Part shown: positions 1 through 64,000 of the stretch, piece by piece | How positions within the stretch are numbered: the first letter of the stretch is position 1 | How the letters are laid out: every line of letters starts with the position of its first letter | Virus record (IMG/VR): IMGVR_UViG_3300028833_000110 | Location: 31,832-95,831 of that record | Reading direction: 5' to 3' (one strand) | Origin: a virus | Lineage: Duplodnaviria; Caudoviricetes | DNA length: 64,000 nucleotides | Program-made: the position numbers and the translations under genes | Notes under the pieces: model-generated | What the model saw: only the letters and a program-made list of their open reading frames with translations | The model's database searches: none | What the model was told of the DNA's origin: nothing

Positions 1-1
1 T

Positions 2-238
2 TACTTCTTCATGTTGGAGGGTTGTAAGTCTCCGACACAAATACGAGGTTTTCATAACGAGAATTTGATCCCGGAATTATTTGCTCACCGAAAAGTCATG
101 GAGGTTTTAGCAAATACCACGATGGTAGAGTCAACAGATGGACAATTATCGGGCCTTGGGTTTGATGCCACTGTTCGAGATGAGTTGATTGTGAGACTTA
201 AAGGATCACACAGTAGAGTATTAAAGATTCAATTTTAA
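2..238 (+). CDS. Conserved phage hypothetical protein, C-terminal part (5' truncated by window)
   Basis: Open frame from position 2 (YFFMLEGC...QLSGLGFDATVRDELIVRL); typical phage protein composition. Confidence 0.7.
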   Translation, partial: YFFMLEGCKSPTQIRGFHNENLIPELFAHRKVMEVLANTTMVESTDGQLSGLGFDATVRDELIVRLKGSHSRVLKIQF

Positions 239-254
239 CCAAAAAAATAATATT

Positions 255-641
255 ATGTACAAAAAAGCTGCACGTTTAAAATTAAGATTTGATACCCCTA
301 AGGGTGCACTCTCAGTCGAACAACTCTTCGACTTGACTATGACAGAATTATCTTCCCTGATTAAGAAGACTAATGCCATTGTAAAAAAAGAAAAGTCGGC
401 TGCTGAGGATGACGACCTGGCATTCCTCGAAGGCAAGGATAATGTGGAATCCTTGAACTCCCTCAGATTTGGAATTCTGAAGGATATATATCTAACCAAG
501 AAACAAGAGAGGGATGATGCCGCAATCGATCTGGACAAGAAGCAAAAAAGACAACGAATTGCAGAGATCATTCAGAAGAAAGAGAATGAAGCATTAGAGA
601 ACCTGTCAATCGAAGAGCTTAAGAAAAAGCTAGAAGAATAA
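255..641 (+). CDS. Conserved phage coiled-coil protein (RLKLRFDTPKGALSVEQLFDL)
   Basis: 128-aa ORF, A-rich start context, followed by terminator. Confidence 0.8.
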   Translation: MYKKAARLKLRFDTPKGALSVEQLFDLTMTELSSLIKKTNAIVKKEKSAAEDDDLAFLEGKDNVESLNSLRFGILKDIYLTKKQERDDAAIDLDKKQKRQRIAEIIQKKENEALENLSIEELKKKLEE

Positions 642-659
642 GGAGAGGTTCTTTAGACA

Positions 660-698
660 ATATTAGAGAGAAATTAAATCTCTCTAATATTTTTTTTT
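660..698 (+). terminator. Intrinsic terminator
   Basis: ATATTAGAGAGA/TCTCTCTAATAT hairpin followed by T run. Confidence 0.7.
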
Positions 699-706
699 GC
701 TCTTTT

Positions 707-713
707 CCTTATA
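707..713 (+). promoter_or_regulatory. CCTTATA phage promoter-like motif
   Basis: One of about 27 intergenic copies oriented toward downstream genes. Confidence 0.65.
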
Positions 714-757
714 TATGACGTTAATTAAAAATAAAACACTAAATAAAAGAAATTCAT

Positions 758-1031
758 ATGGAGGATATACAGATATTAGAAAAATTAAAACGAATATATG
801 AAAGTTCTGACACTTCTGTACGAAAGAAACTTGAAAAAGAATTTCCTAATTTTTTTTAGTGATAATAGGGAGTGGAGTATTAATGACGTAAGAACCTGGA
901 AGTATATTATTAGTGATGTATTAACTTATGAGTCTGGTATTGGACAGTATCTTGATACATCTGAGGAATTAGCTATTCTTCTTAAGAATAAGTGGTCCAA
1001 AAGAATTTCTACTAATAAGATTGTGTCTTAG
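758..1031 (+). pseudogene. Hypothetical protein broken by one extra T in T8 run (850-857), or sequencing error
   Basis: ATG758 frame MEDIQILEKLKRIYESS...KKLEKEFPNFF stops at the T run; the +1 frame continues SDNREWS... Confidence 0.5.
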
Positions 1032-1040
1032 GAAGCATTT

Positions 1041-1475
1041 ATGGAAAAATATTTTATAGCATATTCTACCAATATTTGCATTAATTTTGAGGAATTACCT
1101 CTTATTGTAGGAGAGTTTAGTTCAATAAATGATGCTAAATCATTTATTGCTGACTGTGGTAGTAATATGATGCGCAATCCGGCTATTTTTAGTACTCCTG
1201 ATAATTTAATGGAGGAGGAATTAACTTGGGAGTATGTATATGCTCACTTATCCTGTGAAGATTTATGTAAAAGCTGTAGTCACTACTATCGTCGTGATGT
1301 GGCAGTATACTATGAAGCACACTGTGATATACTAGATAGAATGGGAAAATTGTTATCACAATCCGCTGTTCCATATCCTTGTTTAAAATGCCCATTTGAT
1401 AGTTATATTCCGAAGACAAACTTGAAAGAAATAAAATATCAAGATAATTTTTTTGGAGGATCGTGGGTTTTTTAA
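1041..1475 (+). CDS. Cys-rich hypothetical protein, paralog of 2574..2942
   Basis: Shared KYFIAY...IFSTPD...DLCKSC.H...HC.ILDR.GKLL...PCLKCPFDSY. Confidence 0.75.
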   Translation: MEKYFIAYSTNICINFEELPLIVGEFSSINDAKSFIADCGSNMMRNPAIFSTPDNLMEEELTWEYVYAHLSCEDLCKSCSHYYRRDVAVYYEAHCDILDRMGKLLSQSAVPYPCLKCPFDSYIPKTNLKEIKYQDNFFGGSWVF

Positions 1476-1505
1476 TGAAAAACATAATTAATAAGATTTA
1501 ATAAA

Positions 1506-2033
1506 ATGACAAAAGAAGAAAAATCATTATTAAATATTGTACTTCTAGAATTATTACCTTATAATACTAAGGTTGCAATAGATTTTAAAGAGTACCTAGA
1601 GTGGTTACCTAATGAACCATACAAAGAGAAACTAGAGTTTTGCCTTAAATACAAAGGAAAAACCATAGAAGATATATCAAAGGAGCCCCATATATTATAT
1701 TCATATCCGTGTGAAGGGAGATTTGGAATGCTTTGGGGATATGAAAACGATGAATATGGGGTACCGGTAGAGTTTATTAGACCATACCTTCGTTCAGTAT
1801 CTTCAATGACTGATAAAGAAATGTGCAAATTATTTGATATCCTTAAGATAGATAAAGACGGTAATGATGAAGATTGGATAAAAATAAATGATGCTTTAGG
1901 TATTGAGTTTTTCTTTCCTACTGGAAGATGGGTTGAGGATGTAATAGAGGCATATGATTACCTTAATTCAATTCATATTAACTATAGGGGCCTTAAACTA
2001 GCTTTAGAGGCTCCAAAAGATATGTATAAATAA
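1506..2033 (+). CDS. Hypothetical protein (PYLR..S.MT family), paralog of 2038..2484
   Basis: Shared PYLR..S.MT..E and Y.GL...LAL.A...MYK motifs. Confidence 0.75.
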   Translation: MTKEEKSLLNIVLLELLPYNTKVAIDFKEYLEWLPNEPYKEKLEFCLKYKGKTIEDISKEPHILYSYPCEGRFGMLWGYENDEYGVPVEFIRPYLRSVSSMTDKEMCKLFDILKIDKDGNDEDWIKINDALGIEFFFPTGRWVEDVIEAYDYLNSIHINYRGLKLALEAPKDMYK

Positions 2034-2037
2034 AAAA

Positions 2038-2484
2038 ATGATAGAAGAAAAGAAACAGGCCTTAATAAAAGTTCTTTATTCGGATTTACTAAATACTGAC
2101 AATCACCTATTAGTTCGATGGGATTCTGAGGATTATAATATTATTGCAATTGGTTGTGGCCGAGTAAGTTTAGTTAAACCATTTATGTCGGGTACAAACG
2201 GTTCTCCACAGATTGAGGAGGTCAAACCTTACCTTCGACCACTATCATATATGACAGAGAAAGAGGAGGAGGAACTTGGTAAAAAATACAACTTTAATAT
2301 TAATTCTGATAGTATTTCCATTAAGTATCATAGTGATGGGTGTTGGGATGATGATTGTCAACCTGGATTTGAAGATTACCGGTGGCTAGAAACCTGGTTA
2401 ATTATTCATAAATTCGATTACTTGGGTTTAATTAAAGATGGATTGGCATTAGTGGCTAAAAAAGGAATGTATAAATTTAATTAA
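2038..2484 (+). CDS. Hypothetical protein (PYLR..S.MT family)
   Basis: Paralogous motifs with upstream ORF. Confidence 0.75.
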   Translation: MIEEKKQALIKVLYSDLLNTDNHLLVRWDSEDYNIIAIGCGRVSLVKPFMSGTNGSPQIEEVKPYLRPLSYMTEKEEEELGKKYNFNINSDSISIKYHSDGCWDDDCQPGFEDYRWLETWLIIHKFDYLGLIKDGLALVAKKGMYKFN

Positions 2485-2573
2485 TCCATGCAATTAGTTA
2501 GTATAGTTCTTATAATATTATTTATTGGAGGACTTTCTAGTTATTTTTATATAATTAATAAGATTAAGAAAAA

Positions 2574-2942
2574 ATGAAATATTTTATAGCATATAACAAT
2601 GATGGTAAGGATTTTCAAGAATTACCTTGGATTGAGGGATCTTTTGACTCGGTAGATGATGTTAATTCATTTTATATGTGTGACGGTAATAAGATGAACG
2701 ATCCGGTTATTTTTAGTACCCCTGACATAATAGAGGAGCAAATAACATGGGATTATGTGCGTGAACATATGCCTGAGGATTTATGCAAGAGCTGCATTCA
2801 TTTTTGGGAGGATTTTCCAATGCCATTAGATCATTTTGAACCTCACTGTGAAATATTGGATAGAAAAGGGAAATTATTAACAAAGGATAACGTTCCTTTT
2901 CCATGTTTAAAATGTCCATTTGATAGTTATAAGAAAAATTAA
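2574..2942 (+). CDS. Cys-rich hypothetical protein, paralog of 1041..1475
   Basis: CxxC...CxxC motifs shared with paralog. Confidence 0.75.
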   Translation: MKYFIAYNNDGKDFQELPWIEGSFDSVDDVNSFYMCDGNKMNDPVIFSTPDIIEEQITWDYVREHMPEDLCKSCIHFWEDFPMPLDHFEPHCEILDRKGKLLTKDNVPFPCLKCPFDSYKKN

Positions 2943-2947
2943 TTAAT

Positions 2948-3493
2948 ATGATTGTAGATATTAAGTTACAAGAAAATGCCTTAGATAGACTTAGGCAAGT
3001 ATATATAGAATGTTTTCCAGAAGAGACTAAAGAAGATAGGGAGAAGTATCTGAAGAATGCTGTACCTATTCTTTATGACTACGATAGTGCCCGAGTTGAT
3101 GAGGGAATTTTTAGTTCATCTCAGGATATACACTTCCCCGAGATTATCGAAGGACTCGAAAATAAAGAACAAGTAGATTATGATGTCTTATTCTTTGATA
3201 ATTGGTTGGAGGATAAAGAACCTTATGGTCTTGCAGATAACATTGAGCAAATAAAAGAATATTTATCTCCATACTATGAAGATAAAGAACATAATTATTT
3301 TATCAGTGTATATAGAATTGATTGGCACCCGGAGGAGAATAAGGGTAAGACTGGGGGATTTAGACCATATAAGTGGGGACCTTATTTGGGAACCTATAAT
3401 CAAATAAATGAATGTGAATACTATGATGATTGTGAGTTTCCGGAGGATTATCAAGGATATGTTATATGCTTTCATGTTTATATGATTAATTAA
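2948..3493 (+). CDS. Acidic hypothetical phage protein
   Basis: 181-aa ORF; YGLADNIEQI and GFRPYKWGPYLG motifs. Confidence 0.75.
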   Translation: MIVDIKLQENALDRLRQVYIECFPEETKEDREKYLKNAVPILYDYDSARVDEGIFSSSQDIHFPEIIEGLENKEQVDYDVLFFDNWLEDKEPYGLADNIEQIKEYLSPYYEDKEHNYFISVYRIDWHPEENKGKTGGFRPYKWGPYLGTYNQINECEYYDDCEFPEDYQGYVICFHVYMIN

Positions 3494-3506
3494 TATAAAA
3501 AAAACA

Positions 3507-3953
3507 ATGGAACAAATAATTAATAATTTACTTGGTTGGACAACTTATAATAACGCAAAGAAATTAGTTGAAGCCGGTCTACCTAAAGAAACCGCTGATA
3601 TGTGGTATGATTTAATGGACGGAGATGAGCCAGAGGAAAAAATAGCTTGGGTAGAAGTAGATAAGTGGGCAGTGGAAAATTATGAAATCTACCCGTGTTG
3701 GTCATTAGGTAGTTTAATTAAGTTATTACCAAATAAAATTCTTGAGAATGATGAACTTGATATAAGAAGCTATCTAGTGGAAGATGGGACTAGATTCTAT
3801 CAAATAGCCTATAGTAAGAGAGGACATGATTCACTTAGTACGAGTGAGAGGGAATCGCTTATTGAAGTGTGTATAGAAATGATTCTTCATCTTTTAATTA
3901 ACAAAATGTTAACTCAATTCCCCTCAAATCCTTATAATTGTGAAAAAAATTGA
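3507..3953 (+). CDS. Hypothetical phage protein (AKKL.EAGLP.ETADM, PCWSL..L..LLP)
   Basis: 148-aa ORF in operon. Confidence 0.75.
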   Translation: MEQIINNLLGWTTYNNAKKLVEAGLPKETADMWYDLMDGDEPEEKIAWVEVDKWAVENYEIYPCWSLGSLIKLLPNKILENDELDIRSYLVEDGTRFYQIAYSKRGHDSLSTSERESLIEVCIEMILHLLINKMLTQFPSNPYNCEKN

Positions 3954-3985
3954 AACTAAATTAAATATTTAATTAGAAATAATAT

Positions 3986-4059
3986 CGCGGGGTGGACAGG
4001 AGAGGCTCCTGCTCGGTCTCATAAGCCGAATGACGCTGGTTCGAATCCAGCCCCCGCTA
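3986..4059 (+). tRNA. tRNA-Met(CAT), initiator-like
   Basis: CGCGGGG/CCCCGCT acceptor with C1:T72 mismatch; anticodon arm TCGGT-CTCATAA-GCCGA; GGTTCGAATCC T arm; no encoded CCA. Confidence 0.9.
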
Positions 4060-4076
4060 CTAATAAAATAACAAAT

Positions 4077-4292
4077 ATGAAAAAATTGTTATTAATTTTA
4101 ACGTTATTCGTTTGTTGTGGATGTAGTAGTAATACAGAACAACAGCAGAGTGAAAAAGTAATTGACATTTCCAACGACCAGCGGTTTGAGGTTGTCAGAA
4201 TAGGCAATCATCAATATATCTTATATCGAACTGGATATAAGGGTGGAATATGTCACTATCAAGACTGTGATTATTGTCATGGTCGACGTTAA
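4077..4292 (+). CDS. Small putative lipoprotein
   Basis: MKKLLLILTLFVCCGC signal/lipobox-like N-terminus; C-terminal GGICH..DC..C. Confidence 0.7.
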   Translation: MKKLLLILTLFVCCGCSSNTEQQQSEKVIDISNDQRFEVVRIGNHQYILYRTGYKGGICHYQDCDYCHGRR

Positions 4293-4368
4293 AAAAAGTG
4301 CATCCCTCATCAATAGGGAAGGCAATCGAGGGTCCTATAGGCAAGATCTTATGGGTCCCTTGCTATTC

Positions 4369-4453
4369 GGAAAGATGGCAGAGCGGTTGAATGCGGCGCT
4401 CTTGAAAAGCGTTGACCTGCGAGGGTCCGGGGGTTCGAATCCCTCTCTTTCCG
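4369..4453 (+). tRNA. tRNA-Ser(TGA)
   Basis: GGAAAGA/TCTTTCC acceptor, loop CTTGAAA, long variable arm, G73. Confidence 0.9.
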
Positions 4454-4464
4454 CAAATATAAAT

Positions 4465-4538
4465 TGTTCTGTAGGCCAGTTGGATAGACCGTCAGATTTT
4501 GGTTCTGAATGTCGCTGGTTCGAGTCCAGCCAGAACAA
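4465..4538 (+). tRNA. tRNA-Gln(TTG)
   Basis: TGTTCTG/CAGAACA acceptor; TCAGA-TTTTGGT-TCTGA anticodon arm. Confidence 0.9.
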
Positions 4539-4545
4539 CAACTAT

Positions 4546-4628
4546 GACTATGTGCGCGAGTGGCTGAAACGGGCGGTCTGCAAAACCGTTAGGGAAACCT
4601 CACGTTGGTTCGAATCCAACCATAGTCA
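4546..4628 (+). tRNA. tRNA with Cys (GCA) anticodon on a class II (Tyr-like) body
   Basis: GACTATG/CATAGTC acceptor, GCGGT-CTGCAAA-ACCGT, variable arm AGG-GAAA-CCT, A73. Confidence 0.8.
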
Positions 4629-4637
4629 CAGAAAGTT

Positions 4638-4763
4638 GGTGGCGTGAAGCAGATAGGATGTGCTACCAGAAGAATTAGTAGTCGTTTGAAGGTTGCTTGA
4701 GGATAAGTTTCAACCAAGACGAAAAGGATCTGGACTACGGTAGTTCGAATCTACCCACCACCA
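4638..4763 (+). ncRNA. tRNA-like RNA with a ~58-nt structured insert replacing the anticodon loop
   Basis: Acceptor GGTGGCG/CACCACC-A, D stem AGCA/TGCT, stem CCAGA/TCTGG, T arm GGTAG-TTCGAAT-CTACC. Confidence 0.7.
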
Positions 4764-4773
4764 CAACAATTAT

Positions 4774-4847
4774 CGGGTATTAGCGAAGTTGGTATCGCGC
4801 TTGGTTTGGGACCAAGAGATCGCAGGTTCGAGTCTCTGCATACCCGA
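4774..4847 (+). tRNA. tRNA-Pro(TGG)
   Basis: CGGGTAT/ATACCCG acceptor; CTTGG-TTTGGGA-CCAAG; one extra base in T stem. Confidence 0.85.
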
Positions 4848-4955
4848 CAATCTTCAACAAATCATGTTTTTTGTTTTAATAAATCCTTTCATACTTTGGT
4901 CATAATTTGTTTGTATTTGGAAGGTTATTAAAGCATATGTACATTGTTTTCTTCA

Positions 4956-4995
4956 GACACTGGGATAGTCTTCGGGCTATTCTGGTGTTTTTTTT
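4956..4995 (+). terminator. Intrinsic terminator after tRNA cluster
   Basis: GACACTGGGATAGTC-TTCG-GGCTATTCTGGTGTT plus T run. Confidence 0.75.
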
Positions 4996-5304
4996 ACCGT
5001 CTCAAAAACCCTTTAAAACTTTATATATGACATAGTTTTCAAGAAACCGGCCCACACACCTAAACACTTGATAGCCCTGAGGTGTAGAAACCTGAGTAAA
5101 AAGGAGGGCCGGTTTATTTTTTTTTCGTTCTAAAAGCATATTAAATCTCTATATATAGAGATTCATTCATTATTTGGGTTTTTATGTTAATAATGAAAAG
5201 CGTCGTGATGACGCTTTTTTTATTATTTTTCTCTTCTAAACCCCTAAAATCCTTATATATGAAATAAAAAAAAATCATAACACAAATAGAAAAACTGATG
5301 AGAT

Positions 5305-5379
5305 GGTCCGTTCGTCTAGTTGGCCTAGGACGTAAGATTTTCATTCTTAAAATCGCGGGTTCGAATCCCGCACGGACTA
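5305..5379 (+). tRNA. tRNA-Glu(TTC)
   Basis: GGTCCGT/ACGGACT acceptor; TAAGA-TTTTCAT-TCTTA. Confidence 0.9.
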
Positions 5380-5383
5380 CAAC

Positions 5384-5455
5384 GCTTTGGTAGCTCAAAG
5401 GCAGAGCGATTGACTGTTAATCAATAGGTTGGGATATCGTAATTCCCCCAAAGCG
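5384..5455 (+). tRNA. tRNA-Asn(GTT), atypical T loop
   Basis: GCTTTGG/CCAAAGC acceptor; ATTGA-CTGTTAA-TCAAT; T loop ATCGTAA. Confidence 0.8.
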
Positions 5456-5513
5456 CAAGTAAAATAGACTTAATCACTAGTTGTCTATTTTTTTTCTTTA
5501 CTTCCTTATATAT

Positions 5514-5813
5514 ATGTTGAATAAAAATTATATTGTTTTTAAAGAAAAGGGCTCTAGTTTTGGTCAGATAATCAACATCAAAGCTGGAAGACGTTATGTT
5601 TTAGTGAGAATTCCTAAAAAATATCTAACATCAAACGCTTTTAATTATATAGATAACGTGTTTTTGTTTTCGAATTTCGCAATGGTACCTTGGAATATAT
5701 TACAAACATTAGAATTATATGTATCCAATGGTGATATGGTTAATTTAGCTCAATATTTAAAACAAACTTACCTGTCTTTTAAAGAAGAGATAGGTTGGAT
5801 TTACGTTAAGTGA
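5514..5813 (+). CDS. Hypothetical protein
   Basis: ATG 3 nt after CCTTATA motif, in frame with 5481..5813 ORF. Confidence 0.6.
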   Translation: MLNKNYIVFKEKGSSFGQIINIKAGRRYVLVRIPKKYLTSNAFNYIDNVFLFSNFAMVPWNILQTLELYVSNGDMVNLAQYLKQTYLSFKEEIGWIYVK

Positions 5814-5861
5814 ATCCTCTTTTTTTTTCTTCGAGCAAAAAAAAATAAATAGAGCTCGTTA

Positions 5862-6080
5862 TTACAACGGGCCCTTAGAGAGTGTATTATTGTTTAGGTA
5901 TTTAATTTCGATCTCCTTAGGTTCAGATTTCCACGTTAATGATGCTAATCCTGGGAAATCTTTTCTGAGGGATCCAAGTTCCACACCAATCCAATACCCA
6001 AACTGTTCATCTCTTTTTGGTTTTTCTTTGAATATTGTTATGTCCTCTTCTGCTCTATCAACAGCTATCCAATATTTCAT
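5862..6080 (-). CDS. Small hypothetical phage protein (LTW..EP.E motif)
   Basis: Stop/start coupled to upstream ORF. Confidence 0.7.
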   Translation of the reverse strand: MKYWIAVDRAEEDITIFKEKPKRDEQFGYWIGVELGSLRKDFPGLASLTWKSEPKEIEIKYLNNNTLSKGPL

Positions 6081-6310
6081 AGTTTTATTATTTTTATACC
6101 TGCGTTCTTTAATATATACTCTCTTTTAGCTTGCTGGAGAAGTTTTTTTGCCTTTTTCCAGTCTTTTGTTTTATAGATATTTTTGGAGTAGATTCCTCCT
6201 AATTCGACTATTTTTTCTTTAATAAGGTACTCTGATGTAGAGATATCTTTAATTAGGTATATACTAAATTCAGCGTCTTGTCTAAGCCTTTTTAGAAGTT
6301 TTGCTTTCAT
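6077..6310 (-). CDS. Hypothetical protein (MKAKLLKRLR)
   Basis: ATGA-coupled operon member. Confidence 0.7.
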   Translation of the reverse strand: MKAKLLKRLRQDAEFSIYLIKDISTSEYLIKEKIVELGGIYSKNIYKTKDWKKAKKLLQQAKREYILKNAGIKIIKL

Positions 6311-6606
6311 TTTTTTACTATTTTTTTTACGACCTCTATTGATTCTTTTTTTAATTCTTCTAAATCGTCATCTATCCCATAATCTTTTTTAAGATTAATA
6401 CTAGTCCAGGATGCACAAATAAAATCTAAGTCCGTTTGATAGTCTCCAAAAAATCTAATAAGGGTAACACTCCAAGGATCCTTATGTCTCCAACGTAGAT
6501 AAATACAATAAGCTACGTTATCCTCTTTAAAATAGTAATAACATTGTGCAGGACAGTAATGAGCAATTTCGTCATACCATATATTGAGCTCTATTATTCC
6601 CGCCAT
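6307..6606 (-). CDS. Hypothetical protein (YLRWRH.DPW)
   Basis: Operon member; true start probably at MAGII. Confidence 0.65.
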   Translation of the reverse strand: MAGIIELNIWYDEIAHYCPAQCYYYFKEDNVAYCIYLRWRHKDPWSVTLIRFFGDYQTDLDFICASWTSINLKKDYGIDDDLEELKKESIEVVKKIVKK

Positions 6607-7084
6607 TGTATAATAATTCAGATCTTATGACACCTAAACATTTTCCCAGAAGATTTTTTCCTTTCCAGTTTTTTGGGTCTTCAATTCCAGGACTATTTTC
6701 TTCAAGTCCAATCCCCCAGATTCTATCATATGGGCTAGCTTCTACAAATGTCTGTGAGGTGTTTGTGAGAATGTCTTTAAATTCAGGCCAACACTCTGCT
6801 TTCATTCTTAGGGCTACTAACATTAAATCCTCTCTAACTACTTCCCAACTTTTTTCATTAAATCCACTTACTCTTCTTCCTATTTGTTTTGCTTCCTTAG
6901 GGGTTTTTGCATTCTCTATATCATTCATTGCAATTAAATCTCCAAAGACATGTGCTTTTAACCACATAAATAAGTGTTCAGAGGTTGGGAATGTTTTCTT
7001 TTGATATTTTATTCCACCAGGAACATTGGCCCAATTACTTAAAATTCCTCCCCAGAAAAATAGATAATCTTTTGTTTTCTTCAT
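6572..7084 (-). CDS. NADAR (YbiA-like) family protein
   Basis: FPTSEH..M..KA..FGD, AK.IGR.V..F, EASP.DRIWGIG, G.NLLG motifs. Confidence 0.9.
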   Translation of the reverse strand: MKKTKDYLFFWGGILSNWANVPGGIKYQKKTFPTSEHLFMWLKAHVFGDLIAMNDIENAKTPKEAKQIGRRVSGFNEKSWEVVREDLMLVALRMKAECWPEFKDILTNTSQTFVEASPYDRIWGIGLEENSPGIEDPKNWKGKNLLGKCLGVIRSELLYNGGNNRAQYMV

Positions 7085-7554
7085 AATATTCTCCTATCTA
7101 TTAACATTTCTTCAAGTCTTATCCAATCTACACAATAAGTATAGTAATTTCTAACTATTTCCCCATCGTAGTATCTTATATAGTCAATTTCGCTTTCTAT
7201 TCTAGGAATTCCAACACTTATATCATCTATAAGTAAATCCCCATGTAGTTTTCTAGTTGTTCCTAGAAATTGTTCTTCTCCATAATATCCATTAACTCCA
7301 GACAGTAATATATTTCGTTCTCTGTACCATCTTATAGCTTCTTCCAAGGAGGACTCATCTCTTAGTCTTCCTGGTTCATAGTAATTAAATGGATTATCTT
7401 GGGAATTATTTCTAGAAGTCCAAAGAACCAATTTATGACCATTTCTAATTAATCTATTTAGTACTTCGCAAACTCTAGGTGGATCTTCTAATGGACATCC
7501 GGGTTCTGGAAGTTGCCAATTACATGTTCCATCAAAATCTATAAGTATTATCAT
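7081..7554 (-). CDS. HAD-superfamily hydrolase
   Basis: IDFDGT motif I, LWTSR motif II, K..GDLLIDD motif III/IV. Confidence 0.8.
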   Translation of the reverse strand: MIILIDFDGTCNWQLPEPGCPLEDPPRVCEVLNRLIRNGHKLVLWTSRNNSQDNPFNYYEPGRLRDESSLEEAIRWYRERNILLSGVNGYYGEEQFLGTTRKLHGDLLIDDISVGIPRIESEIDYIRYYDGEIVRNYYTYCVDWIRLEEMLIDRRIL

Positions 7555-7780
7555 AATTAATATTCAATTTATCTCCTGGTCTTAATTTATAAGTAAACAT
7601 ACCCTCATTTATCGAAATAATAGAATCAACTATAGAATATTCATAGACACTTTCCCAATAGTCTATTAAATACCCGTTTTTGTCCACTATTTCGATATAA
7701 TAATTTCTAGAACAAGATGATAGTAAGTTTATAATAATTAATATTACTAATGTTACTGTTAATTTAATATGTTTCCTCAT
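7532..7780 (-). CDS. Putative lipoprotein
   Basis: Hydrophobic N-terminus ending LLSSC. Confidence 0.6.
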   Translation of the reverse strand: MRKHIKLTVTLVILIIINLLSSCSRNYYIEIVDKNGYLIDYWESVYEYSIVDSIISINEGMFTYKLRPGDKLNINYDNTYRF

Positions 7781-7829
7781 AAAAACAGAATAATATAGAG
7801 TCCGGTTGTATTTAGGATATTAAAAGGTC

Positions 7830-8882
7830 TTATTCAACCCTTCCAAATCTTATATTATTTTTAAATTCTTCCCAGTTTCTACTTCCTGACATTGTAAAAC
7901 CATAATTAAAAACATCATATAATCCCATTAGCCAAGATTCTAATGTACTGTTTATTTCTATCCACTCAGATTTAGCATCTACATAAGTGGTATTCTTGTC
8001 TCTACCCATTTTTTCTAAAGCCGAGTCTGTTGTATTTCCCATGTAGAATCTTTTCAACTTTAATTCCTTGAGTGGAGTGTCTTTTACTATATCTGGGGAA
8101 ACGCTTTCTAGAATTTCTCCTCCTTCGGGTGTTTTTATTTTTCTATAAACTGTTCCCGAAGCTTCTAATATTTTTACAAAGATTCTTCCACACATTACGT
8201 AGTCAGCACCAAGAGCTAGTGCTTTTAGAATGTCGGCATGTGAATAAATACCTCCATCTGCTATAATTTTAGTTTGATTTAGACCAATACATGCAGTGTT
8301 TTTTATTCCCACGACATCCATTAAAAGAGAGGCTAATGGAATATGAAATCCATATTTATCTTGAGAAATACATAATGACCCACTAGTCATCCCAACTCTA
8401 ACATAATCTATTCCGACTTTACAATATTCTGGATAGATCTTAGCATTTCCAATATTTCCAGCCATAATATTTATTTGCCTACCATATAATTGTCTTAATC
8501 TTGCACAAAGATCTAGTAGTTTAACGTCATGACCATTTCCACAGTCAATACAAACATGGAATTGGAATTGAGATAATCTTTTTCCTAATTTAATAAAATT
8601 ATCCTCAATTTCATTAATTCCAAATGCTGCAAATAAATATTGACATCCATCCAATCTTATATTTATTGGAATTGTTCTGGGCAATATGGGTTTTATGCCA
8701 GACTTTTCCCAGACTTTCCAGTTTGACATATTAATAATAGAATCCACTGGACTTGTAAAGATAGGAAGAGATACAGAGTTATCATTCTTATCTACAACTC
8801 CAAAATCAAATTTATCTTCTCTTCCATTGTTTATAGCACTTGGTAATAGTGCTATATCATTTAATTCTAAAAGTCTTTCCAT
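7830..8882 (-). CDS. IMP dehydrogenase/GMP reductase family protein (paralog 1)
   Basis: IDCGNGH, MAGNI, VRVGMTSGSLC, IIADGGI...DILKALALGADYVMCG. Confidence 0.85.
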   Translation of the reverse strand: MERLLELNDIALLPSAINNGREDKFDFGVVDKNDNSVSLPIFTSPVDSIINMSNWKVWEKSGIKPILPRTIPINIRLDGCQYLFAAFGINEIEDNFIKLGKRLSQFQFHVCIDCGNGHDVKLLDLCARLRQLYGRQINIMAGNIGNAKIYPEYCKVGIDYVRVGMTSGSLCISQDKYGFHIPLASLLMDVVGIKNTACIGLNQTKIIADGGIYSHADILKALALGADYVMCGRIFVKILEASGTVYRKIKTPEGGEILESVSPDIVKDTPLKELKLKRFYMGNTTDSALEKMGRDKNTTYVDAKSEWIEINSTLESWLMGLYDVFNYGFTMSGSRNWEEFKNNIRFGRVE

Positions 8883-9808
8883 ATGTCAAATATATCGTTG
8901 TATTCTGTTAATAATTTTGATAATTCATTAATTTGGTAGGTATTGTCATTTTTAATTGACTTTAGTTTAGCTATATTATATTTATGCATATCAATTTCTT
9001 GGTTTATCTGTTGGGTGATGTTCCCCTTTATGTACTCTATCCTTTCTCTTAAATGCTCCTCATTTAATGAAAACACCCACCCCCTATCTCTCCTGCTGTG
9101 TTCTATTATTGGAATTATCTTCTTTGTTTTTGTATTCATGACTTTAAAGATATTACTTTCCGGTAAGTCTGATCTAGGATAATACCCACTAATAGGACTA
9201 GGTTGTGTAGTAGTACTAAAGTCACATATTGTACGTATTTTAGTATTTTTTATACAGTCTATAAAATTATCTTTAGTTATTATAAATTTATAAACATTTA
9301 TTGGTGGTTTTAATGATTTTATTCTGAAAAATCGTCCTATTGGATAGTAAAATCCATAGATCTCATTATTATTTAGAATAAGATCTCTAGTTTCCTTTAA
9401 TATACTATCAACACTTGTATTTTCTGTAGTAGAATTAAACAATTGGGTGTAATCCGATATGTTATATTTTTTTTTCAGTAATTCTATAATAATTATAGGC
9501 AAAACTGTTCCTCTAACTGGATACATACTAAATATATCATAAGGACCACAATATCCATACTCACTATACTTTATATTTAACACATTAGATAGCATATGAA
9601 AATACGGAGAATCATAACTAGCATCAATATATCTTTGTATAATAGTATTAATGACTCCCAACAAATCTAATTCAGTTTTTATTGTTGCATCTACTTCTAG
9701 TGATTTCAATAGAGGTGGATAAAAATTACGATAAGGAGAATAATAACGAGAGACATTGCTATTATAATCAATTCTACTTTGCTTTAATATTTCATAATAA
9801 GTCATCAT
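8867..9808 (-). CDS. Hypothetical protein, probable paralog of 9805..10701
   Basis: Similar TY.[ED]I.K start, LL.KY.I segment, C-terminal coiled coil. Confidence 0.7.
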   Translation of the reverse strand: MMTYYEILKQSRIDYNSNVSRYYSPYRNFYPPLLKSLEVDATIKTELDLLGVINTIIQRYIDASYDSPYFHMLSNVLNIKYSEYGYCGPYDIFSMYPVRGTVLPIIIIELLKKKYNISDYTQLFNSTTENTSVDSILKETRDLILNNNEIYGFYYPIGRFFRIKSLKPPINVYKFIITKDNFIDCIKNTKIRTICDFSTTTQPSPISGYYPRSDLPESNIFKVMNTKTKKIIPIIEHSRRDRGWVFSLNEEHLRERIEYIKGNITQQINQEIDMHKYNIAKLKSIKNDNTYQINELSKLLTEYNDIFDIWKDF

Positions 9809-10701
9809 GTTATTATTTTAAATAAACCATCATTCTCTATTAATAATCTCTTTTCTTTCGTTTTTTTTAATTCATTCAACTCTTTTTCTATATCTTGATT
9901 ATTTTTCAAGTTTTCTTCTAGTTTCCACCTTATTCTCCTACCAGCGTCTAGATGAACAGCATCAAATACATGCTCTAAATAGGGTATTAAGTGTTGTTTC
10001 GTTAAAAAAAACTTCCAATAAAAACTATTGCTAGGAATTTCTTTTCCCTTTTCATCTACTAAGATCAAAAGTGGGTTACTTCTTAGATTAGTATAAGAAG
10101 AACTATAAAATTTACCATCTAATATTGATCTCTTTATATTATCTTCTTTTATTCTAAGTTGATGAATCACCAATTTTTTATCGAAGTCTTTTAATATTCT
10201 TTCAGGATAAAGGGCATTACCAGTGAAAATCCCCAGAAAAGTTCCTCCGTTACTATACAATAAATCTGATATTATATTTATTATTTCACTACAATCTTGT
10301 TTCCAATCCAATTGTAATAGTTTCATTGGATTATCTTGTATTTCGTACTTATCAAGAAGTATGGTTAGTAGAGCGTATGATAATGAACTACTCCCGTCGA
10401 GGATAAATATATCTCCAAACCTTTGAAATAAACAATACCAATCTCCTATTCTACATATACCACTAGACTCGTCATAATAAGAATAGTTAGCTTTTCTTAT
10501 TAATTGACTGAGAAGATAAGATATATATTGTTTTTCTTTGGGCCAATTACTACTGTTTTTATTAAAATTAAAATCTAGATACTTAGCTGTATCTTCTTTT
10601 GTAGTATTCAACAGCGTAGTTTTTTCGTCTTCTGTTAAATCTGCGGTAATTCTTTTAATAATATCAAAATAAGTAGTTACCATAATATCATTTTTGTACA
10701 T
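9805..10701 (-). CDS. Hypothetical protein
   Basis: 298-aa ORF directly behind CCTTATA motif. Confidence 0.7.
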   Translation of the reverse strand: MYKNDIMVTTYFDIIKRITADLTEDEKTTLLNTTKEDTAKYLDFNFNKNSSNWPKEKQYISYLLSQLIRKANYSYYDESSGICRIGDWYCLFQRFGDIFILDGSSSLSYALLTILLDKYEIQDNPMKLLQLDWKQDCSEIINIISDLLYSNGGTFLGIFTGNALYPERILKDFDKKLVIHQLRIKEDNIKRSILDGKFYSSSYTNLRSNPLLILVDEKGKEIPSNSFYWKFFLTKQHLIPYLEHVFDAVHLDAGRRIRWKLEENLKNNQDIEKELNELKKTKEKRLLIENDGLFKIIT

Positions 10702-10735
10702 TTATAAGGGAATAAGGAAAAAAGAGCAGGATTAT

Positions 10736-11542
10736 TTATTTCCCGCTCTTATTTTTAAATTCATAGTAAGATTTTTTTAGTTTAGTATCATAAGAATTTT
10801 CCTTGTATCCGCTTCCATTATATCTTCTAGCGAATTCAGCCCAGTTTTTTGCCTGAAGATATGGAATGAGGCCTGTATTTTTCATAAATCTAATACCCAA
10901 TACAAACTGAGAATATTCAGATTGTTCCATTAGTTTCACAAATTCATTAATACTAGAACAACCGCACTTAGAAAAATTAACTCCCATAATTTGAAACATT
11001 CCCCAGCTTGTACTTTGGTCTGCTATTTCTTTGTCTATATATTTTCGGGCGGCTTCTAATCTGTTCCATTCTCTTTCTCCGCCCTTATATAGACTTTTAT
11101 TCCAGACCTTAGATAATAAAGCTGGATATTTTTTTAGTAGTTCTTCTATATTCCCTTTTCCAGCCTTTTTTAGTAGATTATATGCATAGTGAGCCTCATA
11201 TAGAACTTTAGGATGACCAGATGCGAGAAAACCAGAGCTTCCCCCAGTTTCTACTTTAACCACTGCCATAAGTACTTCGGGTTCTACTCCTAACATTTTT
11301 CCGAAAGTGATATAATCTTCTTTTAATACCTTTCCTGAGTCAGACTTTTTTTTATCAATAATAAGAGATGTCCAAGTATTAAATCCAACTACACCATCAG
11401 GATCCAAACCGTTTGTTTTTTGATATCCTCTAATAGTATTATCTAGATCCGAATCAAAGACATTTCTTTCTTTAACTCCCAAGAGATTACATAATATTTT
11501 TACGTCATCTCCATTACTACCTAATTTTATAGTACTATACAT
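10736..11542 (-). CDS. Endolysin: peptidoglycan-binding domain plus N-acetylmuramidase (DUF3380-type)
   Basis: GSNGDDV...YQ..NGL.PDGVVG..TW; AVVKVETGG, ILYEAH-like, SWGMFQIMG.N, WAEFARRYNG..Y..N.YD.KL. Confidence 0.9.
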   Translation of the reverse strand: MYSTIKLGSNGDDVKILCNLLGVKERNVFDSDLDNTIRGYQKTNGLDPDGVVGFNTWTSLIIDKKKSDSGKVLKEDYITFGKMLGVEPEVLMAVVKVETGGSSGFLASGHPKVLYEAHYAYNLLKKAGKGNIEELLKKYPALLSKVWNKSLYKGGEREWNRLEAARKYIDKEIADQSTSWGMFQIMGVNFSKCGCSSINEFVKLMEQSEYSQFVLGIRFMKNTGLIPYLQAKNWAEFARRYNGSGYKENSYDTKLKKSYYEFKNKSGK

Positions 11543-11557
11543 TAAAATTCCTTTCTT

Positions 11558-11698
11558 TTATTTACCTATAAGACCCTGAATACTATCCCCCATTATTTTT
11601 TTATATTCATTACCAACCTTTTTCATCCCATCTATAAATTGTTGTTGGTGATCTTTTTCTTTCTCTTTTTCTTTAGATTTTTTACGTAGTATCTTCAT
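11558..11698 (-). CDS. 46-aa leader-family peptide (MKILRKKS...)
   Basis: Not in ORF track; ATG overlaps stop of upstream gene; carries the KILR leader. Confidence 0.55.
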   Translation of the reverse strand: MKILRKKSKEKEKEKDHQQQFIDGMKKVGNEYKKIMGDSIQGLIGK

Positions 11699-13023
11699 TT
11701 GTTACCTCCAAATTTGTTTTTTATTAGCTTAGCTCCACCTCTAGTTAATTTTCCATAAGTAGCCCACTTTGATTTGTTTATAGTGCCACTTAGATAGGTT
11801 CCCCATGCAGTCCTAAACATTTCCTTTGCTTCCTTCAAATCATTTTCACTAACTCCACAATCTGTTAATACTTGATAACCATTGTAAGAGGCTAAAAATT
11901 CAATATAGAGGAGAGGAGAACGAAGGAGGAAGTTAGATACTATTCCAACTAATTCTCCAGTATTTCCTGCTAGCCCGCAACAAAATGCAACAAAGGATAT
12001 AAATTTTGAATTAAACATATTTCTTTTTCCATTACTTTGTAGCCAAGCTTTAGTGCCACCAGCTTTATCAATCAAGTAGTGTCCAATTTCATGAGCCAAA
12101 GCAATGGGAGTATCGAGTTCTGAATAACATATAACGTGTTTATTATTGTTATATGCCCAAAGAATCCAATCTAATATTGTTCTTTTTCTTTCAGGATCTC
12201 CATGTTTTTTTATTTTATCTATCTGTTCTTTATTCCAATTTGCAGGGTTGGTATAGAATGATCCAGTACCGAGATTCACTATTATTAAATCTTGGTAATT
12301 TTTCTTTACATAATTTATAATTTTTTTATAAACAGACTCATTAAATTTCCCTTTATATGAAGTTGTTAGTTTAATAGATAATCTTTTTCCCTCTTCTTTC
12401 ATTATTTTTGCTAATCCTAAATTTAATATAGAGGGAACTAAAGTAGCAACTATGGAAAATTGTTTTTGATATAGGGCTGGTGTTTTCTCTGGATCTAAGA
12501 AAATTTTAAACTCTGATCCATAAAACAACCGTAAGAAAATTAAGAACTCAAGAAAAGCTTTATATAAACTTACCCAACCCTCTTTTCGTAGTGGGACAGT
12601 AATTATAGGCTTTGGGGGATAATTACCTATTCTAACAAACTTATATTCCCAACCACAATCCTTTTTATGATATTTAGGGAGAATTGAGGCAAGTGGTCTA
12701 TATATACTACCCTCAGGGAAAGTTATTATTCCATCATTTATATAAAGAGGAATATCAAGCTGTCTATCAAACTTCATTTTGTGATCCCAAACAGATATAA
12801 GAGATCCAGACTTATAATTTCGGTTATTTGCAGGAAAGTTAATCTCTACTTCTTTTGGGAGATCAGAAACTTTAAATGATCCCCTTTTTATGTTATTTAG
12901 TTTATCTGTAGTTGATCGCATTTCATATTTATCATATAAATCCTTTCCTGCATATAAGTAAAATTTATATATGTCTTCCTGATCAAAATCCTTGAGGCTT
13001 ATTTGTTGTCGTAGTATTTTCAT
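11695..13023 (-). CDS. Leader-family protein with C-terminal HExxH Zn-peptidase domain
   Basis: MKILRQ start, internal QKQFS, AHEIGH...IEFLAS...TAWGTY. Confidence 0.8.
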   Translation of the reverse strand: MKILRQQISLKDFDQEDIYKFYLYAGKDLYDKYEMRSTTDKLNNIKRGSFKVSDLPKEVEINFPANNRNYKSGSLISVWDHKMKFDRQLDIPLYINDGIITFPEGSIYRPLASILPKYHKKDCGWEYKFVRIGNYPPKPIITVPLRKEGWVSLYKAFLEFLIFLRLFYGSEFKIFLDPEKTPALYQKQFSIVATLVPSILNLGLAKIMKEEGKRLSIKLTTSYKGKFNESVYKKIINYVKKNYQDLIIVNLGTGSFYTNPANWNKEQIDKIKKHGDPERKRTILDWILWAYNNNKHVICYSELDTPIALAHEIGHYLIDKAGGTKAWLQSNGKRNMFNSKFISFVAFCCGLAGNTGELVGIVSNFLLRSPLLYIEFLASYNGYQVLTDCGVSENDLKEAKEMFRTAWGTYLSGTINKSKWATYGKLTRGGAKLIKNKFGGNK

Positions 13024-13029
13024 GATAAT

Positions 13030-13263
13030 TTAGTGTTTATTAGCATGGTAGGCAGCTAATATTTCCTCACACTTTTCTTTAGAATCTTCTTCACATGTCC
13101 ACCATCTAGGGGGATTAGCTTTATAGGAAATTATACTCCATTTTCCATTAGGTTTTTTCTGGATGACACCTTCTTTTCTTCCACGTTCGGCTGTTTCTTT
13201 ATCTACAATTTCTCTGTCATCCTTTTTAGAGAATTGTTTCTGTTTATTTCTTAGTATAATCAT
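13030..13263 (-). CDS. Leader-family small protein
   Basis: MIILRNKQKQFS. Confidence 0.75.
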   Translation of the reverse strand: MIILRNKQKQFSKKDDREIVDKETAERGRKEGVIQKKPNGKWSIISYKANPPRWWTCEEDSKEKCEEILAAYHANKH

Positions 13264-13313
13264 GTTTACTTAAAATTAATGAAAATAAATAGAAAGATAT
13301 TTCTATCTCTCTA

Positions 13314-13610
13314 TCATTTTATTAGAATTTCTCCAAATTCATTATCCCAACTCCCTTTATATACAGCAATTTTAGGGGAGTTAATACCAAATCCAACGTA
13401 ATATATAATACCAGTTCCTTTTGGACAAAACCAATTTGAGCTATTTTGTAGTCCTTTTATAGCCTCCTTAAGACTTGGATAATATGAAGTAGGCTTTGAT
13501 CTTCTTTCATCTACTGTATTTTCAATGTACCAGACTCCCTTACCCTCCTTCTCTAATTTAGCTATCTTTTCATTTTTAATTAATTCAATATAAATCTCTT
13601 CAGTTGTCAT
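13314..13610 (-). CDS. Hypothetical protein
   Basis: Own CCTTATA motif at 13639-13645. Confidence 0.7.
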   Translation of the reverse strand: MTTEEIYIELIKNEKIAKLEKEGKGVWYIENTVDERRSKPTSYYPSLKEAIKGLQNSSNWFCPKGTGIIYYVGFGINSPKIAVYKGSWDNEFGEILIK

Positions 13611-13652
13611 AATATTACATATGTTTATTAATTACATATATAAGGGATTAGA

Positions 13653-14186
13653 TTACTTTTCCTCAGATTCATTTTTTCTCTTTCTTCTTCTGGATATATA
13701 AGTAGTTCCTCCGGCTATAACAGCGGGAGTAGCAATAAGAGCTGCTTTTCCACCTTTAGTTTTAGCAAAATCAGAAATCTTTTTACCAGCTTTTTCTACT
13801 TTATCCGCTACTTTCTGGTATTTTTCTCCTCTAACTTCTATGTCGGTTATTCCAGGTTTATTTGTTTTTCCAGATTTCTTATTTCTAATTTTATCAGCTA
13901 TATTCTCTGACCCCTTATCGGAATTTCTAGCTCCACGATAACCAAGATAACCAGCTCCCGCACCAAGTCCTGTGGCAGCAACACCAGCACCTATTTCTTC
14001 GGCAGAGTCACTAAAATCTCTTTCGGAATCATAGGATTTATTTTCATACATTTTCTTCTCTATAATTTCTCCGGTTATGTCATTTTTTGCAGATATTATA
14101 GCAAACTTACCTTCATTATCCTCTCCTATTTCCTTAATCTCAAAAGTCATGGGAATATCGGAATAAAGTTTTCTTTTTATTTTCAT
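13653..14186 (-). CDS. Leader-family glycine-zipper protein
   Basis: MKIKRKLYS, internal ERDFS, GAGVAATGLGAGAGYLG, basic tail. Confidence 0.75.
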   Translation of the reverse strand: MKIKRKLYSDIPMTFEIKEIGEDNEGKFAIISAKNDITGEIIEKKMYENKSYDSERDFSDSAEEIGAGVAATGLGAGAGYLGYRGARNSDKGSENIADKIRNKKSGKTNKPGITDIEVRGEKYQKVADKVEKAGKKISDFAKTKGGKAALIATPAVIAGGTTYISRRRKRKNESEEK

Positions 14187-14201
14187 ATTAAATCCTTTCT
14201 T

Positions 14202-14504
14202 TTATTTTAACCATGGCCACACTAAAATCCCAAAAATAGTATATAATATTTTTTCTTTTGTAGATCTTGGCCATTCTAAATCTGTATCTTTTGTTCTCTT
14301 TTCTTCATATCTAAGGTAATTATAAAGAAAACTATGAACAGCCCATTCAAGGCACATACCAGCAATACTCCTATTCTTTACTATATCTTTATCTGGATGA
14401 TCTTTTTTTATCTTTTCGAGTATTGGTCTATACTCTTTTTTAGGTATTAGATATGAATCATAGAGAATAATGCATTTGTTAGTAATTTTATAGTTTGGTT
14501 TCAT
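14202..14504 (-). CDS. Hypothetical protein
   Basis: 100-aa ORF, ATGA-coupled. Confidence 0.65.
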   Translation of the reverse strand: MKPNYKITNKCIILYDSYLIPKKEYRPILEKIKKDHPDKDIVKNRSIAGMCLEWAVHSFLYNYLRYEEKRTKDTDLEWPRSTKEKILYTIFGILVWPWLK

Positions 14505-15184
14505 ATCTTTTTATTCCTTTCTTTATTATAGGCGGTTATTTCATCTACATACTTATATAACATTCTTTTATCACTAGTCTCCGCATCTGATATCAGAAAG
14601 TGGTCAGTGAATAAGAAAATATTGAACCCTGTAATATCCATGTATAATCCCACCCCATCTATATCTTTCCACCGACATGTTTTAATCTTCTCTACGAACT
14701 TTCCTTTCGATTCTATGTCTTGTGGCAGCTTATATTCTTTTGGGATCATTAGTGCTATTTGATAACAACTACTAATATCAATGGAGGGAGGATAATCAGA
14801 GGGGTGTCGGATAGGTTTTCTTACTATTACTACCTCTCCATATTCTTTGTTATAGGCTATTATTCTATCCACATACTCATATATTATGGATTCTTCTATT
14901 GATGATATTCTGGAGAGTATCGTAAAATATCCATATAGCTTATATAGAGTATACTTGGTTATGTCTATATTCTTTACCTCAATCTCCTCATCTAGTTCTG
15001 TCCACTTGTCATCTAATACGGTAGAGTCAACAATTCTTCCTACCTTATTAAGGTCTTCCGGTATTTTATAGGCCTTCGGAATTAATAACATTATCATATA
15101 GTCATAGCAGAAAGTATCTATAAACGAAAATAAAGGAAGGATCTCTATGTGGTGCTTTAGTATAATTATTTTGTTATTTTCCAT
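14501..15184 (-). CDS. Hypothetical protein with internal domain duplication
   Basis: LLIPKAYKIPEDL/LMIPKEYKLPQDI and YEYVDRIIAYNKE/YKYVDEITAYNKE. Confidence 0.7.
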   Translation of the reverse strand: MENNKIIILKHHIEILPLFSFIDTFCYDYMIMLLIPKAYKIPEDLNKVGRIVDSTVLDDKWTELDEEIEVKNIDITKYTLYKLYGYFTILSRISSIEESIIYEYVDRIIAYNKEYGEVVIVRKPIRHPSDYPPSIDISSCYQIALMIPKEYKLPQDIESKGKFVEKIKTCRWKDIDGVGLYMDITGFNIFLFTDHFLISDAETSDKRMLYKYVDEITAYNKERNKKI

Positions 15185-15194
15185 ATCTGTTTTG

Positions 15195-16023
15195 TTAATT
15201 TTTAGGTTGGATTGTATTTCTTATAGTAGTTTTTATGTTAGCTAATCCTTTATTTTTGTAAGAATCCAGGGCTAGTTTATAATTTTTCTTGGCAGTTTCT
15301 ATGTCTTTTTTAGTAGCACCTGATTTTCTCAATACCCTTAATCCTTGCTTAGACGCTCTCCCTTCCTCAGCTATAATACTACCTTCATTTATAATGTCCT
15401 GTATTACATTCTTTATCCCAGACCTCCTATGTGTTCCCATCAAACTTTTAACCATTCCATAGTTTTCATTAGAGACTGGTATTGATTCCCCGGCTTTTTT
15501 GTGTATTAACTTTATTATGGGATTTTTACTTTGGTCATTAGAAACATGGCCAATTTCATGTGAGATTTGGTCAATTCCCTGTAATCTTGGTGGAATTATT
15601 ATCTGATACTTCATCTTTCCCCTCTCTGTCGATCTTCTTAGGCCATTAACTCTCCTTCGCTTATTTTTAAATTTTTCAGTTATATCTTCTGCATTTGAAA
15701 ATCTATTTGCCACCTCATTTGTCATAACTTGTGGAAACTGTGGTTTTTTGCTAGTTTTAATATCTAGGCGGGAAATTCTAGCTCCTCTTTTTTGAGCCTC
15801 TTTATATACATTTGTTCTAACGGCTTTACTACTTGGGAGTTTTATTATCCCTTCGTTTTTCAAATTTCCTATATTATATTCTCTCGCGATTATATTCCCT
15901 TCAATCGATTTTGTCAGTTTATTTGCAAGTTTTTTTTCTTAGCTTATTTACAGAATCACCTACAATACCAAACTCTTTCTGTTGATATTCTTCTAATGTA
16001 ATTCCCTTTCGTAATATTATCAT
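15195..16023 (-). pseudogene. Leader-family HExxH Zn-peptidase, split by one extra base in A8 run (15930-15937)
   Basis: MIILRKGITLEEYQQKEFG...KLRKK then +1 frame LANKLTKS...LKNEG...SHEIGH...EEGRAS..GL..LRKSGA...LALDSY. Confidence 0.7.
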
Positions 16024-16141
16024 AATTAATAAGTTTTAAATGAATAAAATAAAATAGAAAACCTAAGTCTTCTATTTCATTTTTATTTTATTCTTAACGT
16101 AAAGTCTTCATTTGCTTAAAAATTCCCAAATCAAAATTGCC

Positions 16142-16459
16142 TTAAGAATTTAGCCTTATCTCAGCTTTCACCCCCATAAGTTTCTTACAGGCTGAGAGAA
16201 GTTCGGTTTCAACTCTATCACCACTTACTTTTTCTATATTAACTGTTTTTCCGTCCTTATATAGTATTGAATACCAGTCTATAGTCTCAATTTTTATTCT
16301 CCCAGATCTTATAATATGCATTCCTATACCAGAAAATACAGTACGGGTGTTATCCTGTTCTATTCCTGATACTGTAAAAATAATTCTATAAGGAAGTTTA
16401 TCCTCATCTTTCCCTGTGATTAGAATAGTATCACCAACTACTACTTCTTTAGGTTTCAT
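16142..16459 (-). CDS. Hypothetical protein (VGD motif)
   Basis: 105-aa ORF. Confidence 0.65.
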   Translation of the reverse strand: MKPKEVVVGDTILITGKDEDKLPYRIIFTVSGIEQDNTRTVFSGIGMHIIRSGRIKIETIDWYSILYKDGKTVNIEKVSGDRVETELLSACKKLMGVKAEIRLNS

Positions 16460-16462
16460 AAT

Positions 16463-16876
16463 TTATTCTCGGTTTAAAATATCTGCATTTCTTTCTAGCC
16501 AGTTTTCCAGGAGTTCATCAAATTCTTGTCTTGGTACAATACTATACTCTCCATTATCCCAATCTTCCCAGTCTATGATGTGGTAATGGTTTGTCTCTAT
16601 ATTTATCCTTTTATTTCCTTTATCTTCTGTGATGGTTATAAAAATCCCATAAAATCCAGTGTATCCCCAATCTATTTGTTCTGCATCCCCTATTATCCTA
16701 AACCAGGAAATACCAGTTAGAGTAATAGTAGATACACTCCTTTTTATTATTTTTCCTTTCAAATCTGGGAGAGGATTTTTGTATGTCCCTAGTTCAATTT
16801 CTAATTCTTTTATTTCATCTTTTAAGTCCCTAAGTTGCTTTTTCTTTTTCTCTAACTCTTTTTTTAACTTTCCCAT
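16463..16876 (-). CDS. Hypothetical protein with N-terminal coiled coil
   Basis: 137-aa ORF. Confidence 0.65.
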   Translation of the reverse strand: MGKLKKELEKKKKQLRDLKDEIKELEIELGTYKNPLPDLKGKIIKRSVSTITLTGISWFRIIGDAEQIDWGYTGFYGIFITITEDKGNKRINIETNHYHIIDWEDWDNGEYSIVPRQEFDELLENWLERNADILNRE

Positions 16877-16987
16877 AATTTTGTATTTTATTATTTGTTC
16901 CCATGTTCTGAATTAACAGATACATACTCCGAGGATAGGAATATACATGGGAAATGAACACTAATCTTAACTCCTCCTTTTTAATTT

Positions 16988-17425
16988 TTATCGATTAGGT
17001 TCATTATATTCTTCATAAAATTTTATTATATCATATATATTTGTTTCATGAACACGTAACTGACCTAACTTATAAAAATATCCCATAGTATAGTTCATAT
17101 TAGTTTCACATTCTATAGGAACAAAACATGTTAAAAGCTGATAAGTCGTCATACTAAATTTTTTCCCTAACTCATTATCGCTTCTAATCTCAAAATTACC
17201 GTCATTATGGTACTCAAACCAATACGTTTCTCCTTTTTTTAACCAAGATAGAAATGGTTTTATACATCTAAAAAATCTCCCACTTACAAACTCGGAGATT
17301 GCTTTTTCATTTAGTAAAAAATCACTGGTTGGAATCATAAGTTTTTCTTCTGGATATAATGTTTTTTTAATAAATTCTCCATTAATTATAAAATAGTCTC
17401 CTACATCAAAAGTTTTTCCCATCAT
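16988..17425 (-). CDS. Hypothetical protein
   Basis: CCTTATA motif directly upstream. Confidence 0.65.
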   Translation of the reverse strand: MMGKTFDVGDYFIINGEFIKKTLYPEEKLMIPTSDFLLNEKAISEFVSGRFFRCIKPFLSWLKKGETYWFEYHNDGNFEIRSDNELGKKFSMTTYQLLTCFVPIECETNMNYTMGYFYKLGQLRVHETNIYDIIKFYEEYNEPNR

Positions 17426-17446
17426 TTATAAGGTTATCGAGTTAGG

Positions 17447-17851
17447 TTATCGGAGTTCTATCATTGCTCTTCCTGTTAGAACTTTTCCATCCTTGCAAAT
17501 GATACTAACAGCCATAGTTTCCTTATCCTTACAAGTACCTGTTATTAAAAAAGATTTCCACTCTCTAGGACATGCAGAAGTAGGCTCAAACTCATTGCTT
17601 AAACTCCAATATATAAAACTTTTAGAATCCGCATTTCCTTCAACTTCAAAACTTCCAGACTCTACTTTGAATGTACAGTTCTTTCCCAGGAATCGACTTT
17701 TATCTACAAAACGATCAATAGGTAAAACCCCAAAAATAGTCTCACCACCAATCTCATCTTCATATTCCTTTCCCAATTCTTTTATAGCACCCCTAAACAT
17801 TGTTTTTAGTGTATCTTTAAGAGAATAACTTTTTGTTCTTAGTATTTTCAT
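17447..17851 (-). CDS. Leader-family protein
   Basis: MKILRTKSYS. Confidence 0.75.
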   Translation of the reverse strand: MKILRTKSYSLKDTLKTMFRGAIKELGKEYEDEIGGETIFGVLPIDRFVDKSRFLGKNCTFKVESGSFEVEGNADSKSFIYWSLSNEFEPTSACPREWKSFLITGTCKDKETMAVSIICKDGKVLTGRAMIELR

Positions 17852-17917
17852 TTTTTATATTATTTAAAGAAAAAATGACTAAGCTTTTATACTTAATCAT
17901 TCTTTTTTTTGTTTGTT

Positions 17918-20086
17918 TTATATCAAATCATGCCATAAAGTATGATACTCATATTCACTTATCTCTGTGACTTTATTGAAAAATTCCTCTTCATTATCGA
18001 ACATCAATCGAATAAGATTTAATTCATCATCATTACAAGAGTGATGATTAATCCGATTATTGATAATTGTAATTCCACTGGCTATTACACAGAATTTTTC
18101 TTGTTCAAGTATATTCTTTGTCTCATACTTGGGGTCATGAAGATAATATACCTCATTATCCTTAACATACTTTAGATAGCAACATTTCTTCAGTTTTTCT
18201 TCTGATTTCGTCTCTAGTAAACTAAGGTCTCGTAATATACCCCTATTTTCTAAATTAAGGCAATGAGTTACTTCTTTTCTTACTACATCTATATCTCTTC
18301 TTTCAAAATCCCACCGACGACTGTCTTTTGTTTCCCAACAAAAGAAGGTTCCATCAGCATTTTTGTGAAAATTCTCTATCAACCAGGGTTTTTCATCAAT
18401 CTCTAACGGGAGGTCTACATCTGGGTTTTCTACTTCTGGGCTTTTTATTACGTTCACTTCCTTAAACCATATTTTATCAGGATTAACTGTTTCTGCTCTG
18501 AAGAATCGTCTCTCCATACCTTTGGATTCTTCACAAACCTGAAGCATTTCAAACCAATCTCCAACTTTTATGCCAAGATCTTTTGCTGTATTAGGTTTGT
18601 TTTCGGGAGTAGTTGATTTTATGGAAGATGAGTTTTGAAGGTTGACTTCATTTCTAAGAGTCATGAATTCTTCTTCTGAGATGACCTCAATCAAACTATG
18701 TGTATCATAAAGCAGCTCTTTTCCCGCCGGATAGTCTTTTTCTGTACGGTAATGACAGCTATTTTTGCTATCAATGGGAATCTCAAATGCTATTTCTGGA
18801 TAAAATACTATTGAACTATGTGCTACGTTCATATACACCTTATCCCCTCTTTTTGCCCTGTTAACTTTTATACAGGCTGCTACTCCGCTAGTAAGAGGTT
18901 TAACTATTATACATTTCCCACTAAAGTCTATACCTTTTTCTAAGAAATTCTCTATTGTCATCAACTTCTTATTAGGGTTGGGTATCAACATTAGTCGTTT
19001 AAATGTCCAATCGATAGTAGTACTCCAACTTCTTAGTGTTTCAAGTACCTCTTCTTTAGATATTTTCTTAAACTCTATAAAGAGATCTTCTGATTTAAAG
19101 TAAATTTTCCCTTCCTCTCTAAAAAAGCTTTCTTTATTCCAGGGTTCACTCTCTATTGATTGGTCAAGTCTTATATTTCTAGGTCTTACATTTTCCAAGA
19201 AAATAGAATCAGTTTCTATTTTACTTACGAAAAAGATACTCTCTAAATCTAGACTACAACAAGTATAGTATTCAGTACCCCTCAACCAATCACCAACTTT
19301 CAAGTTTAATTCCTCTTTCGGTTCCTCTATTCTTTTCTTTGAAAGAGAATCAGTAGTTGGTTTAGTTTCAGGTTGTAGTTGATGTTCAATTTCTCTTAGT
19401 TTTTCATCATACTCTTCCTTCGTTATTTTCTGACCTCCTATAATACTACCGTCTTTTATTTGAAATTTCCATTTTATTGCTATTTCTTCTTTTAATTTTT
19501 TAGGTATTCCGTTATCTAGTGTGTAATTAAACCCATCACCAGAAATTAGATATCTATCAAATCTAGTTCCCATATCTAAGCGAGATACAGAAGTTATCTT
19601 TACATAATATTCTCTACTTGAATTAAAAGAAGCATTGAAAGGGGAACTATAATGATAATAATCACCAACTTTAGGTTCATCCTTAGAAGTAGTTGATTGT
19701 TTGGAAGATGATTTTTTCTTACCAACTTCAAAGCACTCTAATATTAGTGAAACACCATTAACCTTCTTAAGTCGATTCTTTGCCTCATCTTCTCCTATCT
19801 TTTTTAGTTTTAGATGATCGTATTTTAGAATATCCTTTACTTTTTTGAAGTTCTTAATTTTATAGTCCCAACATAATACTTCCGATAGTTCTCCATCATC
19901 TATGCCAATCTCCACAAGTATTACGCTTGCCTGATTCAAGGATTTTACCATATAGAAATACTCAAATCCATGTTTAGAACCACCAATATCTTCAAACCAA
20001 TCTCCAACTTTTATGCCAAGGTTAAGAGTTGGTTCTTTCTTCTTATTGTTTTTTCCTCTTCTAAAGTTTTTATTCTCTTTTTTCAT
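17918..20086 (-). CDS. Repeat-domain protein (KVGDW/KVGDY modules)
   Basis: LGIKVGDWFE x2, PKVGDYY, LKVGDWL separated by S/T-rich linkers. Confidence 0.75.
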   Translation of the reverse strand: MKKENKNFRRGKNNKKKEPTLNLGIKVGDWFEDIGGSKHGFEYFYMVKSLNQASVILVEIGIDDGELSEVLCWDYKIKNFKKVKDILKYDHLKLKKIGEDEAKNRLKKVNGVSLILECFEVGKKKSSSKQSTTSKDEPKVGDYYHYSSPFNASFNSSREYYVKITSVSRLDMGTRFDRYLISGDGFNYTLDNGIPKKLKEEIAIKWKFQIKDGSIIGGQKITKEEYDEKLREIEHQLQPETKPTTDSLSKKRIEEPKEELNLKVGDWLRGTEYYTCCSLDLESIFFVSKIETDSIFLENVRPRNIRLDQSIESEPWNKESFFREEGKIYFKSEDLFIEFKKISKEEVLETLRSWSTTIDWTFKRLMLIPNPNKKLMTIENFLEKGIDFSGKCIIVKPLTSGVAACIKVNRAKRGDKVYMNVAHSSIVFYPEIAFEIPIDSKNSCHYRTEKDYPAGKELLYDTHSLIEVISEEEFMTLRNEVNLQNSSSIKSTTPENKPNTAKDLGIKVGDWFEMLQVCEESKGMERRFFRAETVNPDKIWFKEVNVIKSPEVENPDVDLPLEIDEKPWLIENFHKNADGTFFCWETKDSRRWDFERRDIDVVRKEVTHCLNLENRGILRDLSLLETKSEEKLKKCCYLKYVKDNEVYYLHDPKYETKNILEQEKFCVIASGITIINNRINHHSCNDDELNLIRLMFDNEEEFFNKVTEISEYEYHTLWHDLI

Positions 20087-20163
20087 AATATATATAATTT
20101 TATAATATATTATATATAAGGAAATAATAACTACTAGAATCGGAACAATTATAACTAATTTTT

Positions 20164-21165
20164 TTATTGAATTGGATGTATACGACTTTCATATTTACTC
20201 CAAACGGGAGTGGCAGATTTGTATGCACTTACACTCTCTGTTGGTACATAAATTGGACAACTACCTGTATTAGTAAACACATCTTCACCGAGCCCATCAT
20301 CTTCTATTGTGGGTGGATTTATTGCTTCACATACTATTGATTCTAGATTAGTACAACCAGTGAATGCACAATATCCTATTTCTGTGACTAAACTAGGTAT
20401 TCTTATTGAAGTTAAACTAGTACACCCATAACACATACTCGATGGTATTGAAGTAACAGAATTAGGGATATTAATAGAGGTTAAGTTAGTACACCCCATA
20501 AATACATCCTCCCCAAAACTAGTAACAGAATTAGGAATATTAATAGAGGTTAAACTAACACAATCCTTGAATACATCCTCCCCAAAACTAGTAACAGAAT
20601 TAGGAATATTAATAGAAGTTAAATTGGTGCACCCATGAAAAGTCTCATCATCTATTTTTGTATTAGTAATGGAATCTGGAATATTAATAGAAGTTAGTTT
20701 TTTGCAGAATCGAAAAACTCCAAAACCAATTGAAGTAACAGAATTAGGAATATTAATAGAGGTTAAATTCGAACAATATTCAAACGAACAATCACCAATA
20801 CTAGTAACAGAACTTGGAATATTAATAGAAGTTAATCTAGTACACTGAGAGAATACACTGCCTCCAATACTAGTAATGGAATCTGGAATGACAACTGAAA
20901 CTAATTCTTCATTCCAAGAAAATATTTCTGGTATTGATGTTAAAGCTTCTTTAAACTTAATAATACCTTTACCGTTATTATAGGTATTACTTTTTATTAT
21001 CTCTGATAGATCAGTAAAGTTTATTGCATTTCCACTAACACTAGTATACCAAATTTCATCATTAGGAGGTAGTATTATTTGGTTTTTTTTTGTTTTATTT
21101 AATATACTCCTAATTCTTAATAGCCAATCTTTTTCGCTATTGTTTAAATAAAGATTCTTATTCAT
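20164..21165 (-). CDS. BspA-type leucine-rich repeat protein
   Basis: About 8 C..LTSINIPNSVTSIG..F repeats. Confidence 0.9.
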   Translation of the reverse strand: MNKNLYLNNSEKDWLLRIRSILNKTKKNQIILPPNDEIWYTSVSGNAINFTDLSEIIKSNTYNNGKGIIKFKEALTSIPEIFSWNEELVSVVIPDSITSIGGSVFSQCTRLTSINIPSSVTSIGDCSFEYCSNLTSINIPNSVTSIGFGVFRFCKKLTSINIPDSITNTKIDDETFHGCTNLTSINIPNSVTSFGEDVFKDCVSLTSINIPNSVTSFGEDVFMGCTNLTSINIPNSVTSIPSSMCYGCTSLTSIRIPSLVTEIGYCAFTGCTNLESIVCEAINPPTIEDDGLGEDVFTNTGSCPIYVPTESVSAYKSATPVWSKYESRIHPIQ

Positions 21166-21184
21166 ATTTATTTTATTATACGTT

Positions 21185-21249
21185 TAACATACAGGGAAAG
21201 TTTACTTACTATCCCCCTCCTGTATGTTATTTTTTTTAATGGGAGATAG
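21185..21249 (-). promoter_or_regulatory. H-type RNA pseudoknot element, copy 1
   Basis: CUAUCUCCC/GGGGGAUAG interleaved with UAACAUACAGG/CCUGUAUGUUA. Confidence 0.6.
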
Positions 21250-21343
21250 ATTTTTATTTATGCGTGGTGAGACTTGGTGCAAAAATTCTAGTCTTGGGTT
21301 ATGGTTCTAAGACTAAAACTCCTGCACCAAATATTCCCCGCGC

Positions 21344-23537
21344 TTAGAACAGATTATTTAACATGCCCTGGAATATTTTTTGGGTTTCTTCTAGGGCGGA
21401 TGATGTTTGAGAGGAGAATGATTGAATAGTTTTGCTTACTCCACCATTCATTCCTAGTTCTTGATATTTAGAATAGTGATAGTAGCAATTGAAGAGAGCA
21501 CCAGAAACAGCATCAGCAAGGTCTTTACTCCCCTCTAGCTTATTCCCTTCCATTCCCGCATGATCAAACTCATAACAACTTGAAACTAAGGGGTGATCTA
21601 TTTTACAATGCTCTCCGTTAACTCCATTATAAGTCACTAATAGCTCACTACATTCTCGTAAAAGTATGTTGATATAAGGAAGCTCTAATCTTTCTGAATT
21701 TACTATATTCTTAAAGACGTTATAAGCCTCCATAGTTTTATCTACGGAAAGGGGTCTGTAGGGAATTCCATCTCTTTCAGCATTTTGTAAGATTCCGGCA
21801 CTAGCAAAAGAGTCAGCACTAAACTCGACGATATATCCATTTTTCACTAAGTCTTGTAAAAATTGATAGAGGTGGTCTAGTGATGTAGCCTGTCCCTTCT
21901 TTCTGGAAACAACAAATGCTAATGGAACTTTGAATTTGGGAAGTGTATATTCTCCTACTTGTTTTTCCCCATCATAATAACATAAAGCTATCCCAGTTTT
22001 ATCCTTCTTCAATCCTATATCATAATGTACATATAGTGAAGTGCCTCGTGGAATTCTGTAGATCATATTTTCGACATGAGAATATATACTATCTTCCTTA
22101 TCATAAAAATCGACTATAATTTCCTCGGGACTGTAATTCTTTAGGGTTGAGCAGTTTATGAGATGAGATATATTACCGTTGAAGAATCTCTCATCGCCGC
22201 TATAAGATACTCCCGCTAAGTCTCTAAGATTTCGGATTGGGTCGGCCAGGAATTTAAATTTGGCAGAGATGGGAACATTAATCACTCTGTCAGGATCTAA
22301 TCCAGATTTCTCCAGATCTTCGGAGTCTTCGATCACGCGGGGACCTGTAATATTATCTCCTTTATAGAACCTAAAAGTCTTACCATTAGACTCAAGGTAT
22401 AGTGGATCATAACGTATATCCCATTGTGCAAATCTACAGCGGTATAATTCCTCTGGGGGAACGAGAGATTCAAACTTAGTAACAGCAATATTATCCGGGT
22501 CCCTCGCTGAGCTGTCACAAACTACATGTCCATAAACAAATCTTTTATCAGCAAAACGAGAATCATAACGAGTCACAACTTCTGAAGCTCGAGCAGCCCC
22601 CTCCGAGGACCTCCAGAAGCCCAGCTCTGATAAACAGGCATATATCAAATTTCTTATTTTATAATAATTTTTTATTATATTAGACTATATCTTGTATTAA
22701 AACAGTATATACATAGTCTTTGAACTACTTTAAATTAAAGTAGCTGCTGATTTAATATATTAATTATTTCCAGCAATTCTTATACTATGAGCAAACTTTT
22801 TACTCCGATGACATGACTCCCGCTAGAAGGACCCGAGGGGATAAAACGAATGGGTGGTTTATGATAAGGACTTCTAAAATAAGGACTTGTATCAAACACT
22901 AAGTCAACATAATTTTTGAAGTCTCTTTTGGCAGTCTCGAAAGAATTGTGAAAGAAAGCCATTCCTAGTTTACTGTTCGCAATCCCAAGAGACTTAAATA
23001 CATTTGTACAGCAATCCAATCTATGGTAAGTATAGAGTGCTAGGATCTTACTGATAGTTGATTTTCCAAGTCCACAGTTTTATAATATTTCTATTATGAT
23101 AAGACTATATCTTCTTTCGTATATACACATAGTCGTTGAATAAGATACATAATTATCTTACTGCTAGTTTAAATCGGAATTTGTTTCTAGCAATTCTTAT
23201 ATAGGCCGCTGGACTTTCTGTTAACGGCACCCCCAAGAGAAATCCAGGGGTATTTTGTAGTAATTGAATTTGGATAAATCTTTTCTAATTCAGCATACCA
23301 TGGATCAAATAATGCTTTTCCATGATTAAATAAGTTATCATCTCCCATAAAATAATCATCACATATAAATCTTCTTATAGTCACTGGTTTATGATCCATC
23401 CCCAGTAATTTACACGCTGCTAATATTTTCTCCTCATTAGAAAGTTTATTATATTCAGATTCAAGTATGTTTTGGTTTATATCTGATGAAATAGAAAGAG
23501 TAGGATCATCACCTATATTTATATTACTGTTTTTCAT
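21344..23537 (-). CDS. terL: Terminase large subunit, 3 exons: 23224-23537, 22802-23074, 21344-22652 (631 aa spliced)
   Basis: Splicing restores Walker A GGAVGLGKST and HVIGVNLIYACLSE (Walker B-like); RNase H-like nuclease YVHYDIG..KD.TG, KIDHP, SKDLADAV. Confidence 0.85.
22653..22801 (-). ncRNA. Group I intron 2 in terL (149 nt)
   Basis: P AATTGCTGGAAA, Q AATCAGCAG, R GTTCAAAGACTA, S AAGATATAGTC; P1 GAGU/GCUC with U.G; terminal G; P10. Confidence 0.85.
23075..23223 (-). ncRNA. Group I intron 1 in terL (149 nt)
   Basis: P AATTGCTAGAAA, Q AAACTAGCAG, R TTCAACGACTA, S AAGATATAGTC; P1 GCCGU/GCGGC; P10 AGUCCA/UGGACU; terminal G. Confidence 0.85.
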
Positions 23538-24831
23538 ATTCTTCTACTTTTTTAGGTTCTATTATGGGAATGATGGAGCTAATGTCTTCCCCATATATCA
23601 ATATCTTTTGTATTATGTCGAAAATATCATTAAATTCTTTTATATTGTATGGTATAACGATTAATTTTATCGATTTCCTCTCACAATACTCTTTTATAGC
23701 ATCGTCTCGTAATAATTGTTTAGAATAGTCTTCAATAGACCTTTGAAAGTCGTGATCCCAGAAATAATGTTGAGATCCATTATATTCAATTATATAAGTA
23801 GATCCTTTATAGTTTTCTAAGTAAAAATCAACATAAACCCTTTTTTGAACATTAACTAATTCAAACATTTCCTCACTATCAATCCGAAACTGAGGTGTAT
23901 ATTCAATTCCTAAATTATCTAATACATGAGCTACATGTTTCTCTCCTCTAGACTTAACTCGATCGAAGTTAAATATGCCTCGTAATAAATTTCCTGCTGG
24001 TACAGAGTATTCCTTACCTGTTCTACGATCTATTACTATTACATTAGTATCTCTTCCAACACGACTATTGGATCTTAAATAAACCGCCTTTGATAAATCT
24101 ATTATATCTCCGTAAATTTCCCTAACCCTTTCTTCAAACTCTTCTTGCGATATAGCATTCTGTCTTCCTACGGATAATCTAGCACAATTTGGGCATTGTC
24201 CAGTTCCATAATAATGCTCTCCGGGCATCTGTTCAAAAAACTCTCCACAAGTAAGACACTGAAGACGTACTTTAGTATGATTATTAACATACTTTGTTTC
24301 ACTATATCCAAATCTACCTGGAAACTTCTCCTTTGATCTTCTTATGAATTCTTCAGTGTCTACATATTGTTCTGTTTTTTCTTTAGATAACATTCCCGCA
24401 CATTGCCTGTTTTCATCTAATACTACTACAAGATCATGATAACTTGTTTCCCACTCTCCTATTACTTTATTTGTTTTAGTAGATACCTCATCTACATAAA
24501 TAGGTACATTAGTCTTTTTGTTTCTTATAATATCTGGAACATTACTGAAGTCATAATTAAAAATTCTTTTATTCTCAATTTCCCTAGAGTTATAATATCC
24601 TTCTATAAAATCCTCTTTCAGGATTATACCTTTTCCAATAGACCATCTTAATCCATCTTCTTTTATGTGTTTGAGAACAAATTGTTTAGTATGTCTGTGT
24701 TTATCAGTGGCATTAGAAAACCACCTTAATCTCTTCTCTACTCTCTCCACACTAACTCCTAATTCTTTAGCTACACCTTCGACCGTGTACTTTTCTTCAA
24801 ATGGAAATTCTTCTCTTTTACCGTTTTGCAT
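23524..24831 (-). CDS. Free-standing homing-endonuclease-like protein (Zn-ribbon repeats plus Vsr/PD-(D/E)xK-like domain)
   Basis: C..CG..F....HY.G.GCP.C repeats; SRGE, YVDFYL, IIEYNG.QH, D..K..YC....I.LI.IPY. Confidence 0.75.
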   Translation of the reverse strand: MQNGKREEFPFEEKYTVEGVAKELGVSVERVEKRLRWFSNATDKHRHTKQFVLKHIKEDGLRWSIGKGIILKEDFIEGYYNSREIENKRIFNYDFSNVPDIIRNKKTNVPIYVDEVSTKTNKVIGEWETSYHDLVVVLDENRQCAGMLSKEKTEQYVDTEEFIRRSKEKFPGRFGYSETKYVNNHTKVRLQCLTCGEFFEQMPGEHYYGTGQCPNCARLSVGRQNAISQEEFEERVREIYGDIIDLSKAVYLRSNSRVGRDTNVIVIDRRTGKEYSVPAGNLLRGIFNFDRVKSRGEKHVAHVLDNLGIEYTPQFRIDSEEMFELVNVQKRVYVDFYLENYKGSTYIIEYNGSQHYFWDHDFQRSIEDYSKQLLRDDAIKEYCERKSIKLIVIPYNIKEFNDIFDIIQKILIYGEDISSIIPIIEPKKVEEYEKQ

Positions 24832-24997
24832 AATCTTACTTTAACTGCTTCCCGAGATATGTTATTATTCTTATCTTATTCATTTTATTTCTAGCATGTT
24901 TAAAAATGTGAGGAGTACTTAAGGTAGCTATTCTTGTTCCTCCTCACCCTTAAGATTATGCTAGAACGGGTTTTATCTCTTCGTCAGTTTTCCTTAG

Positions 24998-25048
24998 ATC
25001 TCGCAGTGTAATCGAATACTACATCCCCTACCTATGATGCTGCGAGAT
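24998..25048. repeat. Conserved hairpin element B, copy 1
   Basis: ATCTCGCAG/CTGCGAGAT stem enclosing GTGTAATCGAATACTAC. Confidence 0.65.
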
Positions 25049-25067
25049 TATAACCGCGCATATTCTT

Positions 25068-25511
25068 TTACGCTTTTATTCCTTTCTTGATTAGACTTTT
25101 TGGATTAAGCTTTTTTTTCAATTTCCATTTTCTATCTTCATTCAATAGTCTTAAACCGTTATAATCATTAGAACTCTTTAGTTTATTGTACCTAGCATCA
25201 TAATTATAAGTGTTTTTTTTCACGTAATCTTTATCAAATCTTTCCTGTCTTACTCCTCTTTCTGGTGTAAACTCTATATCTCCACGATCTCGTGATCTAG
25301 CATTATGTATAGCAAGATCTTGCATATTACGCAAATCACCTCTTTTCGTCTTATTATCAATAGGCTCTCTTAGTTTATCTAAAAAACTTGAATCCACCGG
25401 CATACCCGCATTTTCGTGTTCTTTTATATCATCCTCTATAAATTCTTTAAGGTAATCTATGTTTTTCTTACCCTTCTTACGAGCAAATTCTTTTTGTCTT
25501 AGTATTATCAT
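25068..25511 (-). CDS. Leader-family basic protein
   Basis: MIILRQKEFA. Confidence 0.75.
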   Translation of the reverse strand: MIILRQKEFARKKGKKNIDYLKEFIEDDIKEHENAGMPVDSSFLDKLREPIDNKTKRGDLRNMQDLAIHNARSRDRGDIEFTPERGVRQERFDKDYVKKNTYNYDARYNKLKSSNDYNGLRLLNEDRKWKLKKKLNPKSLIKKGIKA

Positions 25512-25523
25512 TATTTATCATTC

Positions 25524-25592
25524 AACATACAGGGAAAATTTAACTTACTACCCCCCCCCTATATGTTATTTTTTTTACAAATGGAAGGTAGT
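25524..25592 (-). promoter_or_regulatory. H-type RNA pseudoknot element, copy 2
   Basis: ACUACCUUCC/GGGGGGUAGU with AACAUAUAGG/CCUGUAUGUU; ends 12 nt before ATG. Confidence 0.6.
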
Positions 25593-25681
25593 TGATTTAT
25601 TATTTATTATTAATCCCACAACAAACTAGGGATGAAAATTAAGTGATAATCATTTCAATATTACTTTCTACTCTGATTATT

Positions 25682-26179
25682 TCATAGCCTCTCAATTTCT
25701 TTACATATTTTTTTAGCTAAGTCTCTTTGGTTTCCAGGTTCAAAATCTTCTGGGGAAAAATATCCCTTCATTATTTCTTTAGGGTCTACTTTTTCAAACT
25801 TCTTTATAAATAATCCCTTCTTCACATACCACTCTTTTCCTGATACATCACACCATAATTTAGCGGCGATCTCAGAATATCCAAATTCCTCTGCTGTATC
25901 TAAGTTATCATAGAAAAGGCACACATATTCTTTCCCATCCTTTTCTTCTGTATATGGTCCCTCAGGAAACTTTTCTGGTTCGAATACAATGGCAGCATGT
26001 ATTAATTCTTCTTCTTCCGTAAGTTCTGAAAATTCTTTGATAAGGGGATTAATTTTATCTAGGAACTCAACATAAAGGGAAGGGTAATTCAAGGCTTTAA
26101 GTTTTTTTATCTCATCATTCCCAACTACAATTCCAGTATGATGTCTCCAAGCAAACTCTTTTTGTCGTAGTATCTTCAT
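25682..26179 (-). CDS. Leader-family acidic protein
   Basis: MKILRQKEFA. Confidence 0.75.
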   Translation of the reverse strand: MKILRQKEFAWRHHTGIVVGNDEIKKLKALNYPSLYVEFLDKINPLIKEFSELTEEEELIHAAIVFEPEKFPEGPYTEEKDGKEYVCLFYDNLDTAEEFGYSEIAAKLWCDVSGKEWYVKKGLFIKKFEKVDPKEIMKGYFSPEDFEPGNQRDLAKKICKEIERL

Positions 26180-26484
26180 AGCTTTAATTTTTTAGTTTGT
26201 CTCTTTATCATCTCTTCTTCCTGCCGGTTGAAGGTGTCTGTATTCGCTAGTCTTTGTTCTGGAGTTAGTTTTTCTGTATTCTTTCCTGCCCCTAATATAT
26301 TAACTCTTGCCTTTCCCACATTTTTAGCTCTTCTCGCCTGTCTTCTTCTTTTTCTTTCTATCTTTCCCTCAAGAGCATCAGTAACCCTAGCTCGTTCAAG
26401 ATCGCTTAATTCACTTCCCTTTTTATGAATAAACCTGGAAATAGCTTCATGATAAGAGTAATTATTTTGTCTCAGTATTTTCAT
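26176..26484 (-). CDS. Leader-family basic protein
   Basis: MKILRQNNYS. Confidence 0.7.
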   Translation of the reverse strand: MKILRQNNYSYHEAISRFIHKKGSELSDLERARVTDALEGKIERKRRRQARRAKNVGKARVNILGAGKNTEKLTPEQRLANTDTFNRQEEEMIKRQTKKLKL

Positions 26485-26911
26485 TATCTCTACTCCTTCT
26501 TTTTTTCTTAGTTATTTTATCGTAAGCTATTCCTCCAGCTGTGGCTCCAATAACAGTAGCTGGTAAAATAAACTTTGATCTATGTTTAAGAACTGCGTTT
26601 TTTCCAGCCTCTTTACTTTTACTTATTGCCTCTTTTTCATACATTTTTTTCAGTTGTTCTACTTGAGAAATTGAATCTTTATCTGTTAACTCTTGTGCCA
26701 ACCCTATATTTTTTTTTATTCGTTCTAGTCTATCGTTTAAATCTTTATTGTAGTTCTTATTAAATACTTCATCTTTTCCTTTCTCAGATAAAGCATAACC
26801 ACCAACAGCACCAATTCCAGCACCGACAGCCGAAGAACTAGCTATTCCAATTTTATTAGCTAGACCCTTCTTTTCTTTTTTCTGCTCTTGTTCTTTTCTC
26901 TTTATTTTCAT
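26462..26911 (-). CDS. Leader-family glycine-zipper protein
   Basis: MKIKRK; two hydrophobic Gly-rich segments; basic tail. Confidence 0.7.
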   Translation of the reverse strand: MKIKRKEQEQKKEKKGLANKIGIASSSAVGAGIGAVGGYALSEKGKDEVFNKNYNKDLNDRLERIKKNIGLAQELTDKDSISQVEQLKKMYEKEAISKSKEAGKNAVLKHRSKFILPATVIGATAGGIAYDKITKKKRRSRDNENTETK

Positions 26912-27225
26912 TTTTTTAATATTAATCTGTCTCCTGTAATTCCTTTGTAGTCCTTTGGTATATTTTCTTCTCCACCAAAAATAGAATAAGCATTAGTTCC
27001 TTTACTAATCTTTTCTCCTCCCCCATGATCTCCAAGTGTTAAACCTGGAAAATCTGGATCTATACCCTCCGAACTATCTAAGAATTCATCATGTATCTTT
27101 TTAAGCTGATTTAAAGTACTAAGTGTATATCCTTCTATATTATCAGCTTTTACGAACTTATTTAAATAAAATTTTAGATCCATCAATTGGGCAATTGTTA
27201 TAGAGGTCTCGAAAAAAGTCGACAA
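26908..27225 (-). CDS. ORF overlapping gp26-like gene in +1 frame (possible frameshift extension, gp51-like position)
   Basis: Frame opens just before TTT TTT CGA of upstream ORF; TTG start only. Confidence 0.55.
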   Translation of the reverse strand: MSTFFETSITIAQLMDLKFYLNKFVKADNIEGYTLSTLNQLKKIHDEFLDSSEGIDPDFPGLTLGDHGGGEKISKGTNAYSIFGGEENIPKDYKGITGDRLILKK

Positions 27226-27907
27226 TGAGATTTTCTACACTCACTGCCACTAACCCCCTTTCTCCCTTCTCTATACATCCTGGACAAGTTAATTCAAGGG
27301 GTTCTAGTCTATCATAGTAAATATCACGAAGAGCCATAAGAAGGGTTATATCTTCGTGAACAGCCCCTAATACATCCTGCTCAATCTGGTTTCCATCAAG
27401 ATCAAAATTCTTCATCAATGCTATAGTTTTGATCATTTTAAGGTCTGTAATTTTTCTATATTTTAAGTATTTTTCAAAGACCTTAAGAAAATCAGAAACC
27501 GTAGGAATAGTGACATCATATTTATGCCCCGACAACTCTATAACAGCCCCATTCATTATTTTATCATCAATTTGCTTAAAATGTATGTCGGTTTCTAGAT
27601 TAATTTTCTTTCTTATCTTAGTACCACATTCAGGACAAGTTATGGAAAGATCATAAGTTAGGTCCCCGGAAACAGTACAAAGCTTCTTATAAAAAATTAA
27701 GAAGTCAACATCCATTACATAACAGTTAAGAACATTTTTATCTTCCTTAATTAATAATTTTATATCAAATAAGTATTTTTCTAGGGGATCTTTGGGTACA
27801 TTCTCTAGGTATTGTGTTAGCTCTAAAAACGTCATAGGGCTAACAGATAAAGAGGGAAAATCATAACCATATCCCCCACTAGGTAATTGCGAAGTTAATA
27901 CTATCAT
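27158..27907 (-). CDS. T4 gp26-like baseplate hub/tail assembly protein
   Basis: LPSGG..Y, D.DFL, TCPECG, PTV.D, TCPGC, ..DFF. Confidence 0.65.
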   Translation of the reverse strand: MIVLTSQLPSGGYGYDFPSLSVSPMTFLELTQYLENVPKDPLEKYLFDIKLLIKEDKNVLNCYVMDVDFLIFYKKLCTVSGDLTYDLSITCPECGTKIRKKINLETDIHFKQIDDKIMNGAVIELSGHKYDVTIPTVSDFLKVFEKYLKYRKITDLKMIKTIALMKNFDLDGNQIEQDVLGAVHEDITLLMALRDIYYDRLEPLELTCPGCIEKGERGLVAVSVENLIVDFFRDLYNNCPIDGSKILFK

Positions 27908-27936
27908 ATTTTTATTCCATTTTTAAGTTATATTAG

Positions 27937-27981
27937 TTCCCAGAGTGTAATTGAATACTACCTCAGTTTAGGCTCTGGGAA
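27937..27981. repeat. Conserved hairpin element B, copy 2
   Basis: TTCCCAGAG/CTCTGGGAA enclosing GTGTAATTGAATACTAC. Confidence 0.65.
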
Positions 27982-27994
27982 ATTATAGGGTTAT

Positions 27995-28603
27995 TTATTT
28001 CTTTTTACCATATTTTTTAGCATACTCTTCTTCAGACATATCACCCTCAACAACTTTAATCATGTCTCTATTCTTTTCAAATCTCTTAGCTGCCTTTGAG
28101 TTGGGATGTTTCTCTACATGGTTGCTCTCAAGATGAGCAATACCACCCCCAAGTCCAGCGGCTCCGGCACCTATAGCAGTACCAATAGCGGCTGACTTCA
28201 ATCGGCTATTACTAGGGAATCTTGTCACACCTCCATAAAGCCCCAATGTAGCAGCACTAGCGGGAAGGTGACGTTTCATTTGTTCGTTGATCCCTTCTTT
28301 TCTCACATCAGGATCCTCACTATTACGTTTTTTATAAGAATCGTAGGTAAAATATCCAGTGTGTCCTTTTTGATGTGATTTATCCCAAGATTTGATTTCC
28401 TGTCTATCTCCCCATTTTACTCCCAACTCCTTAAGTCTTTTATCTCTTTCTTTTCTCCTTTTCCTATCTTCTTTACCAAACTCCTTTTGTGCATATTCAT
28501 AGCCATCACAAAAAGCTCTTTCAAGTAATTCATCTAATTCATCATTACCAGTACTATATAATCTTTCTTCCTGATAATTACTGTATAATCTTTCTATTTT
28601 CAT
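27995..28603 (-). CDS. Leader-family protein, paralog of 35367..35831
   Basis: MKIERLYSNYQEERLYS...AQKEFG then Gly-zipper payload. Confidence 0.8.
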   Translation of the reverse strand: MKIERLYSNYQEERLYSTGNDELDELLERAFCDGYEYAQKEFGKEDRKRRKERDKRLKELGVKWGDRQEIKSWDKSHQKGHTGYFTYDSYKKRNSEDPDVRKEGINEQMKRHLPASAATLGLYGGVTRFPSNSRLKSAAIGTAIGAGAAGLGGGIAHLESNHVEKHPNSKAAKRFEKNRDMIKVVEGDMSEEEYAKKYGKKK

Positions 28604-28615
28604 TTATTTCTCGTT

Positions 28616-28684
28616 GCTATAGGAGAAATTGTTTTTATCTTATCACCCCCCCCCTATAGCTTTGTTTTTATAAAGGGGAGATAA
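28616..28684 (-). promoter_or_regulatory. H-type RNA pseudoknot element, copy 3
   Basis: UUAUCUCCCC/GGGGUGAUAA with GCUAUAGG/CCUAUAGC; ends 12 nt before ATG. Confidence 0.6.
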
Positions 28685-28691
28685 TATTGTT

Positions 28692-29705
28692 TTAGTTATT
28701 TTTATTTTGCTCTTCCATCACTTTTTTCAGAGCTTCATTTTCTCTCTTTTTTCTTTTTGCAGCTAATCTTTTATAAGCTACCTTTGTTCCTATAGAAGTA
28801 GCTGCAAGTGGGATGGCTGCGGCGGCTATTTTTGGACCATTCTTCAGGTGTTTTAGATATTTAATCTCAGATTTCGGAAGTTCCCCTTCATAATACTTCA
28901 GGGCTTCTTTACTCATCTTCTGAGCTTTTTCACTCATCTTATCTCGATAATTCTCGAATTCTTTTGAGGTCCATTTTTCCATAAGATCTTCAGTACTTAT
29001 TTTGGGATAACGCTCTTTCAATATCTCTTTTTCTGATTTTATTATATTTCGGACAGGAATAACAGCAGAACCTATGGCTCCTATTTTTGTTCCATACGAA
29101 ATCCCACGTAAAGCCTTTTCCTTTTTTTCTTCCTTATCGTAATTATAATTATTATCTTTCTCTTTTTTCGAATTTGTTAGCTTCTTAAGACCTCCATAAA
29201 TAGTACCGGCGGCTAATGAACCTATGGCTAAATTTTTCCTAAACTTTTTATTGGATTTTAATTTATCCTCTAATTTCTTCTTTTCTTTCTCAACTATTTC
29301 TCCAGTTTTTTGTTTCCCAGTTCTGTACTTAGATAAGGCCTCGTCTTTTATTCTTTTTATTTCCTCATTTTCTACTTTGGTATCACCACCATTAGATTTT
29401 ATTTTTGAGGACTTTAAAAAATCTGTAACGCTATCTGGTAGATCTCCAGTCATTATTCGTGCCTCTTGAATTTTAGCTCTTCGATGTGGTATAAGTTTTT
29501 CTTTGACATATTCATCAAAGTTATCTTTCGCTCGTTTTACTTTTTCATTAGAGACTTTTTTGCTCTTACGGTCATCTATGCGACTAATTGCTTGAGATGT
29601 CCCAATTCCACTAAGAGCTACAACTCCACCACCAATAAGAGCTGATCTGTCTTTCTTATCTTTCTTTTCTTTATCAGAAAAGCTTTTAGTTCTTAGTATT
29701 TTCAT
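28692..29705 (-). CDS. Leader-family lysine-rich protein with 4 hydrophobic segments
   Basis: Start reassigned to MKILRTKSFS. Confidence 0.75.
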   Translation of the reverse strand: MKILRTKSFSDKEKKDKKDRSALIGGGVVALSGIGTSQAISRIDDRKSKKVSNEKVKRAKDNFDEYVKEKLIPHRRAKIQEARIMTGDLPDSVTDFLKSSKIKSNGGDTKVENEEIKRIKDEALSKYRTGKQKTGEIVEKEKKKLEDKLKSNKKFRKNLAIGSLAAGTIYGGLKKLTNSKKEKDNNYNYDKEEKKEKALRGISYGTKIGAIGSAVIPVRNIIKSEKEILKERYPKISTEDLMEKWTSKEFENYRDKMSEKAQKMSKEALKYYEGELPKSEIKYLKHLKNGPKIAAAAIPLAATSIGTKVAYKRLAAKRKKRENEALKKVMEEQNKNN

Positions 29706-29721
29706 AATTTTAATATAATTT

Positions 29722-30534
29722 TTATGCACCCTGAGTTAAGTGTCTGGTACTAGTTCCTCCGGGAAGGGCTATTCTTCTGGAAGCTCTTGCTAGTGTATTG
29801 GCCCTACTAACATGTTTATAGGAACCCAAAGATGTTTTATAAAATCTTTTCGCATCCCTCAGTTCCTCTCTACTAGCTCCAGATCTCCTTAATAGTTTGA
29901 GACCTTTTCTTGATGCATTACCTTCTTCTAATATTGTTAACAGACTTTTTGGAATAGATCTCTCTCCTACTGGAGTCATATTATGATAAAGAGTACCTTC
30001 ATTCATTGTATTTCTCGATATTCTCCCCGATAAACCAGGACGATTACTCATGGCCCTATTACTATTCAAAGCATGCCCCGACTCATGAGCAACTACAGCA
30101 GCTGGGGGATTCACAGGGACAAGTATAGTATTCTTTCTATTTTTTGAATTAGTAGCTAATTTATTCTTTACTTCCTCAGGTATTGTAGGATTATTTTGAA
30201 AAAACTCTACAAACGTATTAGCCTGTTTAGGGCTATAAAAGGATCCACCACCAGTTAATTCGGGGGTTTTAACAATATCTATGTTATTATTTTTTGCGAA
30301 ATCCTCTAATTTTCCTAGTACTTTAGTATTGGTTGGTGTTTCATTATACCAGGTATTACTTAAATATGTTTTCTGCATTCCCTTATTGGCCTGATTTTCT
30401 GCAGACTTTCTTAGTCGATTAGAAACATTTACTCTAGTTCGACCTATATTTTTCCTTAAAGTCCTCTTTATTCCTGAATGTTTAATATCGCTTATAATAT
30501 TAAACTCTTTCTGTTTTTGTCGTAGTATTTTCAT
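29722..30534 (-). CDS. Leader-family HExxH Zn-peptidase
   Basis: MKILRQKQKEFN; AHESGH...EEGNASRKGL.LLRRSGA...SLGSY. Confidence 0.8.
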   Translation of the reverse strand: MKILRQKQKEFNIISDIKHSGIKRTLRKNIGRTRVNVSNRLRKSAENQANKGMQKTYLSNTWYNETPTNTKVLGKLEDFAKNNNIDIVKTPELTGGGSFYSPKQANTFVEFFQNNPTIPEEVKNKLATNSKNRKNTILVPVNPPAAVVAHESGHALNSNRAMSNRPGLSGRISRNTMNEGTLYHNMTPVGERSIPKSLLTILEEGNASRKGLKLLRRSGASREELRDAKRFYKTSLGSYKHVSRANTLARASRRIALPGGTSTRHLTQGA

Positions 30535-31199
30535 TAGTTTATTTTTTGTAGTTCGTATCTTTGTGTTTTTATTAACAGTTCTACTTCTTTTATCCCCCTT
30601 GTATCACCCTCTTTTTGTAAGACATTTATGGTCTCGATGTTCTCTGATTCCATAGTTTTTATAAGTTCGGGTTTAAGTTGAGACCAGCTATTGAATTTTT
30701 TATTTCCCCTTCCAAATATAAAATATTTCTTTTCTAAGTTCCAAGAAACTTCACAATATCCTTGAGGATCACTAAATAATGTTACTATATTAGACTCCCT
30801 ATATTCAACTATATCTTTTGGGGTACTTGGATAAAGAACTACATACTCATCGCCATCGCCCCAAGTAGGAACCTTTACCTTCTTAAATGCTTCTACCCAT
30901 TTAAAGTACTGAGGTGGTAATTGTGGTTTAATGTTTTCGAATTCTAATAATATTTCTCCACTCTTTCTATTAGCTTCTTTATTCAGGGCTTGTTGTTTTC
31001 TATTTTTACTAATTCCATAATATGCTCCTAATCCAGCTCCAGCAACAGCACCAATTCCAGCACCTATTAATGCTTTCTTTGGATTACCACCTATAGCACC
31101 AGTACCTATTCCTCCAAGAAATCCTCCTACAAGGGCACCATCCCTTACTTCCTTTAATACCTCTTTAGTACTATATTCTTTTTGTCGTAATATTTTCAT
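30534..31199 (-). CDS. Leader-family glycine-zipper protein
   Basis: MKILRQKEYS; GALVGGFLGGIGTGAIGG...GAGIGAVAGAGLG. Confidence 0.8.
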   Translation of the reverse strand: MKILRQKEYSTKEVLKEVRDGALVGGFLGGIGTGAIGGNPKKALIGAGIGAVAGAGLGAYYGISKNRKQQALNKEANRKSGEILLEFENIKPQLPPQYFKWVEAFKKVKVPTWGDGDEYVVLYPSTPKDIVEYRESNIVTLFSDPQGYCEVSWNLEKKYFIFGRGNKKFNSWSQLKPELIKTMESENIETINVLQKEGDTRGIKEVELLIKTQRYELQKIN

Positions 31200-31738
31200 T
31201 TTTCTAGTTTCTTCATTATATCGAGGAATTTTTGTTTGGCTTCTTCTACTATTTTTAACATATCCTCTTCTGTTTTCTTATTATGTGAAGGCTCTGTTAT
31301 TATATCTTCAGGGTTTACTACAGGTTTTCCGGAGATAACACACCCCAAAACATAACTACATGCCTCATCTTTATAATTCCATGCACTTAGACAATCATAG
31401 TATCCGGTTATATAAGATTCTCCTAGGTTTTTCTGATAAACTAGGATCTTCTTCGTATAATTTTCTAACTCTATTAATAATTTTTCCTCTACTGTAAATT
31501 GGTGTTTAATATCTTTAAATGGGGGTATAAAATCATTAAATCCCGGCAAACCTATCTCTTGTCTTTTGTTATTAATGAGCCTTAGTATTTTTAAGCAGTC
31601 ATTAAATCCATGTTCATAGAGCTCAGTATTAATTTTAGTTTGGGTGGGGTTTTCTAAAATATCATAAACCTCACCACTATTATCAGCGTACTTATCTAGA
31701 TCACCGTTTAACCAAGATTGTAATATTTTTTGTTCCAT
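31196..31738 (-). CDS. Hypothetical protein
   Basis: 180-aa ORF. Confidence 0.7.
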   Translation of the reverse strand: MEQKILQSWLNGDLDKYADNSGEVYDILENPTQTKINTELYEHGFNDCLKILRLINNKRQEIGLPGFNDFIPPFKDIKHQFTVEEKLLIELENYTKKILVYQKNLGESYITGYYDCLSAWNYKDEACSYVLGCVISGKPVVNPEDIITEPSHNKKTEEDMLKIVEEAKQKFLDIMKKLEK

Positions 31739-31765
31739 ATTAATTGTTTGTTTTATTTTTGTTTA

Positions 31766-31972
31766 TTAAAAGTGTAGTGGTTTTCTTATTAGTTTTGTCG
31801 AAGCTCTTTTAATATTTAATTTAGGCATCTTCGACTCTATAAAACTATCTGTTTGCTTGCTAAAATTTAGTTTAGCCTGTAATTGTTTTTCTGACCAATG
31901 CGGATATTTCTTTTTATAGTATTCATAGTCAGATGCGTCAATACTATAGTTTTTTTCTCTAATTATTTTCAT
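31766..31972 (-). CDS. Leader-family small protein
   Basis: MKIIREKNYS. Confidence 0.7.
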   Translation of the reverse strand: MKIIREKNYSIDASDYEYYKKKYPHWSEKQLQAKLNFSKQTDSFIESKMPKLNIKRASTKLIRKPLHF

Positions 31973-31975
31973 AGT

Positions 31976-33004
31976 TTATTTTCTACTTTTTTTATAAATA
32001 GGGAATTTATTATACATATCATAATTAATATCTCTAACCCCAGCATTTAGGTAGGTTTGAAAGGCATCATTTAAATACCCTTCACCTCTTTCTGCATAAG
32101 TTGGTGTTATCTCCCCTTTCTTAACCGCTAAATTATGAATAGCATTGGCCTGTGAACTAGCATAATTTTCCTCAGCTAATTTTCTAATATCACCAGAAAA
32201 CTCTAGTCCAGTCGATAGCCCCTTTTTGGATGAAATAGCATGCCCAACCTCATGACCCAATACATATGGGTGAGCACCTGGCTTTACAGTAATTATGTCA
32301 TCATAGGTGTTATAACTATTACGATTTCCACTTTCGATTTGAGTTTTTGGTGTTACTCTACTAAGTTTTTTAAACACAGAGTTCATAGAATTCATTGGCT
32401 CTGAACCAGGAATGAAATCTTTATCTTTCATTGGATCTATATTATCTAATCGTTGACCGGCTTCTTCGTACCCACTCAGTGAACTATTATAAACCTTACT
32501 CGCAGATTTTGGTGCCCTTCTCTTAACAAATGGAGCCAACTCAGTATTTTTTTGATCCTCCAGTTTCCTCGACATTGCTTCAAGTCTATCAATATTACGA
32601 GGAGAATAATTAATTCCATAATGCCAATTTAATTCTCCGACTTTTTCCTGTTTAGTATCATACTTATTTTTTATTTGATTCACTTCCCGATTATGAATTC
32701 TTTGAAATCGTTTTTGAAATTCTGAGTCATATATATTACGATATTTCTGAATTAGGTGTTTTATACCTTTTCCAGATTCAGGCAATCCCATTCTCTCAAG
32801 GACCTGTCTAGCTTCATCATAATTAATACCTTCAAGATCCCCATAATCTATTTTTCGAGCAATATCATTAATTCTATATACATCCCTAGCATTCATTCCC
32901 TTCTTGCCTTTCGGAAGATGTTTAAGTCCTCCTGTAGCTTTATAAAATTCAAGAAATGCTTTTTTATCTTGGAATGTAAATAGTTTCTGTCGTAGTATTT
33001 TCAT
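31976..33004 (-). CDS. Leader-family HExxH Zn-peptidase
   Basis: MKILRQKLFT; GHEVGH...EENYAS...DAFQTY; N-terminal ~100 aa shared with next ORF. Confidence 0.8.
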   Translation of the reverse strand: MKILRQKLFTFQDKKAFLEFYKATGGLKHLPKGKKGMNARDVYRINDIARKIDYGDLEGINYDEARQVLERMGLPESGKGIKHLIQKYRNIYDSEFQKRFQRIHNREVNQIKNKYDTKQEKVGELNWHYGINYSPRNIDRLEAMSRKLEDQKNTELAPFVKRRAPKSASKVYNSSLSGYEEAGQRLDNIDPMKDKDFIPGSEPMNSMNSVFKKLSRVTPKTQIESGNRNSYNTYDDIITVKPGAHPYVLGHEVGHAISSKKGLSTGLEFSGDIRKLAEENYASSQANAIHNLAVKKGEITPTYAERGEGYLNDAFQTYLNAGVRDINYDMYNKFPIYKKSRK

Positions 33005-33993
33005 TTTCTTACTGCTTTTTTGATTCCACCAAAAAGTTTATTGGCACCACCACGTGTATATGTCGCTAATGCTGAATCTAAGGATTTTCGTGCCTTTCTC
33101 TCTACTCCTGGACGTATTTCTCCCCTTTTTACTCCGCTTCTTAATCTAGCTAATGCTCTAGAGGATGCCATATTTTCTTCTGCAATTTCAGATAGCGCAT
33201 CATTAGCATCAGTGGCTCTAAATCCGGGATCAAATCCTCTCTTATAATTTTGCTGATGTCCCCATTCATGTAAAAAAACAGATGGATTATAAGAAGAAAC
33301 ATAGATTTGATCTGGAAACATAGAATTAAAGTAGTTTTGTCCAGGTTTCGGGATAACAGTGAACACATTATCTTTCTCTAATACGTTAGCTATAAACTTT
33401 GTAGTCCTTGGTCCTCCAATACCTCTTTTTTTATACTTTCTTTCAACCCTATTATTTTGTGATTCAAAACGTTTTCCGGCATTGAGGAGGATATTTTCTT
33501 TTCCTTCAAAAAGAGGGTGTGATGGTTTATAGGTTTTATTAAGCCTATCTAAATTCCTATCAATCAATGTGTCGTATTTTTTATAAACCTCATATGGATT
33601 ACTAGATACATAGGCCTCTCTATCAGCTCTAGTAGATAATTTTTTATTTAGGTTCATATTTTTTCTGAATGAATCTCCAGACATAATATTTTCATACCTA
33701 TCCTGAAATTCTGGATCCTGTATCAACTTATATTTATGACTAAGGTGTTCTAATCCTTTTGCTGTCTCTGGAAGGTCAATATGTTCAAAAACCTTCTTTG
33801 CCTCATTCCAATTTACTTCATTAATTCTCCCCTGATCTACTAACTCCGCCCACTTTTTAAACCTATATACATCCCTAGCATTCATTTTACCTCGTCCATT
33901 GGGTAAAGTGGTGAAATTATTAGTTGCAGCCTTCAGTTCTTCCCAAGCTTTTTTATCTTGGAATGTAAATAGTTTTTGTCGTAATATTTTCAT
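33001..33993 (-). CDS. Leader-family HExxH Zn-peptidase
   Basis: MKILRQKLFT; LHEWGH...EENMASSRAL...SALATY. Confidence 0.8.
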   Translation of the reverse strand: MKILRQKLFTFQDKKAWEELKAATNNFTTLPNGRGKMNARDVYRFKKWAELVDQGRINEVNWNEAKKVFEHIDLPETAKGLEHLSHKYKLIQDPEFQDRYENIMSGDSFRKNMNLNKKLSTRADREAYVSSNPYEVYKKYDTLIDRNLDRLNKTYKPSHPLFEGKENILLNAGKRFESQNNRVERKYKKRGIGGPRTTKFIANVLEKDNVFTVIPKPGQNYFNSMFPDQIYVSSYNPSVFLHEWGHQQNYKRGFDPGFRATDANDALSEIAEENMASSRALARLRSGVKRGEIRPGVERKARKSLDSALATYTRGGANKLFGGIKKAVRK

Positions 33994-34685
33994 TCTTTTA
34001 TTCCACTATCTTTTTTAAATAGATCCATAAAATTTCTCACCATATTCTTACTGTCTTCACTATCTATTTCTGAGTCATTATTTTCTTCACTTAATTTCTT
34101 GAGTAATTTATCAGAGTCTTGTACAGTCACTTCATCAAGCATATCTGATAAATCTTTTGAGAGACTAATTAACTTCTCGACGAGAAGAATAGAGTCACTT
34201 GAAGTAAATTGGTTCGGATCCAGTAAAAACTCAGGTCTCATGGTATAATCTATGAGGATCATTAGTTTCTGGATCAAAGTAAGTAATAATATTGGTTTTA
34301 TGGATTTAAATGTTTCAGACAGATATAATTCTAGGATCTGTCTTTTCTTTGGATCACCTACATCTACAACAGCCTGAGATAAATTTCTAATGTCTATGCT
34401 AAGATCAAGTCCATATTCTTCATTATACTTGGTAAATACACTCTCTATGGCTTTGGTTAACTCTTCATTTTTCTGATTTTTTTCGGATAAACTTAGAGCA
34501 TTAGCATCCATTATAATATTCTTAGCGCTCTTTGGTAGTGTAGGAGCAGCAGTTATCATATTCTTTAAAGCTTCGGGACTAGTATCTTCTATTACCTCTG
34601 CTTCCTCTATTTCCATTCTGCCTTCTTTTCTGAGGATTTGCTGCTTTATTTCCTCATTATCGAAGGGATTTACACTTTTTAACAT
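33990..34685 (-). CDS. Acidic helical hypothetical protein (possible morphogenesis protein)
   Basis: 231-aa ORF without leader inside late cluster. Confidence 0.7.
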   Translation of the reverse strand: MLKSVNPFDNEEIKQQILRKEGRMEIEEAEVIEDTSPEALKNMITAAPTLPKSAKNIIMDANALSLSEKNQKNEELTKAIESVFTKYNEEYGLDLSIDIRNLSQAVVDVGDPKKRQILELYLSETFKSIKPILLLTLIQKLMILIDYTMRPEFLLDPNQFTSSDSILLVEKLISLSKDLSDMLDEVTVQDSDKLLKKLSEENNDSEIDSEDSKNMVRNFMDLFKKDSGIKE

Positions 34686-34700
34686 ACCATATTTTATTTT

Positions 34701-35174
34701 TTACTTTAATTTTAGCTTCATTAATTTCAGTGAGTCTTCATCATGATATTTAATTATCTCACCTGTATATTTAAATCCTAATTTCTCATAAATGTGTTGT
34801 GCTCGTTTATTTTCTACTGGTACTTCAAGTGTAATCCACTTATACTTTAATTCTCTTAGGTATTTTATTATAGCCATCAGTGCTTTTGTCCCATATCCAT
34901 TATTTTGATATTCATTATCAACAAAGAACCACGGAATATTAATTTCTTCGTTAGATTCTTTATTTAACATTATGTAACCAATGTTTTTTGAAGATAGCAT
35001 AATATCATATATAACACACAGGCCCTGTTGTTCTTTAATTCTTTTTGATAACTTCCCTAAGATTTTAGATATAATAGTTGGTTTAGTTTTTACTAAACTT
35101 AAGTTATCCCCAAGGTCTATTAGATTAATAGACTCTGACTTAAATGAATAGAGTTTTTGTCTTAATATAATCAT
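34701..35174 (-). CDS. Leader-family GNAT acetyltransferase
   Basis: MIILRQKLYS; V..EYQNNGYG, N.RA..IYEKLGF. Confidence 0.85.
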   Translation of the reverse strand: MIILRQKLYSFKSESINLIDLGDNLSLVKTKPTIISKILGKLSKRIKEQQGLCVIYDIMLSSKNIGYIMLNKESNEEINIPWFFVDNEYQNNGYGTKALMAIIKYLRELKYKWITLEVPVENKRAQHIYEKLGFKYTGEIIKYHDEDSLKLMKLKLK

Positions 35175-35313
35175 TTTAATTCCTCCTTTTTAATATTTCT
35201 CAGGATTTCTCTTTTCTTTCCAAACCCAGTCCAATAATCCCTTTTATACATTACAGGGACATGCTTAATCTCCTTTCCTCATTGTCGAAAGGATTTATTT
35301 AATTTTACTTAGC

Positions 35314-35358
35314 TCCCAGAGTGTAATTGAATACTACATCTATTTCAATGCTCTGGGA
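35314..35358. repeat. Conserved hairpin element B, copy 3
   Basis: TCCCAGAG/CTCTGGGA enclosing GTGTAATTGAATACTAC. Confidence 0.65.
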
Positions 35359-35366
35359 AAAAATTT

Positions 35367-35831
35367 TTATTCTTGTTCTTTTCTCCTTCTTCTCTTTTCT
35401 AATTTTACTGCTCTAGATGCTCTACCATGACCAATAGCTTGCTTACCATGAATTCCAGTCTTCATATATTCAGCAGCGGCAAGGGTACCTAATGCAACAC
35501 GACCAGCTTTTGATTTCGCCAATTTTCCGGTAGCATTCTTATCGTGAAGGGTTTTGGTTAGTCCTCCAGCAATAGAAGCATCAATACCTCCTGCAACACT
35601 ATGACCTACAGACTTTTTAAAATTATCCCAACCTAGTTTATTTAATTCTTCATCACTGAGGTTTTTTAATTCGTCTTTAAATTCTTTCATGGATTTCTTA
35701 GCAAATTCTCTTTGTGCATATTCATAACCCTCACAAAAAGCTCTCTCAAGGAGATCATCAAGTTCATCATTACCAGTACTATATAATCTTTCCTCTTCCT
35801 GATAATTACTGTATAATCTTTCTATTTTCAT
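35367..35831 (-). CDS. Leader-family protein, paralog of 27995..28603
   Basis: Near-identical first 43 aa ending AQREFA, unrelated payload afterwards. Confidence 0.8.
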   Translation of the reverse strand: MKIERLYSNYQEEERLYSTGNDELDDLLERAFCEGYEYAQREFAKKSMKEFKDELKNLSDEELNKLGWDNFKKSVGHSVAGGIDASIAGGLTKTLHDKNATGKLAKSKAGRVALGTLAAAEYMKTGIHGKQAIGHGRASRAVKLEKRRRRKEQE

Positions 35832-35843
35832 TTATTTCTCGTT

Positions 35844-35911
35844 GCTATAGGAGAAATTGTTTTTATCTTATCACCCCCCCCCTATAGCTCTGTTTTTAAG
35901 GAAGGATGATA
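35844..35911 (-). promoter_or_regulatory. H-type RNA pseudoknot element, copy 4
   Basis: UAUCAUCCUUC/GGGGGGUGAUA with GCUAUAGG/CCUAUAGC; ends 12 nt before ATG. Confidence 0.6.
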
Positions 35912-35916
35912 TTGTT

Positions 35917-36747
35917 TTATTCTTGTTCTTTTCTCTTTCTAGATAATTTACCAGTAATTTTTCCTGCCACTCTTCCAACACCAGTCATAGCAATCTGAGC
36001 CGCTGGACGAATTGCATAGGATCCAAGAGCATACGCCAGAGACTTTCTACTTCCTCTTAGTTGCGCTTTTGAGGCTCCAGCGTTTTTCATCAACCTTAAA
36101 CCCCTTCTACTTGCATCAGCCTCTTCAATTAATACTGGAGCATTTATTGCAGCCACTGGAACATATGCTCCAACTTTTTTTATTGTAGAATTGTCGTCAT
36201 TTTTTGTTTGATTATAACCCGAGGCAAATCCACTAGCCAAACCAATTGCACCTGTATTTTTTAGTAATTTTGAATACCTTAATCTCCCTTGTAGATCATT
36301 AAATAAAGAACCCCTAGCAGCTCTTTCTGCATGACCTAGTTCATGTGCTAATGTAGAAGTATCTTTCAAATTATTAAGTTTTACCGTACCAGCGGCGTTA
36401 TTTGGGTCCTTAATCCAGTCTTGATCAATTATTTTTCCACTTACTTTTACTTTTTTACCTTGTTTAATTGATTTTTTGATTCTATTTATATCCCTCTTAG
36501 ATATATATCCCCCAAAGGCTTCACCCCCTCGTGCAAACTTTCTCGGATTAACTTGAATCTCACTTACCACATTTTTATAATTAGGAACTTTTTTAAATTC
36601 CTCTATTACTTTTCGTGATAAGTCTACATTCCCACTCCCCTCTCTCGCTTCAATATGCTTCTTAAATAGAAAGGAATTAATTGGGTCAGTTATCTTTTTA
36701 CGAGGGGGGGGGTTATCGTTAAATAATTTTTGTCTTAGTATTTTCAT
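35917..36747 (-). CDS. Leader-family HExxH Zn-peptidase
   Basis: MKILRQKLFN; AHELGH...EEADASRRGL.LMK.AGA...ALGSY. Confidence 0.8.
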   Translation of the reverse strand: MKILRQKLFNDNPPPRKKITDPINSFLFKKHIEAREGSGNVDLSRKVIEEFKKVPNYKNVVSEIQVNPRKFARGGEAFGGYISKRDINRIKKSIKQGKKVKVSGKIIDQDWIKDPNNAAGTVKLNNLKDTSTLAHELGHAERAARGSLFNDLQGRLRYSKLLKNTGAIGLASGFASGYNQTKNDDNSTIKKVGAYVPVAAINAPVLIEEADASRRGLRLMKNAGASKAQLRGSRKSLAYALGSYAIRPAAQIAMTGVGRVAGKITGKLSRKRKEQE

Positions 36748-36749
36748 CT

Positions 36750-37196
36750 TTATTTGTATTTAATATTTTCTTCATACCAACGCCACCTATATAATTTTGC
36801 ATTGGTTTGTCTTGGGCCGTATTTATAAGTTTCCTCGCCCTTCTTCACTATCTTAACTTCCCCTAATTTTTCAAGACGTATATTCCCAGTATACCAATAT
36901 TCTCGGATTAAAAAAGAATAAGGAACCTCATTTATATTCATCGGCCCTAAAAGATTATCCCCCTTAATCCCTAAAGCTCTATATATATAAATTTTTGTTC
37001 CTTTTCTAAAATTCTCCCCAAGGTATAAGCCTGAAATTGCCTCCTCTATAGTTCTATAAAGTCGGATTCTTTTCATCTTATAATCAATGTACTTCCCTCT
37101 TGTTAGGAAATTTACTGGTATATCTGGTTTTATTATCTCTTTCTCTAAATTTGGAAGAGTTGAGACATAATAAAATACATTTCTTTTTATTATCAT
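36750..37196 (-). CDS. Leader-family protein, possible ADP-ribosyltransferase-like fold
   Basis: MIIKRNVFY; FYYVS...P.IP...RI.L..TIE.AI...VP....EYW pattern. Confidence 0.55.
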   Translation of the reverse strand: MIIKRNVFYYVSTLPNLEKEIIKPDIPVNFLTRGKYIDYKMKRIRLYRTIEEAISGLYLGENFRKGTKIYIYRALGIKGDNLLGPMNINEVPYSFLIREYWYTGNIRLEKLGEVKIVKKGEETYKYGPRQTNAKLYRWRWYEENIKYK

Positions 37197-37478
37197 ATTA
37201 TCTTTTGTTTTATCTTCCTTTGTGTAAATAAAATAGGTCCGGAAAAGCTTTAATCAGGATAATTAAAATAACCTATAATAACTCTCAACCGACCTCTACA
37301 ATTCAGGACCTATATTTATTTCATTACATATATAAGGGTTTGATGAAAAAAGAGGCTAAAATAGTGGTCGGAAGAGAAATGAAAAAGAAGAATTTAATGA
37401 AGATTGGGGAGTTTTTAACTAAATTCTTCATTTTATGTGGTCGCTAATTTTTGAGGGGTATTAAATTCCTTATAATCG

Positions 37479-37805
37479 ATGATGAATATAAAAACAAAAA
37501 AGACGTTATTTATTATTAACCTATTATTTTTCAAAGATAAAAAATTCTGTATTTATGCACTACTAATGGATCATAAAAAGAATTATGATTGTTATATTCT
37601 TTATACTGAACGTTGGCAGAAAAAAAGGTTCAAAAAAACCAGCATTGTAAGGTTAGAAGAACAGATTAATGATTTAGGCGCTGTGATTTATATTAAAAAA
37701 CGCTATATTAATGATTTCTCACAATTAGTAGATTTGATTTGTAATGTAGTATTTTCATCAGGATTAGTTCCCCTTAAGAAACATGTACATATATATGATA
37801 TATAA
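37479..37805 (+). CDS. Hypothetical protein
   Basis: ATG 4 nt after CCTTATA (37468-37474). Confidence 0.55.
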   Translation: MMNIKTKKTLFIINLLFFKDKKFCIYALLMDHKKNYDCYILYTERWQKKRFKKTSIVRLEEQINDLGAVIYIKKRYINDFSQLVDLICNVVFSSGLVPLKKHVHIYDI

Positions 37806-37862
37806 TGTATATTAATAAAAAAAGTAGAAAGGATAAAACCTCTCTACTTTATTTTTTTTTCT

Positions 37863-38564
37863 TTATTGTTGTTTTTTAAAACGAAATTTAGTATCAAAAC
37901 TATTAAATTCGATCTTTCTAATAGTTTGATTGATTTCCGAAATTTTTCCTTTTTCCCAATGAAGATCTCTAGTGTTTATTATATCTAGATCGACTGGCAT
38001 TGGTTCTTCCAATCTAAAGTCAGTGTTTTTATATACACCAACCGGCTCAAACCAAATATGAGAATCATCCCCTTTAATATTAAAAACTACGAACTCATTT
38101 GGTGTCCAGAGTATATCTATTTTTCTACCTTGAAAGAATCGATAGTACTTCCATCTAATAGTATCTCTTAGTCCACAGACCAAATTCTTTTGGACCAGTC
38201 TATCCGGAATCATTTCAACTTTTGGAAAGTTAGTACCATCTAGACTAACAAACAGTTCTTCATTTCTCATCAGGTTTTTAATCCACTCAATACTTCTTTT
38301 GTCTATATTGGTCTTACCGCCAAGACAATATGAAAGAATATCTCTTCCTTGTTCAAATCCTTGTCCAGGCTTACATTTTTCACCAATTTTTTCTAGAGAA
38401 ATCAATGGTGTTTCTAGATCCTTCATCATACCCGGGCTTGTGATGGCATAGATGAAGAAGGAGTCATTTGGTAAATCATAGTTACTTAGGAAAAACGTAT
38501 ATTGTTTTCCCAAAAGATTATAACTACTAATTCCGCTCTTCTGTTGTGTTTTCATTTTTGTCAT
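37863..38564 (-). CDS. Hypothetical protein
   Basis: 233-aa ORF. Confidence 0.7.
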
Positions 38565-38784
38565 TTTTTAATCTTATTATTATTCTTCCTTTAGTTAAAT
38601 CATATGGTGACATTTCAATTATTACTCTATCACCTTTTAGTATCTTTATATAGTTTTTTCTAATTTTTCCAGAAATAGTGCAAGTAACTATATGTTCACT
38701 TTCAATTAACTCAACTCTAAACATTGAGTTTCCTAAAACCTGAACTACAATTCCTTCTGATTGAATATTCTGTTGTTTACTCAT
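38527..38784 (-). CDS. infA: Translation initiation factor IF-1
   Basis: EGIV.QVLGN.MFRVEL...[30 protein letters not shown]. Confidence 0.95.
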
Positions 38785-38785
38785 T

Positions 38786-40261
38786 TTATTTTAATTTAGT
38801 GTCGATATCGAAATACACTACTAAATTTGTAAATCTTTTATCTAAAATTTCTTTTTTTAAATTATCGGACAAACTATCACTAAAATTAACAATATCGTTA
38901 CAAGTTATAGTACAAACACATGTAATAGGTTTTTTTGTACTAGTGACACCTATTTCTTTATATCCCTCAACTCCATCACCAAAATTATTTCTTGCATAAT
39001 CAATAATTTTAATAAGAGTTTTTGTCAATTCAGTGTCTCCAAAAATATTTTCTATAGTAATAATAGACCCATCATTAGATCTCTGATATGATACTGTAGA
39101 ATTCAAAGATTGTCGTTTTCTAAAATAATCTTGATTTTCTATAAATGTATCAAAATCCTTACATAAATTATCCTCGTCGAAAGATAATAGTGTGGTAGTT
39201 GCTATCTTCTCTAAATCAATCCCCAAGGCTTTAAACATTCCTGTATAATAAGCATTATATTGAGCATTTGGATTAATCTTGCTTATATTATATAAGAATT
39301 GATCTATTAGAATATCTATATTCTCTTTAAGGTCCTTTTTATCACCACATATTATATTCCAGGAATTAAATATTAAGTCCTTAAAATCTGAGATAATAAT
39401 ATTTTTTATCTTTTCTTTGAATTCATCTTTATAATCCAATAAATCTCCATTAGACAAGTAGTTTGGAACTTCATATGGATTTTTCTTTATTAGATCGTCG
39501 TAATATGAACTCAAAACTAAATTTTTCACTGGCTCTAATGCTTGCCCTGAATCTAAACAGGAAGGAAGATTTTTTCCCCAGATAACCTTAATTCCATCTT
39601 CATCATTTCCGAAGTATCTATTTTTTATTACATCTTCTATGTTTTTTTCTCCTGGTTTTAGGTTTTCCACATAAAAGTGTACTGGAGTTAAGCAACCTGT
39701 ATCATTAGTATATTGGAAAGTTAAAGCTGATCTATGAGATAGGAAGCTACCTAAATAATAAAATGTTTTATCTTTATTATCATATCTATGGCCTTCCTGC
39801 CATTTTGTTGTTTTTTTTCCTACTTTAACGTAGAAAGTTCTTATTACCTCATCTGAAGCTTTTTTATAAAGTTCCATCTCCTCAGATAAGAATGTTACTT
39901 CGTTATCACCAAGAAAACATGCCTCAAAATTAGAATTAAATACTCCATTATTGTGTTTTGCTTCATAGAGTATTGTAGTTGCAGTTGAGGCATCGAAGTT
40001 CTTGACTAAATACATATCTTTTGTTGGTAATTCGTCTGAACTAATATATGCCTTAATATCACTCCAGTAATCATAATTGTTAAGAGTAAAAGATAATTTA
40101 AAAGAGTTTTTTCTTATTGTTATCTCTTTAGTAGACTCTCTTATAATTCTCTTTATTTTCCTACATCCTATTTTATTATTCGGATTAATTAGGTAAATTT
40201 CGTGTTTTCCTACTACTACTAAGCCTTTTAGGTCAGTTACAATTATTGGTATCTTCTTCAT
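38786..40261 (-). CDS. Hypothetical protein
   Basis: 491-aa ORF. Confidence 0.75.
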
Positions 40262-40673
40262 CCTGTATTATTATTTTATATTTAAATTTCTTTTTCTTAT
40301 GTGTAAACTCAATTGTATTTCCTCCTAACCATTCCTCAAGTTTTTTTACTTCATTATTAAGGAGTTCGTTGGTTTCTAGGAGCGTTTTAGATATTTCGAT
40401 TCTTAATGTAGCCAGTTTGAAATTCCTTTTGACTATATTAGGCTCCTGAAGCGTACAAGTAAATACACAACCTTCGAGTTCAGAAAACAAGTCACTAAAT
40501 TCAATTAACTTTCCAAACTCATAGTTAAATCTACACTCCACATATTTTTCAAGAGAGGGACATCTTTCTTTAAAATTCTCTGTTCTTCTGGCACTAGTAT
40601 TTCCAGCATAGTCGAAATATGAAAGCGTGTTATTTACTTTACTTATAATATCTTTAATGACATCTTCTTGCAT
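40233..40673 (-). CDS. Hypothetical protein
   Basis: 146-aa ORF in operon. Confidence 0.65.
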   Translation of the reverse strand: MQEDVIKDIISKVNNTLSYFDYAGNTSARRTENFKERCPSLEKYVECRFNYEFGKLIEFSDLFSELEGCVFTCTLQEPNIVKRNFKLATLRIEISKTLLETNELLNNEVKKLEEWLGGNTIEFTHKKKKFKYKIIIQDEEDTNNCN

Positions 40674-41185
40674 AGTATGAAAAATATAAAATTTGATTTA
40701 TTCATTATTTTAATAGGATTATAGGGTATTGTAGTTTTTTCTGGAAAACAGATTAATATTTCTACCTGACTCTCCCCTAAATTATTATTCTCTTTTATAG
40801 AAAATTCGATTTGAAATCCAGTATTAATATTTCTAATAATCCAATCTCCAGACATTGAGTTATTATCTTTTGATTCTATTACTAAACCAGGATAATTCTC
40901 TCTACGAAACTGATTTAAAATATACTTTGAATTTATTTCCTCTGAGATCTTTTCTAGTTCCCAATCATCCAAAGAAATTTCAGTCTCTTCATTAATTAGT
41001 TTATCAACATCAATGTCAGAATTACTCGGAAAAATAAACTCTCCTAACTTTGATATATAACAGAATTCTATTCCATTCCAATCAAATGAAGTAGGTTTAT
41101 ATTTGGAAGAGTCTATTAAGTCCCAATACTTAAAAACAGACTTTATTTCTTTAGTATTTTCCAGTCCCGGTTTAATTCTTATCAT
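40643..41185 (-). CDS. Hypothetical protein
   Basis: 180-aa ORF in operon. Confidence 0.65.
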   Translation of the reverse strand: MIRIKPGLENTKEIKSVFKYWDLIDSSKYKPTSFDWNGIEFCYISKLGEFIFPSNSDIDVDKLINEETEISLDDWELEKISEEINSKYILNQFRRENYPGLVIESKDNNSMSGDWIIRNINTGFQIEFSIKENNNLGESQVEILICFPEKTTIPYNPIKIMNKSNFIFFILCKKMSLKIL

Positions 41186-42161
41186 GTTTAAAATAATCTA
41201 ATATATCAACACTATTCCAATCAACTCTTTCATCACTTGTAGAACTTTTTGCAAACTGTCCTGAAACAGCATCTACATACATACTACAAGAAAATTCAGG
41301 CCCTTGATATATCCTATCAAAATCTTTTTTTAGAAAAGCTTTAGATAAATTTAGTTGATCTAAAGCTAAATTATCAAATCCGAAGATATTATGAACACCA
41401 CAACCATTCCCTTCTCTGCCATTTAAAATAGCTTCTTTAATTATGATTTCAAAAGATTTAATATCTGGTGGTAATTCTGTATTTTTTGCCCTTCCATATT
41501 GTTTGTATCCTAAAAATAGTATTCTATTATAATTATAGGCCCCACCAAGAAGGCTTCTATCTGTTACTAGGTTTTTTAATATTTCTTTGGGAAATAATCC
41601 TAAAATTATATGAAAAACTAACTTAGGGTTAAAGAAAATGAGATTAGATTCAAGTAATATTTTAGATAATTCCTCTAATCTTTTTTCCGTGATATCTGGA
41701 CCTAAACTAATTCCAAGACACCACTCATACGTATTATTACTAAATATATTTTTCAGTGATGATATTGTTTTTACAGAAATAGATTTTTCATTTAATGTTA
41801 TTCCAATGAGGTTTTTTCTAGAGTCTAACCAACTAACTAACTCTGATAGAAGTGATAAACTCTCCTCATCTTCCACTAAATTCCCCCCACCTATAGCAAT
41901 TTCTATTGGCTTTTTAGGGAGGCTAGAGAGATGTTTTTTTATTTCATCTATTTTAGCTAATCCACCTGTTTTTACACTATTCTCATGACAATACGGACAA
42001 CCCAAAGAGCATCTATTAGATATTTTAAGGTCTATGCTATCTGGAAAATCCGGTTTAAAATCTTCATCAATCCTTAGGCATCTTTTTTCCATGTTTCCTC
42101 TAGAATATCTACTTACTAGATAATTCCCATTAATATACGAAGCTAGTCCAAGATAAATCAT
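41172..42161 (-). CDS. Radical SAM protein (paralog 1)
   Basis: CSLGCPYCHE CxxxCxxC, EIAIGGG, LGYK.YGR, FDNLAL.QL. Confidence 0.85.
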   Translation of the reverse strand: MIYLGLASYINGNYLVSRYSRGNMEKRCLRIDEDFKPDFPDSIDLKISNRCSLGCPYCHENSVKTGGLAKIDEIKKHLSSLPKKPIEIAIGGGNLVEDEESLSLLSELVSWLDSRKNLIGITLNEKSISVKTISSLKNIFSNNTYEWCLGISLGPDITEKRLEELSKILLESNLIFFNPKLVFHIILGLFPKEILKNLVTDRSLLGGAYNYNRILFLGYKQYGRAKNTELPPDIKSFEIIIKEAILNGREGNGCGVHNIFGFDNLALDQLNLSKAFLKKDFDRIYQGPEFSCSMYVDAVSGQFAKSSTSDERVDWNSVDILDYFKHDKN

Positions 42162-43026
42162 TGTATAATGTAAGTTTTAAAGGTACTAAATACGGAGGTT
42201 TTTCTTGATAATCTTTATCACCATGAAAGTTGAAAGTTCCATAGTATAAACACCTTGAGCTTATTTTAAATGTTAAAAGCTCAAAATAGGTGTTCTTAGT
42301 AGGAAGATCTATATCACTAATAGAAAAAAACTTCCCATTAAGAAATACAAATTGTTCAAAAAGTCTAGTAATATCAGATGTAAGTTTATCAAAATCAGCA
42401 CTAATCTCAATATCTACCCTACCTATTCCAGGTAAATCGGCAGAAAAATATCCGATTGCTCCAGGAAGTTGTTTTGTATCCCCAAAGATATCTGAATATT
42501 GATCATCACAGTCATCACCTCCATAAACCCAAGAATTTGGATTAAGGAGAAAGTTTTTTATAGTTTCTGGAGATTCTAATATCTCATCTTCTAATATGAG
42601 TGATTGCCAATCAATGCTCGGGAAATCATAATAAAAACTATCTTCTTTTGATATTGTTTTCTCCTGAATCCCTTTCCATATAGAAGATACTTCCTCAAAC
42701 ACTATATGTTCAACTCCTAAAATATCTTTTAGGGCTAATTCAAACTTATGAATTTGTTTACCAATAGTTACTCTCTTTGCTAAACATCCTCTAACGAAGA
42801 AGCAACTTAAGTATTCTAATTTAATTAAGGTTGAATTTGAGTAGAACATTTCTCGGCCAAAATCACTAAACTGAGGAATATATAATGTTTTCGTATTCTC
42901 ATCTATTTTAAGTCCACTGTCTTTAATATTCAAGTTTTTCTCACTGTCCATAGATATTACAACAGAATGAGAAGAGCTTGAGTTTGTTTCTGGCAAATCT
43001 ATTCTAATTACTTTTTTTTGTCTCAT
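42130..43026 (-). CDS. ETNSSSSHS-motif protein
   Basis: Start reassigned to MRQKKVIRIDLPETNSSSSHSVVI, 4 nt after CCTTATA; IDWQS, FLLNP.S motifs. Confidence 0.75.
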   Translation of the reverse strand: MRQKKVIRIDLPETNSSSSHSVVISMDSEKNLNIKDSGLKIDENTKTLYIPQFSDFGREMFYSNSTLIKLEYLSCFFVRGCLAKRVTIGKQIHKFELALKDILGVEHIVFEEVSSIWKGIQEKTISKEDSFYYDFPSIDWQSLILEDEILESPETIKNFLLNPNSWVYGGDDCDDQYSDIFGDTKQLPGAIGYFSADLPGIGRVDIEISADFDKLTSDITRLFEQFVFLNGKFFSISDIDLPTKNTYFELLTFKISSRCLYYGTFNFHGDKDYQEKPPYLVPLKLTLYNDLSWTSFVY

Positions 43027-43082
43027 CAAGTATAAGGATTTTGCCCATTTCCTTATATATGAAATAGAAAAAAAAATAAAAT

Positions 43083-43592
43083 ATGAGAGAAAATTTTCAA
43101 ATAAAAGATGATCGAACTGGAAAAGTTTATTGGATATCAAGAGCAATGGCAGTAACCACTGTATTAATTAAGGGTGGTAAAATACTTTTTCAAAAAAGAG
43201 GTACTGGTTGTCCGGATAATGTAGGAAAACTTTGTTGCTCATGTGGATATTTGAATTGGGATGAAACTTTATCTCAAGCAGCCATAAGAGAATTATATGA
43301 AGAAACAGGTATACTGATCTCTGAAAAGGATTTAAAATTTTGGAAAATAATTGACGATCCCAAAAGGGATGATAAACAAAACGTAACTGTTAGATATTAT
43401 GCAATTATCGATGAAAACACTCCGACATTTACTAGTACTGACACAAAATCTAGGGGAGGTGAAGATAATGAGGTAGAATCCTTTGTTTGGTTAACTCCCA
43501 GTGAAGTACTAAAAATGAACCCAAATGATTTTGCTTTTAATCACTATGATATAATTAAAGAGCTCATGAAAGAAAAAGAAAGAGAGATTTAA
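43083..43592 (+). CDS. Nudix hydrolase
   Basis: G.....ET...AAIRELYEETG Nudix box. Confidence 0.9.
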   Translation: MRENFQIKDDRTGKVYWISRAMAVTTVLIKGGKILFQKRGTGCPDNVGKLCCSCGYLNWDETLSQAAIRELYEETGILISEKDLKFWKIIDDPKRDDKQNVTVRYYAIIDENTPTFTSTDTKSRGGEDNEVESFVWLTPSEVLKMNPNDFAFNHYDIIKELMKEKEREI

Positions 43593-43606
43593 TTCTCTCT
43601 CTTTTT

Positions 43607-43984
43607 TTATTTTTTATAAAAATTTTCTAGTTCTAATAAGTACTCTTGAACTTTAACAATATCTTCTTTTGAATAGACGTCTCTATGCATTATATCATAT
43701 AGTAGTTCACGAGTTTCTTCTGGTATTTTATAAACATCTTCAACCGAGGAAAAATAAACATTCATATTATCTTCTCTAGAGGATGCACTACAATGTCCCG
43801 CTTCTCTTGTTCTAAGCTCTTTTAATACTTGACAAAAACCAAACTTGTCTTTATATTTCTCGTTTGATATATAACGACTTCCATATTCACATAAAAGACA
43901 CCTACTAGATCGCTCTGATTTTATTACAATCAGTTTTTTGCCAGTAACTTTTGATAAAAAGATATCACCAATCTTTCTTTCCAT
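43607..43984 (-). CDS. Cys-containing hypothetical protein
   Basis: MERKIGDIF, C..C, GHCS...RED..NVYF. Confidence 0.7.
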   Translation of the reverse strand: MERKIGDIFLSKVTGKKLIVIKSERSSRCLLCEYGSRYISNEKYKDKFGFCQVLKELRTREAGHCSASSREDNMNVYFSSVEDVYKIPEETRELLYDIMHRDVYSKEDIVKVQEYLLELENFYKK

Positions 43985-44050
43985 ATACTTTACTTAATTT
44001 ATTGTATATATTAACATATATAAGGAGTTTGACTGAAATCCTTATATATA

Positions 44051-44971
44051 ATGAAAATACAAAAAAAGATTATTGGAAGATACGTAAACGGAAATTACAC
44101 CGTAACAATATTTGAGGATGGCACTAAAATACGAATGAATAATCTCGATAAATTAGTGCCTCAATTTTCAGAAAATTGTGATGTAAAAATAACAGACAGG
44201 TGTTCTCAAGGATGTCCTTTTTGTTATGAAGGATGTACTAAAGAAGGTAAACATAGTAATATACTAGAACAACCTTGGATTAATTCTTTACATCCATTTA
44301 CAGAATTAGCTATAAATGGAAATGATTTAGATCATCCAGACTTAGAGACTTTTTTAGAGTTTCTTAAAAACAAAAGAGTTATAGCTAATATGACCGTTAA
44401 TGAAAACCAATTTATAACAAACCATCAAAAAATTAAAGACTGGTTGGATAAACGATTAGTGTGGGGTATTGGGATTTCCTATAATACAAATCGAATAATT
44501 CCCTACATTAAAGATATTCCAAATGCTGTCCTTCATGTCATAAATGGAATAATAACCGAAGAAGATCTTAAGGATCTTGTAGGAAATAGTCTAAAAATTC
44601 TTATTCTTGGCTATAAGACCAAAGGAAGAGGGTTGGGGTATGTTCAAGAAAATGGAGAAAAAATCAATAATAATATATCATGGTTACATGATAATCTTGA
44701 ACAACTTATTCCTCAATTTAAAGTAGTATCATTTGATAATCTAGCTATAACTCAATTAAAAGTAAAAAGATTATTAAGTGAAGATGAGTGGTCTAAGTTT
44801 TATATGGGAGATGATGGACAATATACTTTTTATATTGATGCGGTAAATGGAACCTTTTCTAGAAACTCCACTACTGCTGAGACAGAAAGGTTTGATATAG
44901 GGAATAAAACAGTAGATGAAATGTTCAATATAATCAGGGGTAAAGAAATGGGTTGTTTCCATATATTTTAG
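44051..44971 (+). CDS. Radical SAM protein (paralog 2)
   Basis: CSQGCPFCYE; YVNGNY start and SFDNLA.QL shared with paralog 1. Confidence 0.85.
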   Translation: MKIQKKIIGRYVNGNYTVTIFEDGTKIRMNNLDKLVPQFSENCDVKITDRCSQGCPFCYEGCTKEGKHSNILEQPWINSLHPFTELAINGNDLDHPDLETFLEFLKNKRVIANMTVNENQFITNHQKIKDWLDKRLVWGIGISYNTNRIIPYIKDIPNAVLHVINGIITEEDLKDLVGNSLKILILGYKTKGRGLGYVQENGEKINNNISWLHDNLEQLIPQFKVVSFDNLAITQLKVKRLLSEDEWSKFYMGDDGQYTFYIDAVNGTFSRNSTTAETERFDIGNKTVDEMFNIIRGKEMGCFHIF

Positions 44972-45029
44972 TTAATTTTTGGGGCGCTTAGGAAAAATTC
45001 TAGGCGCCTTTTTTAATTCCCTTATATAT

Positions 45030-45320
45030 ATGAAAAAGAGAGAAATTAAGTTTATTACTTATACAATACCTAAATATCCTCATGCTTTAGCTGTATTCTC
45101 GATGAATAAAAAATCAATTACATATATTAAGAGATTAAAAAAGAAAATATCATCTGGGTTTTTAACTAGCTTAGAAGATATGTGTGAGTGTGAGTGGTAT
45201 TCAATAGGCCCTATAAGAAAAACGGGCATAGATGATATTCAGAAGCTGGTGTTAAATATTGAAGAAAATTGGATACAGTCAGATATAAAATTATTAGATG
45301 TGTATTATGCTAATCAATAA
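45030..45320 (+). CDS. Hypothetical protein
   Basis: ATG 3 nt after CCTTATA. Confidence 0.55.
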   Translation: MKKREIKFITYTIPKYPHALAVFSMNKKSITYIKRLKKKISSGFLTSLEDMCECEWYSIGPIRKTGIDDIQKLVLNIEENWIQSDIKLLDVYYANQ

Positions 45321-45383
45321 AACACACAAATAATGACTTATTTTCTTTATATGTAGTATAAATAAATAAAAAAACGATAAAAT

Positions 45384-45773
45384 ATGACAAATGAATTTAT
45401 AATTAGTCTTGAAAATCAACTACAGGGTGTCGGAACAAGACTAAAGGAATTACACTTTTCGGCACCAACCCTCTCAATTCATAAACTTGTAGATGAGTTT
45501 GATGAAGAATTTAAAGAATTTGAAGATGAAATTATGGAAAATTCTCAAGCTCTTTGGGGAACTATAAAACCTAAAGATCTAAACCCAATTCTTCCTGAAT
45601 CAATTACTTTTAAAGATCTTTTGGAAGAGATTAGGGGAATTTTAGTGAGAATAAAAAAAGAGGGTGAGGAAAATATGATGTGGACTGGAATAATTAATAT
45701 CGTTGATGATTTTTGGACCACAGTAAATAAATACATCTACCTAACAAACATCACTACTAGCAGAGAAGATTAA
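45384..45773 (+). CDS. Ferritin/Dps-like four-helix protein
   Basis: KELHF.A....IHKL.DE......ED.I.E...NK..YL. Confidence 0.7.
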   Translation: MTNEFIISLENQLQGVGTRLKELHFSAPTLSIHKLVDEFDEEFKEFEDEIMENSQALWGTIKPKDLNPILPESITFKDLLEEIRGILVRIKKEGEENMMWTGIINIVDDFWTTVNKYIYLTNITTSRED

Positions 45774-45808
45774 TTTCTTCTTTGCTTTTTAATTCCTTAT
45801 AAGTAGAT

Positions 45809-46273
45809 ATGTTAAAGAAAGAAACTCTTAGAAGAGCAATATTAGAAATAAAGAAGATTCAATGGAGACAATTATATAATGCCTACCTAATGAATACTAA
45901 CCGAATTAAACCTATTACAAGGGATAGGTTTAAGTACATGATTGCACAACTGATTATTAGGTATACTAATTATAGAGTAAGCTCTTTTTATAAAAATACA
46001 TCATTCTTTTCAACTTATGTTATTTTACTAATGACGACTAGGAATAAGGAGTTGAAAGAATTTGTCAAAACCACTAATAGCTCATTTTTTCAAATCATTC
46101 AAGTAACTGTTTCTTGGGACACTAAAAGTGGATTTATGGTTAAAGTAGAAACAGTATTTCCATATTATTATTACGACAATACAAGGGAGAATAATGATAT
46201 TGATAAAAAATATGCAAAAGATCAGTTAATCAAGCGATCCAAATACTTTAGCAACAAAAGGTTAAAAAAATAA
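45809..46273 (+). CDS. Hypothetical protein
   Basis: Behind CCTTATA motif. Confidence 0.6.
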   Translation: MLKKETLRRAILEIKKIQWRQLYNAYLMNTNRIKPITRDRFKYMIAQLIIRYTNYRVSSFYKNTSFFSTYVILLMTTRNKELKEFVKTTNSSFFQIIQVTVSWDTKSGFMVKVETVFPYYYYDNTRENNDIDKKYAKDQLIKRSKYFSNKRLKK

Positions 46274-46287
46274 AAAAAAGAAGGAAA

Positions 46288-46821
46288 TTATTTTTCCTTC
46301 TTTCTTATTTCTACTCTCAGTTCAGTATCTTTAAAAATAACCTCTATCATTGTCTTTATTACATCCCAGTCACCACCTCCCCTATCAGACCCTAATCTCC
46401 AGGGAAATGATACAGAGTCCACTTTATACTTTAGCATCTCATTTTTTAGTTGGGATATACTATTAAATAAGGCTTCATAATTAGTAAACCTAATCTTATT
46501 CTTATTTATAATTGTTGGACGTTTTTCTATTGATATTGATTGTTTAAAATAATCTTCAATATTACTAAAATATCCATTGTAATAGTATTGCCCGAAGAGA
46601 TTAGCAACATACTTTCTCCCAGGCTCTACTTCTACTATAAGACATCCCCCAAGACAGTTATGATCTAAGGATTTTATGGTTTCTAGATATTGAATAAAAA
46701 CATCATTCCATCTATTTTTTATTTCTCTAGCTAAACCACTTCCCATAACCCCCATACAATTTACTTGATGGGCAATTACTTTACAATCTGTATTAAAAAT
46801 ATCTCCAGTTACTATTATCAT
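46288..46821 (-). CDS. Macrodomain protein (ADP-ribose hydrolase-like)
   Basis: GDIF....IAHQVNC.GVMGSGLA..I, ANLFGQ, FP..LG..RGGGDW. Confidence 0.9.
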   Translation of the reverse strand: MIIVTGDIFNTDCKVIAHQVNCMGVMGSGLAREIKNRWNDVFIQYLETIKSLDHNCLGGCLIVEVEPGRKYVANLFGQYYYNGYFSNIEDYFKQSISIEKRPTIINKNKIRFTNYEALFNSISQLKNEMLKYKVDSVSFPWRLGSDRGGGDWDVIKTMIEVIFKDTELRVEIRKKEK

Positions 46822-46855
46822 GACAAATATAAGGAATTAAAGAAAAAAAGAAACA

Positions 46856-47434
46856 TTACGTTTCTTTTCTCAATAAAACTATTTGATCTTTTCTATTTGC
46901 TTTTAATAACTCCACATCAGACACAAAGGTATTTAACCTAATTATATTAGGAGCTACATCATATATAAATCCAAGTAATGCTCCATCCTTAAATCTGATA
47001 GAAACAGTACTCAATTTTGTTTTTTCTTTAATTACAATAAAATTTTTTTCATCCTCTCTATTTTGAAACAGTGCTTCTAAAAACTTCTTTAATACTGTCT
47101 CGCTAAAATCTCCGACCTCATGAAGATATCTTTCATTATATCTAGCAATAACATGTTTTTTTACATAGATAATGTTTTTATCTCCAATTCCAGTTAAGAT
47201 ATATTCTATCGGCCAGATTGCAATATATAAACCAGTAATGGAATATATTAAATACCTACCTTCATTTACTTTTAAGATATAATATTTATCACACCATCTT
47301 GAGTTTACAGAAATCTCTTTAATGGGTTTATCTTTTAATTTAAGAAGGGAGTTTATAATTATTCCTTTTTCTTCGTTAATATTTGAAAAAATATCGCTAT
47401 AACTTAATTTATTTATATTATCAGTTGTTATCAT
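46856..47434 (-). CDS. Hypothetical protein (H...RY.ER motif)
   Basis: 192-aa ORF. Confidence 0.7.
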   Translation of the reverse strand: MITTDNINKLSYSDIFSNINEEKGIIINSLLKLKDKPIKEISVNSRWCDKYYILKVNEGRYLIYSITGLYIAIWPIEYILTGIGDKNIIYVKKHVIARYNERYLHEVGDFSETVLKKFLEALFQNREDEKNFIVIKEKTKLSTVSIRFKDGALLGFIYDVAPNIIRLNTFVSDVELLKANRKDQIVLLRKET

Positions 47435-47579
47435 ATGTAGAACAAAATAAAAAAAAACATCTTAAAATTTTTAATTTCAGATGTTTTGTTCACATATAAG
47501 GCTTTTAACCCTACTTTATTCTCAAAAGTAATCAGTATTTGGCCTTATTTCCTTATATTAGAGAAAATTTATATTAAAA

Positions 47580-50192
47580 ATGAAGAACCTGAAAGACTTA
47601 AAATTGGCAAAGAATTTTTACAAGATCTTATCAGAGGCATCAAATGAAGCCGAAGTGATAAGTGTAGAGAGTATAATTTATTACTCAATTTTGTACTGTA
47701 TTAATGGGGGTGAAGAAGAGATGGCAGGATCAACCCTCACCTTTCATATGGTTAAGAACCTAACTCAACAAGAACAGAAACAACTTAAAGACTCACTGAG
47801 AGAACTATTGGATGAGGTTCTAATAAAGGAACTCCCTAGTGAATTAAGCTGTGATACTATCACCCCATTCAGTACTAATGCAACAACCATGTTCAAAGAA
47901 CTGGAGGAAAATAAGGAGGATGGAATATCTATCAGCTCATCACCTGAGATTGGAATAGATGATTTCATATTTCATCTTGTTTGTACGAGACGTGGAGATA
48001 TAGTAGAAGTTCTTAATAATTATGGTATTAATGATAGGTCCTACTTAAAAGCAACAGTGAATACTATACTTGATACTACAACTAATTCTGATAATAATAA
48101 TTTCTTGAACTACCTATCCCTTAGTGACTTAATTGATAAGTTAATAGATTATAGTGGTAATCCTGAATCTCCACAAAATAATAGTAAAGACGATGAAGAT
48201 TCTAAGCCTAAAGGAAACTATAGTTCTGAAAATTTCGAGAGAGCAGGAGAGATTCCAGATATTCACACTAAAAAAGTGGATCCATACTCGGAAACACCAA
48301 CTTTAGATGAATTTGGAATTAATATGACTGAGGAAGCGAGTAAAGGAGCTTATGACAAAGTTATAGGTAGGGATAAAGAGTTATCTCAATTAGTTGAAAT
48401 ACTCTTATGTAGGAAGAAAAACAATGCAATGGTTATAGGTAATGCTGGTACGGGAAAGACTGCATTAGTTGAAGGTTTGGCTCAACGAATTGCGGAAGGA
48501 TCTGTTCCCGACGGGTTGAAAGATAAAAAAATAATCAGTATTAGTAGTACAACCCTTACGGCTGGAACTATATATAGAGGTCAGCTTGAAGAGAGGGTCC
48601 AGAAATTATGTGCAGAAGTCGCAAAGAATAGAAACATCATAATATTTATTGATGAATTCCACTCTACCGTATCTGACAACAGTAATAATATTTCACAAAT
48701 GTTGAAACCTTCCTTATCTAGAGGAGAATTAACCCTCATAGCAGGAACAACATTAGATGAATACAAAAAATTTGTTGAAAAAGATTCTGCACTAAAAAGA
48801 AGGTTTCAAAAAGTACTATTGGAGGAACCATCTGGAGAAGATACCTTAATGATACTAAAAGGCGTCTGTGATAAATATTCAACCCACCATAATGTTATAT
48901 ATACTGAGGAAGCATTAAAGTTGTGCGTAAGTCTTTCTGAAAGATACTTATATGATAGAAATAGTCCGGATAGAGCTATTGATCTAATGGACATTTCTGG
49001 ATGTCATGCCAACTTAAATCATCCAACAAAGACTCCAACTAAATTAACAACACTAGAAAATAGGTTGGGAAGAATAAAGGAGAAAAAAAAGAAAGCTATA
49101 ATCAAAGAGGATTATGAAGAAGCTTTTAAATACAAAGAAGAACAAGAGAAAGTAGAAAAGCAAATTCATGACCTACCAACGAAAGGTAATTTTGTTACAG
49201 ATCTTGATATCGCCGAGGTAGTATCATCTTTGTCTAACGTACCAATAGATAAGATTCTTAATCCGGACATAGATAAGATCAGAAATATGGGTCCAAAATT
49301 AAAAAATATTATTATTGGACAAAACGAGGCAATTGATATAGTAACTAGTCTGTTGAGTAGACATTTCTTAGGACTATCTGACCCGAATATACCACCTAGT
49401 CTCTATATTTCTGGTGGAACCGGCACAGGTAAAACATATTTAGCTGAGGAAATTGCTGAAACTGTTTTTGGAAGTCGGAAATCACTAATAAGAATAGATT
49501 GCGGGGAACTAACCCAGCCTCATACAGTAACGAAATTAATAGGAGCTCCTCCTAGTTATGTTGGATTTGGTGAAATAGCCTTATTTGATGAAGTTCGAAC
49601 TAGGCCACATTCGCTAATCCTAGTAGATGAAGCAGATAAGTTATGTGAGGAAATATTAAATACAATCTTTTTAAACATACTCACTACTGGAACCATTAAA
49701 TTAAGTAATGGTATTGACGTAAGTTTTAAAGACTGCATTTTCATCTTCACTTCTAATGATGGTACACGTCAGCTAGAAGCTCATGGATCTGGAATAGGTT
49801 TCATAGATCAGAGCGGAGATAAATCCATCACAAAAGAAATCGTTCTCAAGGCCATAAAAGATCGTATAAGACCAGAAGTAATAAATAGATTTTCTGGAAT
49901 TATAGTATTTAATAACCTTGGAAGAGAGGAATTAAAGAAGATCTACGAACTCGAATTGAAAAAAGTTATCGAGAGAATCAAGGCAAAGGGAGGAATCAAC
50001 CTAAAAGTTAGTCCTGAAATAAGAGATGCTGTAGTGCAAGAACTAGATCTCACTTATGGAGCCAGAGATTTAAAACGAACTATAACAAAATGGGTTGAAG
50101 ATCCAATTTGTAATTTTATATTAAACAATCCCGATAAAAAACTGAAAAAATTGGAGGTTTTCTTAAAAGATGGAAAACCTGCAGTGAAATAA
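47580..50192 (+). CDS. clpC: Clp/Hsp100 ATPase, ClpC-like
   Basis: Two AAA modules (GNAGTGKT/FIDEFH; GGTGTGKT/LVDEADK), KLIGAPPSYVG, UVR-like EDYEEA, YGARDLKR. Confidence 0.9.
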   Translation: MKNLKDLKLAKNFYKILSEASNEAEVISVESIIYYSILYCINGGEEEMAGSTLTFHMVKNLTQQEQKQLKDSLRELLDEVLIKELPSELSCDTITPFSTNATTMFKELEENKEDGISISSSPEIGIDDFIFHLVCTRRGDIVEVLNNYGINDRSYLKATVNTILDTTTNSDNNNFLNYLSLSDLIDKLIDYSGNPESPQNNSKDDEDSKPKGNYSSENFERAGEIPDIHTKKVDPYSETPTLDEFGINMTEEASKGAYDKVIGRDKELSQLVEILLCRKKNNAMVIGNAGTGKTALVEGLAQRIAEGSVPDGLKDKKIISISSTTLTAGTIYRGQLEERVQKLCAEVAKNRNIIIFIDEFHSTVSDNSNNISQMLKPSLSRGELTLIAGTTLDEYKKFVEKDSALKRRFQKVLLEEPSGEDTLMILKGVCDKYSTHHNVIYTEEALKLCVSLSERYLYDRNSPDRAIDLMDISGCHANLNHPTKTPTKLTTLENRLGRIKEKKKKAIIKEDYEEAFKYKEEQEKVEKQIHDLPTKGNFVTDLDIAEVVSSLSNVPIDKILNPDIDKIRNMGPKLKNIIIGQNEAIDIVTSLLSRHFLGLSDPNIPPSLYISGGTGTGKTYLAEEIAETVFGSRKSLIRIDCGELTQPHTVTKLIGAPPSYVGFGEIALFDEVRTRPHSLILVDEADKLCEEILNTIFLNILTTGTIKLSNGIDVSFKDCIFIFTSNDGTRQLEAHGSGIGFIDQSGDKSITKEIVLKAIKDRIRPEVINRFSGIIVFNNLGREELKKIYELELKKVIERIKAKGGINLKVSPEIRDAVVQELDLTYGARDLKRTITKWVEDPICNFILNNPDKKLKKLEVFLKDGKPAVK

Positions 50193-50206
50193 AAAAAAAT
50201 AAATAA

Positions 50207-50242
50207 AAAGACTAGAGCATTTTAAGCTCTAATCTTTTTTTT
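50207..50242 (+). terminator. Bidirectional intrinsic terminator
   Basis: AAAGACTAGAGC/GCTCTAATCTTT hairpin flanked by A and T runs. Confidence 0.65.
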
Positions 50243-50300
50243 CACAAAATTCCTTTAATATAAATTTTATTAGATTAAAATCTAATCTAGTAAGAAAATA

Positions 50301-50726
50301 TTATATAGGATATTGGTTATTATAGTTTATCGGTGCGCCTTCCGGCACTGACTCAATTATAAAGTCATTCACCCGTCTCCAACGCTGTCCACCTCCCCCT
50401 CTATAATATGGAGGAGTATATGACTGACTATAAAAGTCTCTATTACTAGATAGAGAATCTATACTCTCAGCCATAGTAACTAATCCTTGAGTAAGTGCAA
50501 CTAATTTACTGCAGGTCGATTGGGCAGCGCGAAAGCTGTTAATTAATGTATTCGAACTATTTCCAGCTTTTTTATCATTTACTGGAGATGTCCCATTATT
50601 ACAATCATTACAACCAGTGTTAGCAGATTTTCCTCTTTTTACTGCTTCGCTAACACTAAAAAACATAGCTATACCTGCTCCTAAAGCAAGAATAACCTCT
50701 AATCCAATAGTTAATGCTTTATTCAA
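50301..50726 (-). CDS. Membrane-anchored hypothetical protein
   Basis: N-terminal TM segment; TTG start. Confidence 0.65.
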   Translation of the reverse strand: MNKALTIGLEVILALGAGIAMFFSVSEAVKRGKSANTGCNDCNNGTSPVNDKKAGNSSNTLINSFRAAQSTCSKLVALTQGLVTMAESIDSLSSNRDFYSQSYTPPYYRGGGGQRWRRVNDFIIESVPEGAPINYNNQYPI

Positions 50727-50811
50727 ATTTTCTCATTAGTTTATAAGTCATATTTTCTTTTTTTTATTTTTTTTTATATTTTAGGTATTTTATGTTTTCT
50801 TATATAAGGAA

Positions 50812-52005
50812 TTAAGGGGTTTCCTTCATTTGGTAGAAGTTTTCCCTTATTTCTATTAATAGGTTTTCTAATTTAACTTTATCTATAGCTTCTGGTATTT
50901 TAGAACACCTAAAAGCATTATCCATCTTTTCTTTAAGGGACTCAACGTATTTCATAATTTCATCATAGGGAATCTTAGAGTTTCTTATCTCCAATAATAA
51001 ATCCCTATCAATAGGACCCCTATCTAATATTAGTCCCTTTCCATCTGCAATCTCTATAGAAACATTAAATAGTCTTACTGCTTGGGAAATATTTTTAGAA
51101 TTATAACCACAATCCTTGTTTAAAACATATCTTTCTTCATTTCTGTTTTTTACCCAATCCCAATATCTTTTGTATTTATTGCAATGATCAGTAAAAGCAT
51201 TAATGTTATATTGAAAATTACATAGTGGTTTTTCCTTCTTTTCTATACTTGATAGTCTTAGTTGGGTACTTGGGTTATTGGGATCTAAAATACCGCGATA
51301 GGAAATAAAGGAAGAATCCCGATTTTTTTTCCACTCTAAATAATGAAGTGGAAGTAAGGACCCATACCTTAATTTTTGATAATCCCAAAAACCCATCTCC
51401 TTATCAGCTCCCCAATCATAATAAAGGGCATATAATTCAATTCCCCTAGGCAATCTAACAACCCCACAATGTTCTGGTTTTAGTTTTTTAATTTCTAACC
51501 ATTTATCTAGTGGAATAGACTTACTCCCGCTAATAACATTACAGAAGTGAAGTGGAGACTTTCTCTCTTTTACTTCTTGTGGATCTATATTAATCAACTT
51601 ATTTAAACCCCTTGCTTTTTTAATTTGGGATATTGCATAATGACCAAAAGATTTAAAACATTCTTTTGTAATAAACTCATCCCTAGACTCAAATAATGGG
51701 TCTAAAACAGGGTTATAGATCTTTATTAGATTTTTGGGGGTATATAATAATTCTAAGGCATTTGATCTACTTTGTCCTAACATTGATATAAACTTTTCAA
51801 TCTCATACCAACAAGAATTATTATTATTAAATTGAATACTAGTAGGATAGTCTCTTCTTATTCCATATATCCAATTTTTAGGAGAAATAAAAATAGAATG
51901 AGTATCTATATCGGAAGTCTCTGTAGCCAGTCCATATAAATGGCTACCTCGTATTCCCTCAAACACTACATAATCATTCAATTCATTTTGTATATATACT
52001 GACAT
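50812..52005 (-). CDS. Pol-beta-superfamily nucleotidyltransferase (YcgL/RlaP-like)
   Basis: GSHLYGLAT.TSD.D, YE..KF..L...N.LELL, Y..KN.....RL, LL.IR. Confidence 0.8.
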   Translation of the reverse strand: MSVYIQNELNDYVVFEGIRGSHLYGLATETSDIDTHSIFISPKNWIYGIRRDYPTSIQFNNNNSCWYEIEKFISMLGQSRSNALELLYTPKNLIKIYNPVLDPLFESRDEFITKECFKSFGHYAISQIKKARGLNKLINIDPQEVKERKSPLHFCNVISGSKSIPLDKWLEIKKLKPEHCGVVRLPRGIELYALYYDWGADKEMGFWDYQKLRYGSLLPLHYLEWKKNRDSSFISYRGILDPNNPSTQLRLSSIEKKEKPLCNFQYNINAFTDHCNKYKRYWDWVKNRNEERYVLNKDCGYNSKNISQAVRLFNVSIEIADGKGLILDRGPIDRDLLLEIRNSKIPYDEIMKYVESLKEKMDNAFRCSKIPEAIDKVKLENLLIEIRENFYQMKETP

Positions 52006-52342
52006 TTCTTATCATTTTATCATCTACTATAACCCATAATCTATTCACTATTTTATCTATAGTTCCAGAATAGATATGATTTTTATCTAAATAATAAACA
52101 CTATCTCCTTCCGAAATAGGATTCCCAATACAATCTTTAGCAACATCTGGATCTGGACATATAGGTTTTTTTGTTGCTTCATCAAGACAAACCCAACTAT
52201 AAGTCCAAACCTGTGCTGGAGTAGATATACATTTTACCCTTACTCTATTATTTTCAGAATCAAAACTTACAACCGTTCCGATAGTTAGATAAATAGAGTT
52301 TCGAGTTATTGGAAATAAAACAAGCTTTCCTTCTTCAATCAT
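51983..52342 (-). CDS. Hypothetical protein
   Basis: D..GN.I..GD.V motif. Confidence 0.65.
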   Translation of the reverse strand: MIEEGKLVLFPITRNSIYLTIGTVVSFDSENNRVRVKCISTPAQVWTYSWVCLDEATKKPICPDPDVAKDCIGNPISEGDSVYYLDKNHIYSGTIDKIVNRLWVIVDDKMIRNVSIYTK

Positions 52343-52345
52343 ACA

Positions 52346-52714
52346 TTACATTATTTTTTCTATTGTAGTAGAAAAAGTATCATATTTTTCCATATAAATA
52401 GTAATCCAACTCCTCGTATCCCCTTCAATACATGTGGCAATAAAATTAAATTTACTAAGAATTTCGGTTATTTCTTCTAATCTAAACTCTTTACGATTAG
52501 ATAAAAGAATTTCCCAATCAGATTTAGTAAAACACCCACTCTCATAATCAGGAAATACTGTAACACAGTCGTCTGGAGAAACTACTAATTTAATTTTACA
52601 AGTATCCGTTTTTTCATAATAATAAACAATACGAGTTGGTTGTTCATTACTCTGTGCTTGTAATAGTTGAATTGAACAGATAATAAATAAAAAAATAAAT
52701 ACAATTTTTTTCAT
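52346..52714 (-). CDS. Secreted hypothetical protein
   Basis: Signal peptide MKKIVFIFLFIICSIQLLQA-Q. Confidence 0.65.
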   Translation of the reverse strand: MKKIVFIFLFIICSIQLLQAQSNEQPTRIVYYYEKTDTCKIKLVVSPDDCVTVFPDYESGCFTKSDWEILLSNRKEFRLEEITEILSKFNFIATCIEGDTRSWITIYMEKYDTFSTTIEKIM

Positions 52715-52716
52715 AC

Positions 52717-53070
52717 TTATAATACTTTTAAAGATTCTAATTTTTGAATAATTCCTTCTATTGTAATTAAGGGTGATGTTTCTTTTATATACATACCCAC
52801 ATTCAAGAAATAGTCAAACTGCTTTAAACACTTCTTTCTTAATATAAAGAGGTTTATAATTAATATTATTAAACCAAGTATAATTAATATCAAGGCATTA
52901 TTGATAGAAAACCTATTAAAAACAGTCAAGATACTTAGTGATATAATCACTATCTCTATCGCTATGAATGTGTGCTTTTTTGATGTTTCATTATAGGCTG
53001 TATAAATCCGATTAAAAACATAATCCATCAATATTTTAAAATCTTCTTCATCAAGTTGTTTACTGTTCAT
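52717..53070 (-). CDS. Two-TM membrane protein
   Basis: Two hydrophobic helices. Confidence 0.65.
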   Translation of the reverse strand: MNSKQLDEEDFKILMDYVFNRIYTAYNETSKKHTFIAIEIVIISLSILTVFNRFSINNALILIILGLIILIINLFILRKKCLKQFDYFLNVGMYIKETSPLITIEGIIQKLESLKVL

Positions 53071-53183
53071 ATTAATCTATTAAGTATATTATATATATAA
53101 GGAATTGAAATAGCTTAAAATCCTTATATGTGTATAATAAAAACACAACTCAAAAAAAATATTAATAAAAAAATTAAACAGAA

Positions 53184-53351
53184 ATGAAAATGATTAAAGT
53201 GATTAAATGGATCGCAATTGGAGGATCCTTATTGATTGGCGGCGCGTTGTTAGACCGCCACAGTGACACCTTTAGTGGTGTAGTCGGAAAGACAGAATCC
53301 GGTCTTCAAAAATCTTTAGACTGGATTAAGGGAAAAGTAAAATTAAAATAA
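53184..53351 (+). CDS. 55-aa membrane peptide
   Basis: MKMIKVIKWIAIGGSLLIGGALL; behind CCTTATA 53122; not in ORF track. Confidence 0.55.
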   Translation: MKMIKVIKWIAIGGSLLIGGALLDRHSDTFSGVVGKTESGLQKSLDWIKGKVKLK

Positions 53352-53437
53352 TTGTGAACTGAGCTTTTTTTGGGTTGGGGAAGATATAATCTTTCTCCAA
53401 CCCTATTTTCATTTTAAGCTCAAAAAAAAGAAAACAG

Positions 53438-53563
53438 ATGAACAGTACATTATTTATCAAAATATGCTCGAAATCATCAACCATAATGATGATTACTTCC
53501 GTTGCATTTTTTGTGGCTGGAGGAATTGCAGCAGGAATAAAAGATTTAACTCAAAAAAGATAA
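53438..53563 (+). CDS. 41-aa membrane peptide
   Basis: IMMITSVAFFVAGGIAAGI; not in ORF track. Confidence 0.5.
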   Translation: MNSTLFIKICSKSSTIMMITSVAFFVAGGIAAGIKDLTQKR

Positions 53564-53569
53564 AAAATA

Positions 53570-53731
53570 ATGGGAGAATATTATAATAATTATCGAAGAA
53601 ATAACCAACAAAAGAAGGGTGGTTGTTTCGCAGAATACTTAAATGTGCAAGGAAAAAAAATGGTGACCTGGGCCACCATAATCATTACAACAGTAAGACT
53701 TGTGGAAACTATAAGATCGTTTAACAATTAA
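53570..53731 (+). CDS. 53-aa peptide with hydrophobic C-terminus
   Basis: MGEYYNNY...MVTWATIIITTV; tightly packed in operon. Confidence 0.5.
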   Translation: MGEYYNNYRRNNQQKKGGCFAEYLNVQGKKMVTWATIIITTVRLVETIRSFNN

Positions 53732-53743
53732 AATATAAAAAAA

Positions 53744-54658
53744 ATGAAAAAGCTCACGCTCACTTCAGGAAAAACTGTAGGTATTATTGCAGGCATTGTT
53801 GTAACTATAACTGTAATAGGAACCTTAGTTTACGTCTTTAAAAAGACAAAAAAAGAAGAAGAAGAGGAAGAGGTGAAGAAGGAAGAGGAAAAAATCCAGG
53901 TATTGGATGATCTAGGAGTATCAAGAGATACCCTGGATAAAGTAATGAACAAAGGAGAGTTCGTTACAAGATTGCAATACTTGATTCGTCACTCTACTAA
54001 ATGGAGTGATGAACTCCTCGATGAAGATAAATACATAGAGAACCCAGAGATCCCGGTAATTCACATCAGCCAATCAGCCGATGAGTATCCAGGTCAGTAT
54101 CCCGGTCAGGTGGATATCTACTTGGAAGTACCTGAAATTAATTTCAGATATCCGAAGATCGGGGAATACAAGACTGCTATAATAAAAGCCCTCCCGAAGG
54201 GTAAAGATCACTATCCTATAGCCCTTGAGCTTTTTGTGGTAATAAACAAGAAGGAAGAGGGTAAATACGAACAGCGATTCATAAGAGTCTTGCCAGAGTC
54301 CTATAAATCCTATAAGGATGATGGAACGGATGGTACTTTAAACTTTTATTACCATTCCCTAAAAGATCGATCGGATCTTATGGAAATTCTAACTAAGAGA
54401 TTTGGTAAGGAAGTTAGTATCGTTAAAATGGTGTTAATGTGGAGAGTATCCTTTCCCCTAAAGGAGGACACAATCCAAAAGGTGCCACTATTTCTAAATG
54501 AAATAGTAAAGATGGGTGTTGGAGAAAAGGATAACATCGTAACCTACAACATGCTGCTTTTCCATGCAGTAGATCTCAATTACGAGACGGTATATCGGAA
54601 TGAACTCTCAGTAGATCTTATCTCCTTAAAGGGAGAAGTATTTACACTACAATACTAA
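53744..54658 (+). CDS. Membrane-anchored hypothetical protein
   Basis: N-terminal TM then poly-E; hairpin GAAAGATCCCC/GGGGATCTTTC follows. Confidence 0.75.
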   Translation: MKKLTLTSGKTVGIIAGIVVTITVIGTLVYVFKKTKKEEEEEEVKKEEEKIQVLDDLGVSRDTLDKVMNKGEFVTRLQYLIRHSTKWSDELLDEDKYIENPEIPVIHISQSADEYPGQYPGQVDIYLEVPEINFRYPKIGEYKTAIIKALPKGKDHYPIALELFVVINKKEEGKYEQRFIRVLPESYKSYKDDGTDGTLNFYYHSLKDRSDLMEILTKRFGKEVSIVKMVLMWRVSFPLKEDTIQKVPLFLNEIVKMGVGEKDNIVTYNMLLFHAVDLNYETVYRNELSVDLISLKGEVFTLQY

Positions 54659-54738
54659 CTAACAAAAGGAAAGATCCCCAAGAGGGGATCTTTCTATTAA
54701 GTGGACTCTGTATTAAGACTAAAATCCTTATATTTGTT

Positions 54739-55341
54739 ATGATAATTCAAGTATTACCGCAAAAGTATTTATGTAATTGTAATAAGGGAATATCTAAAGA
54801 GAGTAATCCCGATTTATTAATTAAATTAAATAAAGTTATACAGTGGGATAAAAAAGAGGAGGAAGATACATCTCAACCACAACAATTAAAACCAGGGGAT
54901 ACTATATACTGGAATAATAATGTAATAGCAATTAATTCAGAAGATTCTGTAGTATTAATCGTCACTGAATCTGGGCCTGGTAGTATAAAAAGATTTGTAG
55001 ATTATGTTAATGAGGAGTATAAGTTTCTTAAATTAGGTGAAGAATATTTATCTAACTTAGAAGTAACTGAATTAGATTGGTCACATCCCACAGATGATCT
55101 TCAAACAAATAGGATATCTTATTCAAAACTAGAATCCATAAAAAATAGATGTAATGATCCAAAAGACGTACAAGAAAGAAATTTAGTGATAACTAGTAGT
55201 CCATTTACCCTATTTCCATCACGGGTAATGATTTCTGGACAAAATTCTTATTATGACCCAGAATATGTGGATCCATCTATAGCACCAAGACTAATAGATA
55301 TTCTATATTTTTGGATAACAAAAAATAAGAAAAAGGATTAA
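54739..55341 (+). CDS. Hypothetical protein
   Basis: ATG 6 nt after CCTTATA. Confidence 0.7.
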   Translation: MIIQVLPQKYLCNCNKGISKESNPDLLIKLNKVIQWDKKEEEDTSQPQQLKPGDTIYWNNNVIAINSEDSVVLIVTESGPGSIKRFVDYVNEEYKFLKLGEEYLSNLEVTELDWSHPTDDLQTNRISYSKLESIKNRCNDPKDVQERNLVITSSPFTLFPSRVMISGQNSYYDPEYVDPSIAPRLIDILYFWITKNKKKD

Positions 55342-55775
55342 TCCTTTTTCTTATTTCTTTTTTCTTCAATACTAAGTCCTAATGACTGTAGGCACTCTTC
55401 GATGTCCGATAAAGATTTTGGGGCATCATATAATATATCTATTCCATTTTTTTCAACAAGTTCCCTTATTAAGGTCTGTAATAATTCAGCAGTGGATGAG
55501 AATTCTTCCTCTTTGACCAATTTTATTATCTGGTCATCAATAATTTTTTGATTTTGTTTTATTGATTCTGCTGTTTTTTTATCACTACTATCATCCTCCT
55601 CTTTAATATTATAATTCCTTTCTTCTAATTTTGTGTTATCTTTTTTGTTTTTTCTTAATAGAAGGAATATAATTCCTGTTATTGCTAAACTTAAAGAAAC
55701 GATAAATGTAGTTGTTGTTGTCTTCATTTTGTTGCTATTAAGTGATTCAGGCTTTGACACCCATACTCCTGGCAT
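55338..55775 (-). CDS. Membrane-anchored hypothetical protein
   Basis: TM FIVSLSLAITGIIFLLL; start may be MKTTTT. Confidence 0.6.
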   Translation of the reverse strand: MPGVWVSKPESLNSNKMKTTTTTFIVSLSLAITGIIFLLLRKNKKDNTKLEERNYNIKEEDDSSDKKTAESIKQNQKIIDDQIIKLVKEEEFSSTAELLQTLIRELVEKNGIDILYDAPKSLSDIEECLQSLGLSIEEKRNKKKD

Positions 55776-56062
55776 ATTTCAGCCACTCGCAACATCTTAG
55801 TAGACATCTTTAGTGCCCTTATCCCCATAACTGCGTAAAAGTGTGTTGATCTCTATGGAGATTAAAGCATTGTCTAGAAGGTTGAACTCAAGTTTATCTT
55901 TACCGGGATTATAAAAGTGAATATAATTATTATAATGCCCAAAATAAGCTTTTGTATTTATCATACATATTATAATTTATAAAATTATAATTAATTAATT
56001 AGTAGATTTTACTAATTTATTTTATTAATTATTAAGCCAGACAATGCTCATATATAAGGATT

Positions 56063-58072
56063 TTAGGTTATAATTGTATTATCCTTTCTATTAGATAGAA
56101 TAGCTTTTTTTATAATCTTTCCAAGTTTCTGTGGAAATTCAGATAGATCACTTGAAAGATCTATAGATTTCGAATATATCTCATCTATATTATAGCTATC
56201 AATACAAATACCTACTATACTAGTATTAAATTTAGTCTCTGCTTCTTTTATTTTTCTTTTAGTATCTTCTATTGCTGGTATACCATCATAGTCTATTGCA
56301 CAGGGTACTCCATCTGATATAACAAACATCAAACAGTAATTGCTATCAACTTTTCTTATTCTCTTAATAGCCGCCAATATAGCATCTCCATCTCGATTTT
56401 CATATTTAGGAGAGATGAGAGACAATCCATAGAAGCTACTACAGTGATTCCTATCTTTTGGTTCCTTGTAGACAGTAAGACTGACGGAACCTTGTAAAGG
56501 AGCATAGCAAGCTTGACTGAAGCGACTAGATATCTTTGGATCTACCTTAGAGGCGCTTTCTACATAATCTGCAGAATGACCATAAATATATAGACTCACT
56601 CCAGGAACACCACTTAGTGCCTCATTTAATAAAACTGCTGCTCGTCTAGCGGTTTTATATTTCTCATCCCTCTTCATAGAACCAGACTCATCTACTAAAA
56701 TACAGATAGATACCTTATTCGTAATTACATGACCGGTTCTTTTGTAGACTTGAGGAACACCTTGATAGGCCTCAGCTAATTTTGTTGTATCTAGTATACC
56801 AGAGCGGCATCCATGGACTACAAAATCATAATCTTTATTTTGAAGTATTAATAATTTTCTAATCGATGGAACATATGGTAATATATTTGTTTTTATCTTA
56901 ATATATTCAGGTTCGGCTAAAGAGAGTTGTTGTTTTGATGGATGAGAAATTACTGTTTCTCCATCAAACTCAGTAATACCGTCACAAACATCTTCAAATA
57001 TTGACAGCCACATAGTGTCAACTAAATCAGTCATAGTACCTTTCGACGATATATTATCAACATCTCCATCTACTCCAGAATAAAAACCAGAACAATAATT
57101 GTTATTATTGATAATTCTGCTACAACTAGAATGATCTAGTGATAATGTAGTAATGATTAATTTTGCTAAGTTTAACCCAATAGTACAGGAATCTTTAGTA
57201 TTTACATTATGATCTGTATAAATTGGTTCTACTAGTCTATATACATCTTCAAATATTTTAGAATGTTCACTGGGTATATCCTTTTCAGAAATTCCACTTT
57301 TAAATCTGATAAATCTAACAATATTATAAAAAATATCTTCAGGTTTATCAAATCCCTTTACATTTTTTATAATACTATGAGAATGATCCCAATCTTTTTT
57401 TGATAAAATATAAGTAGAATAACCAGGTCGTTCTTCTAATAACTTATTCTCAACTCTCTCGTCTTCTACTAAATCGACTAATAGTATAACAAATTCCTGT
57501 AATCTCTGTTTATAAACGCCATCAGATTTAAAATTAGGGCAATCAGCAATGAACTTTTGTATCTCATTAGGTAAAATGTGTTCCTTAAACTCTTGAAATA
57601 CCCTTAATTCAGAGTATCTTAAGTGAGCAGATTCATGTACACCATTACCACATAAGACATCTATTTTTTTCGAATCAGATTCTTTTTCATCATCCAAACA
57701 GGTTGTGCTGAGAAATAATTTTCTAATATTACTGCTTTCCTTACTGGAATAGCTTTTAGAAAATTTATTAAATTTATCCGTAGAAAAACAAATTGAGATT
57801 TTAAATGGAAAATCTAAAATAACCAATATTTCCCGTATCAATTTATTTGCGGATAATAAGACTTCTCGTACTTTAGATAAATCACCTGGGTTGGTAAAGG
57901 AATTTAAATAGCTACTATAAGAATGACTAGTAAACTCATATAGAGTAGAGCTATCAAATCCAACCCTGGATTTATAAGATTTTCTACTCCACCAACCCAT
58001 ACCCAAGTCTTTTGATCGACCAGGATTTTCTTTATCATAAGAATCATATATACCTAAAGGTAGATCTTTCAT
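56063..58072 (-). CDS. vWA-domain protein with N-terminal metallopeptidase-like region (MoxR partner)
   Basis: HESAH, VEDERVE, G.LD..KL, MIDAS DESGSM, NRDG, VISDG.P. Confidence 0.85.
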   Translation of the reverse strand: MKDLPLGIYDSYDKENPGRSKDLGMGWWSRKSYKSRVGFDSSTLYEFTSHSYSSYLNSFTNPGDLSKVREVLLSANKLIREILVILDFPFKISICFSTDKFNKFSKSYSSKESSNIRKLFLSTTCLDDEKESDSKKIDVLCGNGVHESAHLRYSELRVFQEFKEHILPNEIQKFIADCPNFKSDGVYKQRLQEFVILLVDLVEDERVENKLLEERPGYSTYILSKKDWDHSHSIIKNVKGFDKPEDIFYNIVRFIRFKSGISEKDIPSEHSKIFEDVYRLVEPIYTDHNVNTKDSCTIGLNLAKLIITTLSLDHSSCSRIINNNNYCSGFYSGVDGDVDNISSKGTMTDLVDTMWLSIFEDVCDGITEFDGETVISHPSKQQLSLAEPEYIKIKTNILPYVPSIRKLLILQNKDYDFVVHGCRSGILDTTKLAEAYQGVPQVYKRTGHVITNKVSICILVDESGSMKRDEKYKTARRAAVLLNEALSGVPGVSLYIYGHSADYVESASKVDPKISSRFSQACYAPLQGSVSLTVYKEPKDRNHCSSFYGLSLISPKYENRDGDAILAAIKRIRKVDSNYCLMFVISDGVPCAIDYDGIPAIEDTKRKIKEAETKFNTSIVGICIDSYNIDEIYSKSIDLSSDLSEFPQKLGKIIKKAILSNRKDNTIIT

Positions 58073-58075
58073 TTA

Positions 58076-59242
58076 CTAATAGCTTATTAAAGTTTTATAA
58101 ATAACTCCTCTTTCGCCTTCATTCTTAGTACCCTCAAAAAGAGGTAATAGTACTACCTGCATTGCATCTGATAGTGGCCAACCATCACACACGAGGTCAG
58201 CAATGGCGAGAGTTTCTCTGATTGATGGGCTAATAGATATCTCAGACTTAGAATAAAGATTTCTAATATTATTAGCAATCTTAACAATTGATTCTGAGAC
58301 ATTCGAGCTCACCCCAGTTCTTTTTACTAAAACAGCAACCTCTTCTTCTTGGGGAATATAACCGAGTTCTAACATAAAAAATCTATTAACTAGAGCTCGA
58401 TCTAGTGAATTCGTTCCACAATACTCTACCCCAATATTTGCTGTAGCGATAAACGTGACTTCAGGGTGAACATTAATTTCTCTTACACCCTTTCCACAAG
58501 CTATTTCAATACTTAACTTCCTTCTGTCATCAAGGCAAGGAAGTAGTATATTCATAGCGGACTGTGGGGCCCTACTCAACTCATCTAATAGGATAATACC
58601 TGGTTCTTGAATAACTCTAGTAAACTTAGCATAGTCAAAAATGCTAGCACCAGCTTCTAATCTATGAACTCCAAGCAAAGACGATACAGGATCTATCATA
58701 CTTCCCATATCAAATGTATGTAAAGCTAGTCCTTGTCTTTCAGCTAAAATTTTAATACAACTGGTTTTTCCACAACCAGCAGGTCCCAGAATTAATGTGT
58801 TTATATGTTTTTTTACATTTCTTGACAATATTCCCCAATCATTTGTGGTTATATAAAATCCATCTTCTTCAGATGACGGAGGAATTAATTCTGGGTCAGT
58901 AGATAGACGCTCATAAAAACAGGGTATTGATCCTTTTGTCTTCTCCTCAACTTTCTCTTTTTCTGTCGGTTTGCCTACAAGAGAATTATATTCATTCATA
59001 ATTTCTGGATATTCATCTGTAAGTGGCGTAAATCCTTTTACCGTATAGTATTTAGTAGTGGCTGATAAAAAAATATCATTACTAAAATAAACCGGAATCG
59101 AAGGATTAATTATCGACTTTATGTTCCTACAGGTTACACTGAGAGATGAATCTATCTTGTTTATACCCTTAAGCTGACCATCTACTGGTTTAATTTTTGT
59201 TTTTCCTTTTTTTGTTACTAAATTAAAAAAATAGTGAACCAT
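58076..59242 (-). CDS. MoxR/CbbQ-NirQ-type AAA+ ATPase
   Basis: GPAGCGKT, LLDELSR, IATAN.G..Y.GT..LDRAL.NRF, SIRE. Confidence 0.9.
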   Translation of the reverse strand: MVHYFFNLVTKKGKTKIKPVDGQLKGINKIDSSLSVTCRNIKSIINPSIPVYFSNDIFLSATTKYYTVKGFTPLTDEYPEIMNEYNSLVGKPTEKEKVEEKTKGSIPCFYERLSTDPELIPPSSEEDGFYITTNDWGILSRNVKKHINTLILGPAGCGKTSCIKILAERQGLALHTFDMGSMIDPVSSLLGVHRLEAGASIFDYAKFTRVIQEPGIILLDELSRAPQSAMNILLPCLDDRRKLSIEIACGKGVREINVHPEVTFIATANIGVEYCGTNSLDRALVNRFFMLELGYIPQEEEVAVLVKRTGVSSNVSESIVKIANNIRNLYSKSEISISPSIRETLAIADLVCDGWPLSDAMQVVLLPLFEGTKNEGERGVIYKTLISY

Positions 59243-59340
59243 AATTTTATTTATTTATTTATTTTTTATACCATTGTAATATGAAAGCCTTATTCTCTCC
59301 CATATTACAAGTATAAGGTATTAAACCCTTATAAATAATT

Positions 59341-59823
59341 ATGAAAAATTTAAAATTATATTGTTTCAATAGATTGGACTTTATAAATTCCCTTCCACTC
59401 CCTAAAGATACTGCGGCTATTTCAATAGTTGAGACACAAGATTGTCAAAACTATTATAAAAGAAATGAACCACATCCCCTTCAAGAAAGTGATACTGTAT
59501 TTAATGCAACCTTTGATGATATAAACAATGAAACAGAATGTTATAATAATACTACATTCACCGGTTTATCTCAACCTCAGGCCCATGATTTAGCGCTTTT
59601 TATTGATAGGCAGGTAAAAGAAGGACGTAATATATATGTTCATTGTAGAGCAGGAAAGAGTAGGAGCCAGGGAGTGGTAGATTATATTAGAACTGTATAT
59701 CCAAATATAAATTGGGAACTACGAAAAGAGAATCCCTGCATAACTCCAAATGTCCAGGTAAAATCCGCCTTAATAAGATGCGCTAGAGAACTGGGCCTTG
59801 GAGAATTTGGATGTGAAAAATAA
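59341..59823 (+). CDS. Cys-based protein tyrosine/dual-specificity phosphatase
   Basis: VHCRAGKSRS P-loop; FDD. Confidence 0.85.
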   Translation: MKNLKLYCFNRLDFINSLPLPKDTAAISIVETQDCQNYYKRNEPHPLQESDTVFNATFDDINNETECYNNTTFTGLSQPQAHDLALFIDRQVKEGRNIYVHCRAGKSRSQGVVDYIRTVYPNINWELRKENPCITPNVQVKSALIRCARELGLGEFGCEK

Positions 59824-59860
59824 AATAGACTAGAATTAATTCTAATCTATTTTTTTTTAT

Positions 59861-61171
59861 TTATTTTTTAAACCCAATGTGATGATTCGGATTCTCACTT
59901 GAAAAATCTACGACGCTACTGTTAAAAATATCAGCTAAAGACATACCTTGTTTTCGGGTTTCCTCTGTTAGAACTATTCCTTGTTTCTTAGCCAATAGTT
60001 CTAATCTATCTCCACATAATGGTTTAAACTCATAATTAATTTTTAATCGTCCTTTTCTAAGTAATGCAGTGTCTACATTCGGGATCTTTGTATTAAAAGT
60101 TAATATGAATTTTATGTTGAAGTAATCTCCTAATATTCCATCACTCATATTAAGGAGCTCTGATAATATAGAAGAACTTATATTTTCTTTCGTTTCTCTA
60201 GAGACTATAAGTTTTTCACAATCCTCTATTATGTAAATAGAAGATCCACAACCTTTATCCTCTAAGAGTAAATAATTTCTTAGTTCTACCAGATGACTAA
60301 AGAGAAGATCTTGTGATAATATGTTAAATCTTTTATTTGGAAATTTTTTAGCTAGATGTTTTATACAAGTGCTTTTTCCACATCCCGGAGGACCATAAAA
60401 TATTCCAATTCCTCCCTCATCATTTCCTATAAATCTATCTATCTCTTGTTCTGGAAAATCAGAATTATAAATTTCATCCGGAATTATCTGATATCGCAAT
60501 GATATATTACGTTGGGCAAATGTTAGTCTTGAGTATGAGACTACTCCAATTCCCATAGTAATTTCATTAGAACTATTTCCCTCAGTCTTAGGGAACTTAA
60601 TTAATTGGGAATACTCATTATATATACTACAAACTTCCTGAGCCGAATCTTCTGTGAATAAAAATACAGAAGGAATATAACCATTAAAACGGCCATAACT
60701 CAATACAGCTACTAAATCATTCCCAAATAAAAATATTGGAGCAGTAGTATAGGTTATATTAGGAATTATCTCTGGACCATTTGAGGTTTTATTGTTTACA
60801 AGACAATCATTAAATACTTCTTCCTCTTCAGATTCTGTAGACTCTTCTAAATTCGGTACTATACACTTAAATGCTGGCGTTAGATTGTGTCGATCTAAAA
60901 AATCAGCACTACTAAAGAATTCATTAGCCAGTTTATCAAAATTAAACTTCTCTCTTATTTGAATATCAGACTTAATATCAATATCTTTATCATAGCTCCC
61001 AAGAAAACCCGGAAAAACTATGAATGCTTCCTTCTTAGTTATCCTTCTTAGTATGGCTTTATAATAAAACAAAACCCTATCTATATTTGAATGATCTATT
61101 GACCAAGCATCAGACTTGAAGTTGTTAAATTCAAAGGCAGTTTTGTTCCAAAGTTCTTCAGTTATTTGCAT
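59861..61171 (-). CDS. AAA ATPase
   Basis: GPPGCGKS, IIEDCE, LLN.SDG, D.ALLRKGRL, IGF tail. Confidence 0.85.
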   Translation of the reverse strand: MQITEELWNKTAFEFNNFKSDAWSIDHSNIDRVLFYYKAILRRITKKEAFIVFPGFLGSYDKDIDIKSDIQIREKFNFDKLANEFFSSADFLDRHNLTPAFKCIVPNLEESTESEEEEVFNDCLVNNKTSNGPEIIPNITYTTAPIFLFGNDLVAVLSYGRFNGYIPSVFLFTEDSAQEVCSIYNEYSQLIKFPKTEGNSSNEITMGIGVVSYSRLTFAQRNISLRYQIIPDEIYNSDFPEQEIDRFIGNDEGGIGIFYGPPGCGKSTCIKHLAKKFPNKRFNILSQDLLFSHLVELRNYLLLEDKGCGSSIYIIEDCEKLIVSRETKENISSSILSELLNMSDGILGDYFNIKFILTFNTKIPNVDTALLRKGRLKINYEFKPLCGDRLELLAKKQGIVLTEETRKQGMSLADIFNSSVVDFSSENPNHHIGFKK

Positions 61172-61562
61172 TTATATAATTTTTTATTTTTTCAATAACT
61201 ATATTTATATCTAGATTAGTTGGAAACTTAACAATATGTCTGCAAAATAAACGATCTACATAAAAAACACATACATCATCTATTTCACAATCAACATCAT
61301 CATATATTAAATCAAGCTCCTCTAGAAATTTAGTTACATGGGATCCTATATCCTTATTTTCTAATTGTTTATCGTTCCCATATTTCAGATAATACAAAAT
61401 AGTACCTAAAATATCATTAATAGATAACTCATTAGTATTATAACTAAATCTTTTATGGTGAATAGTTGCTCTTCCACAAAATGAAAACGATACAATTATT
61501 TCAAAATATGGAGATTCATTATTTAATCTTTCACCAATCTCATAGTCATTTTCACTTGTCAT
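61158..61562 (-). CDS. Hypothetical protein
   Basis: 134-aa ORF in operon. Confidence 0.6.
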   Translation of the reverse strand: MTSENDYEIGERLNNESPYFEIIVSFSFCGRATIHHKRFSYNTNELSINDILGTILYYLKYGNDKQLENKDIGSHVTKFLEELDLIYDDVDCEIDDVCVFYVDRLFCRHIVKFPTNLDINIVIEKIKNYINANN

Positions 61563-62580
61563 TTATAATTCGTATCATTTCATTGCTAATAACCTGCAGC
61601 TTAGCCCTCTCCCTAAATTCTTCCAGGGTTCTAGCATTACAATAAGACATGGCGGATCGTAGGTAAGAACTAAAATTATCAACCCATCCTGAGAGAGTAT
61701 ATTCCTTAGTAAGATTCAAAAACTTACCCTCTGAGGTTTTTAAAATCGTCTTACCCATTTCTTGTTGAGCTCGTTTTGTAGACATACCATAATACTCAAT
61801 ACTATCCCCTATTTTTTCTTCTCCGGTAGCTGCTTTGGAGAATAACATTCCACACATTACATAATCTGCTCCGAGGGCTATTGCTTTTATAATGTCTGAA
61901 TATCCTGTCATTCCTCCATCGGCTATAACTTTACATTTTCCCTTGTCTTTTGTCTTTCTAGATTTTTTATAGTCTTTCCGGATGGTATTTATTCCGTCGA
62001 GTAGTGATGCCATAGGACAATGTACCCCTAACTGTGTAGAACTTAGGCACCCCTGTCCAGAGCCAATTCCTACACGAACATAATCAAACCCAGCATCATC
62101 ATACATCTTATAAGTTTCTGGATTAGCTATGTTTCCACCCATTATCTTAATTTCTCTACCATCATTGCTATAACCCTTAAGATGTTTTTTAAGCGATACC
62201 CCAAGTTCAATCTGTGAGAGCATATGACCATTGGCTACATCTATACAAATATTGGCGGAATCAACATAACTATATTTTTTTAAGATTTCTCCACACTCAT
62301 CCATACCAAAGGCACAAAAATAATCATGCATTAATTCAAGTCTAGTTTCAAATGGTACAGTTCTTGGGATAACTACTGAAATCCTATTCTCTTCAAAAAA
62401 TTTATAGTTATTTTCATATAGTACACAAGACATAGGAGCCGTTACTAAAGGAAGATACCTTTTAAAACTAGTTATATCAGGAACCATACAATCACACTCA
62501 GATCTACTCTCTATTGTTGTAGTCGGAGTGGGAATAATACATACATCTTTTAAACTATATAATTTCTTTTCTTCTATCAT
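61552..62580 (-). CDS. IMP dehydrogenase/GMP reductase family protein (paralog 2, GMPR-like)
   Basis: TAPM, IDVANGH, MGGNIA, RVGIGSGQGC, IADGG, YYGMST, SEG, LRSAMSY. Confidence 0.9.
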   Translation of the reverse strand: MIEEKKLYSLKDVCIIPTPTTTIESRSECDCMVPDITSFKRYLPLVTAPMSCVLYENNYKFFEENRISVVIPRTVPFETRLELMHDYFCAFGMDECGEILKKYSYVDSANICIDVANGHMLSQIELGVSLKKHLKGYSNDGREIKIMGGNIANPETYKMYDDAGFDYVRVGIGSGQGCLSSTQLGVHCPMASLLDGINTIRKDYKKSRKTKDKGKCKVIADGGMTGYSDIIKAIALGADYVMCGMLFSKAATGEEKIGDSIEYYGMSTKRAQQEMGKTILKTSEGKFLNLTKEYTLSGWVDNFSSYLRSAMSYCNARTLEEFRERAKLQVISNEMIRIINDK

Positions 62581-62623
62581 AACAATTATAAGGGTATGAG
62601 GGGGATTATTGCCTTATATATAA

Positions 62624-63016
62624 ATGGATACTTTACTTTATGATGATTACAAACAAAATGGATTAATTTTTTTTATAATTAAATCATCAAACGTATTCGA
62701 ACCGGATTTTGTTTATATATTCGGAAAAAAACAGGATCTTATTAAATTTGGGGTGGATTCTGATATTTTTAGCAGAATAATGCCAGATGAAGATGATAGC
62801 TATTTACTCATAAGAACTCCTGTAGCAAATATTCCAAAAAAACACATTACAAAAGATATCATACGAGAAATAGTATCTTCTACTAAAGACAAAATGAACC
62901 ACGTCTATACTGAACCTTCACTTCGCATAGATAAAAAGTTATTCGGACAAACCCCCGAAGTATCTATTTATCTTAAAGGAAAAGAAATATTAGAGAAAAT
63001 AAACAAAAAAAAATGA
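62624..63016 (+). CDS. Hypothetical protein
   Basis: ATG 5 nt after CCTTATA. Confidence 0.65.
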   Translation: MDTLLYDDYKQNGLIFFIIKSSNVFEPDFVYIFGKKQDLIKFGVDSDIFSRIMPDEDDSYLLIRTPVANIPKKHITKDIIREIVSSTKDKMNHVYTEPSLRIDKKLFGQTPEVSIYLKGKEILEKINKKK

Positions 63017-64000
63017 ACAAAGAATTACTCAAAAATATAATAGAAACTTGGGGAAAAGCTAAAGTATATTATGTCGGTGGTTGTGTTAGGGATATGCTCC
63101 TTGGAAATGAACCTAAAGACTATGATCTTGTAGTAGACTTGAAAGACGGAGCTACTATTTTTACAGACTACCTTAAGAAAAACTGGTCTAATGTCTGCTC
63201 GGGTTTTACAATATTTCCAACTTATGGTACGGCTAAATTCAATCTCTTAGGGGAACAGGTTGAATGTGTTATGCCTAGAACCGAAACTTATAAAAACGGC
63301 CCTAGAAAACCGGATCAAGTTTCTTACGCCGGAGGAATCATGGAAGATGCTTTGCGACGTGATTTCTGCTGCAATGCCCTCTATCAGGATGTTGTTTCCG
63401 GCGTTATCCTCGATCCAACAAAAAAGGGCCTGGATGATCTAAGAAATAAAATATTAAGAACACCAATTCCAGGAGAAGATACTTTCCGCGATGATCCTCT
63501 CCGTATGCTCAGGGCTTTTAGATTCGCTTATCAGAAAGAATTTACTATAGCCCCTGAAACACTAGAATGTATTACGGATTATACTGAGTATTATAAACTC
63601 TCCATGGAAAGAGTGTGGGGTGAATTCTCTAAAATATTGGTGTGTAATAATCCGGGACAGGCTATTAGAGATCTTCACAAATATAACCTACTAACTTATA
63701 TCATCCCAGTATTAGATGCTTCTTGGGGTATGGATCAACACTCAAAGTATCATAACTTAGACCTCACTGAACATACCCTTAAAGTCCTAGAAAATACTCC
63801 CCCTGACTTAACTATTCGGACAGCAGCACTTCTTCATGACTTGGCTAAATATTATTGCCACGAAACTAAAGAAGATGGGTCCTGGAGATTTATAGGTCAT
63901 GAAAAAGAGGGTGCAAAACTGGCAAAGGAAATTCTAGAACGCCTTAAGTGTCCTGGGAAATTTATAGATGATGTTAGTGTTATTATAGAAAATCATATGG
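63013..64000 (+). CDS. cca: CCA-adding tRNA nucleotidyltransferase with HD domain (3' truncated by window)
   Basis: Manual translation: YVGGCVRD.LLG..PKDYD, YGT, EDALRRDF..NAL, DDPLRMLRAFRF, S.ERV..E, LLHDLAK. Confidence 0.92.
   Translation, partial: MNKELLKNIIETWGKAKVYYVGGCVRDMLLGNEPKDYDLVVDLKDGATIFTDYLKKNWSNVCSGFTIFPTYGTAKFNLLGEQVECVMPRTETYKNGPRKPDQVSYAGGIMEDALRRDFCCNALYQDVVSGVILDPTKKGLDDLRNKILRTPIPGEDTFRDDPLRMLRAFRFAYQKEFTIAPETLECITDYTEYYKLSMERVWGEFSKILVCNNPGQAIRDLHKYNLLTYIIPVLDASWGMDQHSKYHNLDLTEHTLKVLENTPPDLTIRTAALLHDLAKYYCHETKEDGSWRFIGHEKEGAKLAKEILERLKCPGKFIDDVSVIIENHM

Follow-up and report, generated by a model that had tools for sequence, protein, structure and literature searches.

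Why do 21 genes on one strand of a phage genome, encoding payloads of different kinds, begin with almost the same residues? The genes lie in a stretch of 64,000 nucleotides (the window), part of a 95.8-kb jumbo phage fragment (24% complete according to CheckV), in which an earlier note had reported minus-strand starts of the form M-[KI]-I-[LKEI]-R and likened them to the capsid-targeting sequence (CTS) of T4 as a packaging or processing tag. We consider it likely that the shared start is a T4-type prohead core address-and-cut label in a jumbo gut phage. All 21 starts are indeed present, on the following genes (an arrow marks the predicted cut):

11558-11698, minus strand: 46-aa basic ORF, MKILRKKSKEKE; tag head only, without the aromatic core
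11695-13023, minus strand: 442-aa HExxH protein (HEIGH at 311), MKILRQQISLKDFD; tag head with a non-canonical core; QKQFS at 186
13030-13263, minus strand: 77-aa protein, MIILRNKQKQF↓S
13653-14186, minus strand: 177-aa protein, MKIKRKLY↓S; ERDFS inside at 55
15195-16023, minus strand: frameshifted sixth HExxH peptidase gene
15919-16023, minus strand: 34-aa tagged 5' ORF of this frameshifted gene, MIILRKG...QKEFG
15195-15863, minus strand: body of the frameshifted gene in the other frame, HEIGH
17447-17851, minus strand: 134-aa protein, MKILRTKSY↓S
25068-25511, minus strand: 147-aa basic protein, MIILRQKEF↓A
25682-26179, minus strand: 165-aa protein, MKILRQKEF↓A; second KEFS at 48
26176-26484, minus strand: 102-aa basic protein, MKILRQNNY↓S
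26462-26911, minus strand: 149-aa basic protein, MKIKRKEQEQ; weak Gly-zipper match; tag head only
27995-28603, minus strand: 202-aa ERLYSTGNDELDELLERA-family protein, MKIERLY↓S; second ERLY↓S at 13-17
28692-29705, minus strand: 337-aa basic protein, MKILRTKSF↓S
29722-30534, minus strand: 270-aa HExxH (HESGH) protein, MKILRQKQKEF↓N
30534-31199, minus strand: 221-aa protein, MKILRQKEY↓S; weak Gly-zipper matches
31766-31972, minus strand: 68-aa basic protein, MKIIREKNY↓S
31976-33004, minus strand: 342-aa HExxH (HEVGH) protein, MKILRQKLF↓T
33001-33993, minus strand: 330-aa HExxH (HEWGH) paralogue, MKILRQKLF↓T
34701-35174, minus strand: 157-aa GNAT acetyltransferase, MIILRQKLY↓S
35367-35831, minus strand: 154-aa ERLYSTGNDELD-family protein, MKIERLY↓S and a second ERLY↓S
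35917-36747, minus strand: 276-aa HExxH (HELGH) protein, MKILRQKLF↓N; Zn_peptidase_2 E 5e-6, 26.6 bits
36750-37196, minus strand: 148-aa basic protein, MIIKRNVFYY (variant tag)

Most starts do continue to an aromatic and a small residue, as had been claimed: 16 of the 21 (those at 13263, 14186, 17851, 25511, 26179, 26484, 28603, 29705, 30534, 31199, 31972, 33004, 33993, 35174, 35831 and 36747) reach [KR/Q]-x-[FY]-[small] by residue 12. The other five (11698, 13023, 16023, 26911 and 37196) show the M-x-I-x-R head with no canonical core there, although the start at 16023 has QKEFG at residues 15-19, and the start at 37196 reads RNVFYY, a variant seen in a relative as MLIKRNVYFS. That 5 of the 21 tags have no canonical core counts against our reading. 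The core also recurs inside payloads where this had been noticed before, as QKQFS (13023, residue 186), ERDFS (14186, residue 55) and, in the protein starting at 28603, two copies of ERLYS plus QKEFG. The consensus across relatives is M-[IK]-[IKV]-[LF]-R-Q-K-x-[FY]↓[STGA], and among 76 distinct N-termini from the record, 12 related loci and G002, a relative with a complete genome of 353 kb, I/K2, I/K/V3, F/L4, Q6 and K7 are conserved although the search pattern left these positions unconstrained.

A six-frame scan of the 95.8-kb record confined the head motif to gene starts, save for a single antisense match within tRNA-Glu at 5344, and [KR]x[FY][SAT] was found within residues 4-13 of 25 of 150 ORFs (2.2 expected); the tag pattern is far above chance. 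None of the 56 plus-strand ORFs of the record carries the tag. Equal frequency of the motif among early and metabolic genes, which had been named as grounds for rejecting a packaging role, was not seen, the motif being at or below chance in non-structural proteins; [KR]-x-[FY]-[SAT] occurred 9 times in plus-strand proteins (13.6 expected) and 14 times in other minus-strand proteins (14.0 expected). The statement that no such start lies outside the region is true of the window only, since further tagged genes precede it, bringing the total to about 34:

L001 235-17389, minus strand: about 13 further tagged genes, within the 31.8 kb that precede the window

In G002, to which the motif scan was extended, about 30 tagged genes all lie in one 43-kb structural block (251.6-293.8 kb), and a loose pattern matched 16 of 47 ORFs at 255-295 kb and 4 of 446 elsewhere, those four being unconvincing.

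By sequence, the payloads make up about 25 families with no relation to one another, two of them consisting of true paralogues. Most are small and basic, with a median pI of 9.6 where the remaining proteins have 6.0 (Mann-Whitney p = 1e-8). Among them are many orphans, a GNAT, Gly-zipper proteins and six HExxH proteins, five intact and one frameshifted. The GNAT assignment is secure (34701-35174; Pfam E 1e-14), and its homologue in G002 is still tagged (MFILRIKEFT). The proposed Zn-peptidases do have the HExxH motif, with Zn_peptidase_2 matches that are only weak (best 26.6 bits against a 27-bit cut-off); the proposed Gly-zipper proteins give matches, yet all under the Pfam cut-offs; and no ADP-ribosyltransferase signal was found for the payload described as ART-like. 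The ORF starting at 16023 is tagged as reported and, instead of being a gene of its own, is the 34-aa 5' end of the frameshifted sixth HExxH gene. In the protein starting at 33993, MKILRQKLFTFQDKKA is kept in 13 of 13 database homologues, down to 31% overall identity, and for the protein starting at 29705 there is only a weak structural hint of a likeness to internal virion proteins of the T7 gp14 type. Among the landmarks named for the region, the endolysin is clear (phrog_1224, E 1e-69), the baseplate gene gave a weak hub match (phrog_150, E 1e-4), and terL had no HMM match, its one line of support being a match to the 621-aa intact ORF of a relative. Some tagged genes stand among tail and baseplate genes, not head genes, which counts against our reading.

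Upstream of the window, and ringed by the approximately 13 extra tagged genes, lies a head module in T4-like order that contains a candidate portal, a protease, two scaffold-like proteins and a gp23-like capsid protein. Its order (portal-like protein, small tagged proteins, protease, scaffold, capsid) mirrors T4 genes 20-67-68-21-22-23. The protease is the following:

L001:10984-12297: candidate prohead protease, 437 aa, gp21/assemblin fold predicted

The protease assignment rests on this predicted fold (AF2 model, mean pLDDT 76). Residues 1-176 matched T4 gp21 (5jbl) with a Foldseek prob of 1.0 (E 6e-3) and by VIA with Z 10.3 (rmsd 2.7, 134 aligned); herpesvirus assemblins ranked next (Z 7-8), and no other fold was among the top structure-search rows. 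Profile comparison (hhalign) of the protease with T4 gp21 and of the capsid protein with gp23 was not significant, and a single local match placed the invariant His49 of the protease on T4 His85, with the same offset as the structural alignment. The linker of the protease (residues 200-285) has five motif sites (0.81 expected), and its K-x-F-S columns are invariant across 34 homologues. [KR]x[FY]S is repeated in the linker throughout the wider family (244 clusters), and many N-termini read M..K.[KR][LI]FS, recalling the nine N-terminal residues that T4 gp21 cleaves from itself (PMC9958956). In distant relatives too, the tag motif accompanies this family of proteases; the neighbouring genes in one of them start MTKTFS and MRTKTFS. 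Sites are also dense in the 737-aa acidic scaffold-like protein (pI 4.1; 15 sites, 0.44 expected) and the 255-aa scaffold-like protein (7 sites, 0.45 expected). The 488-aa capsid protein was modelled poorly (pLDDT 51). It is placed among PF07068 Gp23 clusters (Atlas 0.97-0.99, TM 0.83), and its sites KMFS (35-38) and QKTFS (57-61) are kept in 32 distinct relatives.

The idea of a tag resembling the T4 CTS thus gains from a gp21-fold protease in the same genome with the motif in its linker, from the motif in scaffold-like and gp23-like capsid proteins, and from the confinement of tagged genes to the structural block of G002. By analogy, the tagged proteins probably go into the capsid and lose their tag inside it. 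Presumably directed by their M-x-I-[LF]-R half, they would first assemble together with the acidic scaffold within the prohead; the gp21-fold serine protease would then cut [KR]-x-[FY]↓[small] just after the aromatic residue, taking off the 9-residue tag, shredding the scaffold proteins, freeing itself from its own C-terminal domain and trimming about 60 residues from the gp23-like capsid protein. The mature basic proteins would remain with the DNA and probably accompany it into the cell.

In T4, gp21 processes IPI-III, Alt, gp67, gp68, gp22, gp23 and gp24 (PMC9958956, PMC3012670), gp23 loses 65 residues (PMC9958956), the internal proteins contact DNA via lysines (PMC3012670), and the CTS loads foreign proteins into the capsid, the T-even internal proteins being diverse beyond it (PMC3012670, PMC9958956). 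The likeness lies in diverse proteins sharing a leader, some 10 residues long and closed by a prohead-protease motif, in basic cargo, and in a core with a gp21-fold protease, a many-site scaffold and a capsid protein predicted here to lose about 60 N-terminal residues. The tag itself has no sequence similarity to the CTS (IPII and IPIII both start MKTYQEFIAE), and cleavage is predicted after an aromatic residue, P3 being basic and P1' small, whereas T4 uses [LI]-x-Glu. The record also differs in the number of tags, with about 34 tagged genes in a quarter of a genome where T4 has a handful, and in its protease, whose site-rich linker leads to a helical C-terminal domain of 150 residues. As a prediction, the system works like that of T4 but shares neither tag nor specificity with it.

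A narrower explanation, which we regard as unlikely but the most serious rival, is that the tag is a processing site only: the prohead protease would cut the core, the proteins would enter through their own bodies, and M-x-I-[LF]-R would be extended recognition at P5-P8, the nine residues having no targeting role. Scaffold, linker and capsid protein do repeat the cut motif and not the upstream half, the leaders of distant relatives (MTKTFS, MRTKTFS) are much shorter, and some internal sites have a hydrophobic and basic pattern upstream (TFTLKRKLF↓A, TRFMTRVF↓S). However, many scaffold sites (DEDEKEF↓S, ELDSKNF↓S) lack the I-L-R half, which is therefore dispensable for site recognition, and five genes retain M-K-I-x-R without a canonical cut core. 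About 25 unrelated families would each need separate entry into the prohead, and trimming exactly nine residues would have little point unless these had acted beforehand; the T4 CTS, equal in size and position, is a targeting signal (PMC9958956).

Leu4 is encoded by CTA, TTA and CTG and Arg5 by AGA, CGA and CGT, and mean pairwise identity is 0.66 over the first 27 nt against 0.37 over the 30 nt upstream; since the tags differ in their choice of synonymous codons and no relationship is left in the DNA ahead of them, it is the peptide, and not the DNA, that is under selection. A translation-initiation or mRNA feature, or the relic of one diverged gene family, is accordingly very improbable, even though the leader codons are A-rich (ATG AAA ATA ... 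AAA), the host phylum relies little on Shine-Dalgarno sites and two payload families are paralogous. The aromatic and Ser end, repeated 15 times within the scaffold, has no mRNA rationale, GNAT and HExxH proteins cannot be of common descent, and within this genome the start is missing from early genes, plus-strand genes and metabolic genes.

Capsid and scaffold proteins of Staphylococcus phage 80alpha mimic the N-terminal extension of ribosomal L27, and the host protease Prp cleaves them after Phe. That a host or other non-prohead protease likewise cuts the present leader, which is superficially alike in being short, hydrophobic and basic with Phe before Ala/Ser, is the least probable reading of all, since the phage has its own gp21-fold protease with the motif invariant in its linker, Peptidase_Prp (PF04327) is absent from the record and two complete relatives (G000, G001 and G002 searched; the control search found it in Bacillus, Lactococcus and Thermotoga and not in Bacteroides thetaiotaomicron), and the predicted hosts of published relatives are Bacteroides/Phocaeicola (PMC12880540). 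In 80alpha/Prp the enzyme is a cysteine protease of the host and the tags are confined to capsid and scaffold proteins.

For the prohead label that we favour, parallels exist among the jumbo phages phiKZ, 201phi2-1 and SPN3US (gp175/gp245), in which a gp21-type protease autocleaves its C-terminus and many head-internal or ejection proteins, among them paralogous cargo families, have propeptides (PMC5694885, PMC10052503). These propeptides are mostly long (over 100 residues) and share no tag, whereas here one 9-residue consensus is reused; their proteases cut at S/A/G-x-Glu, unlike the prediction here. All characterised gp21-type proteases (T4, phiKZ, 201phi2-1, SPN3US) cut after Glu (PMC5694885). 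The enriched motif of the present phage is [KR]-x-[FY]-[SAT], and not the Glu type ([LIVA/S/G]-x-E); both the tag sequence and the specificity, for an aromatic residue and not Glu, are predicted to be new, and the predicted aromatic P1 is without precedent among gp21-type proteases. Herpesvirus assemblin resembles the candidate protease in fold (Z 7-8), in its tether to a scaffold-like C-terminal part and in self-release, and the P1' residue of its sites is Ser, in line with the prediction for the present phage; it differs in having Ala, not an aromatic residue, at P1 and no cargo-tag system.

The complete relatives of the record resemble the published Jug phages of Bacteroides/Phocaeicola, 360-402 kb gut phages with an intron-split terL (PMC12880540), a likeness that rests on features matching that description. 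The Jug prohead protease is described as fragmented and/or highly divergent, and the text of that paper contains neither 'N-terminal' nor 'leader' and describes no cleavage motif (PMC12880540). The matching features are a size of 353-401 kb with terminal repeats, an origin in gut metagenomes, low GC and a terL split by small introns and HNH genes; relatives sharing 62-81% identity in the major capsid protein include complete records of 353 and 401 kb.

The record is linear, 95,831 bp long, with a GC content of ~31% and a completeness of 24% (CheckV), the window being bases 31832-95831. As the earlier note had claimed, 21 minus-strand ORFs between window positions 11558 and 37196 share a leader and begin M-[KI]-I-[LKEI]-R. 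An aromatic followed by a small residue was present by residue 12 in 16 of these 21 tagged starts, the commonest form being M-K-I-L-R-Q-K-x-[FY]-[SAT], and the tagged start was nearly always the first ATG downstream of a stop 0-27 codons away. Since the tag codons vary (CTA, TTA and CTG for Leu4; AGA, CGA and CGT for Arg5) and the first 27 nt are more alike than the 30 nt upstream of the start (mean pairwise identity 0.66 versus 0.37), selection acts on the peptide. A DNA-level repeat or promoter, which could also yield recurring starts, is ruled out by the same varying codons and by the unrelated upstream DNA. Chance is likewise ruled out, both by the motif counts expected from shuffles and by scanning the record in all six frames, where matches to the M-x-I-x-R head fell on the tagged gene starts, on starts in the 31.8 kb before the window and on one antisense position in a tRNA-Glu gene. 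The absence of such starts outside this region, also claimed earlier, held within the window but not in the record, where ~13 further tagged genes lie at L001 235-17389 (L001 being the same record including the part upstream of the window). The fragment thus carries ~34 tagged genes in total, and none of the 56 plus-strand ORFs has a tag. Two flavours of the tag were observed: a Phe4 form (M-I-x-F-R) on conserved genes directly after the capsid gene (L001 235-4442) and a Leu4 form (M-K/I-I-L-R) on the variable genes at window 11558-37196, a split that is retained in relatives.

The capsid protein has 79 related IMG/VR loci (62-81% identity), many on contigs of 350-400 kb; two records with terminal repeats, of 400,901 and 353,025 bp, are rated complete. 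In the shorter one (G002), ~30 tagged genes were found, all within 251.6-293.8 kb and intermixed with candidate portal, terL-like, protease, scaffold, capsid, tail and baseplate genes. A loose tag pattern matched 16 of 47 ORFs at 255-295 kb and 4 of 446 elsewhere, these four being unconvincing. The earlier note had held that a motif equally frequent in unrelated genes genome-wide would speak against a cargo tag; in G002 the tags are confined to the structural interval. The G002 homologue of a tagged acetyltransferase (GNAT) starts MFILRIKEFT, and one HExxH protein has 13 database homologues, every one of which retains MKILRQKLFTFQDKKA at overall identities down to 31%. Orthologues thus retain the tag while the body diverges. 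Many tagged genes of the window have no homologue in G002, which indicates that the cargo set turns over. A KLYS string at residues 6-9 of a phage-encoded IMPDH/GMP-reductase family enzyme (window 61552-62580, minus strand; Pfam E 2e-28) was put down to chance, the G002 homologue being without the motif.

Next to the window, the minus strand of L001 first encodes a candidate portal of 576 aa, then six small proteins with tags and an HNH endonuclease; proteins of 437, 255, 737 and 488 aa follow, and after them more tagged genes, an arrangement that equals that of T4 genes 20, 67/68, 21, 22 and 23. Features with coordinates in this module and in the window are:

L001 17386-19116, minus strand: candidate portal, starting ..QKIFGS
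L001 10984-12297, minus strand: 437-aa protease candidate
window 20164-21165, minus strand: 333-aa BspA-type leucine-rich-repeat protein among structural genes (Pfam LRR_5, E 1e-65), which may be a receptor-binding or surface protein
window 21344-24831, minus strand: 434-aa and 116-aa TerL-like ORFs, with gaps and an HNH endonuclease gene (23524-24831) between them
window 3986-5456, plus strand: cluster of seven tRNA genes (Met, Ser, Gln, Cys, Pro, Glu, Asn)

The 488-aa protein falls in with clusters annotated with Pfam Gp23, to which the major capsid protein of T4 belongs (Atlas feature score 0.97-0.99, structural TM 0.83); its AF2 model (pLDDT 51) was too poor for a fold search, and the sole tblastn match covered 86 residues (E 5e-4) of a protein that in two Escherichia phages is the putative major capsid protein. 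The 737-aa protein is very acidic (pI 4.1, Asp+Glu 30%). In this record and G002, the PHROGs and Pfam matches of the candidate portal were all below threshold, and the protease, the scaffold, the capsid protein, most payloads and the TerL pieces had none. Searches of the PDB by sequence and by profile, and blastn against cultured phages, returned no matches, and hhalign comparisons of the protease candidate with T4 gp21 and of the capsid candidate with T4 gp23 were not significant.

The core of the tag recurs abundantly in these head proteins. Against expectations derived from shuffles, [KR]-x-[FY]-[SAT] sites numbered 15 in the 737-aa acidic protein (0.44 expected), 7 in the 255-aa protein (0.45 expected) and 5 in the protease (0.81 expected), the last all in a disordered linker (residues 200-285) that joins the protease domain to a helical C-terminal domain. 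In non-structural proteins the motif did not exceed chance, with counts of 9 versus 13.6 expected in plus-strand proteins and 14 versus 14.0 in the other minus-strand proteins. Cutting the 737-aa protein at all sites would, by computation, give 16 pieces of 9-144 residues, resembling what prohead proteases do to scaffolds. The capsid protein has two sites within its first 61 residues (AKMFS and QKTFS); both are kept in 32 of 32 distinct relatives, and conserved sequence starts directly after the second. T4 gp23 loses 65 residues (PMC9958956). In the candidate portal, [QE]-K-[IL]-F-G-S at residues 11-16 is conserved in three lineages, which suggests that this protein, too, loses a short N-terminal peptide.

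No HMM or PDB sequence match was obtained for the 437-aa protein. In its AF2 model, which was built from an alignment of 34 homologues and has a mean pLDDT of 76, the N-terminal domain matches gp21, the capsid assembly protease of T4 (Foldseek probability 1.0, E 6e-3; by VIA, Z 10.3, rmsd 2.7 over 134 residues); the next-best folds were herpesvirus assemblins (Z 7-8), with no other fold among the matches listed. His49, His89 and Ser141 are invariant in the alignment. With T4 gp21, hhalign gave a single local match; although not significant alone, it places His49 on T4 His85, which we take to be catalytic, within G-x-L-x-H-x-x-R, at an offset that agrees with the structural alignment. A Prp protease was rejected as the tag-cutting enzyme after a search for Peptidase_Prp (PF04327) gave no match in this record or in two complete relatives.

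An exhaustive profile search of 1.8 billion representatives placed only 244 clusters in the protease family. In every full-length member inspected, down to E ~1e-30, [KR]x[FY]S occurs three to six times after the protease domain. Many family proteases start M..K.[KR][LI]FS (P0134-P0149, L008:5001-5459), by analogy a likely self-removed N-terminal peptide that would parallel the nine N-terminal residues removed by T4 gp21 from itself on activation (PMC9958956). The record's own protease starts MDVKVRCCPLGQ, without this motif. Genes neighbouring one distant protease relative begin MTKTFS and MRTKTFS; together with the linker sites, they indicate that the cut core is family-wide and the M-x-I-[LF]-R-Q-K extension clade-specific. 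The helical C-terminal domain (profile positions ~270-430) recurs in 250-730-aa proteins of distant relatives (P0222-P0264) that have the same cut motif but no protease domain, recalling the C-termini shared by protease and scaffold in herpesviruses and lambda.

Without their first 12 residues, the tagged proteins fall into ~25 unrelated sequence families, among them an HExxH family with five members and another, of five or six, with an acidic ..ERLYSTGNDELDELLERA.. start. In the latter (window 27995-28603 and 35367-35831; L001 13987-15935), a double ERLYS/EKLYS start is followed by an acidic STGNDELDELLERA segment and then by divergence; the 28603 and 35831 starts are preceded by the same 40 nt. 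Among the payload classes proposed earlier, the GNAT is solid (Pfam, E 1e-14). The proposed Zn-peptidases do carry HExxH, but their best Zn_peptidase_2 score of 26.6 bits lies below the 27-bit cut-off; HMM matches of the Gly-zipper proteins were also below cut-off, and the supposed ART-like protein gave no ADP-ribosyltransferase HMM signal. A 337-aa cargo has a T7 gp14-like internal virion protein as Atlas structural neighbour (TM 0.37/0.64), which is only a lead. At window 15195-16023 (minus strand), a tagged 34-aa ORF (MIILRKG...) precedes a 222-aa ORF with HEIGH that lies in a different frame. From their reading frames, the two look like a sixth HExxH peptidase gene broken by a frameshift; the gene may be a pseudogene, or the break may come from a sequencing error or from programmed frameshifting. 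Tagged proteins have a median pI of 9.6, whereas that of the record's other proteins is 6.0 (Mann-Whitney p = 1e-8). Such a basic charge fits residence with packaged DNA, by analogy with T4 internal proteins, which sit there (PMC3012670).

Because of this T4 analogy, the shared protease fold and the gene order, we propose that tagged proteins would enter the scaffold core of the prohead, where the protease, tethered via its C-terminal domain, would once active cut at [KR]-x-[FY]|[small]; tags would then exit along with the scaffold fragments, and the mature basic proteins would stay and probably be ejected with the DNA. Cleavage, packaging and injection of tagged proteins are predictions, as are the tag end as the cut site of the gp21-fold protease and MKILRQKLFSFK-type peptides as its substrates. 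The cut is placed between the aromatic and the small residue because the next position in tags is limited to S, T, G, A or N and assemblins cut before Ser. For the M-x-I-[LF]-R half we infer a separate targeting role, since many scaffold sites are without it, five genes retain it without a canonical cut core, and the T4 capsid targeting sequence (CTS), of the same size and position, suffices for packaging (PMC9958956). A sequence check confirmed the same CTS, MKTYQEFIAE, in T4 IPII and IPIII. Jointly, it is possible rather than probable that a two-part 9-residue code forms a portable cargo-loading system of jumbo phages prevalent in the human gut, in which M-x-I-[LF]-R docks to the prohead core, K-x-[FY]|S is the cleavage site of a gp21-type protease with a pocket that now accepts an aromatic in place of Glu, and at least 30 basic effectors (a zinc peptidase family, an acetyltransferase, glycine-zipper membrane proteins), with fast turnover between relatives, are delivered into Bacteroides with the DNA.

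This kind of system is already known: except for their conserved CTS, T-even internal proteins are diverse (PMC3012670), and many head proteins of giant phages undergo processing (PMC5694885). What differs here is the tag sequence, the scale (~34 tagged genes on one quarter of a genome) and the predicted aromatic P1, whereas characterised proteases of the gp21 family all cut after Glu (PMC5694885). Nothing relevant was found in the literature on the tag strings or on aromatic-P1 prohead proteases. If true, a specificity class with aromatic P1 and basic P3 would be added to the gp21/assemblin family, in phages so far known to cut after Glu, and a very short tag would become available for loading chosen proteins into Bacteroides phage capsids. 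The T4 CTS has reportedly already been used to load chosen proteins into capsids.

The Jug phages of Bacteroides and Phocaeicola resemble these genomes in that both come from the gut, are of similar size and low GC, and have a terL interrupted by HNH genes and small introns (PMC12880540), a likeness by features only; the text of that paper contains neither 'N-terminal' nor 'leader' and describes no protease cleavage motif. In our record, the 434-aa and 116-aa ORFs both match one intact 621-aa ORF that adjoins the protease in G002. By sequence, they fit the intron-split terL known for Jug phages and are a candidate terL with no terminase HMM match.

Follow-up and report, generated by a model that had tools for sequence, protein, structure and literature searches.

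Six diverged, leader-tagged candidate zinc peptidases among the head genes of a giant gut phage

Why would a phage keep six versions of what looks like one zinc peptidase, each behind a similar short N-terminal leader? The question is raised by the window analyzed here, a 64,000-nucleotide stretch of a 95.8-kb contig, in which a first-pass annotation had proposed six paralogous, leader-tagged HExxH peptidases injected by the phage to act on host proteins or to process other leader-bearing cargo. The contig is a giant-phage fragment from sheep gut.

Six members of one phage family

All six candidates lie on the minus strand, and an alignment places in register an invariant H-E-x-G-H, a downstream E-x-x-A-S and a later [ST]-Y, the three motifs by which they had originally been recognized. 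The genes, together with one leader-bearing neighbor, are as follows.

11695..13023, minus strand: paralogue A, 442 aa; leader M-K-I-L-R-Q-Q...K-D-F-D, then a ~300-aa N-terminal region of unknown fold and a C-terminal putative peptidase domain; HEIGH at aa 311-315 (nt 12079-12093), EFLAS at aa 375-379, Y at aa 410
15195..15938, minus strand: body frame of paralogue B, open from 15938, with its first listed start a TTG at 15863; HEIGH at nt 15546-15560, EGRAS at nt 15351-15365
15919..16023, minus strand: detached leader ORF of paralogue B, 34 codons, M-I-I-L-R-K...K-E-F-G
29722..30534, minus strand: paralogue C, 270 aa; leader M-K-I-L-R-Q-K-Q-K-E-F-N; HESGH at aa 150-154, EGNAS at aa 204-208, with a soluble 49-residue insert
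31976..33004, minus strand: paralogue D, 342 aa; leader M-K-I-L-R-Q-K-L-F-T; N-terminal ~100 aa strongly conserved; HEVGH at aa 251-255, ENYAS at aa 279-283, conserved Y at aa 318, with a 23-residue insert
33001..33993, minus strand: paralogue E, 330 aa, tandem sister of D with a 4-nt overlap; HEWGH at aa 242-246, ENMAS at aa 273-277, Y at aa 312
34701..35174, minus strand: GNAT acetyltransferase with leader (PF00583, 1.4e-14), given for context, between peptidase genes
35917..36747, minus strand: paralogue F, 276 aa, of the six the most like the family at large; leader M-K-I-L-R-Q-K-L-F-N; HELGH at aa 135-139, EADAS at aa 209-213, Y at aa 244, with a 69-residue insert holding a Gly-rich hydrophobic hairpin

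Pairwise BLASTP links A, B (body frame), C and F to one another at 1e-5 to 6e-11 and D to E at 31% identity (8e-41), while profile-profile comparison with hhalign joins the D/E group to the large family with a probability of 97% (E 1e-10) and all three motifs in register. A catalytic-domain HMM, built with A, B, D and E left out and searched against all ORFs of the 95.8-kb contig, recovers exactly these six (F 7e-44, B 3.5e-22, C 1.6e-20, A 1.4e-15, E 5.7e-7, D 7.9e-4), the next ORF having an E-value of 0.14. Taken together, the BLASTP links, the D/E profile match and the completeness of the HMM search show that the six are homologous and exclude chance HExxH matches, so that the proposed set stands. 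Judged by sequence, the six are paralogues within one phage family and diverged from one another long ago.

Paralogue B had been drawn as a single gene at 15195..16023, and that part of the proposal needs amending. Its motifs and its domain-HMM match make it a member; its reading frame is interrupted by a +1 offset between leader ORF and body at an A8 run (~15931-15938). The leader ORF stops just past this run, at which a +1 shift would bring leader and body into one frame. Residues 1-32 of an intact orthologue, P0129, align to the leader ORF and residues 30-261 to the body, and intact B orthologues of 270-275 aa occur elsewhere.

The family to which the six belong is abundant in metagenomes and comprises at least 1,686 clusters at 50% identity, with F the nearest of the six for 147 of 164 relatives. 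Most members begin M-I-I-L-R-x-K-x-F-S, and the leader is kept in most of the top 150 representatives. The paralogues are retained as distinct orthologue groups in related phages (A, for instance, has an orthologue, P0030, at 79% identity). Two relatives in other phages, L016 and L030, are fused to an InPase domain; longer fused forms were looked for and not found, a null result that counts for little. PHROGs and the deposited phage genomes searched hold no member, so current annotation pipelines leave the family blank.

Nearest described family and predicted fold

Sequence matches support PF04298 (Zn_peptidase_2/YugP) as the nearest described family. Five of the six score under its curated gathering cut-off of 27 bits: F reaches 26.6 bits (27.1 with the neighboring segments of its frame), C 19.3 and A 16.2, and B, D and E on their own have no Pfam match. 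Among 133 family members PF04298 is the only recurrent Pfam match, found in 65 at E <= 0.01 (best E 6.7e-8), and several close homologues carry it as a pre-annotation. The matched span, HMM positions 89-206 of 218, takes in the HExxH helix, the distal Glu motif and the Tyr motif, whereas the N-terminal third of the Pfam model has no match in the phage proteins. The motif order of HExxH, distal Glu (E-x-x-A-S) and later Tyr is invariant in the six, in the 133 relatives and in the D/E group, and from the matched span we take these to be the motifs of the YugP family itself.

In the YugP family the proteins are integral to the membrane, and hydrophobic helices lie on either side of the catalytic helices as well as between them. 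A hydropathy scan found no such topology in the six: a hydrophobic segment is absent from B-E, where the maximum 19-residue Kyte-Doolittle mean is 0.2-0.7 (1.3-1.7 in A and F), and a moderately hydrophobic Gly-rich stretch occurs in the HExGH-ExxAS insert of A and F only. The spacing between these two motifs, from A to F, is 59, 60, 49, 23, 26 and 69 residues, which together with the hydropathy matches the variation first described, from TM-like and Gly-rich to short and soluble. A G-x-x-S-G / A-P hairpin that lies between the two catalytic helices is conserved in F and in most of the family, and D and E have lost it; a glycine-zipper 2TM model is matched by one family member. Unlike PF04298/YugP proteins, those of the phage are basic (all six very much so; F has 55 K+R against 24 D+E), mostly non-hydrophobic and preceded by a phage leader. 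The best explanation is that the peptidase domain is distantly related to the putative membrane metallopeptidases of YugP/PF04298 and has largely lost their membrane-embedded character. YugP, which is located in the spore inner membrane, is itself still only a putative protease (PMC13393411).

Each protein is predicted to carry at its C-terminus a gluzincin-type zinc-peptidase domain of 140-170 residues. Both His residues of the HExGH helix would bind zinc and its Glu would be catalytic; E-x-x-A-S would supply a Glu as the third zinc ligand, and the conserved Tyr may be a transition-state helper. H135, E136, G138, H139, E209 and A212 (F numbering) are invariant across the 133 relatives at ~17% mean column identity, and the catalytic-type residues are likewise invariant in the D/E group. 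A zincin or gluzincin fold combines a small beta-sheet and its backing helix with an active-site HExxH helix and another helix that contributes the Glu ligand, the whole forming one metal site. An AF2 model of F (pLDDT 81.6) has small strands, an HExGH helix (130-145) and a long helix bearing E209 (195-222), an order of secondary structure that fits the published zincin core (PMC5512222). Foldseek, suggested at the outset as a check of the zinc-peptidase fold, returned no match at E <= 1e-3, and the AR9 'zincin protease' and PaBG peptidase appear only in non-significant rows (E 0.3-0.8). The best VIA-align score, Z 5.1 to BepA 6sar (rmsd 3.7, 100 aligned), lies within the noise of helical models, as do those to M1 aminopeptidases (Z 4.5-4.8) and lethal factor (Z 4.4-4.5). 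The proposed likeness to YugP is supported by the PF04298 matches, at the level of sequence only, and the fold searches add no significant match. We treat the six as candidate zinc peptidases.

Leader, head module and possible delivery

A three-part plan of leader, variable N-terminal part and C-terminal peptidase domain would describe each of these proteins. The leader, M-K-I-L-R-Q-K-x-(F/Y)-small over 9-18 residues, starts as M-K-I-L-R-Q in five paralogues and M-I-I-L-R-K in B, and ends in (K/R)-x-(F/Y)-small; the residue after the aromatic is strictly S/A/T only in D and E, and N, D or G in the others. All six bear the common leader that had been claimed for them, that of B in its detached ORF. 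A strict leader pattern is matched by 16 contig ORFs and a looser one by 33, against ~4 in shuffles. The leader is conserved as a peptide: its codons vary synonymously and the DNA upstream is not conserved. It is also kept in homologues from other samples. Its presence on the GNAT enzyme shows a tag borne by unrelated enzymes, and a Gly-zipper protein nearby carries it as well.

Genes carrying the leader are scattered among portal, scaffold-like, protease-like and terminase genes, all on one strand. Within this head module the motif (K/R)-x-(F/Y)-(S/A/T) occurs 55 times against 10.8 +/- 3.2 expected, a five-fold enrichment that is not seen in the contig outside the module. Its occurrences concentrate in scaffold-like ORFs and in the linker of one ORF of 437 aa, whose initial 200 residues look like S77/S80 prohead proteases in language-model features (score 0.95, 171-176 shared features), a call made by one non-alignment method; Pfam PF03420 has no match in the contig. 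We regard the ORF as a candidate S77/S80-like serine prohead protease.

By analogy with T4 capsid targeting and from the genomic context, the six are probably capsid-packed enzymes delivered with the DNA; we count the basic cargo, the head-module motif and the nearby protease candidate in favor of capsid targeting. The leader would act like a T4 capsid-targeting sequence, drawing the protein into the prohead core, and the serine prohead protease would cut it off after the aromatic residue. The mature basic proteins would remain in the head with the DNA and then be ejected into a Bacteroidota-like host, where they would act on host proteins as zinc endopeptidases, and the differing inserts and N-terminal parts may confer different substrates. 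For this entire sequence of leader-directed packaging, prohead cleavage, ejection and host proteolysis by paralogous zinc endopeptidases, we would put the chances at a little under even. A broader proposal, which we offer only tentatively and regard as on the unlikely side, is that the six represent a large unannotated class of phage-injected zinc proteases, in which a YugP-like membrane protease was solubilised, given a clade-specific capsid tag, duplicated and diversified into a battery that, at each infection, meets different host defense or envelope proteins.

A role in the (pro)head or in assembly, in which the peptidases trim or mature packaged proteins or themselves instead of acting on the host, seems unlikely, even though such a role has been proposed for virion zincins, the conserved zincin of phiKZ-like jumbo phages among them (PMC5512222; PMC7824862), and the genes lie in the head/cargo region behind a head-associated leader. 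The separate serine prohead protease candidate in the head module, with its own motif cluster, weakens this reading and with it the earlier suggestion that the peptidases process leader-bearing cargo. That cargo, moreover, consists of separate small proteins with their own leaders and not of polyproteins in need of internal cuts, and six distinct orthologue groups suit diversified targets better than one housekeeping step.

We consider it quite improbable that the leader is some other signal, for localization, stability or a co-translational event, and that the six are unpackaged cytoplasmic proteases of host takeover, late or early. The link between leader and capsid is by analogy only, and jumbo phages do carry variable non-virion zincins, such as SprT-like ones, proposed to cut host proteins (PMC7824862); yet the leader's end motif is enriched in the head module only, leader genes are interleaved with head genes, and the proteins are strongly basic. 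Decidedly improbable, in our judgment, is that the six are membrane-acting ejection proteins, whose YugP-derived Gly-rich hairpin enters the host envelope and which, instead of attacking cytoplasmic defense proteins, cleave proteins of the envelope or help to form or open a conduit for the DNA. Such action would suit the membrane association of PF04298 relatives, including YugP (PMC13393411), the hairpin kept in F and most of the family, the glycine-zipper 2TM match and the leader-tagged Gly-zipper neighbor, but hydrophobicity is borderline even in A and F, the other four proteins lack any hydrophobic segment, and from D and E the hairpin itself is missing. That the six are non-catalytic internal head or core proteins retaining only a zincin-like scaffold, as the weak fold match and the broken copy of B might suggest, is very improbable, since a pseudo-enzyme would not be expected to hold H, E, G, H and the distal Glu invariant over 133 such diverged sequences and all six paralogues.

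Significance and comparison with known systems

If capsid delivery by the leader is true, a cell infected by a giant gut phage receives several different zinc proteases as infection begins, by means of a loading tag that is short, portable and easily recognized. With the leader as a sequence rule, one could then list all the proteins that an uncultured phage clade injects, and the six would form a concrete candidate set of anti-defense or envelope-remodeling enzymes. Such a role would also be the first functional lead for the PF04298/YugP family, which has no known substrate. Should the broader injected-protease class be real, it would parallel the injected anti-restriction proteins, with proteases as the agents.

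Zincin-like metallopeptidase domains are found in the polyvalent proteins of phages and plasmids, e.g. P1 DdrB and the C-terminal domain of the N4 virion RNA polymerase, and a processing role has been proposed for the zincin domain of DdrB and for N4-type virion RNA polymerases (PMC5512222). [quoted passage not shown] They differ in being domains of giant polypeptides, whereas ours are stand-alone proteins of 270-440 aa with an N-terminal tag each; the self-processing proposed there has no obvious substrate here, and no polyvalent-type peptidase model of Pfam is among the matches to the six or to family members. In jumbo phages, a zincin is conserved in phiKZ-like group 1 and SprT-like copies occur in group 2.2, proposed to cut head proteins or host proteins (PMC7824862). 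These too are zincin-superfamily genes of giant phages with variable copy number; they are set apart by sequence, the present family having no match to any deposited phage searched.

Phage T4 packages proteins bearing a capsid-targeting sequence (IPI-III, Alt) that is cleaved by the prohead protease gp21, and its internal proteins are basic. Both systems place an N-terminal peptide of ~10 residues, common to unrelated proteins, on genes located with head genes, and in both the cargo, predicted as such in our case, is basic and includes enzymes (here peptidases and GNAT), with an S77/S80-like protease candidate nearby in our contig. The tag sequences differ, the predicted cut here falls after Phe/Tyr and that of T4 after Glu, and tagged genes are far more numerous here, at least 16 and up to ~30 in 96 kb. 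We rate the six as fitting known kinds, a variant that would combine T4-type capsid-targeted cargo with virion-delivered zincins.

Six related putative zinc peptidases

The minus strand carries six ORFs, here called A to F, whose translations align across their C-terminal 110-170 residues. All six sequences keep H-E-x-G-H, E-x-x-A-S and, further along, a Tyr, which bears out the six-member set that the first-pass annotation had drawn from these motifs.

Putative zinc peptidase genes and a neighboring ORF (window coordinates)
11695-13023 (-): A
15195-15938 (-) and 15919-16023 (-): B, peptidase body and leader ORF, respectively
28692-29705 (-): 337-aa basic, Lys-rich protein with the N-terminus M-K-I-L-R-T-K-S-F-S-D-K-E-K-K
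29722-30534 (-): C
31976-33004 (-): D
33001-33993 (-): E
35917-36747 (-): F

By BLASTP, A, B, C and F are mutually linked at 1e-5 to 6e-11, and D matches E at 31% identity over the full length. Single-sequence links of D and E to the other paralogues are weak; in an alignment-alignment comparison, the D/E group (12 homologues) matched the wider family (133 sequences), both domain-trimmed beforehand, with 97% probability (E 1e-10), with the three motifs in register and with a gap of ~50 residues where the other paralogues carry the insert. A domain HMM retrieved exactly A to F among all ORFs of the contig, the runner-up having an E-value of 0.14, so the list is complete and specific for this fragment. 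All six proteins are strongly basic. The 337-aa ORF was rejected as a further peptidase: it has a leader and a family-like N-terminus, but neither HExxH nor a domain match.

B, previously read as a single ORF at 15195..16023, proved to occupy two frames. Its leader ORF of 34 codons reaches a stop just past a run of eight A (A8), with the peptidase body in the +1 frame. In intact orthologues, the leader piece corresponds to residues 1-32 and the body to residues 30-261. The break may stem from assembly, mutation or slippage; no second copy turned up when viral and metagenome contigs were scanned for exact patterns.

The only recurrent Pfam match is PF04298 (Zn_peptidase_2, the YugP family), found in 65 of the 133 family members at E <= 0.01, with M78 as runner-up in six. 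Among the paralogues, F scores 26.6 bits (27.1 with neighboring segments), C 19.3 and A 16.2, against a cut-off of 27, and homologues of F in other samples already carry the PF04298 annotation. The matched span, HMM positions 89-206 of 218, takes in the HExxH helix, the Tyr motif and what lies between. Sequence comparison supports the YugP-like identity proposed earlier, at scores around or below the Pfam cut-off; structure searches gave no significant match. A confident AlphaFold2 model of F (pLDDT 81.6, pTM 0.72) came from the 133-sequence alignment and replaces one from 13 sequences that was discarded for its poor pLDDT of 55.7. It is predicted to contain short strands, the HELGH helix (130-145), two short insert helices and a long helix bearing Glu209 (195-222), with Tyr244 on a long C-terminal helix, an order of elements that, in the model, fits the zincin core (PMC5512222). 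Foldseek found no PDB match to it at E <= 1e-3. In VIA-align searches of 48,161 chains and a re-examined Foldseek list, the top Z of 6.3 belonged to unrelated helical proteins, and zincins (BepA, M1 aminopeptidases and lethal factor) scored 4.4-5.1 amid other such proteins. The single significant match in BFVD was an uncharacterised protein of an uncultured phage; a profile search of PDB sequences returned nothing, and NCBIfam gave scattered weak zincin matches alone.

Leader tag and head-region processing

The six peptidases begin with a short leader that is a peptide-level tag common to many unrelated head-region genes. M-[KIRT]-[IVL]-[LIV]-[RK]-[QKE] stands at the start of 16 contig ORFs, and a looser pattern at the start of 33, against ~4 in shuffled DNA. 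The codons of the leader differ synonymously (CTA/TTA/CTG, CGA/AGA/CGT, CAA/CAG) and the DNA upstream is unrelated, so selection acts on the leader at the peptide level. A glycine-zipper protein encoded among the peptidase genes is also tagged, as is an acetyltransferase that may represent a second packaged enzyme class.

Genes beside the peptidases (window coordinates)
10736-11542 (-): N-acetylmuramidase with peptidoglycan-binding domain (PF11860, 1.3e-57), directly downstream of A
11558-11698 (-): leader-tagged 46-codon ORF between muramidase and A, overlapping the A stop codon
34701-35174 (-): GNAT acetyltransferase (PF00583, 1.4e-14) with leader M-I-I-L-R-Q-K-L-Y-S, among the peptidase genes

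The 46-codon ORF and the muramidase do not form one gene: a stop codon intervenes, and the muramidase has a start of its own.

The last residues of the leader are (K/R)-x-(F/Y)-small. In the minus-strand head module, which lies upstream of the window, this cleavage-like motif has 55 occurrences, five-fold over the 10.8 +/- 3.2 expected, and it is unenriched in the remainder of the contig; its depletion inside A to F is non-significant. Scaffold-like ORFs contain it repeatedly, and a 437-aa ORF that is a candidate prohead protease has five K-x-F-[ST] sites in its linker.

10984-12297 of the contig, in the head module upstream of the window (-): 437-aa ORF, prohead protease candidate from language-model features

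A protein language model rates the first 200 residues of this protein as S77/S80 prohead protease-like, with a score of 0.95 and 171-176 shared features. Pfam profiles for T4 gp21 (PF03420) and gp23 (PF07068) detected nothing in the contig, and PF03420 also misses the 437-aa candidate. A 231-aa ORF considered for the same role was rejected, as its Atlas search was empty and its sequence scaffold-like.

Source genome and wider family

The window takes up bases 31832-95831 of an IMG/VR virus contig 95,831 bp long. CheckV puts the completeness of this contig at 24%, implying a genome of roughly 400 kb. Its G+C content is ~31%, and many genes lack an upstream Shine-Dalgarno sequence. Near-identical DNA is present in sheep-gut metagenomes, with partial matches in bovine and goat gut runs, and 32-48% of sampled words from window positions 15100-22000 occur in two sheep-gut metatranscriptome runs. 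In size, composition, Shine-Dalgarno-poor genes and homing endonucleases among head genes, a comparison of general features alone, the phage recalls the 'Jug' phages of Bacteroides/Phocaeicola and their ruminant relatives (PMC12880540).

Other genes of the contig
12355-13581 of the contig (-) and 23524-24831 of the window (-): HNH homing endonucleases among head and terminase genes
20164-21165 of the window (-): BspA-type leucine-rich-repeat protein (PF13306, 1.2e-65) within the head/packaging region
47580-50192 of the window (+): 870-aa protein matching phrog_4871 (ATP-dependent proteases), 3.4e-167

With the last of these, the phage has an ATP-dependent protease of its own.

Searched with a family profile, 1.84 billion cluster representatives yielded 1,686 proteins at E <= 1e-3, of which 495 reach E <= 1e-10. 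Nearly all of the best 150 family representatives open on a variant of M-I-I-L-R-x-K-x-F-S. F, the Gly-rich hairpin form, is the nearest paralogue for 147 of 164 collected relatives, and small separate orthologue groups exist for each of A, B, D and E, so the paralogues are old and have been retained separately. IMG/VR contigs with the domain span 43-400 kb; leader-tagged ORFs crowd some of these loci (15 in 16 kb in L011), and one locus holds a tandem pair of family members. Fusions to InPase (PF18823), a domain restricted to phage-type polyvalent proteins (PMC5512222), occur at L016:9623-11038 (5e-34) and L030:9752-12115 (1.5e-28). A dedicated search aimed at longer fusions came back empty, which is weak evidence. 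PHROGs lacks the family for all six paralogues and four relatives, and 50,697 deposited phages gave neither a tblastn match with two queries nor DNA similarity. In other phage clades, family members start with S-F-F-D-E-L-x-K-I-A (L017:9959-10723; also L009, L012 and L019), which in L017 is also found on a neighboring 466-aa ORF (L017:11323-12723) and may be an analogous tag system of another clade.

Proposed delivery and known zincins

By analogy with the capsid-targeting sequences and internal proteins of T4, the leader would load the tagged peptidases into the prohead and then be cut off after its aromatic residue, and the mature basic proteins would be ejected together with the DNA. Once ejected, they may cleave host proteins as zinc endopeptidases, their substrates differing with the inserts and N-terminal parts. 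The peptidases might instead perform processing inside the head. They might also act at the membrane through a hairpin derived from YugP-like ancestors. A further rival makes them cytoplasmic proteases that never form part of the virion. If they were pseudo-enzymes, catalysis would be absent altogether; catalytic-type motifs are intact in six homologous genes, one of them frameshifted, and His135, Glu136, Gly138, His139, Glu209 and Ala212 (F numbering) do not vary across 133 sequences with a mean column identity of 17%. This conservation is the strongest argument for a working active site. Processing of the other tagged cargo, as the first-pass annotation suggested, is less likely because a separate serine protease candidate exists.

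Zincin domains that travel with the virion are familiar from computational work, as in polyvalent proteins, P1 DdrB and the N4 vRNAP (PMC5512222; N4 structure, PMC13434306), and jumbo phages encode varying numbers of uncharacterised zincins (PMC7824862). The window also holds a seventh HExxH ORF, unrelated to A to F.

56063-58072 (-): seventh HExxH ORF, with HESAH near residue 145 and a C-terminal CobT-type vWA domain
58076-59242 (-): adjoining MoxR/CbbQ-type AAA+ ATPase

The same MoxR-vWA pair with an N-terminal metallopeptidase occurs in T4-like jumbo phages (PMC7824862). A to F differ from the known virion-delivered and jumbo-phage zincins in their YugP-like domain lineage, in standing alone behind a short address tag and in their six-fold expansion within one genome, and the large size of the unannotated family also sets them apart.

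What the first reader, a model, noticed from the sequence alone, without database searches (positions are those of the whole stretch)
21185..35911. Four covarying H-type RNA pseudoknots placed just before start codons
Seen: on the coding (-) strand at 21185-21249, 25524-25592, 28616-28684 and 35844-35911 the order is S1a, A-rich loop, S2a, G-run S1b, loop, S2b, with a conserved UAAG at the S1b/loop junction. The stems differ in sequence but keep pairing (CUAUCUCCC/GGGGGAUAG, ACUACCUUCC/GGGGGGUAGU, UAUCAUCCUUC/GGGGGGUGAUA; S2 AACAUACAGG versus GCUAUAGG). The G.U pairs work only on the mRNA strand. Three copies end exactly 12 nt before the ATG of a leader-family gene, and the fourth ends about 20 nt before the LRR gene. 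Inference: an unannotated cis-regulatory RNA, such as a translational enhancer/operator or nuclease-blocking element, for late genes.
Basis: seen in the sequence. Interest (0 to 1): 0.8.

Follow-up and report, generated by a model that had tools for sequence, protein, structure and literature searches.

The report
Pseudoknot RNA leaders before phage genes
A huge uncultured phage and its relatives place an uncatalogued ~65-base knotted RNA fold about 12 bases upstream of the start codons of some small virion-cargo-type genes, where it most likely helps or gates ribosome loading on messages that lack an ordinary ribosome-binding site; this role is untested.

Summary
The four sites have the stated order (S1a, A-rich loop, S2a, G-run S1b, loop, S2b) on the minus strand. 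The 95.8-kb contig, a ~24% fragment of a ~400-kb phage, carries six copies, two outside the window. A covariance model found about 33 distinct copies in related viral and metagenome contigs, and none in 80 pattern hits from cellular genomes.

Both helices covary.
- S2: 94.5% paired against 70.4% in shuffles, with all 9 pairs showing double changes.
- S1: cognate arms pair 2-3 kcal/mol better than non-cognate arms. The five non-G positions are 82% paired against 56% shuffled (0 of 20,000 shuffles reach this).
- 21% of S1 pairs are G.U, so the fold works only on the coding strand.

The 3' edge lies 10-14 nt from an ATG in 27 of 33 copies. About half the copies start 1-13 nt after the upstream stop codon, so the element sits inside polycistronic mRNA. 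The genome shows no Shine-Dalgarno signal.

No Rfam family matches, including DUF805 and DUF805b. The best reading is a leader pseudoknot acting at translation initiation. An mRNA-stabilising boundary is the main rival. Function is untested. This scan noted a similar element in another jumbo-phage genome (e1-5745915).

The parts
21186..21249 (-). Pseudoknot copy A (S1a 21241-21249, S2a 21219-21228, S1b 21209-21217, S2b 21186-21195). It lies 20 nt before the ATG at 21165.
   Evidence: CM R1 76.9 bits, R2 77 bits. S1 duplex -15.2 kcal/mol.
25524..25592 (-). Pseudoknot copy B (S1a 25583-25592, S2a 25557-25567, S1b 25547-25556, S2b 25524-25534). It lies 12 nt before the ATG at 25511.
   Evidence: R1 86.4 bits. 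S1 duplex -16.3 kcal/mol.
28616..28684 (-). Pseudoknot copy C (S1a 28675-28684, S2a 28652-28660, S1b 28640-28651, S2b 28616-28625). It lies 12 nt before the ATG at 28603 and starts 5-7 nt after the stop codon of the upstream ORF.
   Evidence: R1 102.3 bits. S1 duplex -19.0 kcal/mol.
35844..35911 (-). Pseudoknot copy D (S1a 35900-35911, S2a 35881-35888, S1b 35869-35880, S2b 35844-35851). It lies 12 nt before the ATG at 35831 and starts 5 nt after the upstream stop codon.
   Evidence: R1 90.1 bits. S1 duplex -18.4 kcal/mol.
20164..21165 (-). Gene downstream of copy A: a 333-aa BspA-type leucine-rich-repeat protein.
   Evidence: LRR_5, E 1.2e-65. A homologue in relative L052 is also preceded by the element.
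25068..25511 (-). Gene downstream of copy B: a 147-aa protein with the MIILR-type N-terminal leader.
   Evidence: No Pfam or PHROG match.
27995..28603 (-). Gene downstream of copy C: a 202-aa protein with a conserved ~45-residue acidic N-terminal domain and a variable C-terminal part.
35367..35831 (-). Gene downstream of copy D: a 154-aa paralogue of the copy C gene.
24998..25048 (-). 3' structured element (a variable closing stem around an invariant core) after the copy B gene. It forms the other end of a pseudoknot-ORF-hairpin cassette.
27937..27981 (-). The same 3' element after the copy C gene.
35313..35359 (-). The same 3' element after the copy D gene.

Best explanation
**What it is (shown, about 0.9).** Each copy is a 60-75-nt H-type pseudoknot in the mRNA.
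- S1 is 9-13 bp. A pyrimidine tract plus 3-6 variable bases pairs with the 3' part of a G-run plus its variable tail.
- S2 is 9-12 bp. Its inner G-C pairs use the first G of the same run, so the two helices abut.
- The two loops are A-rich.
- The element sits inside polycistronic transcripts, between an upstream stop codon and the next start codon.

**What it does (inferred).** It acts at translation initiation of the downstream gene. This phage's messages have no Shine-Dalgarno signal, and its start sites look like those of Bacteroidia hosts: A-rich, with A at -3. A rigid fold ending at about -12 would sit at the exit end of the 30S mRNA channel. From there it could do any of three things:
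- keep the 12-nt A-rich start region single-stranded and insulated from upstream sequence and from upstream ribosomes;
- position the subunit so that the ATG lies in the P site;
- serve as the docking site of a protein that gates this step.

A secondary effect on mRNA stability is compatible with this.
For: **Structure**
- S2 is 94.5% paired against 70.4% in shuffles, and 9 of 9 pairs show double changes (0 of 500 shuffles reach this).
- Every one of 33 copies has an S1 duplex of -11 to -20 kcal/mol.
- Cognate S1 arms beat non-cognate arms. This holds with one representative for each of 16 tail classes, median p 2-4e-4.
- The non-G tail positions are 82.4% paired against 56.5% shuffled, 0 of 20,000.
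- 21% of S1 pairs are G.U. The sense strand gives -16.2 kcal/mol and the antisense strand -9.9.
- Very divergent copies, such as L064:2579-2678 and L059:3876-3968, keep both helices with unrelated sequences.

**Link to initiation**
- The spacer from S2 to the ATG is 10-14 nt in 27 of 33 copies. Thirty-two of 33 are followed directly by an ORF.
- 15 of 33 copies start 1-13 nt after the upstream stop codon. That leaves no room for a promoter, and S1a must be transcribed.
- The genome has no SD enrichment: 15 of 115 ORFs against 16 of 115 in a control window. A is enriched at -3 (63%) and at -14 to -17. This matches the SD-independent, A(-3) initiation described for Bacteroidia (PMC6847099).
- An orthologue of the copy C gene in a related contig lacks the element. 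Its start overlaps the upstream stop, the layout typical of translational coupling.
- From established knowledge, the 30S channel holds roughly -15 to +16 of the mRNA.
Against: - There is no expression, probing or ribosome-binding evidence.
- The constant spacing could partly reflect co-duplication of the element with the conserved gene start. Against that, sequence-unrelated classes keep the spacing.
- Spacers of 6-21 nt also occur.
- Most leader-tagged genes, and the capsid gene region, have no copy. The element is therefore not needed for expression in general.
- The host is unknown. The Bacteroidia inference rests only on start-site statistics.
- Covariation cannot show that S1 and S2 form at the same time. 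In nested folding the G-run can instead extend S2.
Confidence: 0.45

Rival explanations
1. It is an mRNA boundary or stabiliser. The pseudoknot would protect the 5' end of a processed cistron from 5'-end-dependent decay. Together with the conserved 3' element it would yield a long-lived monocistronic segment, raising the output of selected cargo genes within a long operon.
For: Pseudoknot-ORF-3' element cassettes recur in this genome and in at least seven related loci. The element is intercistronic. H-type pseudoknots resist unwinding from the 5' side (established knowledge: frameshift stimulators, exonuclease-resistant RNAs).
Against: A stabiliser does not need a fixed 10-14 nt distance to the ATG. 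Copies A and E have no 3' element. No processing site is known. It is not known whether the host has the relevant nucleases.
Confidence: 0.25
2. It is an operator for a trans-acting protein of the phage or host. The protein would recognise the shape, bind it and block or release the adjacent start site, in the manner of T4 gp32 or RegA, or of ribosomal-protein autoregulation.
For: The element is multi-copy with a conserved shape and an edge at -12. Partly conserved single-stranded motifs occur: UAAG in 16 of 33 copies and AACAA in 12 of 33.
Against: Apart from the G-run, no nucleotide is invariant. No candidate binding protein was identified. The downstream proteins are acidic at the N terminus and match no RNA-binding family.
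Confidence: 0.15
3. It is a DNA-level signal. This could be a promoter, with the A/T-rich loop 1 as a -10-like box, or a recombination or cassette site, with the pairings incidental or formed in single-stranded DNA.
For: Loop 1 often resembles a -10 box. Two half-elements that keep only the 5' part exist: a truncated copy in a relative (G002, 2,224-2,285) and window ~31997. The layout is cassette-like.
Against: S1a covaries with S1b using G.U pairs that are valid on one strand only. Fifteen of 33 copies begin within 13 nt of the upstream stop codon. Sigma-70-type promoter or terminator patterns are not enriched. The loop-1 motifs are common throughout this AT-rich genome.
Confidence: 0.07
4. 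It is a riboswitch, a self-cleaving ribozyme, or a recoding (frameshift or readthrough) stimulator for the upstream gene.
For: The topology is a pseudoknot. In about half the copies it begins 1-13 nt after a stop codon, a spacing also seen for recoding stimulators.
Against: No Rfam family matches, even at E up to 10 on 111-nt slices. There is no invariant core. Thirty-two of 33 copies have stop codons in all three frames inside the element, so no extended product is possible.
Confidence: 0.03

Closest known systems
T4/T2 gene 32 mRNA leader pseudoknot (autogenous translational operator; reviewed in PMC3014915)
   Same: It is a phage-encoded H-type pseudoknot in an mRNA leader, upstream of an unstructured A/U-rich start region, and it acts on translation initiation.
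   Different: The gene 32 knot is small, single-copy and lies roughly 40 nt or more upstream of the start. It nucleates binding of the gene's own single-stranded-DNA-binding product (my knowledge). Here the stems are 9-13 bp and there are many copies per genome. The edge is at -12, and the downstream genes are unrelated cargo-type and LRR proteins.
Structured mRNAs that dock on the 30S platform, such as the E. coli rpsO (S15) pseudoknot (see PMC7038950)
   Same: It is a pseudoknot next to the start site whose effect is exerted on the 30S initiation complex.
   Different: The rpsO knot contains the SD and the start codon and is a repressor site. Here the start codon lies 12 nt outside the fold, and the genome uses no SD.
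DUF805b and DUF805 RNA motifs (Rfam RF02914, RF03081): small leader pseudoknots of Bacteroidota and their phages
   Same: They are uncharacterised leader pseudoknots at a roughly fixed distance upstream of start codons, in an SD-poor setting.
   Different: The pseudoknot sites do not match either model; the best hits in the genome lie elsewhere, at 8-13 bits against cut-offs of 35.6 and 51.1. Those motifs are about 35 nt long and lie about 20 nt from the ATG. This element is 60-75 nt long and lies about 12 nt from the ATG.
5' mRNA stabilisers and exonuclease-resistant RNAs (STAB-SD of cryIIIA, the SP82 polypurine stabiliser, viral xrRNAs; from my knowledge)
   Same: It has a purine-rich, SD-like run and a stable fold upstream of a coding region that could block 5'-to-3' decay.
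   Different: STAB-SD works by binding the 30S subunit to an exposed SD. Here the G-run is paired and the genome shows no SD use. xrRNAs have defined ring folds with conserved cores, which are not seen here.
SD-sequestering pseudoknot riboswitches (preQ1-II, SAM-II)
   Same: They are H-type pseudoknots with A/U-rich loops close to the start site.
   Different: Those have invariant ligand-pocket nucleotides and include the SD. Here there is no Rfam match, no invariant core and no SD.

Membership tests
H-type RNA pseudoknot (structural class) | Two helices in crossing order (S1a, S2a, S1b, S2b), each supported by compensatory changes. | tested here: met
   S2. S1. The order is the same in all copies.
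H-type RNA pseudoknot (structural class) | Both helices form at the same time in one molecule. | not testable with these tools
   The loop lengths are sterically adequate: about 8-17 nt across S2 and about 10-25 nt across S1. The G-run could instead extend S2. Chemical probing is needed.
Cis-regulatory mRNA leader element | It lies on the coding strand at a fixed position relative to the start codon of the downstream gene. | tested here: met
   10-14 nt in 27 of 33 copies. Strand specificity.
Rfam DUF805b (RF02914) / DUF805 (RF03081) | A covariance-model score at or above the gathering threshold. | tested here: not met
   The best hits in the genome are 10.8 and 13.2 bits, and they lie elsewhere. 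None falls at the pseudoknot sites.
Any Rfam 15 family | A match at the gathering score, or any meaningful sub-threshold match. | tested here: not met
   Only tRNAs reach the gathering score. Matches at E up to 10 are noise, such as RT-18 at 18.6 bits against a cut-off of 41.3.
T4 gene 32-type autogenous operator | The downstream gene encodes the nucleic-acid-binding protein that binds its own leader. | tested here: not met
   The downstream proteins are an LRR protein and small acidic-leader proteins with no nucleic-acid-binding family match.
Recoding stimulator (-1 frameshift or readthrough pseudoknot) | An open alternative or continued frame through and beyond the knot. | tested here: not met
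   Stop codons occur in all three frames inside 32 of 33 copies.
Riboswitch or ribozyme | A core of invariant unpaired nucleotides across divergent members. | tested here: not met
   Only the G-run and the pyrimidine tract are constant. UAAG occurs in 16 of 33 copies and AACAA in 12 of 33.

The most novel reading that the evidence does not exclude
The pseudoknot is a structural substitute for the Shine-Dalgarno interaction. It would be a phage-borne fold that docks at the platform or exit end of the 30S mRNA channel of SD-blind (Bacteroidia-type) ribosomes. Acting as a ruler, it would set the P site about 12 nt downstream. That would give selected intercistronic phage genes autonomous, coupling-independent initiation. 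If so, it is a bacterial counterpart of structure-guided start-site selection.
Probability: 0.25. Interest if true: 0.85.

Novelty: new variant of a known kind. Interest (0 to 1): 0.7.

Why it matters
How ribosomes choose start sites without a Shine-Dalgarno sequence is an open question for Bacteroidia and their very abundant gut and rumen phages. This element is a compact, multi-copy fold supported by covariation, and it lies at a fixed distance from start codons inside operons. That gives a concrete handle that can be mutated to test structure-assisted initiation or insulation in such systems.

It also adds a new RNA family for annotating huge-phage genomes. With its 3' partner element it may be useful as a portable expression cassette boundary.

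Tried and rejected
**Known families and literature**
- Rfam at the gathering score and at E up to 10, on the region and on 111-nt slices, gave nothing relevant.
- DUF805b and DUF805 models run on the whole contig gave no hit at the sites.
- Literature searches found no description of this element.

**Searches for more copies**
- Megablast against phage records found no match.
- Exact 18-mer scans of viral contigs found only known relatives plus two chance hits, L025 and L026.
The 80 that I received as loci gave 0 model matches. This scan was not exhaustive.

**Alternative readings**
- Promoter and terminator consensus scans showed no enrichment. The Bacteroidota -7 motif TAnnTTTG is not enriched either.
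- The G-run as a working SD is rejected. It lies 35-45 nt from the ATG, and the genome shows no SD use.
- Mimicry of the 16S 3' tail by S1a is rejected as a general feature. Only the subclass whose tail reads UGAU looks like an extended SD/anti-SD pair.
- A long alternative hairpin (S1 extended into loop 1) is the MFE fold only in copy C; by eye its complementarity is also present in copy E but absent from copy D and the class I copies.
- Recoding is excluded by stop codons in all three frames.

**Other checks**
- No ribosomal protein S21 gene was found in the held fragments. This is uninformative because the records are fragments.
- PHROG and Pfam searches of the flanking proteins were mostly blank.


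Full report
**Observation.** Reading the minus strand at the four sites shows the same order in each: a pyrimidine tract with a few variable bases (S1a), an A-rich loop, S2a, a G-run with a variable tail (S1b), a second A-rich loop, and S2b.
- The spacer to the ATG is 12 nt in copies B, C and D. It is 20 nt in copy A, which precedes a BspA-type LRR gene.
- Scanning the whole contig (95,831 bp; window = 31,832-95,831) for G-runs showed two further copies before the window, all on the same strand.
- Covariance models find exactly six copies in the contig, even with filters off.
- The record is a virus contig with estimated completeness of 24%, so the phage is about 400 kb. One related metagenome contig is 379,862 bp. 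It has no near match among deposited phage genomes.

**Relatives.** Four of the six downstream proteins share a conserved ~45-residue N-terminal domain. I used them to fetch related loci from viral contigs and metagenome contigs.
- The element was visible upstream of the homologues at once, with different stem sequences.
- A first model (R1, S2 only) recovered about 33 distinct copies.
- Pattern scans added only chance hits.
- Eighty pattern hits in cellular genomes contained no model match.
- As far as sampled, the family is confined to one clade of huge phages.

**Is the fold real?**
- *S2.* On the model alignment, 94.5% of cells pair against 70.4% in shuffles. All nine pairs show changes on both sides, the covariation score is 0.606 against 0.155, and slid registers collapse. 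That alignment was fitted to S2, which favours it. An alignment-free helix search finds S2 in nearly every copy with many different sequences.
- *S1.* I avoided alignment altogether.
  - RNAduplex finds a 9-13 bp S1 of -11 to -20 kcal/mol in all 33 copies.
  - Cognate S1a/S1b combinations are better than non-cognate ones: -15.7 against -13.2 kcal/mol, with 0 of 20,000 permutations reaching this.
  - The result holds when the G-run is cut to three G, so that only the variable tail counts (5 of 100,000). It also holds with one representative per 16 tail classes (median p 2-4e-4).
  - Anchored at the last G, the five tail positions are 82.4% paired against 56.5% shuffled (0 of 20,000), with three or more pair types at each position.
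- *Strand.* 21% of S1 pairs are G.U. The sense strand folds S1 at -16.2 kcal/mol and the antisense at -9.9. The structure therefore belongs to the coding-strand RNA.
- *Conservation.* Loop 1 is 61% A. No nucleotide outside the G-run and pyrimidine tract is invariant. UAAG occurs in 16 of 33 copies and AACAA in 12 of 33.
- *Limit.* Nested folding alone gives modest z-scores and lets the G-run extend S2 instead. Simultaneous formation of both helices is plausible on steric grounds but is not shown.

**Context.**
- The outer end of S2 lies 10-14 nt from an ATG that opens an ORF in 27 of 33 copies. The range is 6-21 nt, and one copy has no clear ORF.
- The downstream genes are almost all small proteins with the MKIER- or MIILR-type N-terminal leader noted by other first-stage readings. 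Two are LRR genes.
- In 15 of 33 copies S1a begins 1-13 nt after the stop codon of the upstream ORF. S1a covaries with S1b and so must be transcribed. These copies therefore sit inside polycistronic RNA and cannot be preceded by their own promoter in the gap.
- Stop codons in all three frames inside 32 of 33 copies exclude frameshift or readthrough products.
- An orthologue of the copy C gene in a related contig has no element. Its start overlaps the upstream stop, the layout typical of translational coupling. The element thus accompanies free-standing starts.
- The genome has no Shine-Dalgarno signal: 15 of 115 ORFs have an SD-like 4-mer at -20 to -5, against 16 of 115 in a control window. 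G stays at 7-17% across that region. A is enriched at -3 (63%) and at -14 to -17. This pattern was described for Bacteroidia, whose ribosomes ignore SD sequences (PMC6847099; PMC7797042, listed).
- The host remains unknown. A Bacteroidota promoter motif is not enriched, and consensus promoter and terminator scans are uninformative.

**Mechanism.** A rigid fold whose edge is held at about -12 sits where the mRNA leaves the 30S channel (roughly -15 to +16, from established structural knowledge). I consider it most likely (0.45) that the pseudoknot acts on initiation of the downstream gene. It could do so by insulating and exposing the short A-rich start region, by positioning the subunit, or by serving as a platform for a gating protein.

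The main rival (0.25) is an mRNA boundary or stabiliser. The same genes are often followed by a second conserved structured element, which gives pseudoknot-ORF-hairpin cassettes. A stabiliser, however, would not need the fixed spacing. The two roles are not exclusive. A DNA-level signal, a riboswitch or ribozyme, and recoding are unlikely for the reasons given above.

**Comparison with known systems.**
- No Rfam family matches.
- Earlier notes of this scan pointed to the Bacteroidota leader pseudoknots DUF805b and DUF805. I tested both models and they do not match. The resemblance is one of kind: a leader pseudoknot near start codons in an SD-poor setting.
- The T4 gene 32 leader knot and the rpsO knot are the closest studied analogues. 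They differ in size, position, copy number and the nature of the regulated gene.
- Literature searches found no description of this element.
- This scan reported a similar six-copy pseudoknot about 12 nt upstream of cargo genes in another jumbo-phage genome (e1-5745915).

**Verdict.** This is a real, strand-specific, covarying RNA pseudoknot family of a huge-phage clade, and it is new to the catalogues. Its position argues for a role at SD-independent translation initiation, which is untested.

Noticed in passing
window 24998-25048, 27937-27981, 35313-35359 (minus strand); also L001 ~13700-13740 and ~13920-13965: A second conserved structured element lies downstream of the pseudoknot-preceded genes. 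A variable, covarying 8-9 bp closing stem surrounds an invariant ~17-nt core that forms a small T-loop-like hairpin. The same element follows pseudoknot genes in relatives L045, L047, L048, L049, L050, L051 and L052. It may be a 3' end, terminator or processing signal.
   Followed up: partly
window 21265-21339 (minus strand): A near-perfect 24-bp hairpin (-39.4 kcal/mol, z -8.35) lies between the ORF 21344-22648 and copy A. No U-tract follows it.
   Followed up: partly
window 36704-36712: A homopolymer of nine C on the coding (minus) strand lies near the N terminus of ORF 35917-36747, a zinc-peptidase-like protein with the leader. The tract is prone to slippage and could cause phase variation, or it could be an assembly artefact. 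The pseudoknot G-runs (7-10 G) also vary in length between close relatives.
   Followed up: no
window 23524-24831 and L001 12355-13662 (minus strand): Two paralogous 435-aa ORFs lie in intergenic space next to copies of the 3' structured element. The L001 copy matches HNH/homing-endonuclease PHROGs (E 1.6e-49); the window copy was only scanned against Pfam, with weak hits.
   Followed up: no
L001 ~14640-14680 and ~15195-15240 (minus strand); relatives L054 and L064: Another hairpin, with a ~10-bp stem and a conserved loop, lies just upstream of pseudoknot copies E and F and of some copies in relatives.
   Followed up: no
whole contig G000: Start sites show no Shine-Dalgarno enrichment. A is enriched at -3 (63%) and at -14 to -17. 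This is a Bacteroidia-like initiation signature in a ~400-kb phage of unknown host.
   Followed up: partly
window ~31975-32005 (minus strand); G002 2,224-2,285: There are two 'half elements'. Each keeps the pyrimidine tract and the A-rich loop-1-like stretch directly before a start codon. The G002 copy also keeps S2a. Neither has the G-run or S2b. They are possible decayed copies or chance matches.
   Followed up: no
L049 ~3020-3045, L047 ~3165-3190, L054 ~3885-3910: A short conserved motif that contains ATGCGC recurs about 20-30 nt upstream of some pseudoknot copies in relatives. Its function is unknown.
   Followed up: no

What the first reader, a model, noticed from the sequence alone, without database searches (positions are those of the whole stretch)
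22653..23223. Two ultra-compact 149-nt group I introns in the terminase ATPase motifs
Seen: both introns have P/Q/R/S core sequences, P1 with a U.G splice pair, P10 and a terminal G, and both are exactly 149 nt by my splice-site assignment. Removal restores Walker A (GGAV-GLGKST) and the strand before Walker B. P2 appears absent, P5 is a tiny hairpin and P8 is rudimentary. Known: the roughly 200-nt Azoarcus intron is the usual example of a small self-splicing group I intron, so these are much smaller. Inference: minimal ribozymes or protein-dependent introns that gate DNA packaging.
Basis: partly seen in the sequence, partly recalled or inferred. Interest (0 to 1): 0.8.

Follow-up and report, generated by a model that had tools for sequence, protein, structure and literature searches.

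The report
Two 149-nt introns in terminase
The DNA-packaging (large terminase) gene of this jumbo gut phage is interrupted by two genuine, very small (149-nt) group I introns, but such small introns were already reported in 2026 for related jumbo gut phages, so this is a small new example of a known thing.

Summary
On the minus strand, terL has three exons (23537-23224, 23074-22802, 22652-21344). They are split by two ORF-less 149-nt insertions. Removing them gives one 631-aa frame that lines up without gaps with intronless homologues at 72% and 69% identity.

Both insertions match Rfam group I below the curated cut-off (39.6 and 32.7 bits against 50; E 1.8e-8 and 2.2e-6). Both have:
- P1 with a U.G pair, an adjacent P10 and a terminal G;
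- P3-P7 and P9;
- no P2, a 4-bp P5 and a 1-2 bp P8.

Relatives show compensatory changes in P3, P4 and P6. A wolf-gut relative (96% identical) keeps both introns. Its exon changes are 61 synonymous to 11 non-synonymous, so the spliced frame is in use.

The novelty claim is overstated:
- Related 200-400 kb gut phages carry many such introns (140-274 nt by my script), including one at the same Walker A site.
- A 2026 paper reports 2,513 group I introns of about 206 nt in "Jug" phages, with terL split and splicing seen in RNA reads.
- Fungal putative group I introns of 56-81 nt are also described.

Nothing supports "gating of packaging". Self-splicing without protein help is untested.

The parts
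23224..23537 (-). terL exon 1 (codons 1-104 plus 2 nt of codon 105); it ends ...GGTGCCGT inside Walker A
   Evidence: The ORF and junction are. It is colinear with L001 and L002. Against wolf-gut L167, 9 differing codons are synonymous and 2 are non-synonymous.
23075..23223 (-). Intron 1, 149 nt, an ORF-less group I intron in phase 2 of the Val codon of GGAV|GLGKST. Elements: guide 23216-23205 (P10 part 23216-23210, P1 part 23209-23205); P3 23203-23198/23125-23120; P4 23193-23187/23167-23161; P5 23182-23171 (UCCG loop); P6 23160-23141; P7 23134-23129/23108-23103; P8 only C-GAAA-G, 23119-23114; P9 23097-23082 (GAAA loop); terminal G 23075
   Evidence: RF00028 gives 32.7 bits, E 2.2e-6. Pairs were verified by script. 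The MFE fold recovers P4-P5, P6, P7 and P9. The intron is conserved in L167, with 3 changes: one at the J4/5-P5 edge, one in L6 and a 1-nt insertion after P7.
22802..23074 (-). terL exon 2 (273 nt; rest of Walker A to just before the Walker B strand); it has no start codon of its own in frame
   Evidence: All 7 differences from L167 are synonymous in the spliced frame only, and the other two frames contain stops.
22653..22801 (-). Intron 2, 149 nt, an ORF-less group I intron in phase 2 of the Val codon of IGV|NLIYACLSE. Elements: guide 22798-22789 (P10 part 22798-22793, P1 part 22792-22789); P3 22786-22781/22709-22704; P4 22776-22770/22750-22744; P5 22766-22753; P6 22743-22725; P7 22718-22713/22688-22683; P8 2 bp, 22703-22694; P9 22678-22661 (AAAA loop); terminal G 22653
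   Evidence: RF00028 gives 39.6 bits, E 1.8e-8. Pairs were verified by script. The fold z-score is -2.7. There is a single change in L167, in the P6 loop. GC content is 19.5%.
21344..22652 (-). terL exon 3 (Walker B strand, rest of the ATPase domain, and the nuclease domain)
   Evidence: tblastn finds annotated phage large terminases at about 25% identity, E down to 4e-30. The AlphaFold model of the intronless homologue L001 matches solved large terminases (D6E, HK97, Sf6, T4 gp17) with Foldseek E 3.6e-12, probability 1.00.
23524..24831 (-). Free-standing homing-endonuclease-like gene. It overlaps the terL start by 14 nt. It is a neighbour and possibly the mobility partner of the introns; it is not part of them.
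   Evidence: It matches phrog_559 'HNH endonuclease' at 2e-35, phrog_7140 'intron encoded nuclease' and phrog_9084 'homing endonuclease'. Homologues lie upstream of terL in some relatives. In L167 a different member of the family occupies the place.

Best explanation
These are two genuine, ORF-less, miniature group I introns in the large terminase gene (terL) of an uncultivated jumbo gut phage.

Each intron carries a guide sequence near its 5' end. The guide is the contiguous complement of the ligated exon junction: the P1 part pairs with the last 4-5 nt of the upstream exon, with U.G at the splice site, and the adjacent P10 part pairs with the first 6-7 nt of the downstream exon. Each intron also has the conserved P3-P7 catalytic core and a terminal G.

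The most likely mechanism is the standard group I pathway. Guanosine attacks the 5' splice site, and the freed exon then attacks the site after the terminal G. This joins three exons into one mRNA for a 631-aa TerL with intact Walker A and Walker B motifs.

The introns are selfish mobile elements lodged in the most conserved DNA of an essential gene. They belong to a large family of small group I introns that has spread through related 200-400 kb gut phages (the published 'Jug' phage situation). The window's copies are at the small end of that family because they lack P2 and have almost lost P8.

Shown: the intron anatomy, the junctions, covariation in the family, the existence of intronless alleles, and purifying selection on the spliced frame. 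Inferred: splicing in vivo, the chemistry, and mobility. Open: whether they splice without help from proteins.
For: Gene and junctions:
- Rfam group I matches with E 1.8e-8 and 2.2e-6, with all core elements aligned.
- The splice junctions give one ORF. It is colinear, without indels, with the uninterrupted terL of L001 and L002.
- TerL identity is confirmed by fold and by tblastn.

RNA structure:
- P1, P10 and all helices were verified base by base.
- Family covariation by RNAalifold: four P6 pairs show double changes in 10-16 of 24 sequences, and one P4 pair in 8.
- The count of structure pairs on the named P3/P4/P6/P7 structure: 89.4% of cells paired against 72.7% in shuffles (0 of 500 reach it), against 32-46% when partners are slid; all 4 scored P3 pairs and all 5 P6 pairs change on both sides.
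- Cross-sequence control: P6 6.8 against 2.9 bp.

Relatives:
- Near-identical terL alleles differ by presence or absence of an intron at the same Walker A site (171 nt) and at two nearby sites.
- More than 116 loci in related jumbo-phage contigs carry the same core.
- Wolf-gut relative L167 (96.4% identical) keeps both introns, with changes only in loops and junctions. Exon codon changes are 61 synonymous to 11 non-synonymous, and 7:0 in exon 2 in the spliced frame only.
- A change at +4 of exon 2 (A to G) keeps the P10 pair as G.U (my reading of the alignment).

Published precedent: 2,513 group I introns of about 206 nt in Jug phages, terL split into 2-3 pieces, and 37 of 76 predicted introns with RNA reads across the splice (PMC12880540).
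Against: - Splicing here is therefore inferred.
- The scores are below Rfam's gathering cut-off.
- The helices are very AU-rich (P3, P5 and P9 of intron 1 are all A-U; intron 2 has 19.5% GC). P8 is 1-2 bp, P2 is absent, and L9 of intron 2 is AAAA rather than GNRA. The usual peripheral tertiary braces are thus missing or weak, and autonomous folding is doubtful.
- The fold z-score of intron 1 is only -1.55.
- The window phage's TerL is only 38% identical to the clade that fits the published Jug description, so it may not itself be a Jug phage.
Confidence: 0.9

Rival explanations
1. Protein-dependent introns. The core is a real group I core but is too reduced and AU-rich to fold alone, so splicing in the cell needs an RNA chaperone or a phage- or host-encoded splicing factor. 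This refines the main explanation rather than replacing it.
For: There is no P2, P8 is 1-2 bp and P5 is 4 bp, several helices are all A-U, GC is 28% and 19.5%, and intron 2 has no GNRA loop in L9. MFE stability is modest. Many organellar group I introns need protein cofactors (stated in PMC2813881, abstract).
Against: Nothing was tested. The catalytic junctions J3/4, J4/5, J6/7 and J8/7 and helix P7 match the consensus closely. Intron 1 keeps a GAAA L9. No maturase-like ORF lies inside either intron. Comparable small introns in Jug phages are spliced in vivo, but that does not separate the two cases.
Confidence: 0.45
2. Regulatory gate. Splicing of the two introns is controlled so that functional TerL, and hence DNA packaging, appears only late in infection or under certain conditions.
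For: Only the position of the introns in an essential late gene.
Against: Closely related phages do without one or both introns: L001 and L002 have none, and the alleles in L004, L005, L006 and L025 differ. The same intron family sits in many unrelated genes of related phages. No regulatory element was seen. The distribution is that of selfish elements.
Confidence: 0.07
3. The introns are not removed: terL is a decaying pseudogene, or the three pieces are translated separately and assemble as a split protein.
For: Gene callers report the pieces as separate ORFs of 116, 79 and 434 aa.
Against: Exon 2 has no in-frame start at its 5' end, and the split would cut the P-loop itself. There is strong purifying selection in the spliced frame across all exons, with 7:0 synonymous in exon 2 in that frame only. 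The introns are more conserved than the exons (0.7-2.0% against 2.6-4.5% differences). The guides match the ligated junctions exactly.
Confidence: 0.03

Closest known systems
Small group I introns of 'Jug' jumbo gut phages (Sci Adv 2026, PMC12880540)
   Same: ORF-less small group I introns interrupt essential genes, including terL, which is split into 2-3 pieces. Stand-alone homing endonuclease genes are nearby. The hosts are animal or human gut phages of 360-402 kb. Splicing is supported by metatranscriptome reads. My relatives L003-L050 (200-400 kb contigs) fit that description. They carry a 171-nt intron at exactly the window's Walker A site and others 2 and about 10 codons away from the intron 2 site.
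   Different: The window's TerL is only 38% identical to that clade. Its introns are shorter (149 nt against a reported mean of about 206 nt). They are only 42-50% identical in the core to the terL introns of that clade, and closer (about 60%) to each other and to P8-poor copies in other genes. The paper does not dissect a P2-less, P8-less architecture in the text I could read; its tables are not held.
Azoarcus pre-tRNA-Ile group I intron (205 nt)
   Same: It is a bacterial-type, ORF-less, compact group I intron without the P5abc extension (PMC13168695). The core order P3-P4-P5-P6-P7-P8-P9 is the same. Intron 1 has a GAAA loop on P9.
   Different: Azoarcus keeps P2 and a full P8, which carry tetraloop-receptor braces, and it is GC-rich and thermostable (my background knowledge). 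The window's introns are 56 nt shorter, lack P2, have a 1-2 bp P8 and are 19-28% GC. Azoarcus is proven to self-splice; these are not.
Group I introns in terminase and other genes of cultivated phages (Lactobacillus phage LL-H terL, Staphylococcus Twort-like phages, T4 td/nrdB/sunY; from my background knowledge)
   Same: These are group I introns inserted in conserved motifs of essential phage genes. They are polymorphic among relatives and associated with homing endonucleases.
   Different: Those introns are typically 250-1000 nt and often carry the endonuclease ORF inside. Here the introns are ORF-less, and the endonuclease gene is free-standing upstream.
Putative minimal fungal rDNA group I introns (Phialophora PaSSU, 56-81 nt; PMC3160393)
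   Same: [quoted passage not shown]
   Different: Those retain only P1, P7 and P10 and lack the rest of the core. The window's introns keep a complete P3-P7 core plus P9.

Membership tests
Group I intron (Rfam RF00028) | Conserved core with paired P3, P4, P6 and P7 and consensus junctions (the classical P, Q, R and S elements) | tested here: met
   The covariance-model alignment shows P3, P4-P5, P6, J6/7-P7, P8, J8/7-P7' and P9 for both introns. The pairs were verified by script.
Group I intron (Rfam RF00028) | Rfam curated gathering score of 50 bits (an annotation criterion, not a structural feature) | tested here: not met
   The scores are 39.6 and 32.7 bits, with E 1.8e-8 and 2.2e-6 in a 901-nt search. 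Whole-window scans report nothing. The shortfall fits the missing P2 and the reduced P5 and P8: the model had to borrow exon sequence for its P1 and P2 positions.
Group I intron (Rfam RF00028) | 5' splice site after a U that forms a U.G pair in P1 with an internal guide sequence | tested here: met
   Intron 1: exon GCCGU pairs with guide GCGGC. Intron 2: exon GAGU pairs with guide GCUC. Both have U.G at the site.
Group I intron (Rfam RF00028) | P10 pairing of the guide with the 3' exon, and a terminal G | tested here: met
   P10 is 7 bp (UGGACUU with AAGUCCA) and 6 bp (AAAUUU with AAGUUU), immediately 5' of the P1 part of the guide. Both introns end in G.
Group I intron (Rfam RF00028) | Helices supported by compensatory change among homologues | tested here: met
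   with a cross-sequence control. P7 is invariant and so is uninformative.
Group I intron (Rfam RF00028) | Removal restores a colinear host gene; intronless alleles exist | tested here: met
   L001 and L002 are uninterrupted and colinear. There is presence or absence polymorphism at the same site in L004 against L005 and L006.
Group I intron (Rfam RF00028) | Guanosine-dependent self-splicing in vitro; spliced RNA in vivo | not testable with these tools
There is only indirect support from purifying selection on the spliced frame and from published RNA reads for Jug phage introns.
Jug-phage small group I intron population (PMC12880540) | Resides in a Jug phage genome (360-402 kb, Bacteroides/Phocaeicola phage clade) | tested here: inconclusive
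   The record is 95.8 kb at an estimated 24% completeness, which implies about 400 kb. TerL is 38% identical to the 200-400 kb clade that fits the Jug description. The Jug genomes themselves were not available for comparison, and L005 and L027 are not held.
Jug-phage small group I intron population (PMC12880540) | Same intron sequence family | tested here: met
   The core pattern is shared, with more than 116 loci in those contigs. The introns align with invariant P4, J6/7-P7 and J8/7-P7'. A family profile finds both window introns at E 2e-14 and 9e-14; both were among the 13 sequences the profile was built from, so those two matches are partly by construction.
Large terminase subunit (TerL) | ATPase plus nuclease two-domain fold with Walker A and Walker B | tested here: met
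   The AlphaFold model of the intronless homologue L001 has pLDDT 82. The top Foldseek hits are large terminases at E 3.6e-12. G104, G107, G109, K110, S111 and E207 are invariant in the family alignment. The local Pfam and PHROGs libraries give no hit.

The most novel reading that the evidence does not exclude
The 140-150 nt members of this family (the two window introns and relatives such as L138) are autonomous self-splicing ribozymes. That would make them the smallest natural group I introns that still have a complete P3-P7 core. It would also show that both P2 and P8, and the tetraloop-receptor braces they carry, are dispensable in nature.
Probability: 0.35. Interest if true: 0.6.

Novelty: new member of a known kind. 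Interest (0 to 1): 0.4.

Why it matters
For annotation: the default Rfam thresholds miss these introns, and gene callers then split TerL into three 'hypothetical' ORFs. TerL-based phylogenies and completeness estimates for jumbo gut phages are affected as a result.

For RNA biology: if the 140-150 nt, P2-less and nearly P8-less members splice on their own, they would give a smaller natural group I scaffold than Azoarcus for folding and structural work. If they do not, they point to an unknown splicing helper in Bacteroidota phages or their hosts.

For evolution: several small introns land within about 10 codons of each other in the P-loop and Walker B DNA, next to swapping free-standing endonuclease genes. 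This makes a good natural system for studying intron homing in uncultivated phages.

Tried and rejected
- Rfam at gathering threshold, and at E-value threshold over the whole 64-kb window, found no intron; only the 901-nt search did.
- blastn of the region against GenBank phages found no match.
- Pfam and PHROGs on the three exons and on the intact homologue gave no terminase hit.
- phmmer and a profile search against PDB sequences gave nothing useful. Structure prediction plus Foldseek was needed.
- RNAalifold on the MAFFT alignment of whole introns recovered only P4 and P7, because the variable hairpins were misaligned. I therefore used a sub-region alignment and a named structure, and built no covariance model.
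- The first version of my splice-site predictor (120-nt exon windows) mis-ranked intron 2 and failed where exons are short. The tightened version still left 85 of 117 cores unassigned, so the 140-274 nt range is a partial picture. Some assignments, such as L133 at 155 nt, look doubtful.
- An nhmmer profile and a loose regex on the whole 95.8-kb record found no further copy.
- A clean association between an upstream endonuclease gene and intron presence was not found. The intronless L001 and L002 also have an endonuclease-like gene upstream, and some three-intron alleles have none.
- Literature phrase searches for 'smallest group I intron' were unproductive.
- The supplementary tables of the Jug paper are not held.
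- A comparison of other window genes with the Jug-like records was not possible, because those records are not held.

Full report
WHAT IS THERE. The feature lies on the minus strand. Three ORF pieces (23537..23187, 23019..22780 and 22648..21344 as listed) belong to one gene. Both introns are 149 nt. The joined exons give one 631-aa frame containing GGAVGLGKST and NLIYACLSE.

THE GENE IS terL. The local Pfam and PHROGs libraries do not recognise the exons or an intact homologue. Three other lines identify the gene:
- tblastn of exon 3 finds annotated phage large terminases at about 25% identity, E down to 4e-30.
- An AlphaFold model of the uninterrupted homologue L001, built on an 18-sequence alignment, has mean pLDDT 82.
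- Its top Foldseek matches are the large terminases of D6E, HK97, Sf6 and T4 gp17, at E 3.6e-12 and probability 1.00.
In that family G104, G107, G109, K110 and S111 (Walker A) and E207 are invariant, and S206 is nearly so. E207 ends the strand at residues 199-206. Intron 1 therefore cuts the P-loop codon for V in GGAV|GLGKST. Intron 2 cuts the codon that opens the Walker B strand.

THE JUNCTIONS ARE RIGHT.
- The two closest relatives in IMG/VR, L001 and L002 (72% and 69% amino-acid identity), carry terL as one uninterrupted frame. The spliced window protein aligns to them over residues 4-631 with no indel at either junction.
- Each intron's 5' region holds a guide that is the contiguous complement of the ligated junction. 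In intron 1, AAGUCCA pairs with the 3' exon UGGACUU (P10, 7 bp), followed directly by GCGGC pairing with the 5' exon GCCGU (P1, 5 bp, U.G at the site). In intron 2, AAGUUU pairs with AAAUUU (6 bp), followed by GCUC pairing with GAGU (4 bp).
- A 1-nt shift of either intron would give the same mRNA. The rule of a U before the 5' site and a G at the intron end selects the stated sites.

THEY ARE GROUP I INTRONS.
- In a 901-nt search, Rfam RF00028 aligns both over the full model, at 39.6 bits (E 1.8e-8) and 32.7 bits (E 2.2e-6). Consensus J3/4-P4, J4/5, P6, J6/7-P7, J8/7-P7' and P9 are all present.
- The scores are under the 50-bit gathering cut-off, and whole-window scans miss both introns.
- Base-by-base checking gives, for intron 1 / intron 2: P3 6 / 6, P4 7 / 7, P5 4 / 4, P6 7 / 8, P7 6 / 6, P8 1 / 2 and P9 6 / 7 bp. 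There is no P2 and no ORF.
- Thermodynamic folding alone recovers P4-P5, P6, P7 and P9.

FAMILY AND COVARIATION. Almost all lie in 200-400 kb contigs from a few samples, often with several copies per locus. That gives 117 distinct copies. The structure tests were:
- RNAalifold on 24 P4-P6 domains shows double-sided changes in 10-16 sequences at four P6 pairs, and in 8 at one P4 pair.
- For a named P3/P4/P6/P7 structure on 13 whole introns, 89.4% of cells pair, against 72.7% in shuffles (0 of 500 reach it) and 32-46% when partners are slid. All 4 scored P3 pairs and all 5 P6 pairs change on both sides; P7 never varies.
- A cross-sequence control gave P6 6.8 against 2.9 bp, and P3 of at least 5 bp in 95% against 31%.

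MOBILITY PATTERN. In the clade at 38% identity, near-identical terL alleles differ only by insertions:
- a 171-nt intron at exactly the window's Walker A position (phase 2 of the I/V codon before G-x-GKS);
- a 211- or 192-nt intron of another type about 10 codons before the window's second site;
- a 184-nt intron 2 codons after the window's second site.
Alleles carry one, two or three of these. The window's two introns are about 60% identical to each other in the core. That is closer than either is to those terL introns (42-50%), and as close as to P8-poor copies in other genes. The rest of the 95.8-kb record holds no further copy.

EVIDENCE THAT THE SPLIT GENE WORKS. A wolf-gut metagenome contig (L167) is 96.4% identical over terL and has both introns.
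- Intron 1 shows three changes: one at the J4/5-P5 edge, one in the P6 loop, and a 1-nt insertion after P7 that makes it 150 nt. Intron 2 shows one change, in the P6 loop.
- The introns differ by 2.0% and 0.7%, the exons by 2.6-4.5%.
- Exon codon changes are 61 synonymous to 11 non-synonymous. In exon 2, all 7 are synonymous in the spliced frame and none in the other two frames, which contain stops.
- An A-to-G change at +4 of exon 2 keeps the P10 pair as G.U (my reading of the alignment).

COMPARISON WITH WHAT IS KNOWN.
- My 200-400 kb relatives fit that description. That they are Jug phages is an inference.
- Azoarcus is described as a compact 205-nt intron (PMC13168695).
- Putative fungal group I introns of 56-81 nt, retaining only P1, P7 and P10, are published (PMC3160393).
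- Within the family here, my P1/P10-plus-ORF script assigns lengths of 140-274 nt to the 32 copies it could resolve. These include a 140-nt candidate in a polymerase-like gene (L138). Of 117 distinct cores, 14 have a P7-P7' spacing of 23 nt or less, which means a rudimentary P8.
So the window's introns are small members of a published population, not a new kind.

WHAT REMAINS OPEN. It is untested whether introns this reduced and AU-rich fold and splice alone. They have 28% and 19.5% GC, P3, P5 and P9 of intron 1 are all A-U, and intron 2 has no GNRA loop on P9. The 'gating of packaging' idea has no support: relatives dispense with the introns, and the family sits in many genes.

The free-standing endonuclease gene that overlaps the terL start may drive collaborative homing. 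However, endonuclease-like genes also precede the intronless terL of L001 and L002, some three-intron alleles have none, and L167 carries a different family member at that place.

VERDICT. These are new members of a known kind, of moderate interest.

Noticed in passing
window 23524-24831 (-); L167:747-2114: The free-standing homing-endonuclease-like gene overlapping the terL start is replaced in the 96%-identical wolf-gut relative by a different 455-aa member of the same family. The two share no DNA similarity but have the same C-terminal nuclease motif. Partial homologues also sit upstream of the intronless terL of L001 and L002. A paralogue lies at G000:C1:12400-13431, outside the window.
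   Followed up: partly
window 22625-22648 (-); alignment A2 positions 199-207: The Walker B strand of this TerL family ends in S-E (LIYACLSE, LVFSTISE, LIFAIMSE), not the usual D-E. S206 is nearly invariant and E207 invariant across 18 homologues.
   Followed up: partly
L025:3601-4000: Some relatives have three terL introns. Two of them (192 nt and 184 nt) are separated by an exon of only 24 nt. The 192/211-nt intron belongs to a different sequence type from the window's introns.
   Followed up: partly
L138:4754-4893 (-): A 140-nt candidate member of the same intron family interrupts a polymerase-like gene at ...IIVVHDS|NTNYVP. P1 and P10 are 5 bp each and P8 is almost absent. It is smaller than the window's introns.
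   Followed up: partly
window 3986-5455 (+): A cluster of seven tRNA genes by Rfam.
   Followed up: no
one search hit list: Many database homologues of this TerL are 414-440 aa or 488-532 aa instead of about 630 aa. Those are the sizes expected for ORFs cut at the Walker B or Walker A intron sites, so intron-split terL alleles seem common in the wider family. Full-length members carry PF27249, which the local Pfam copy did not report for L001.
   Followed up: no
window 47580-50192 (+): An 870-aa ORF matches phrog_4871 'ATP-dependent protease' at E 3e-167.
   Followed up: no
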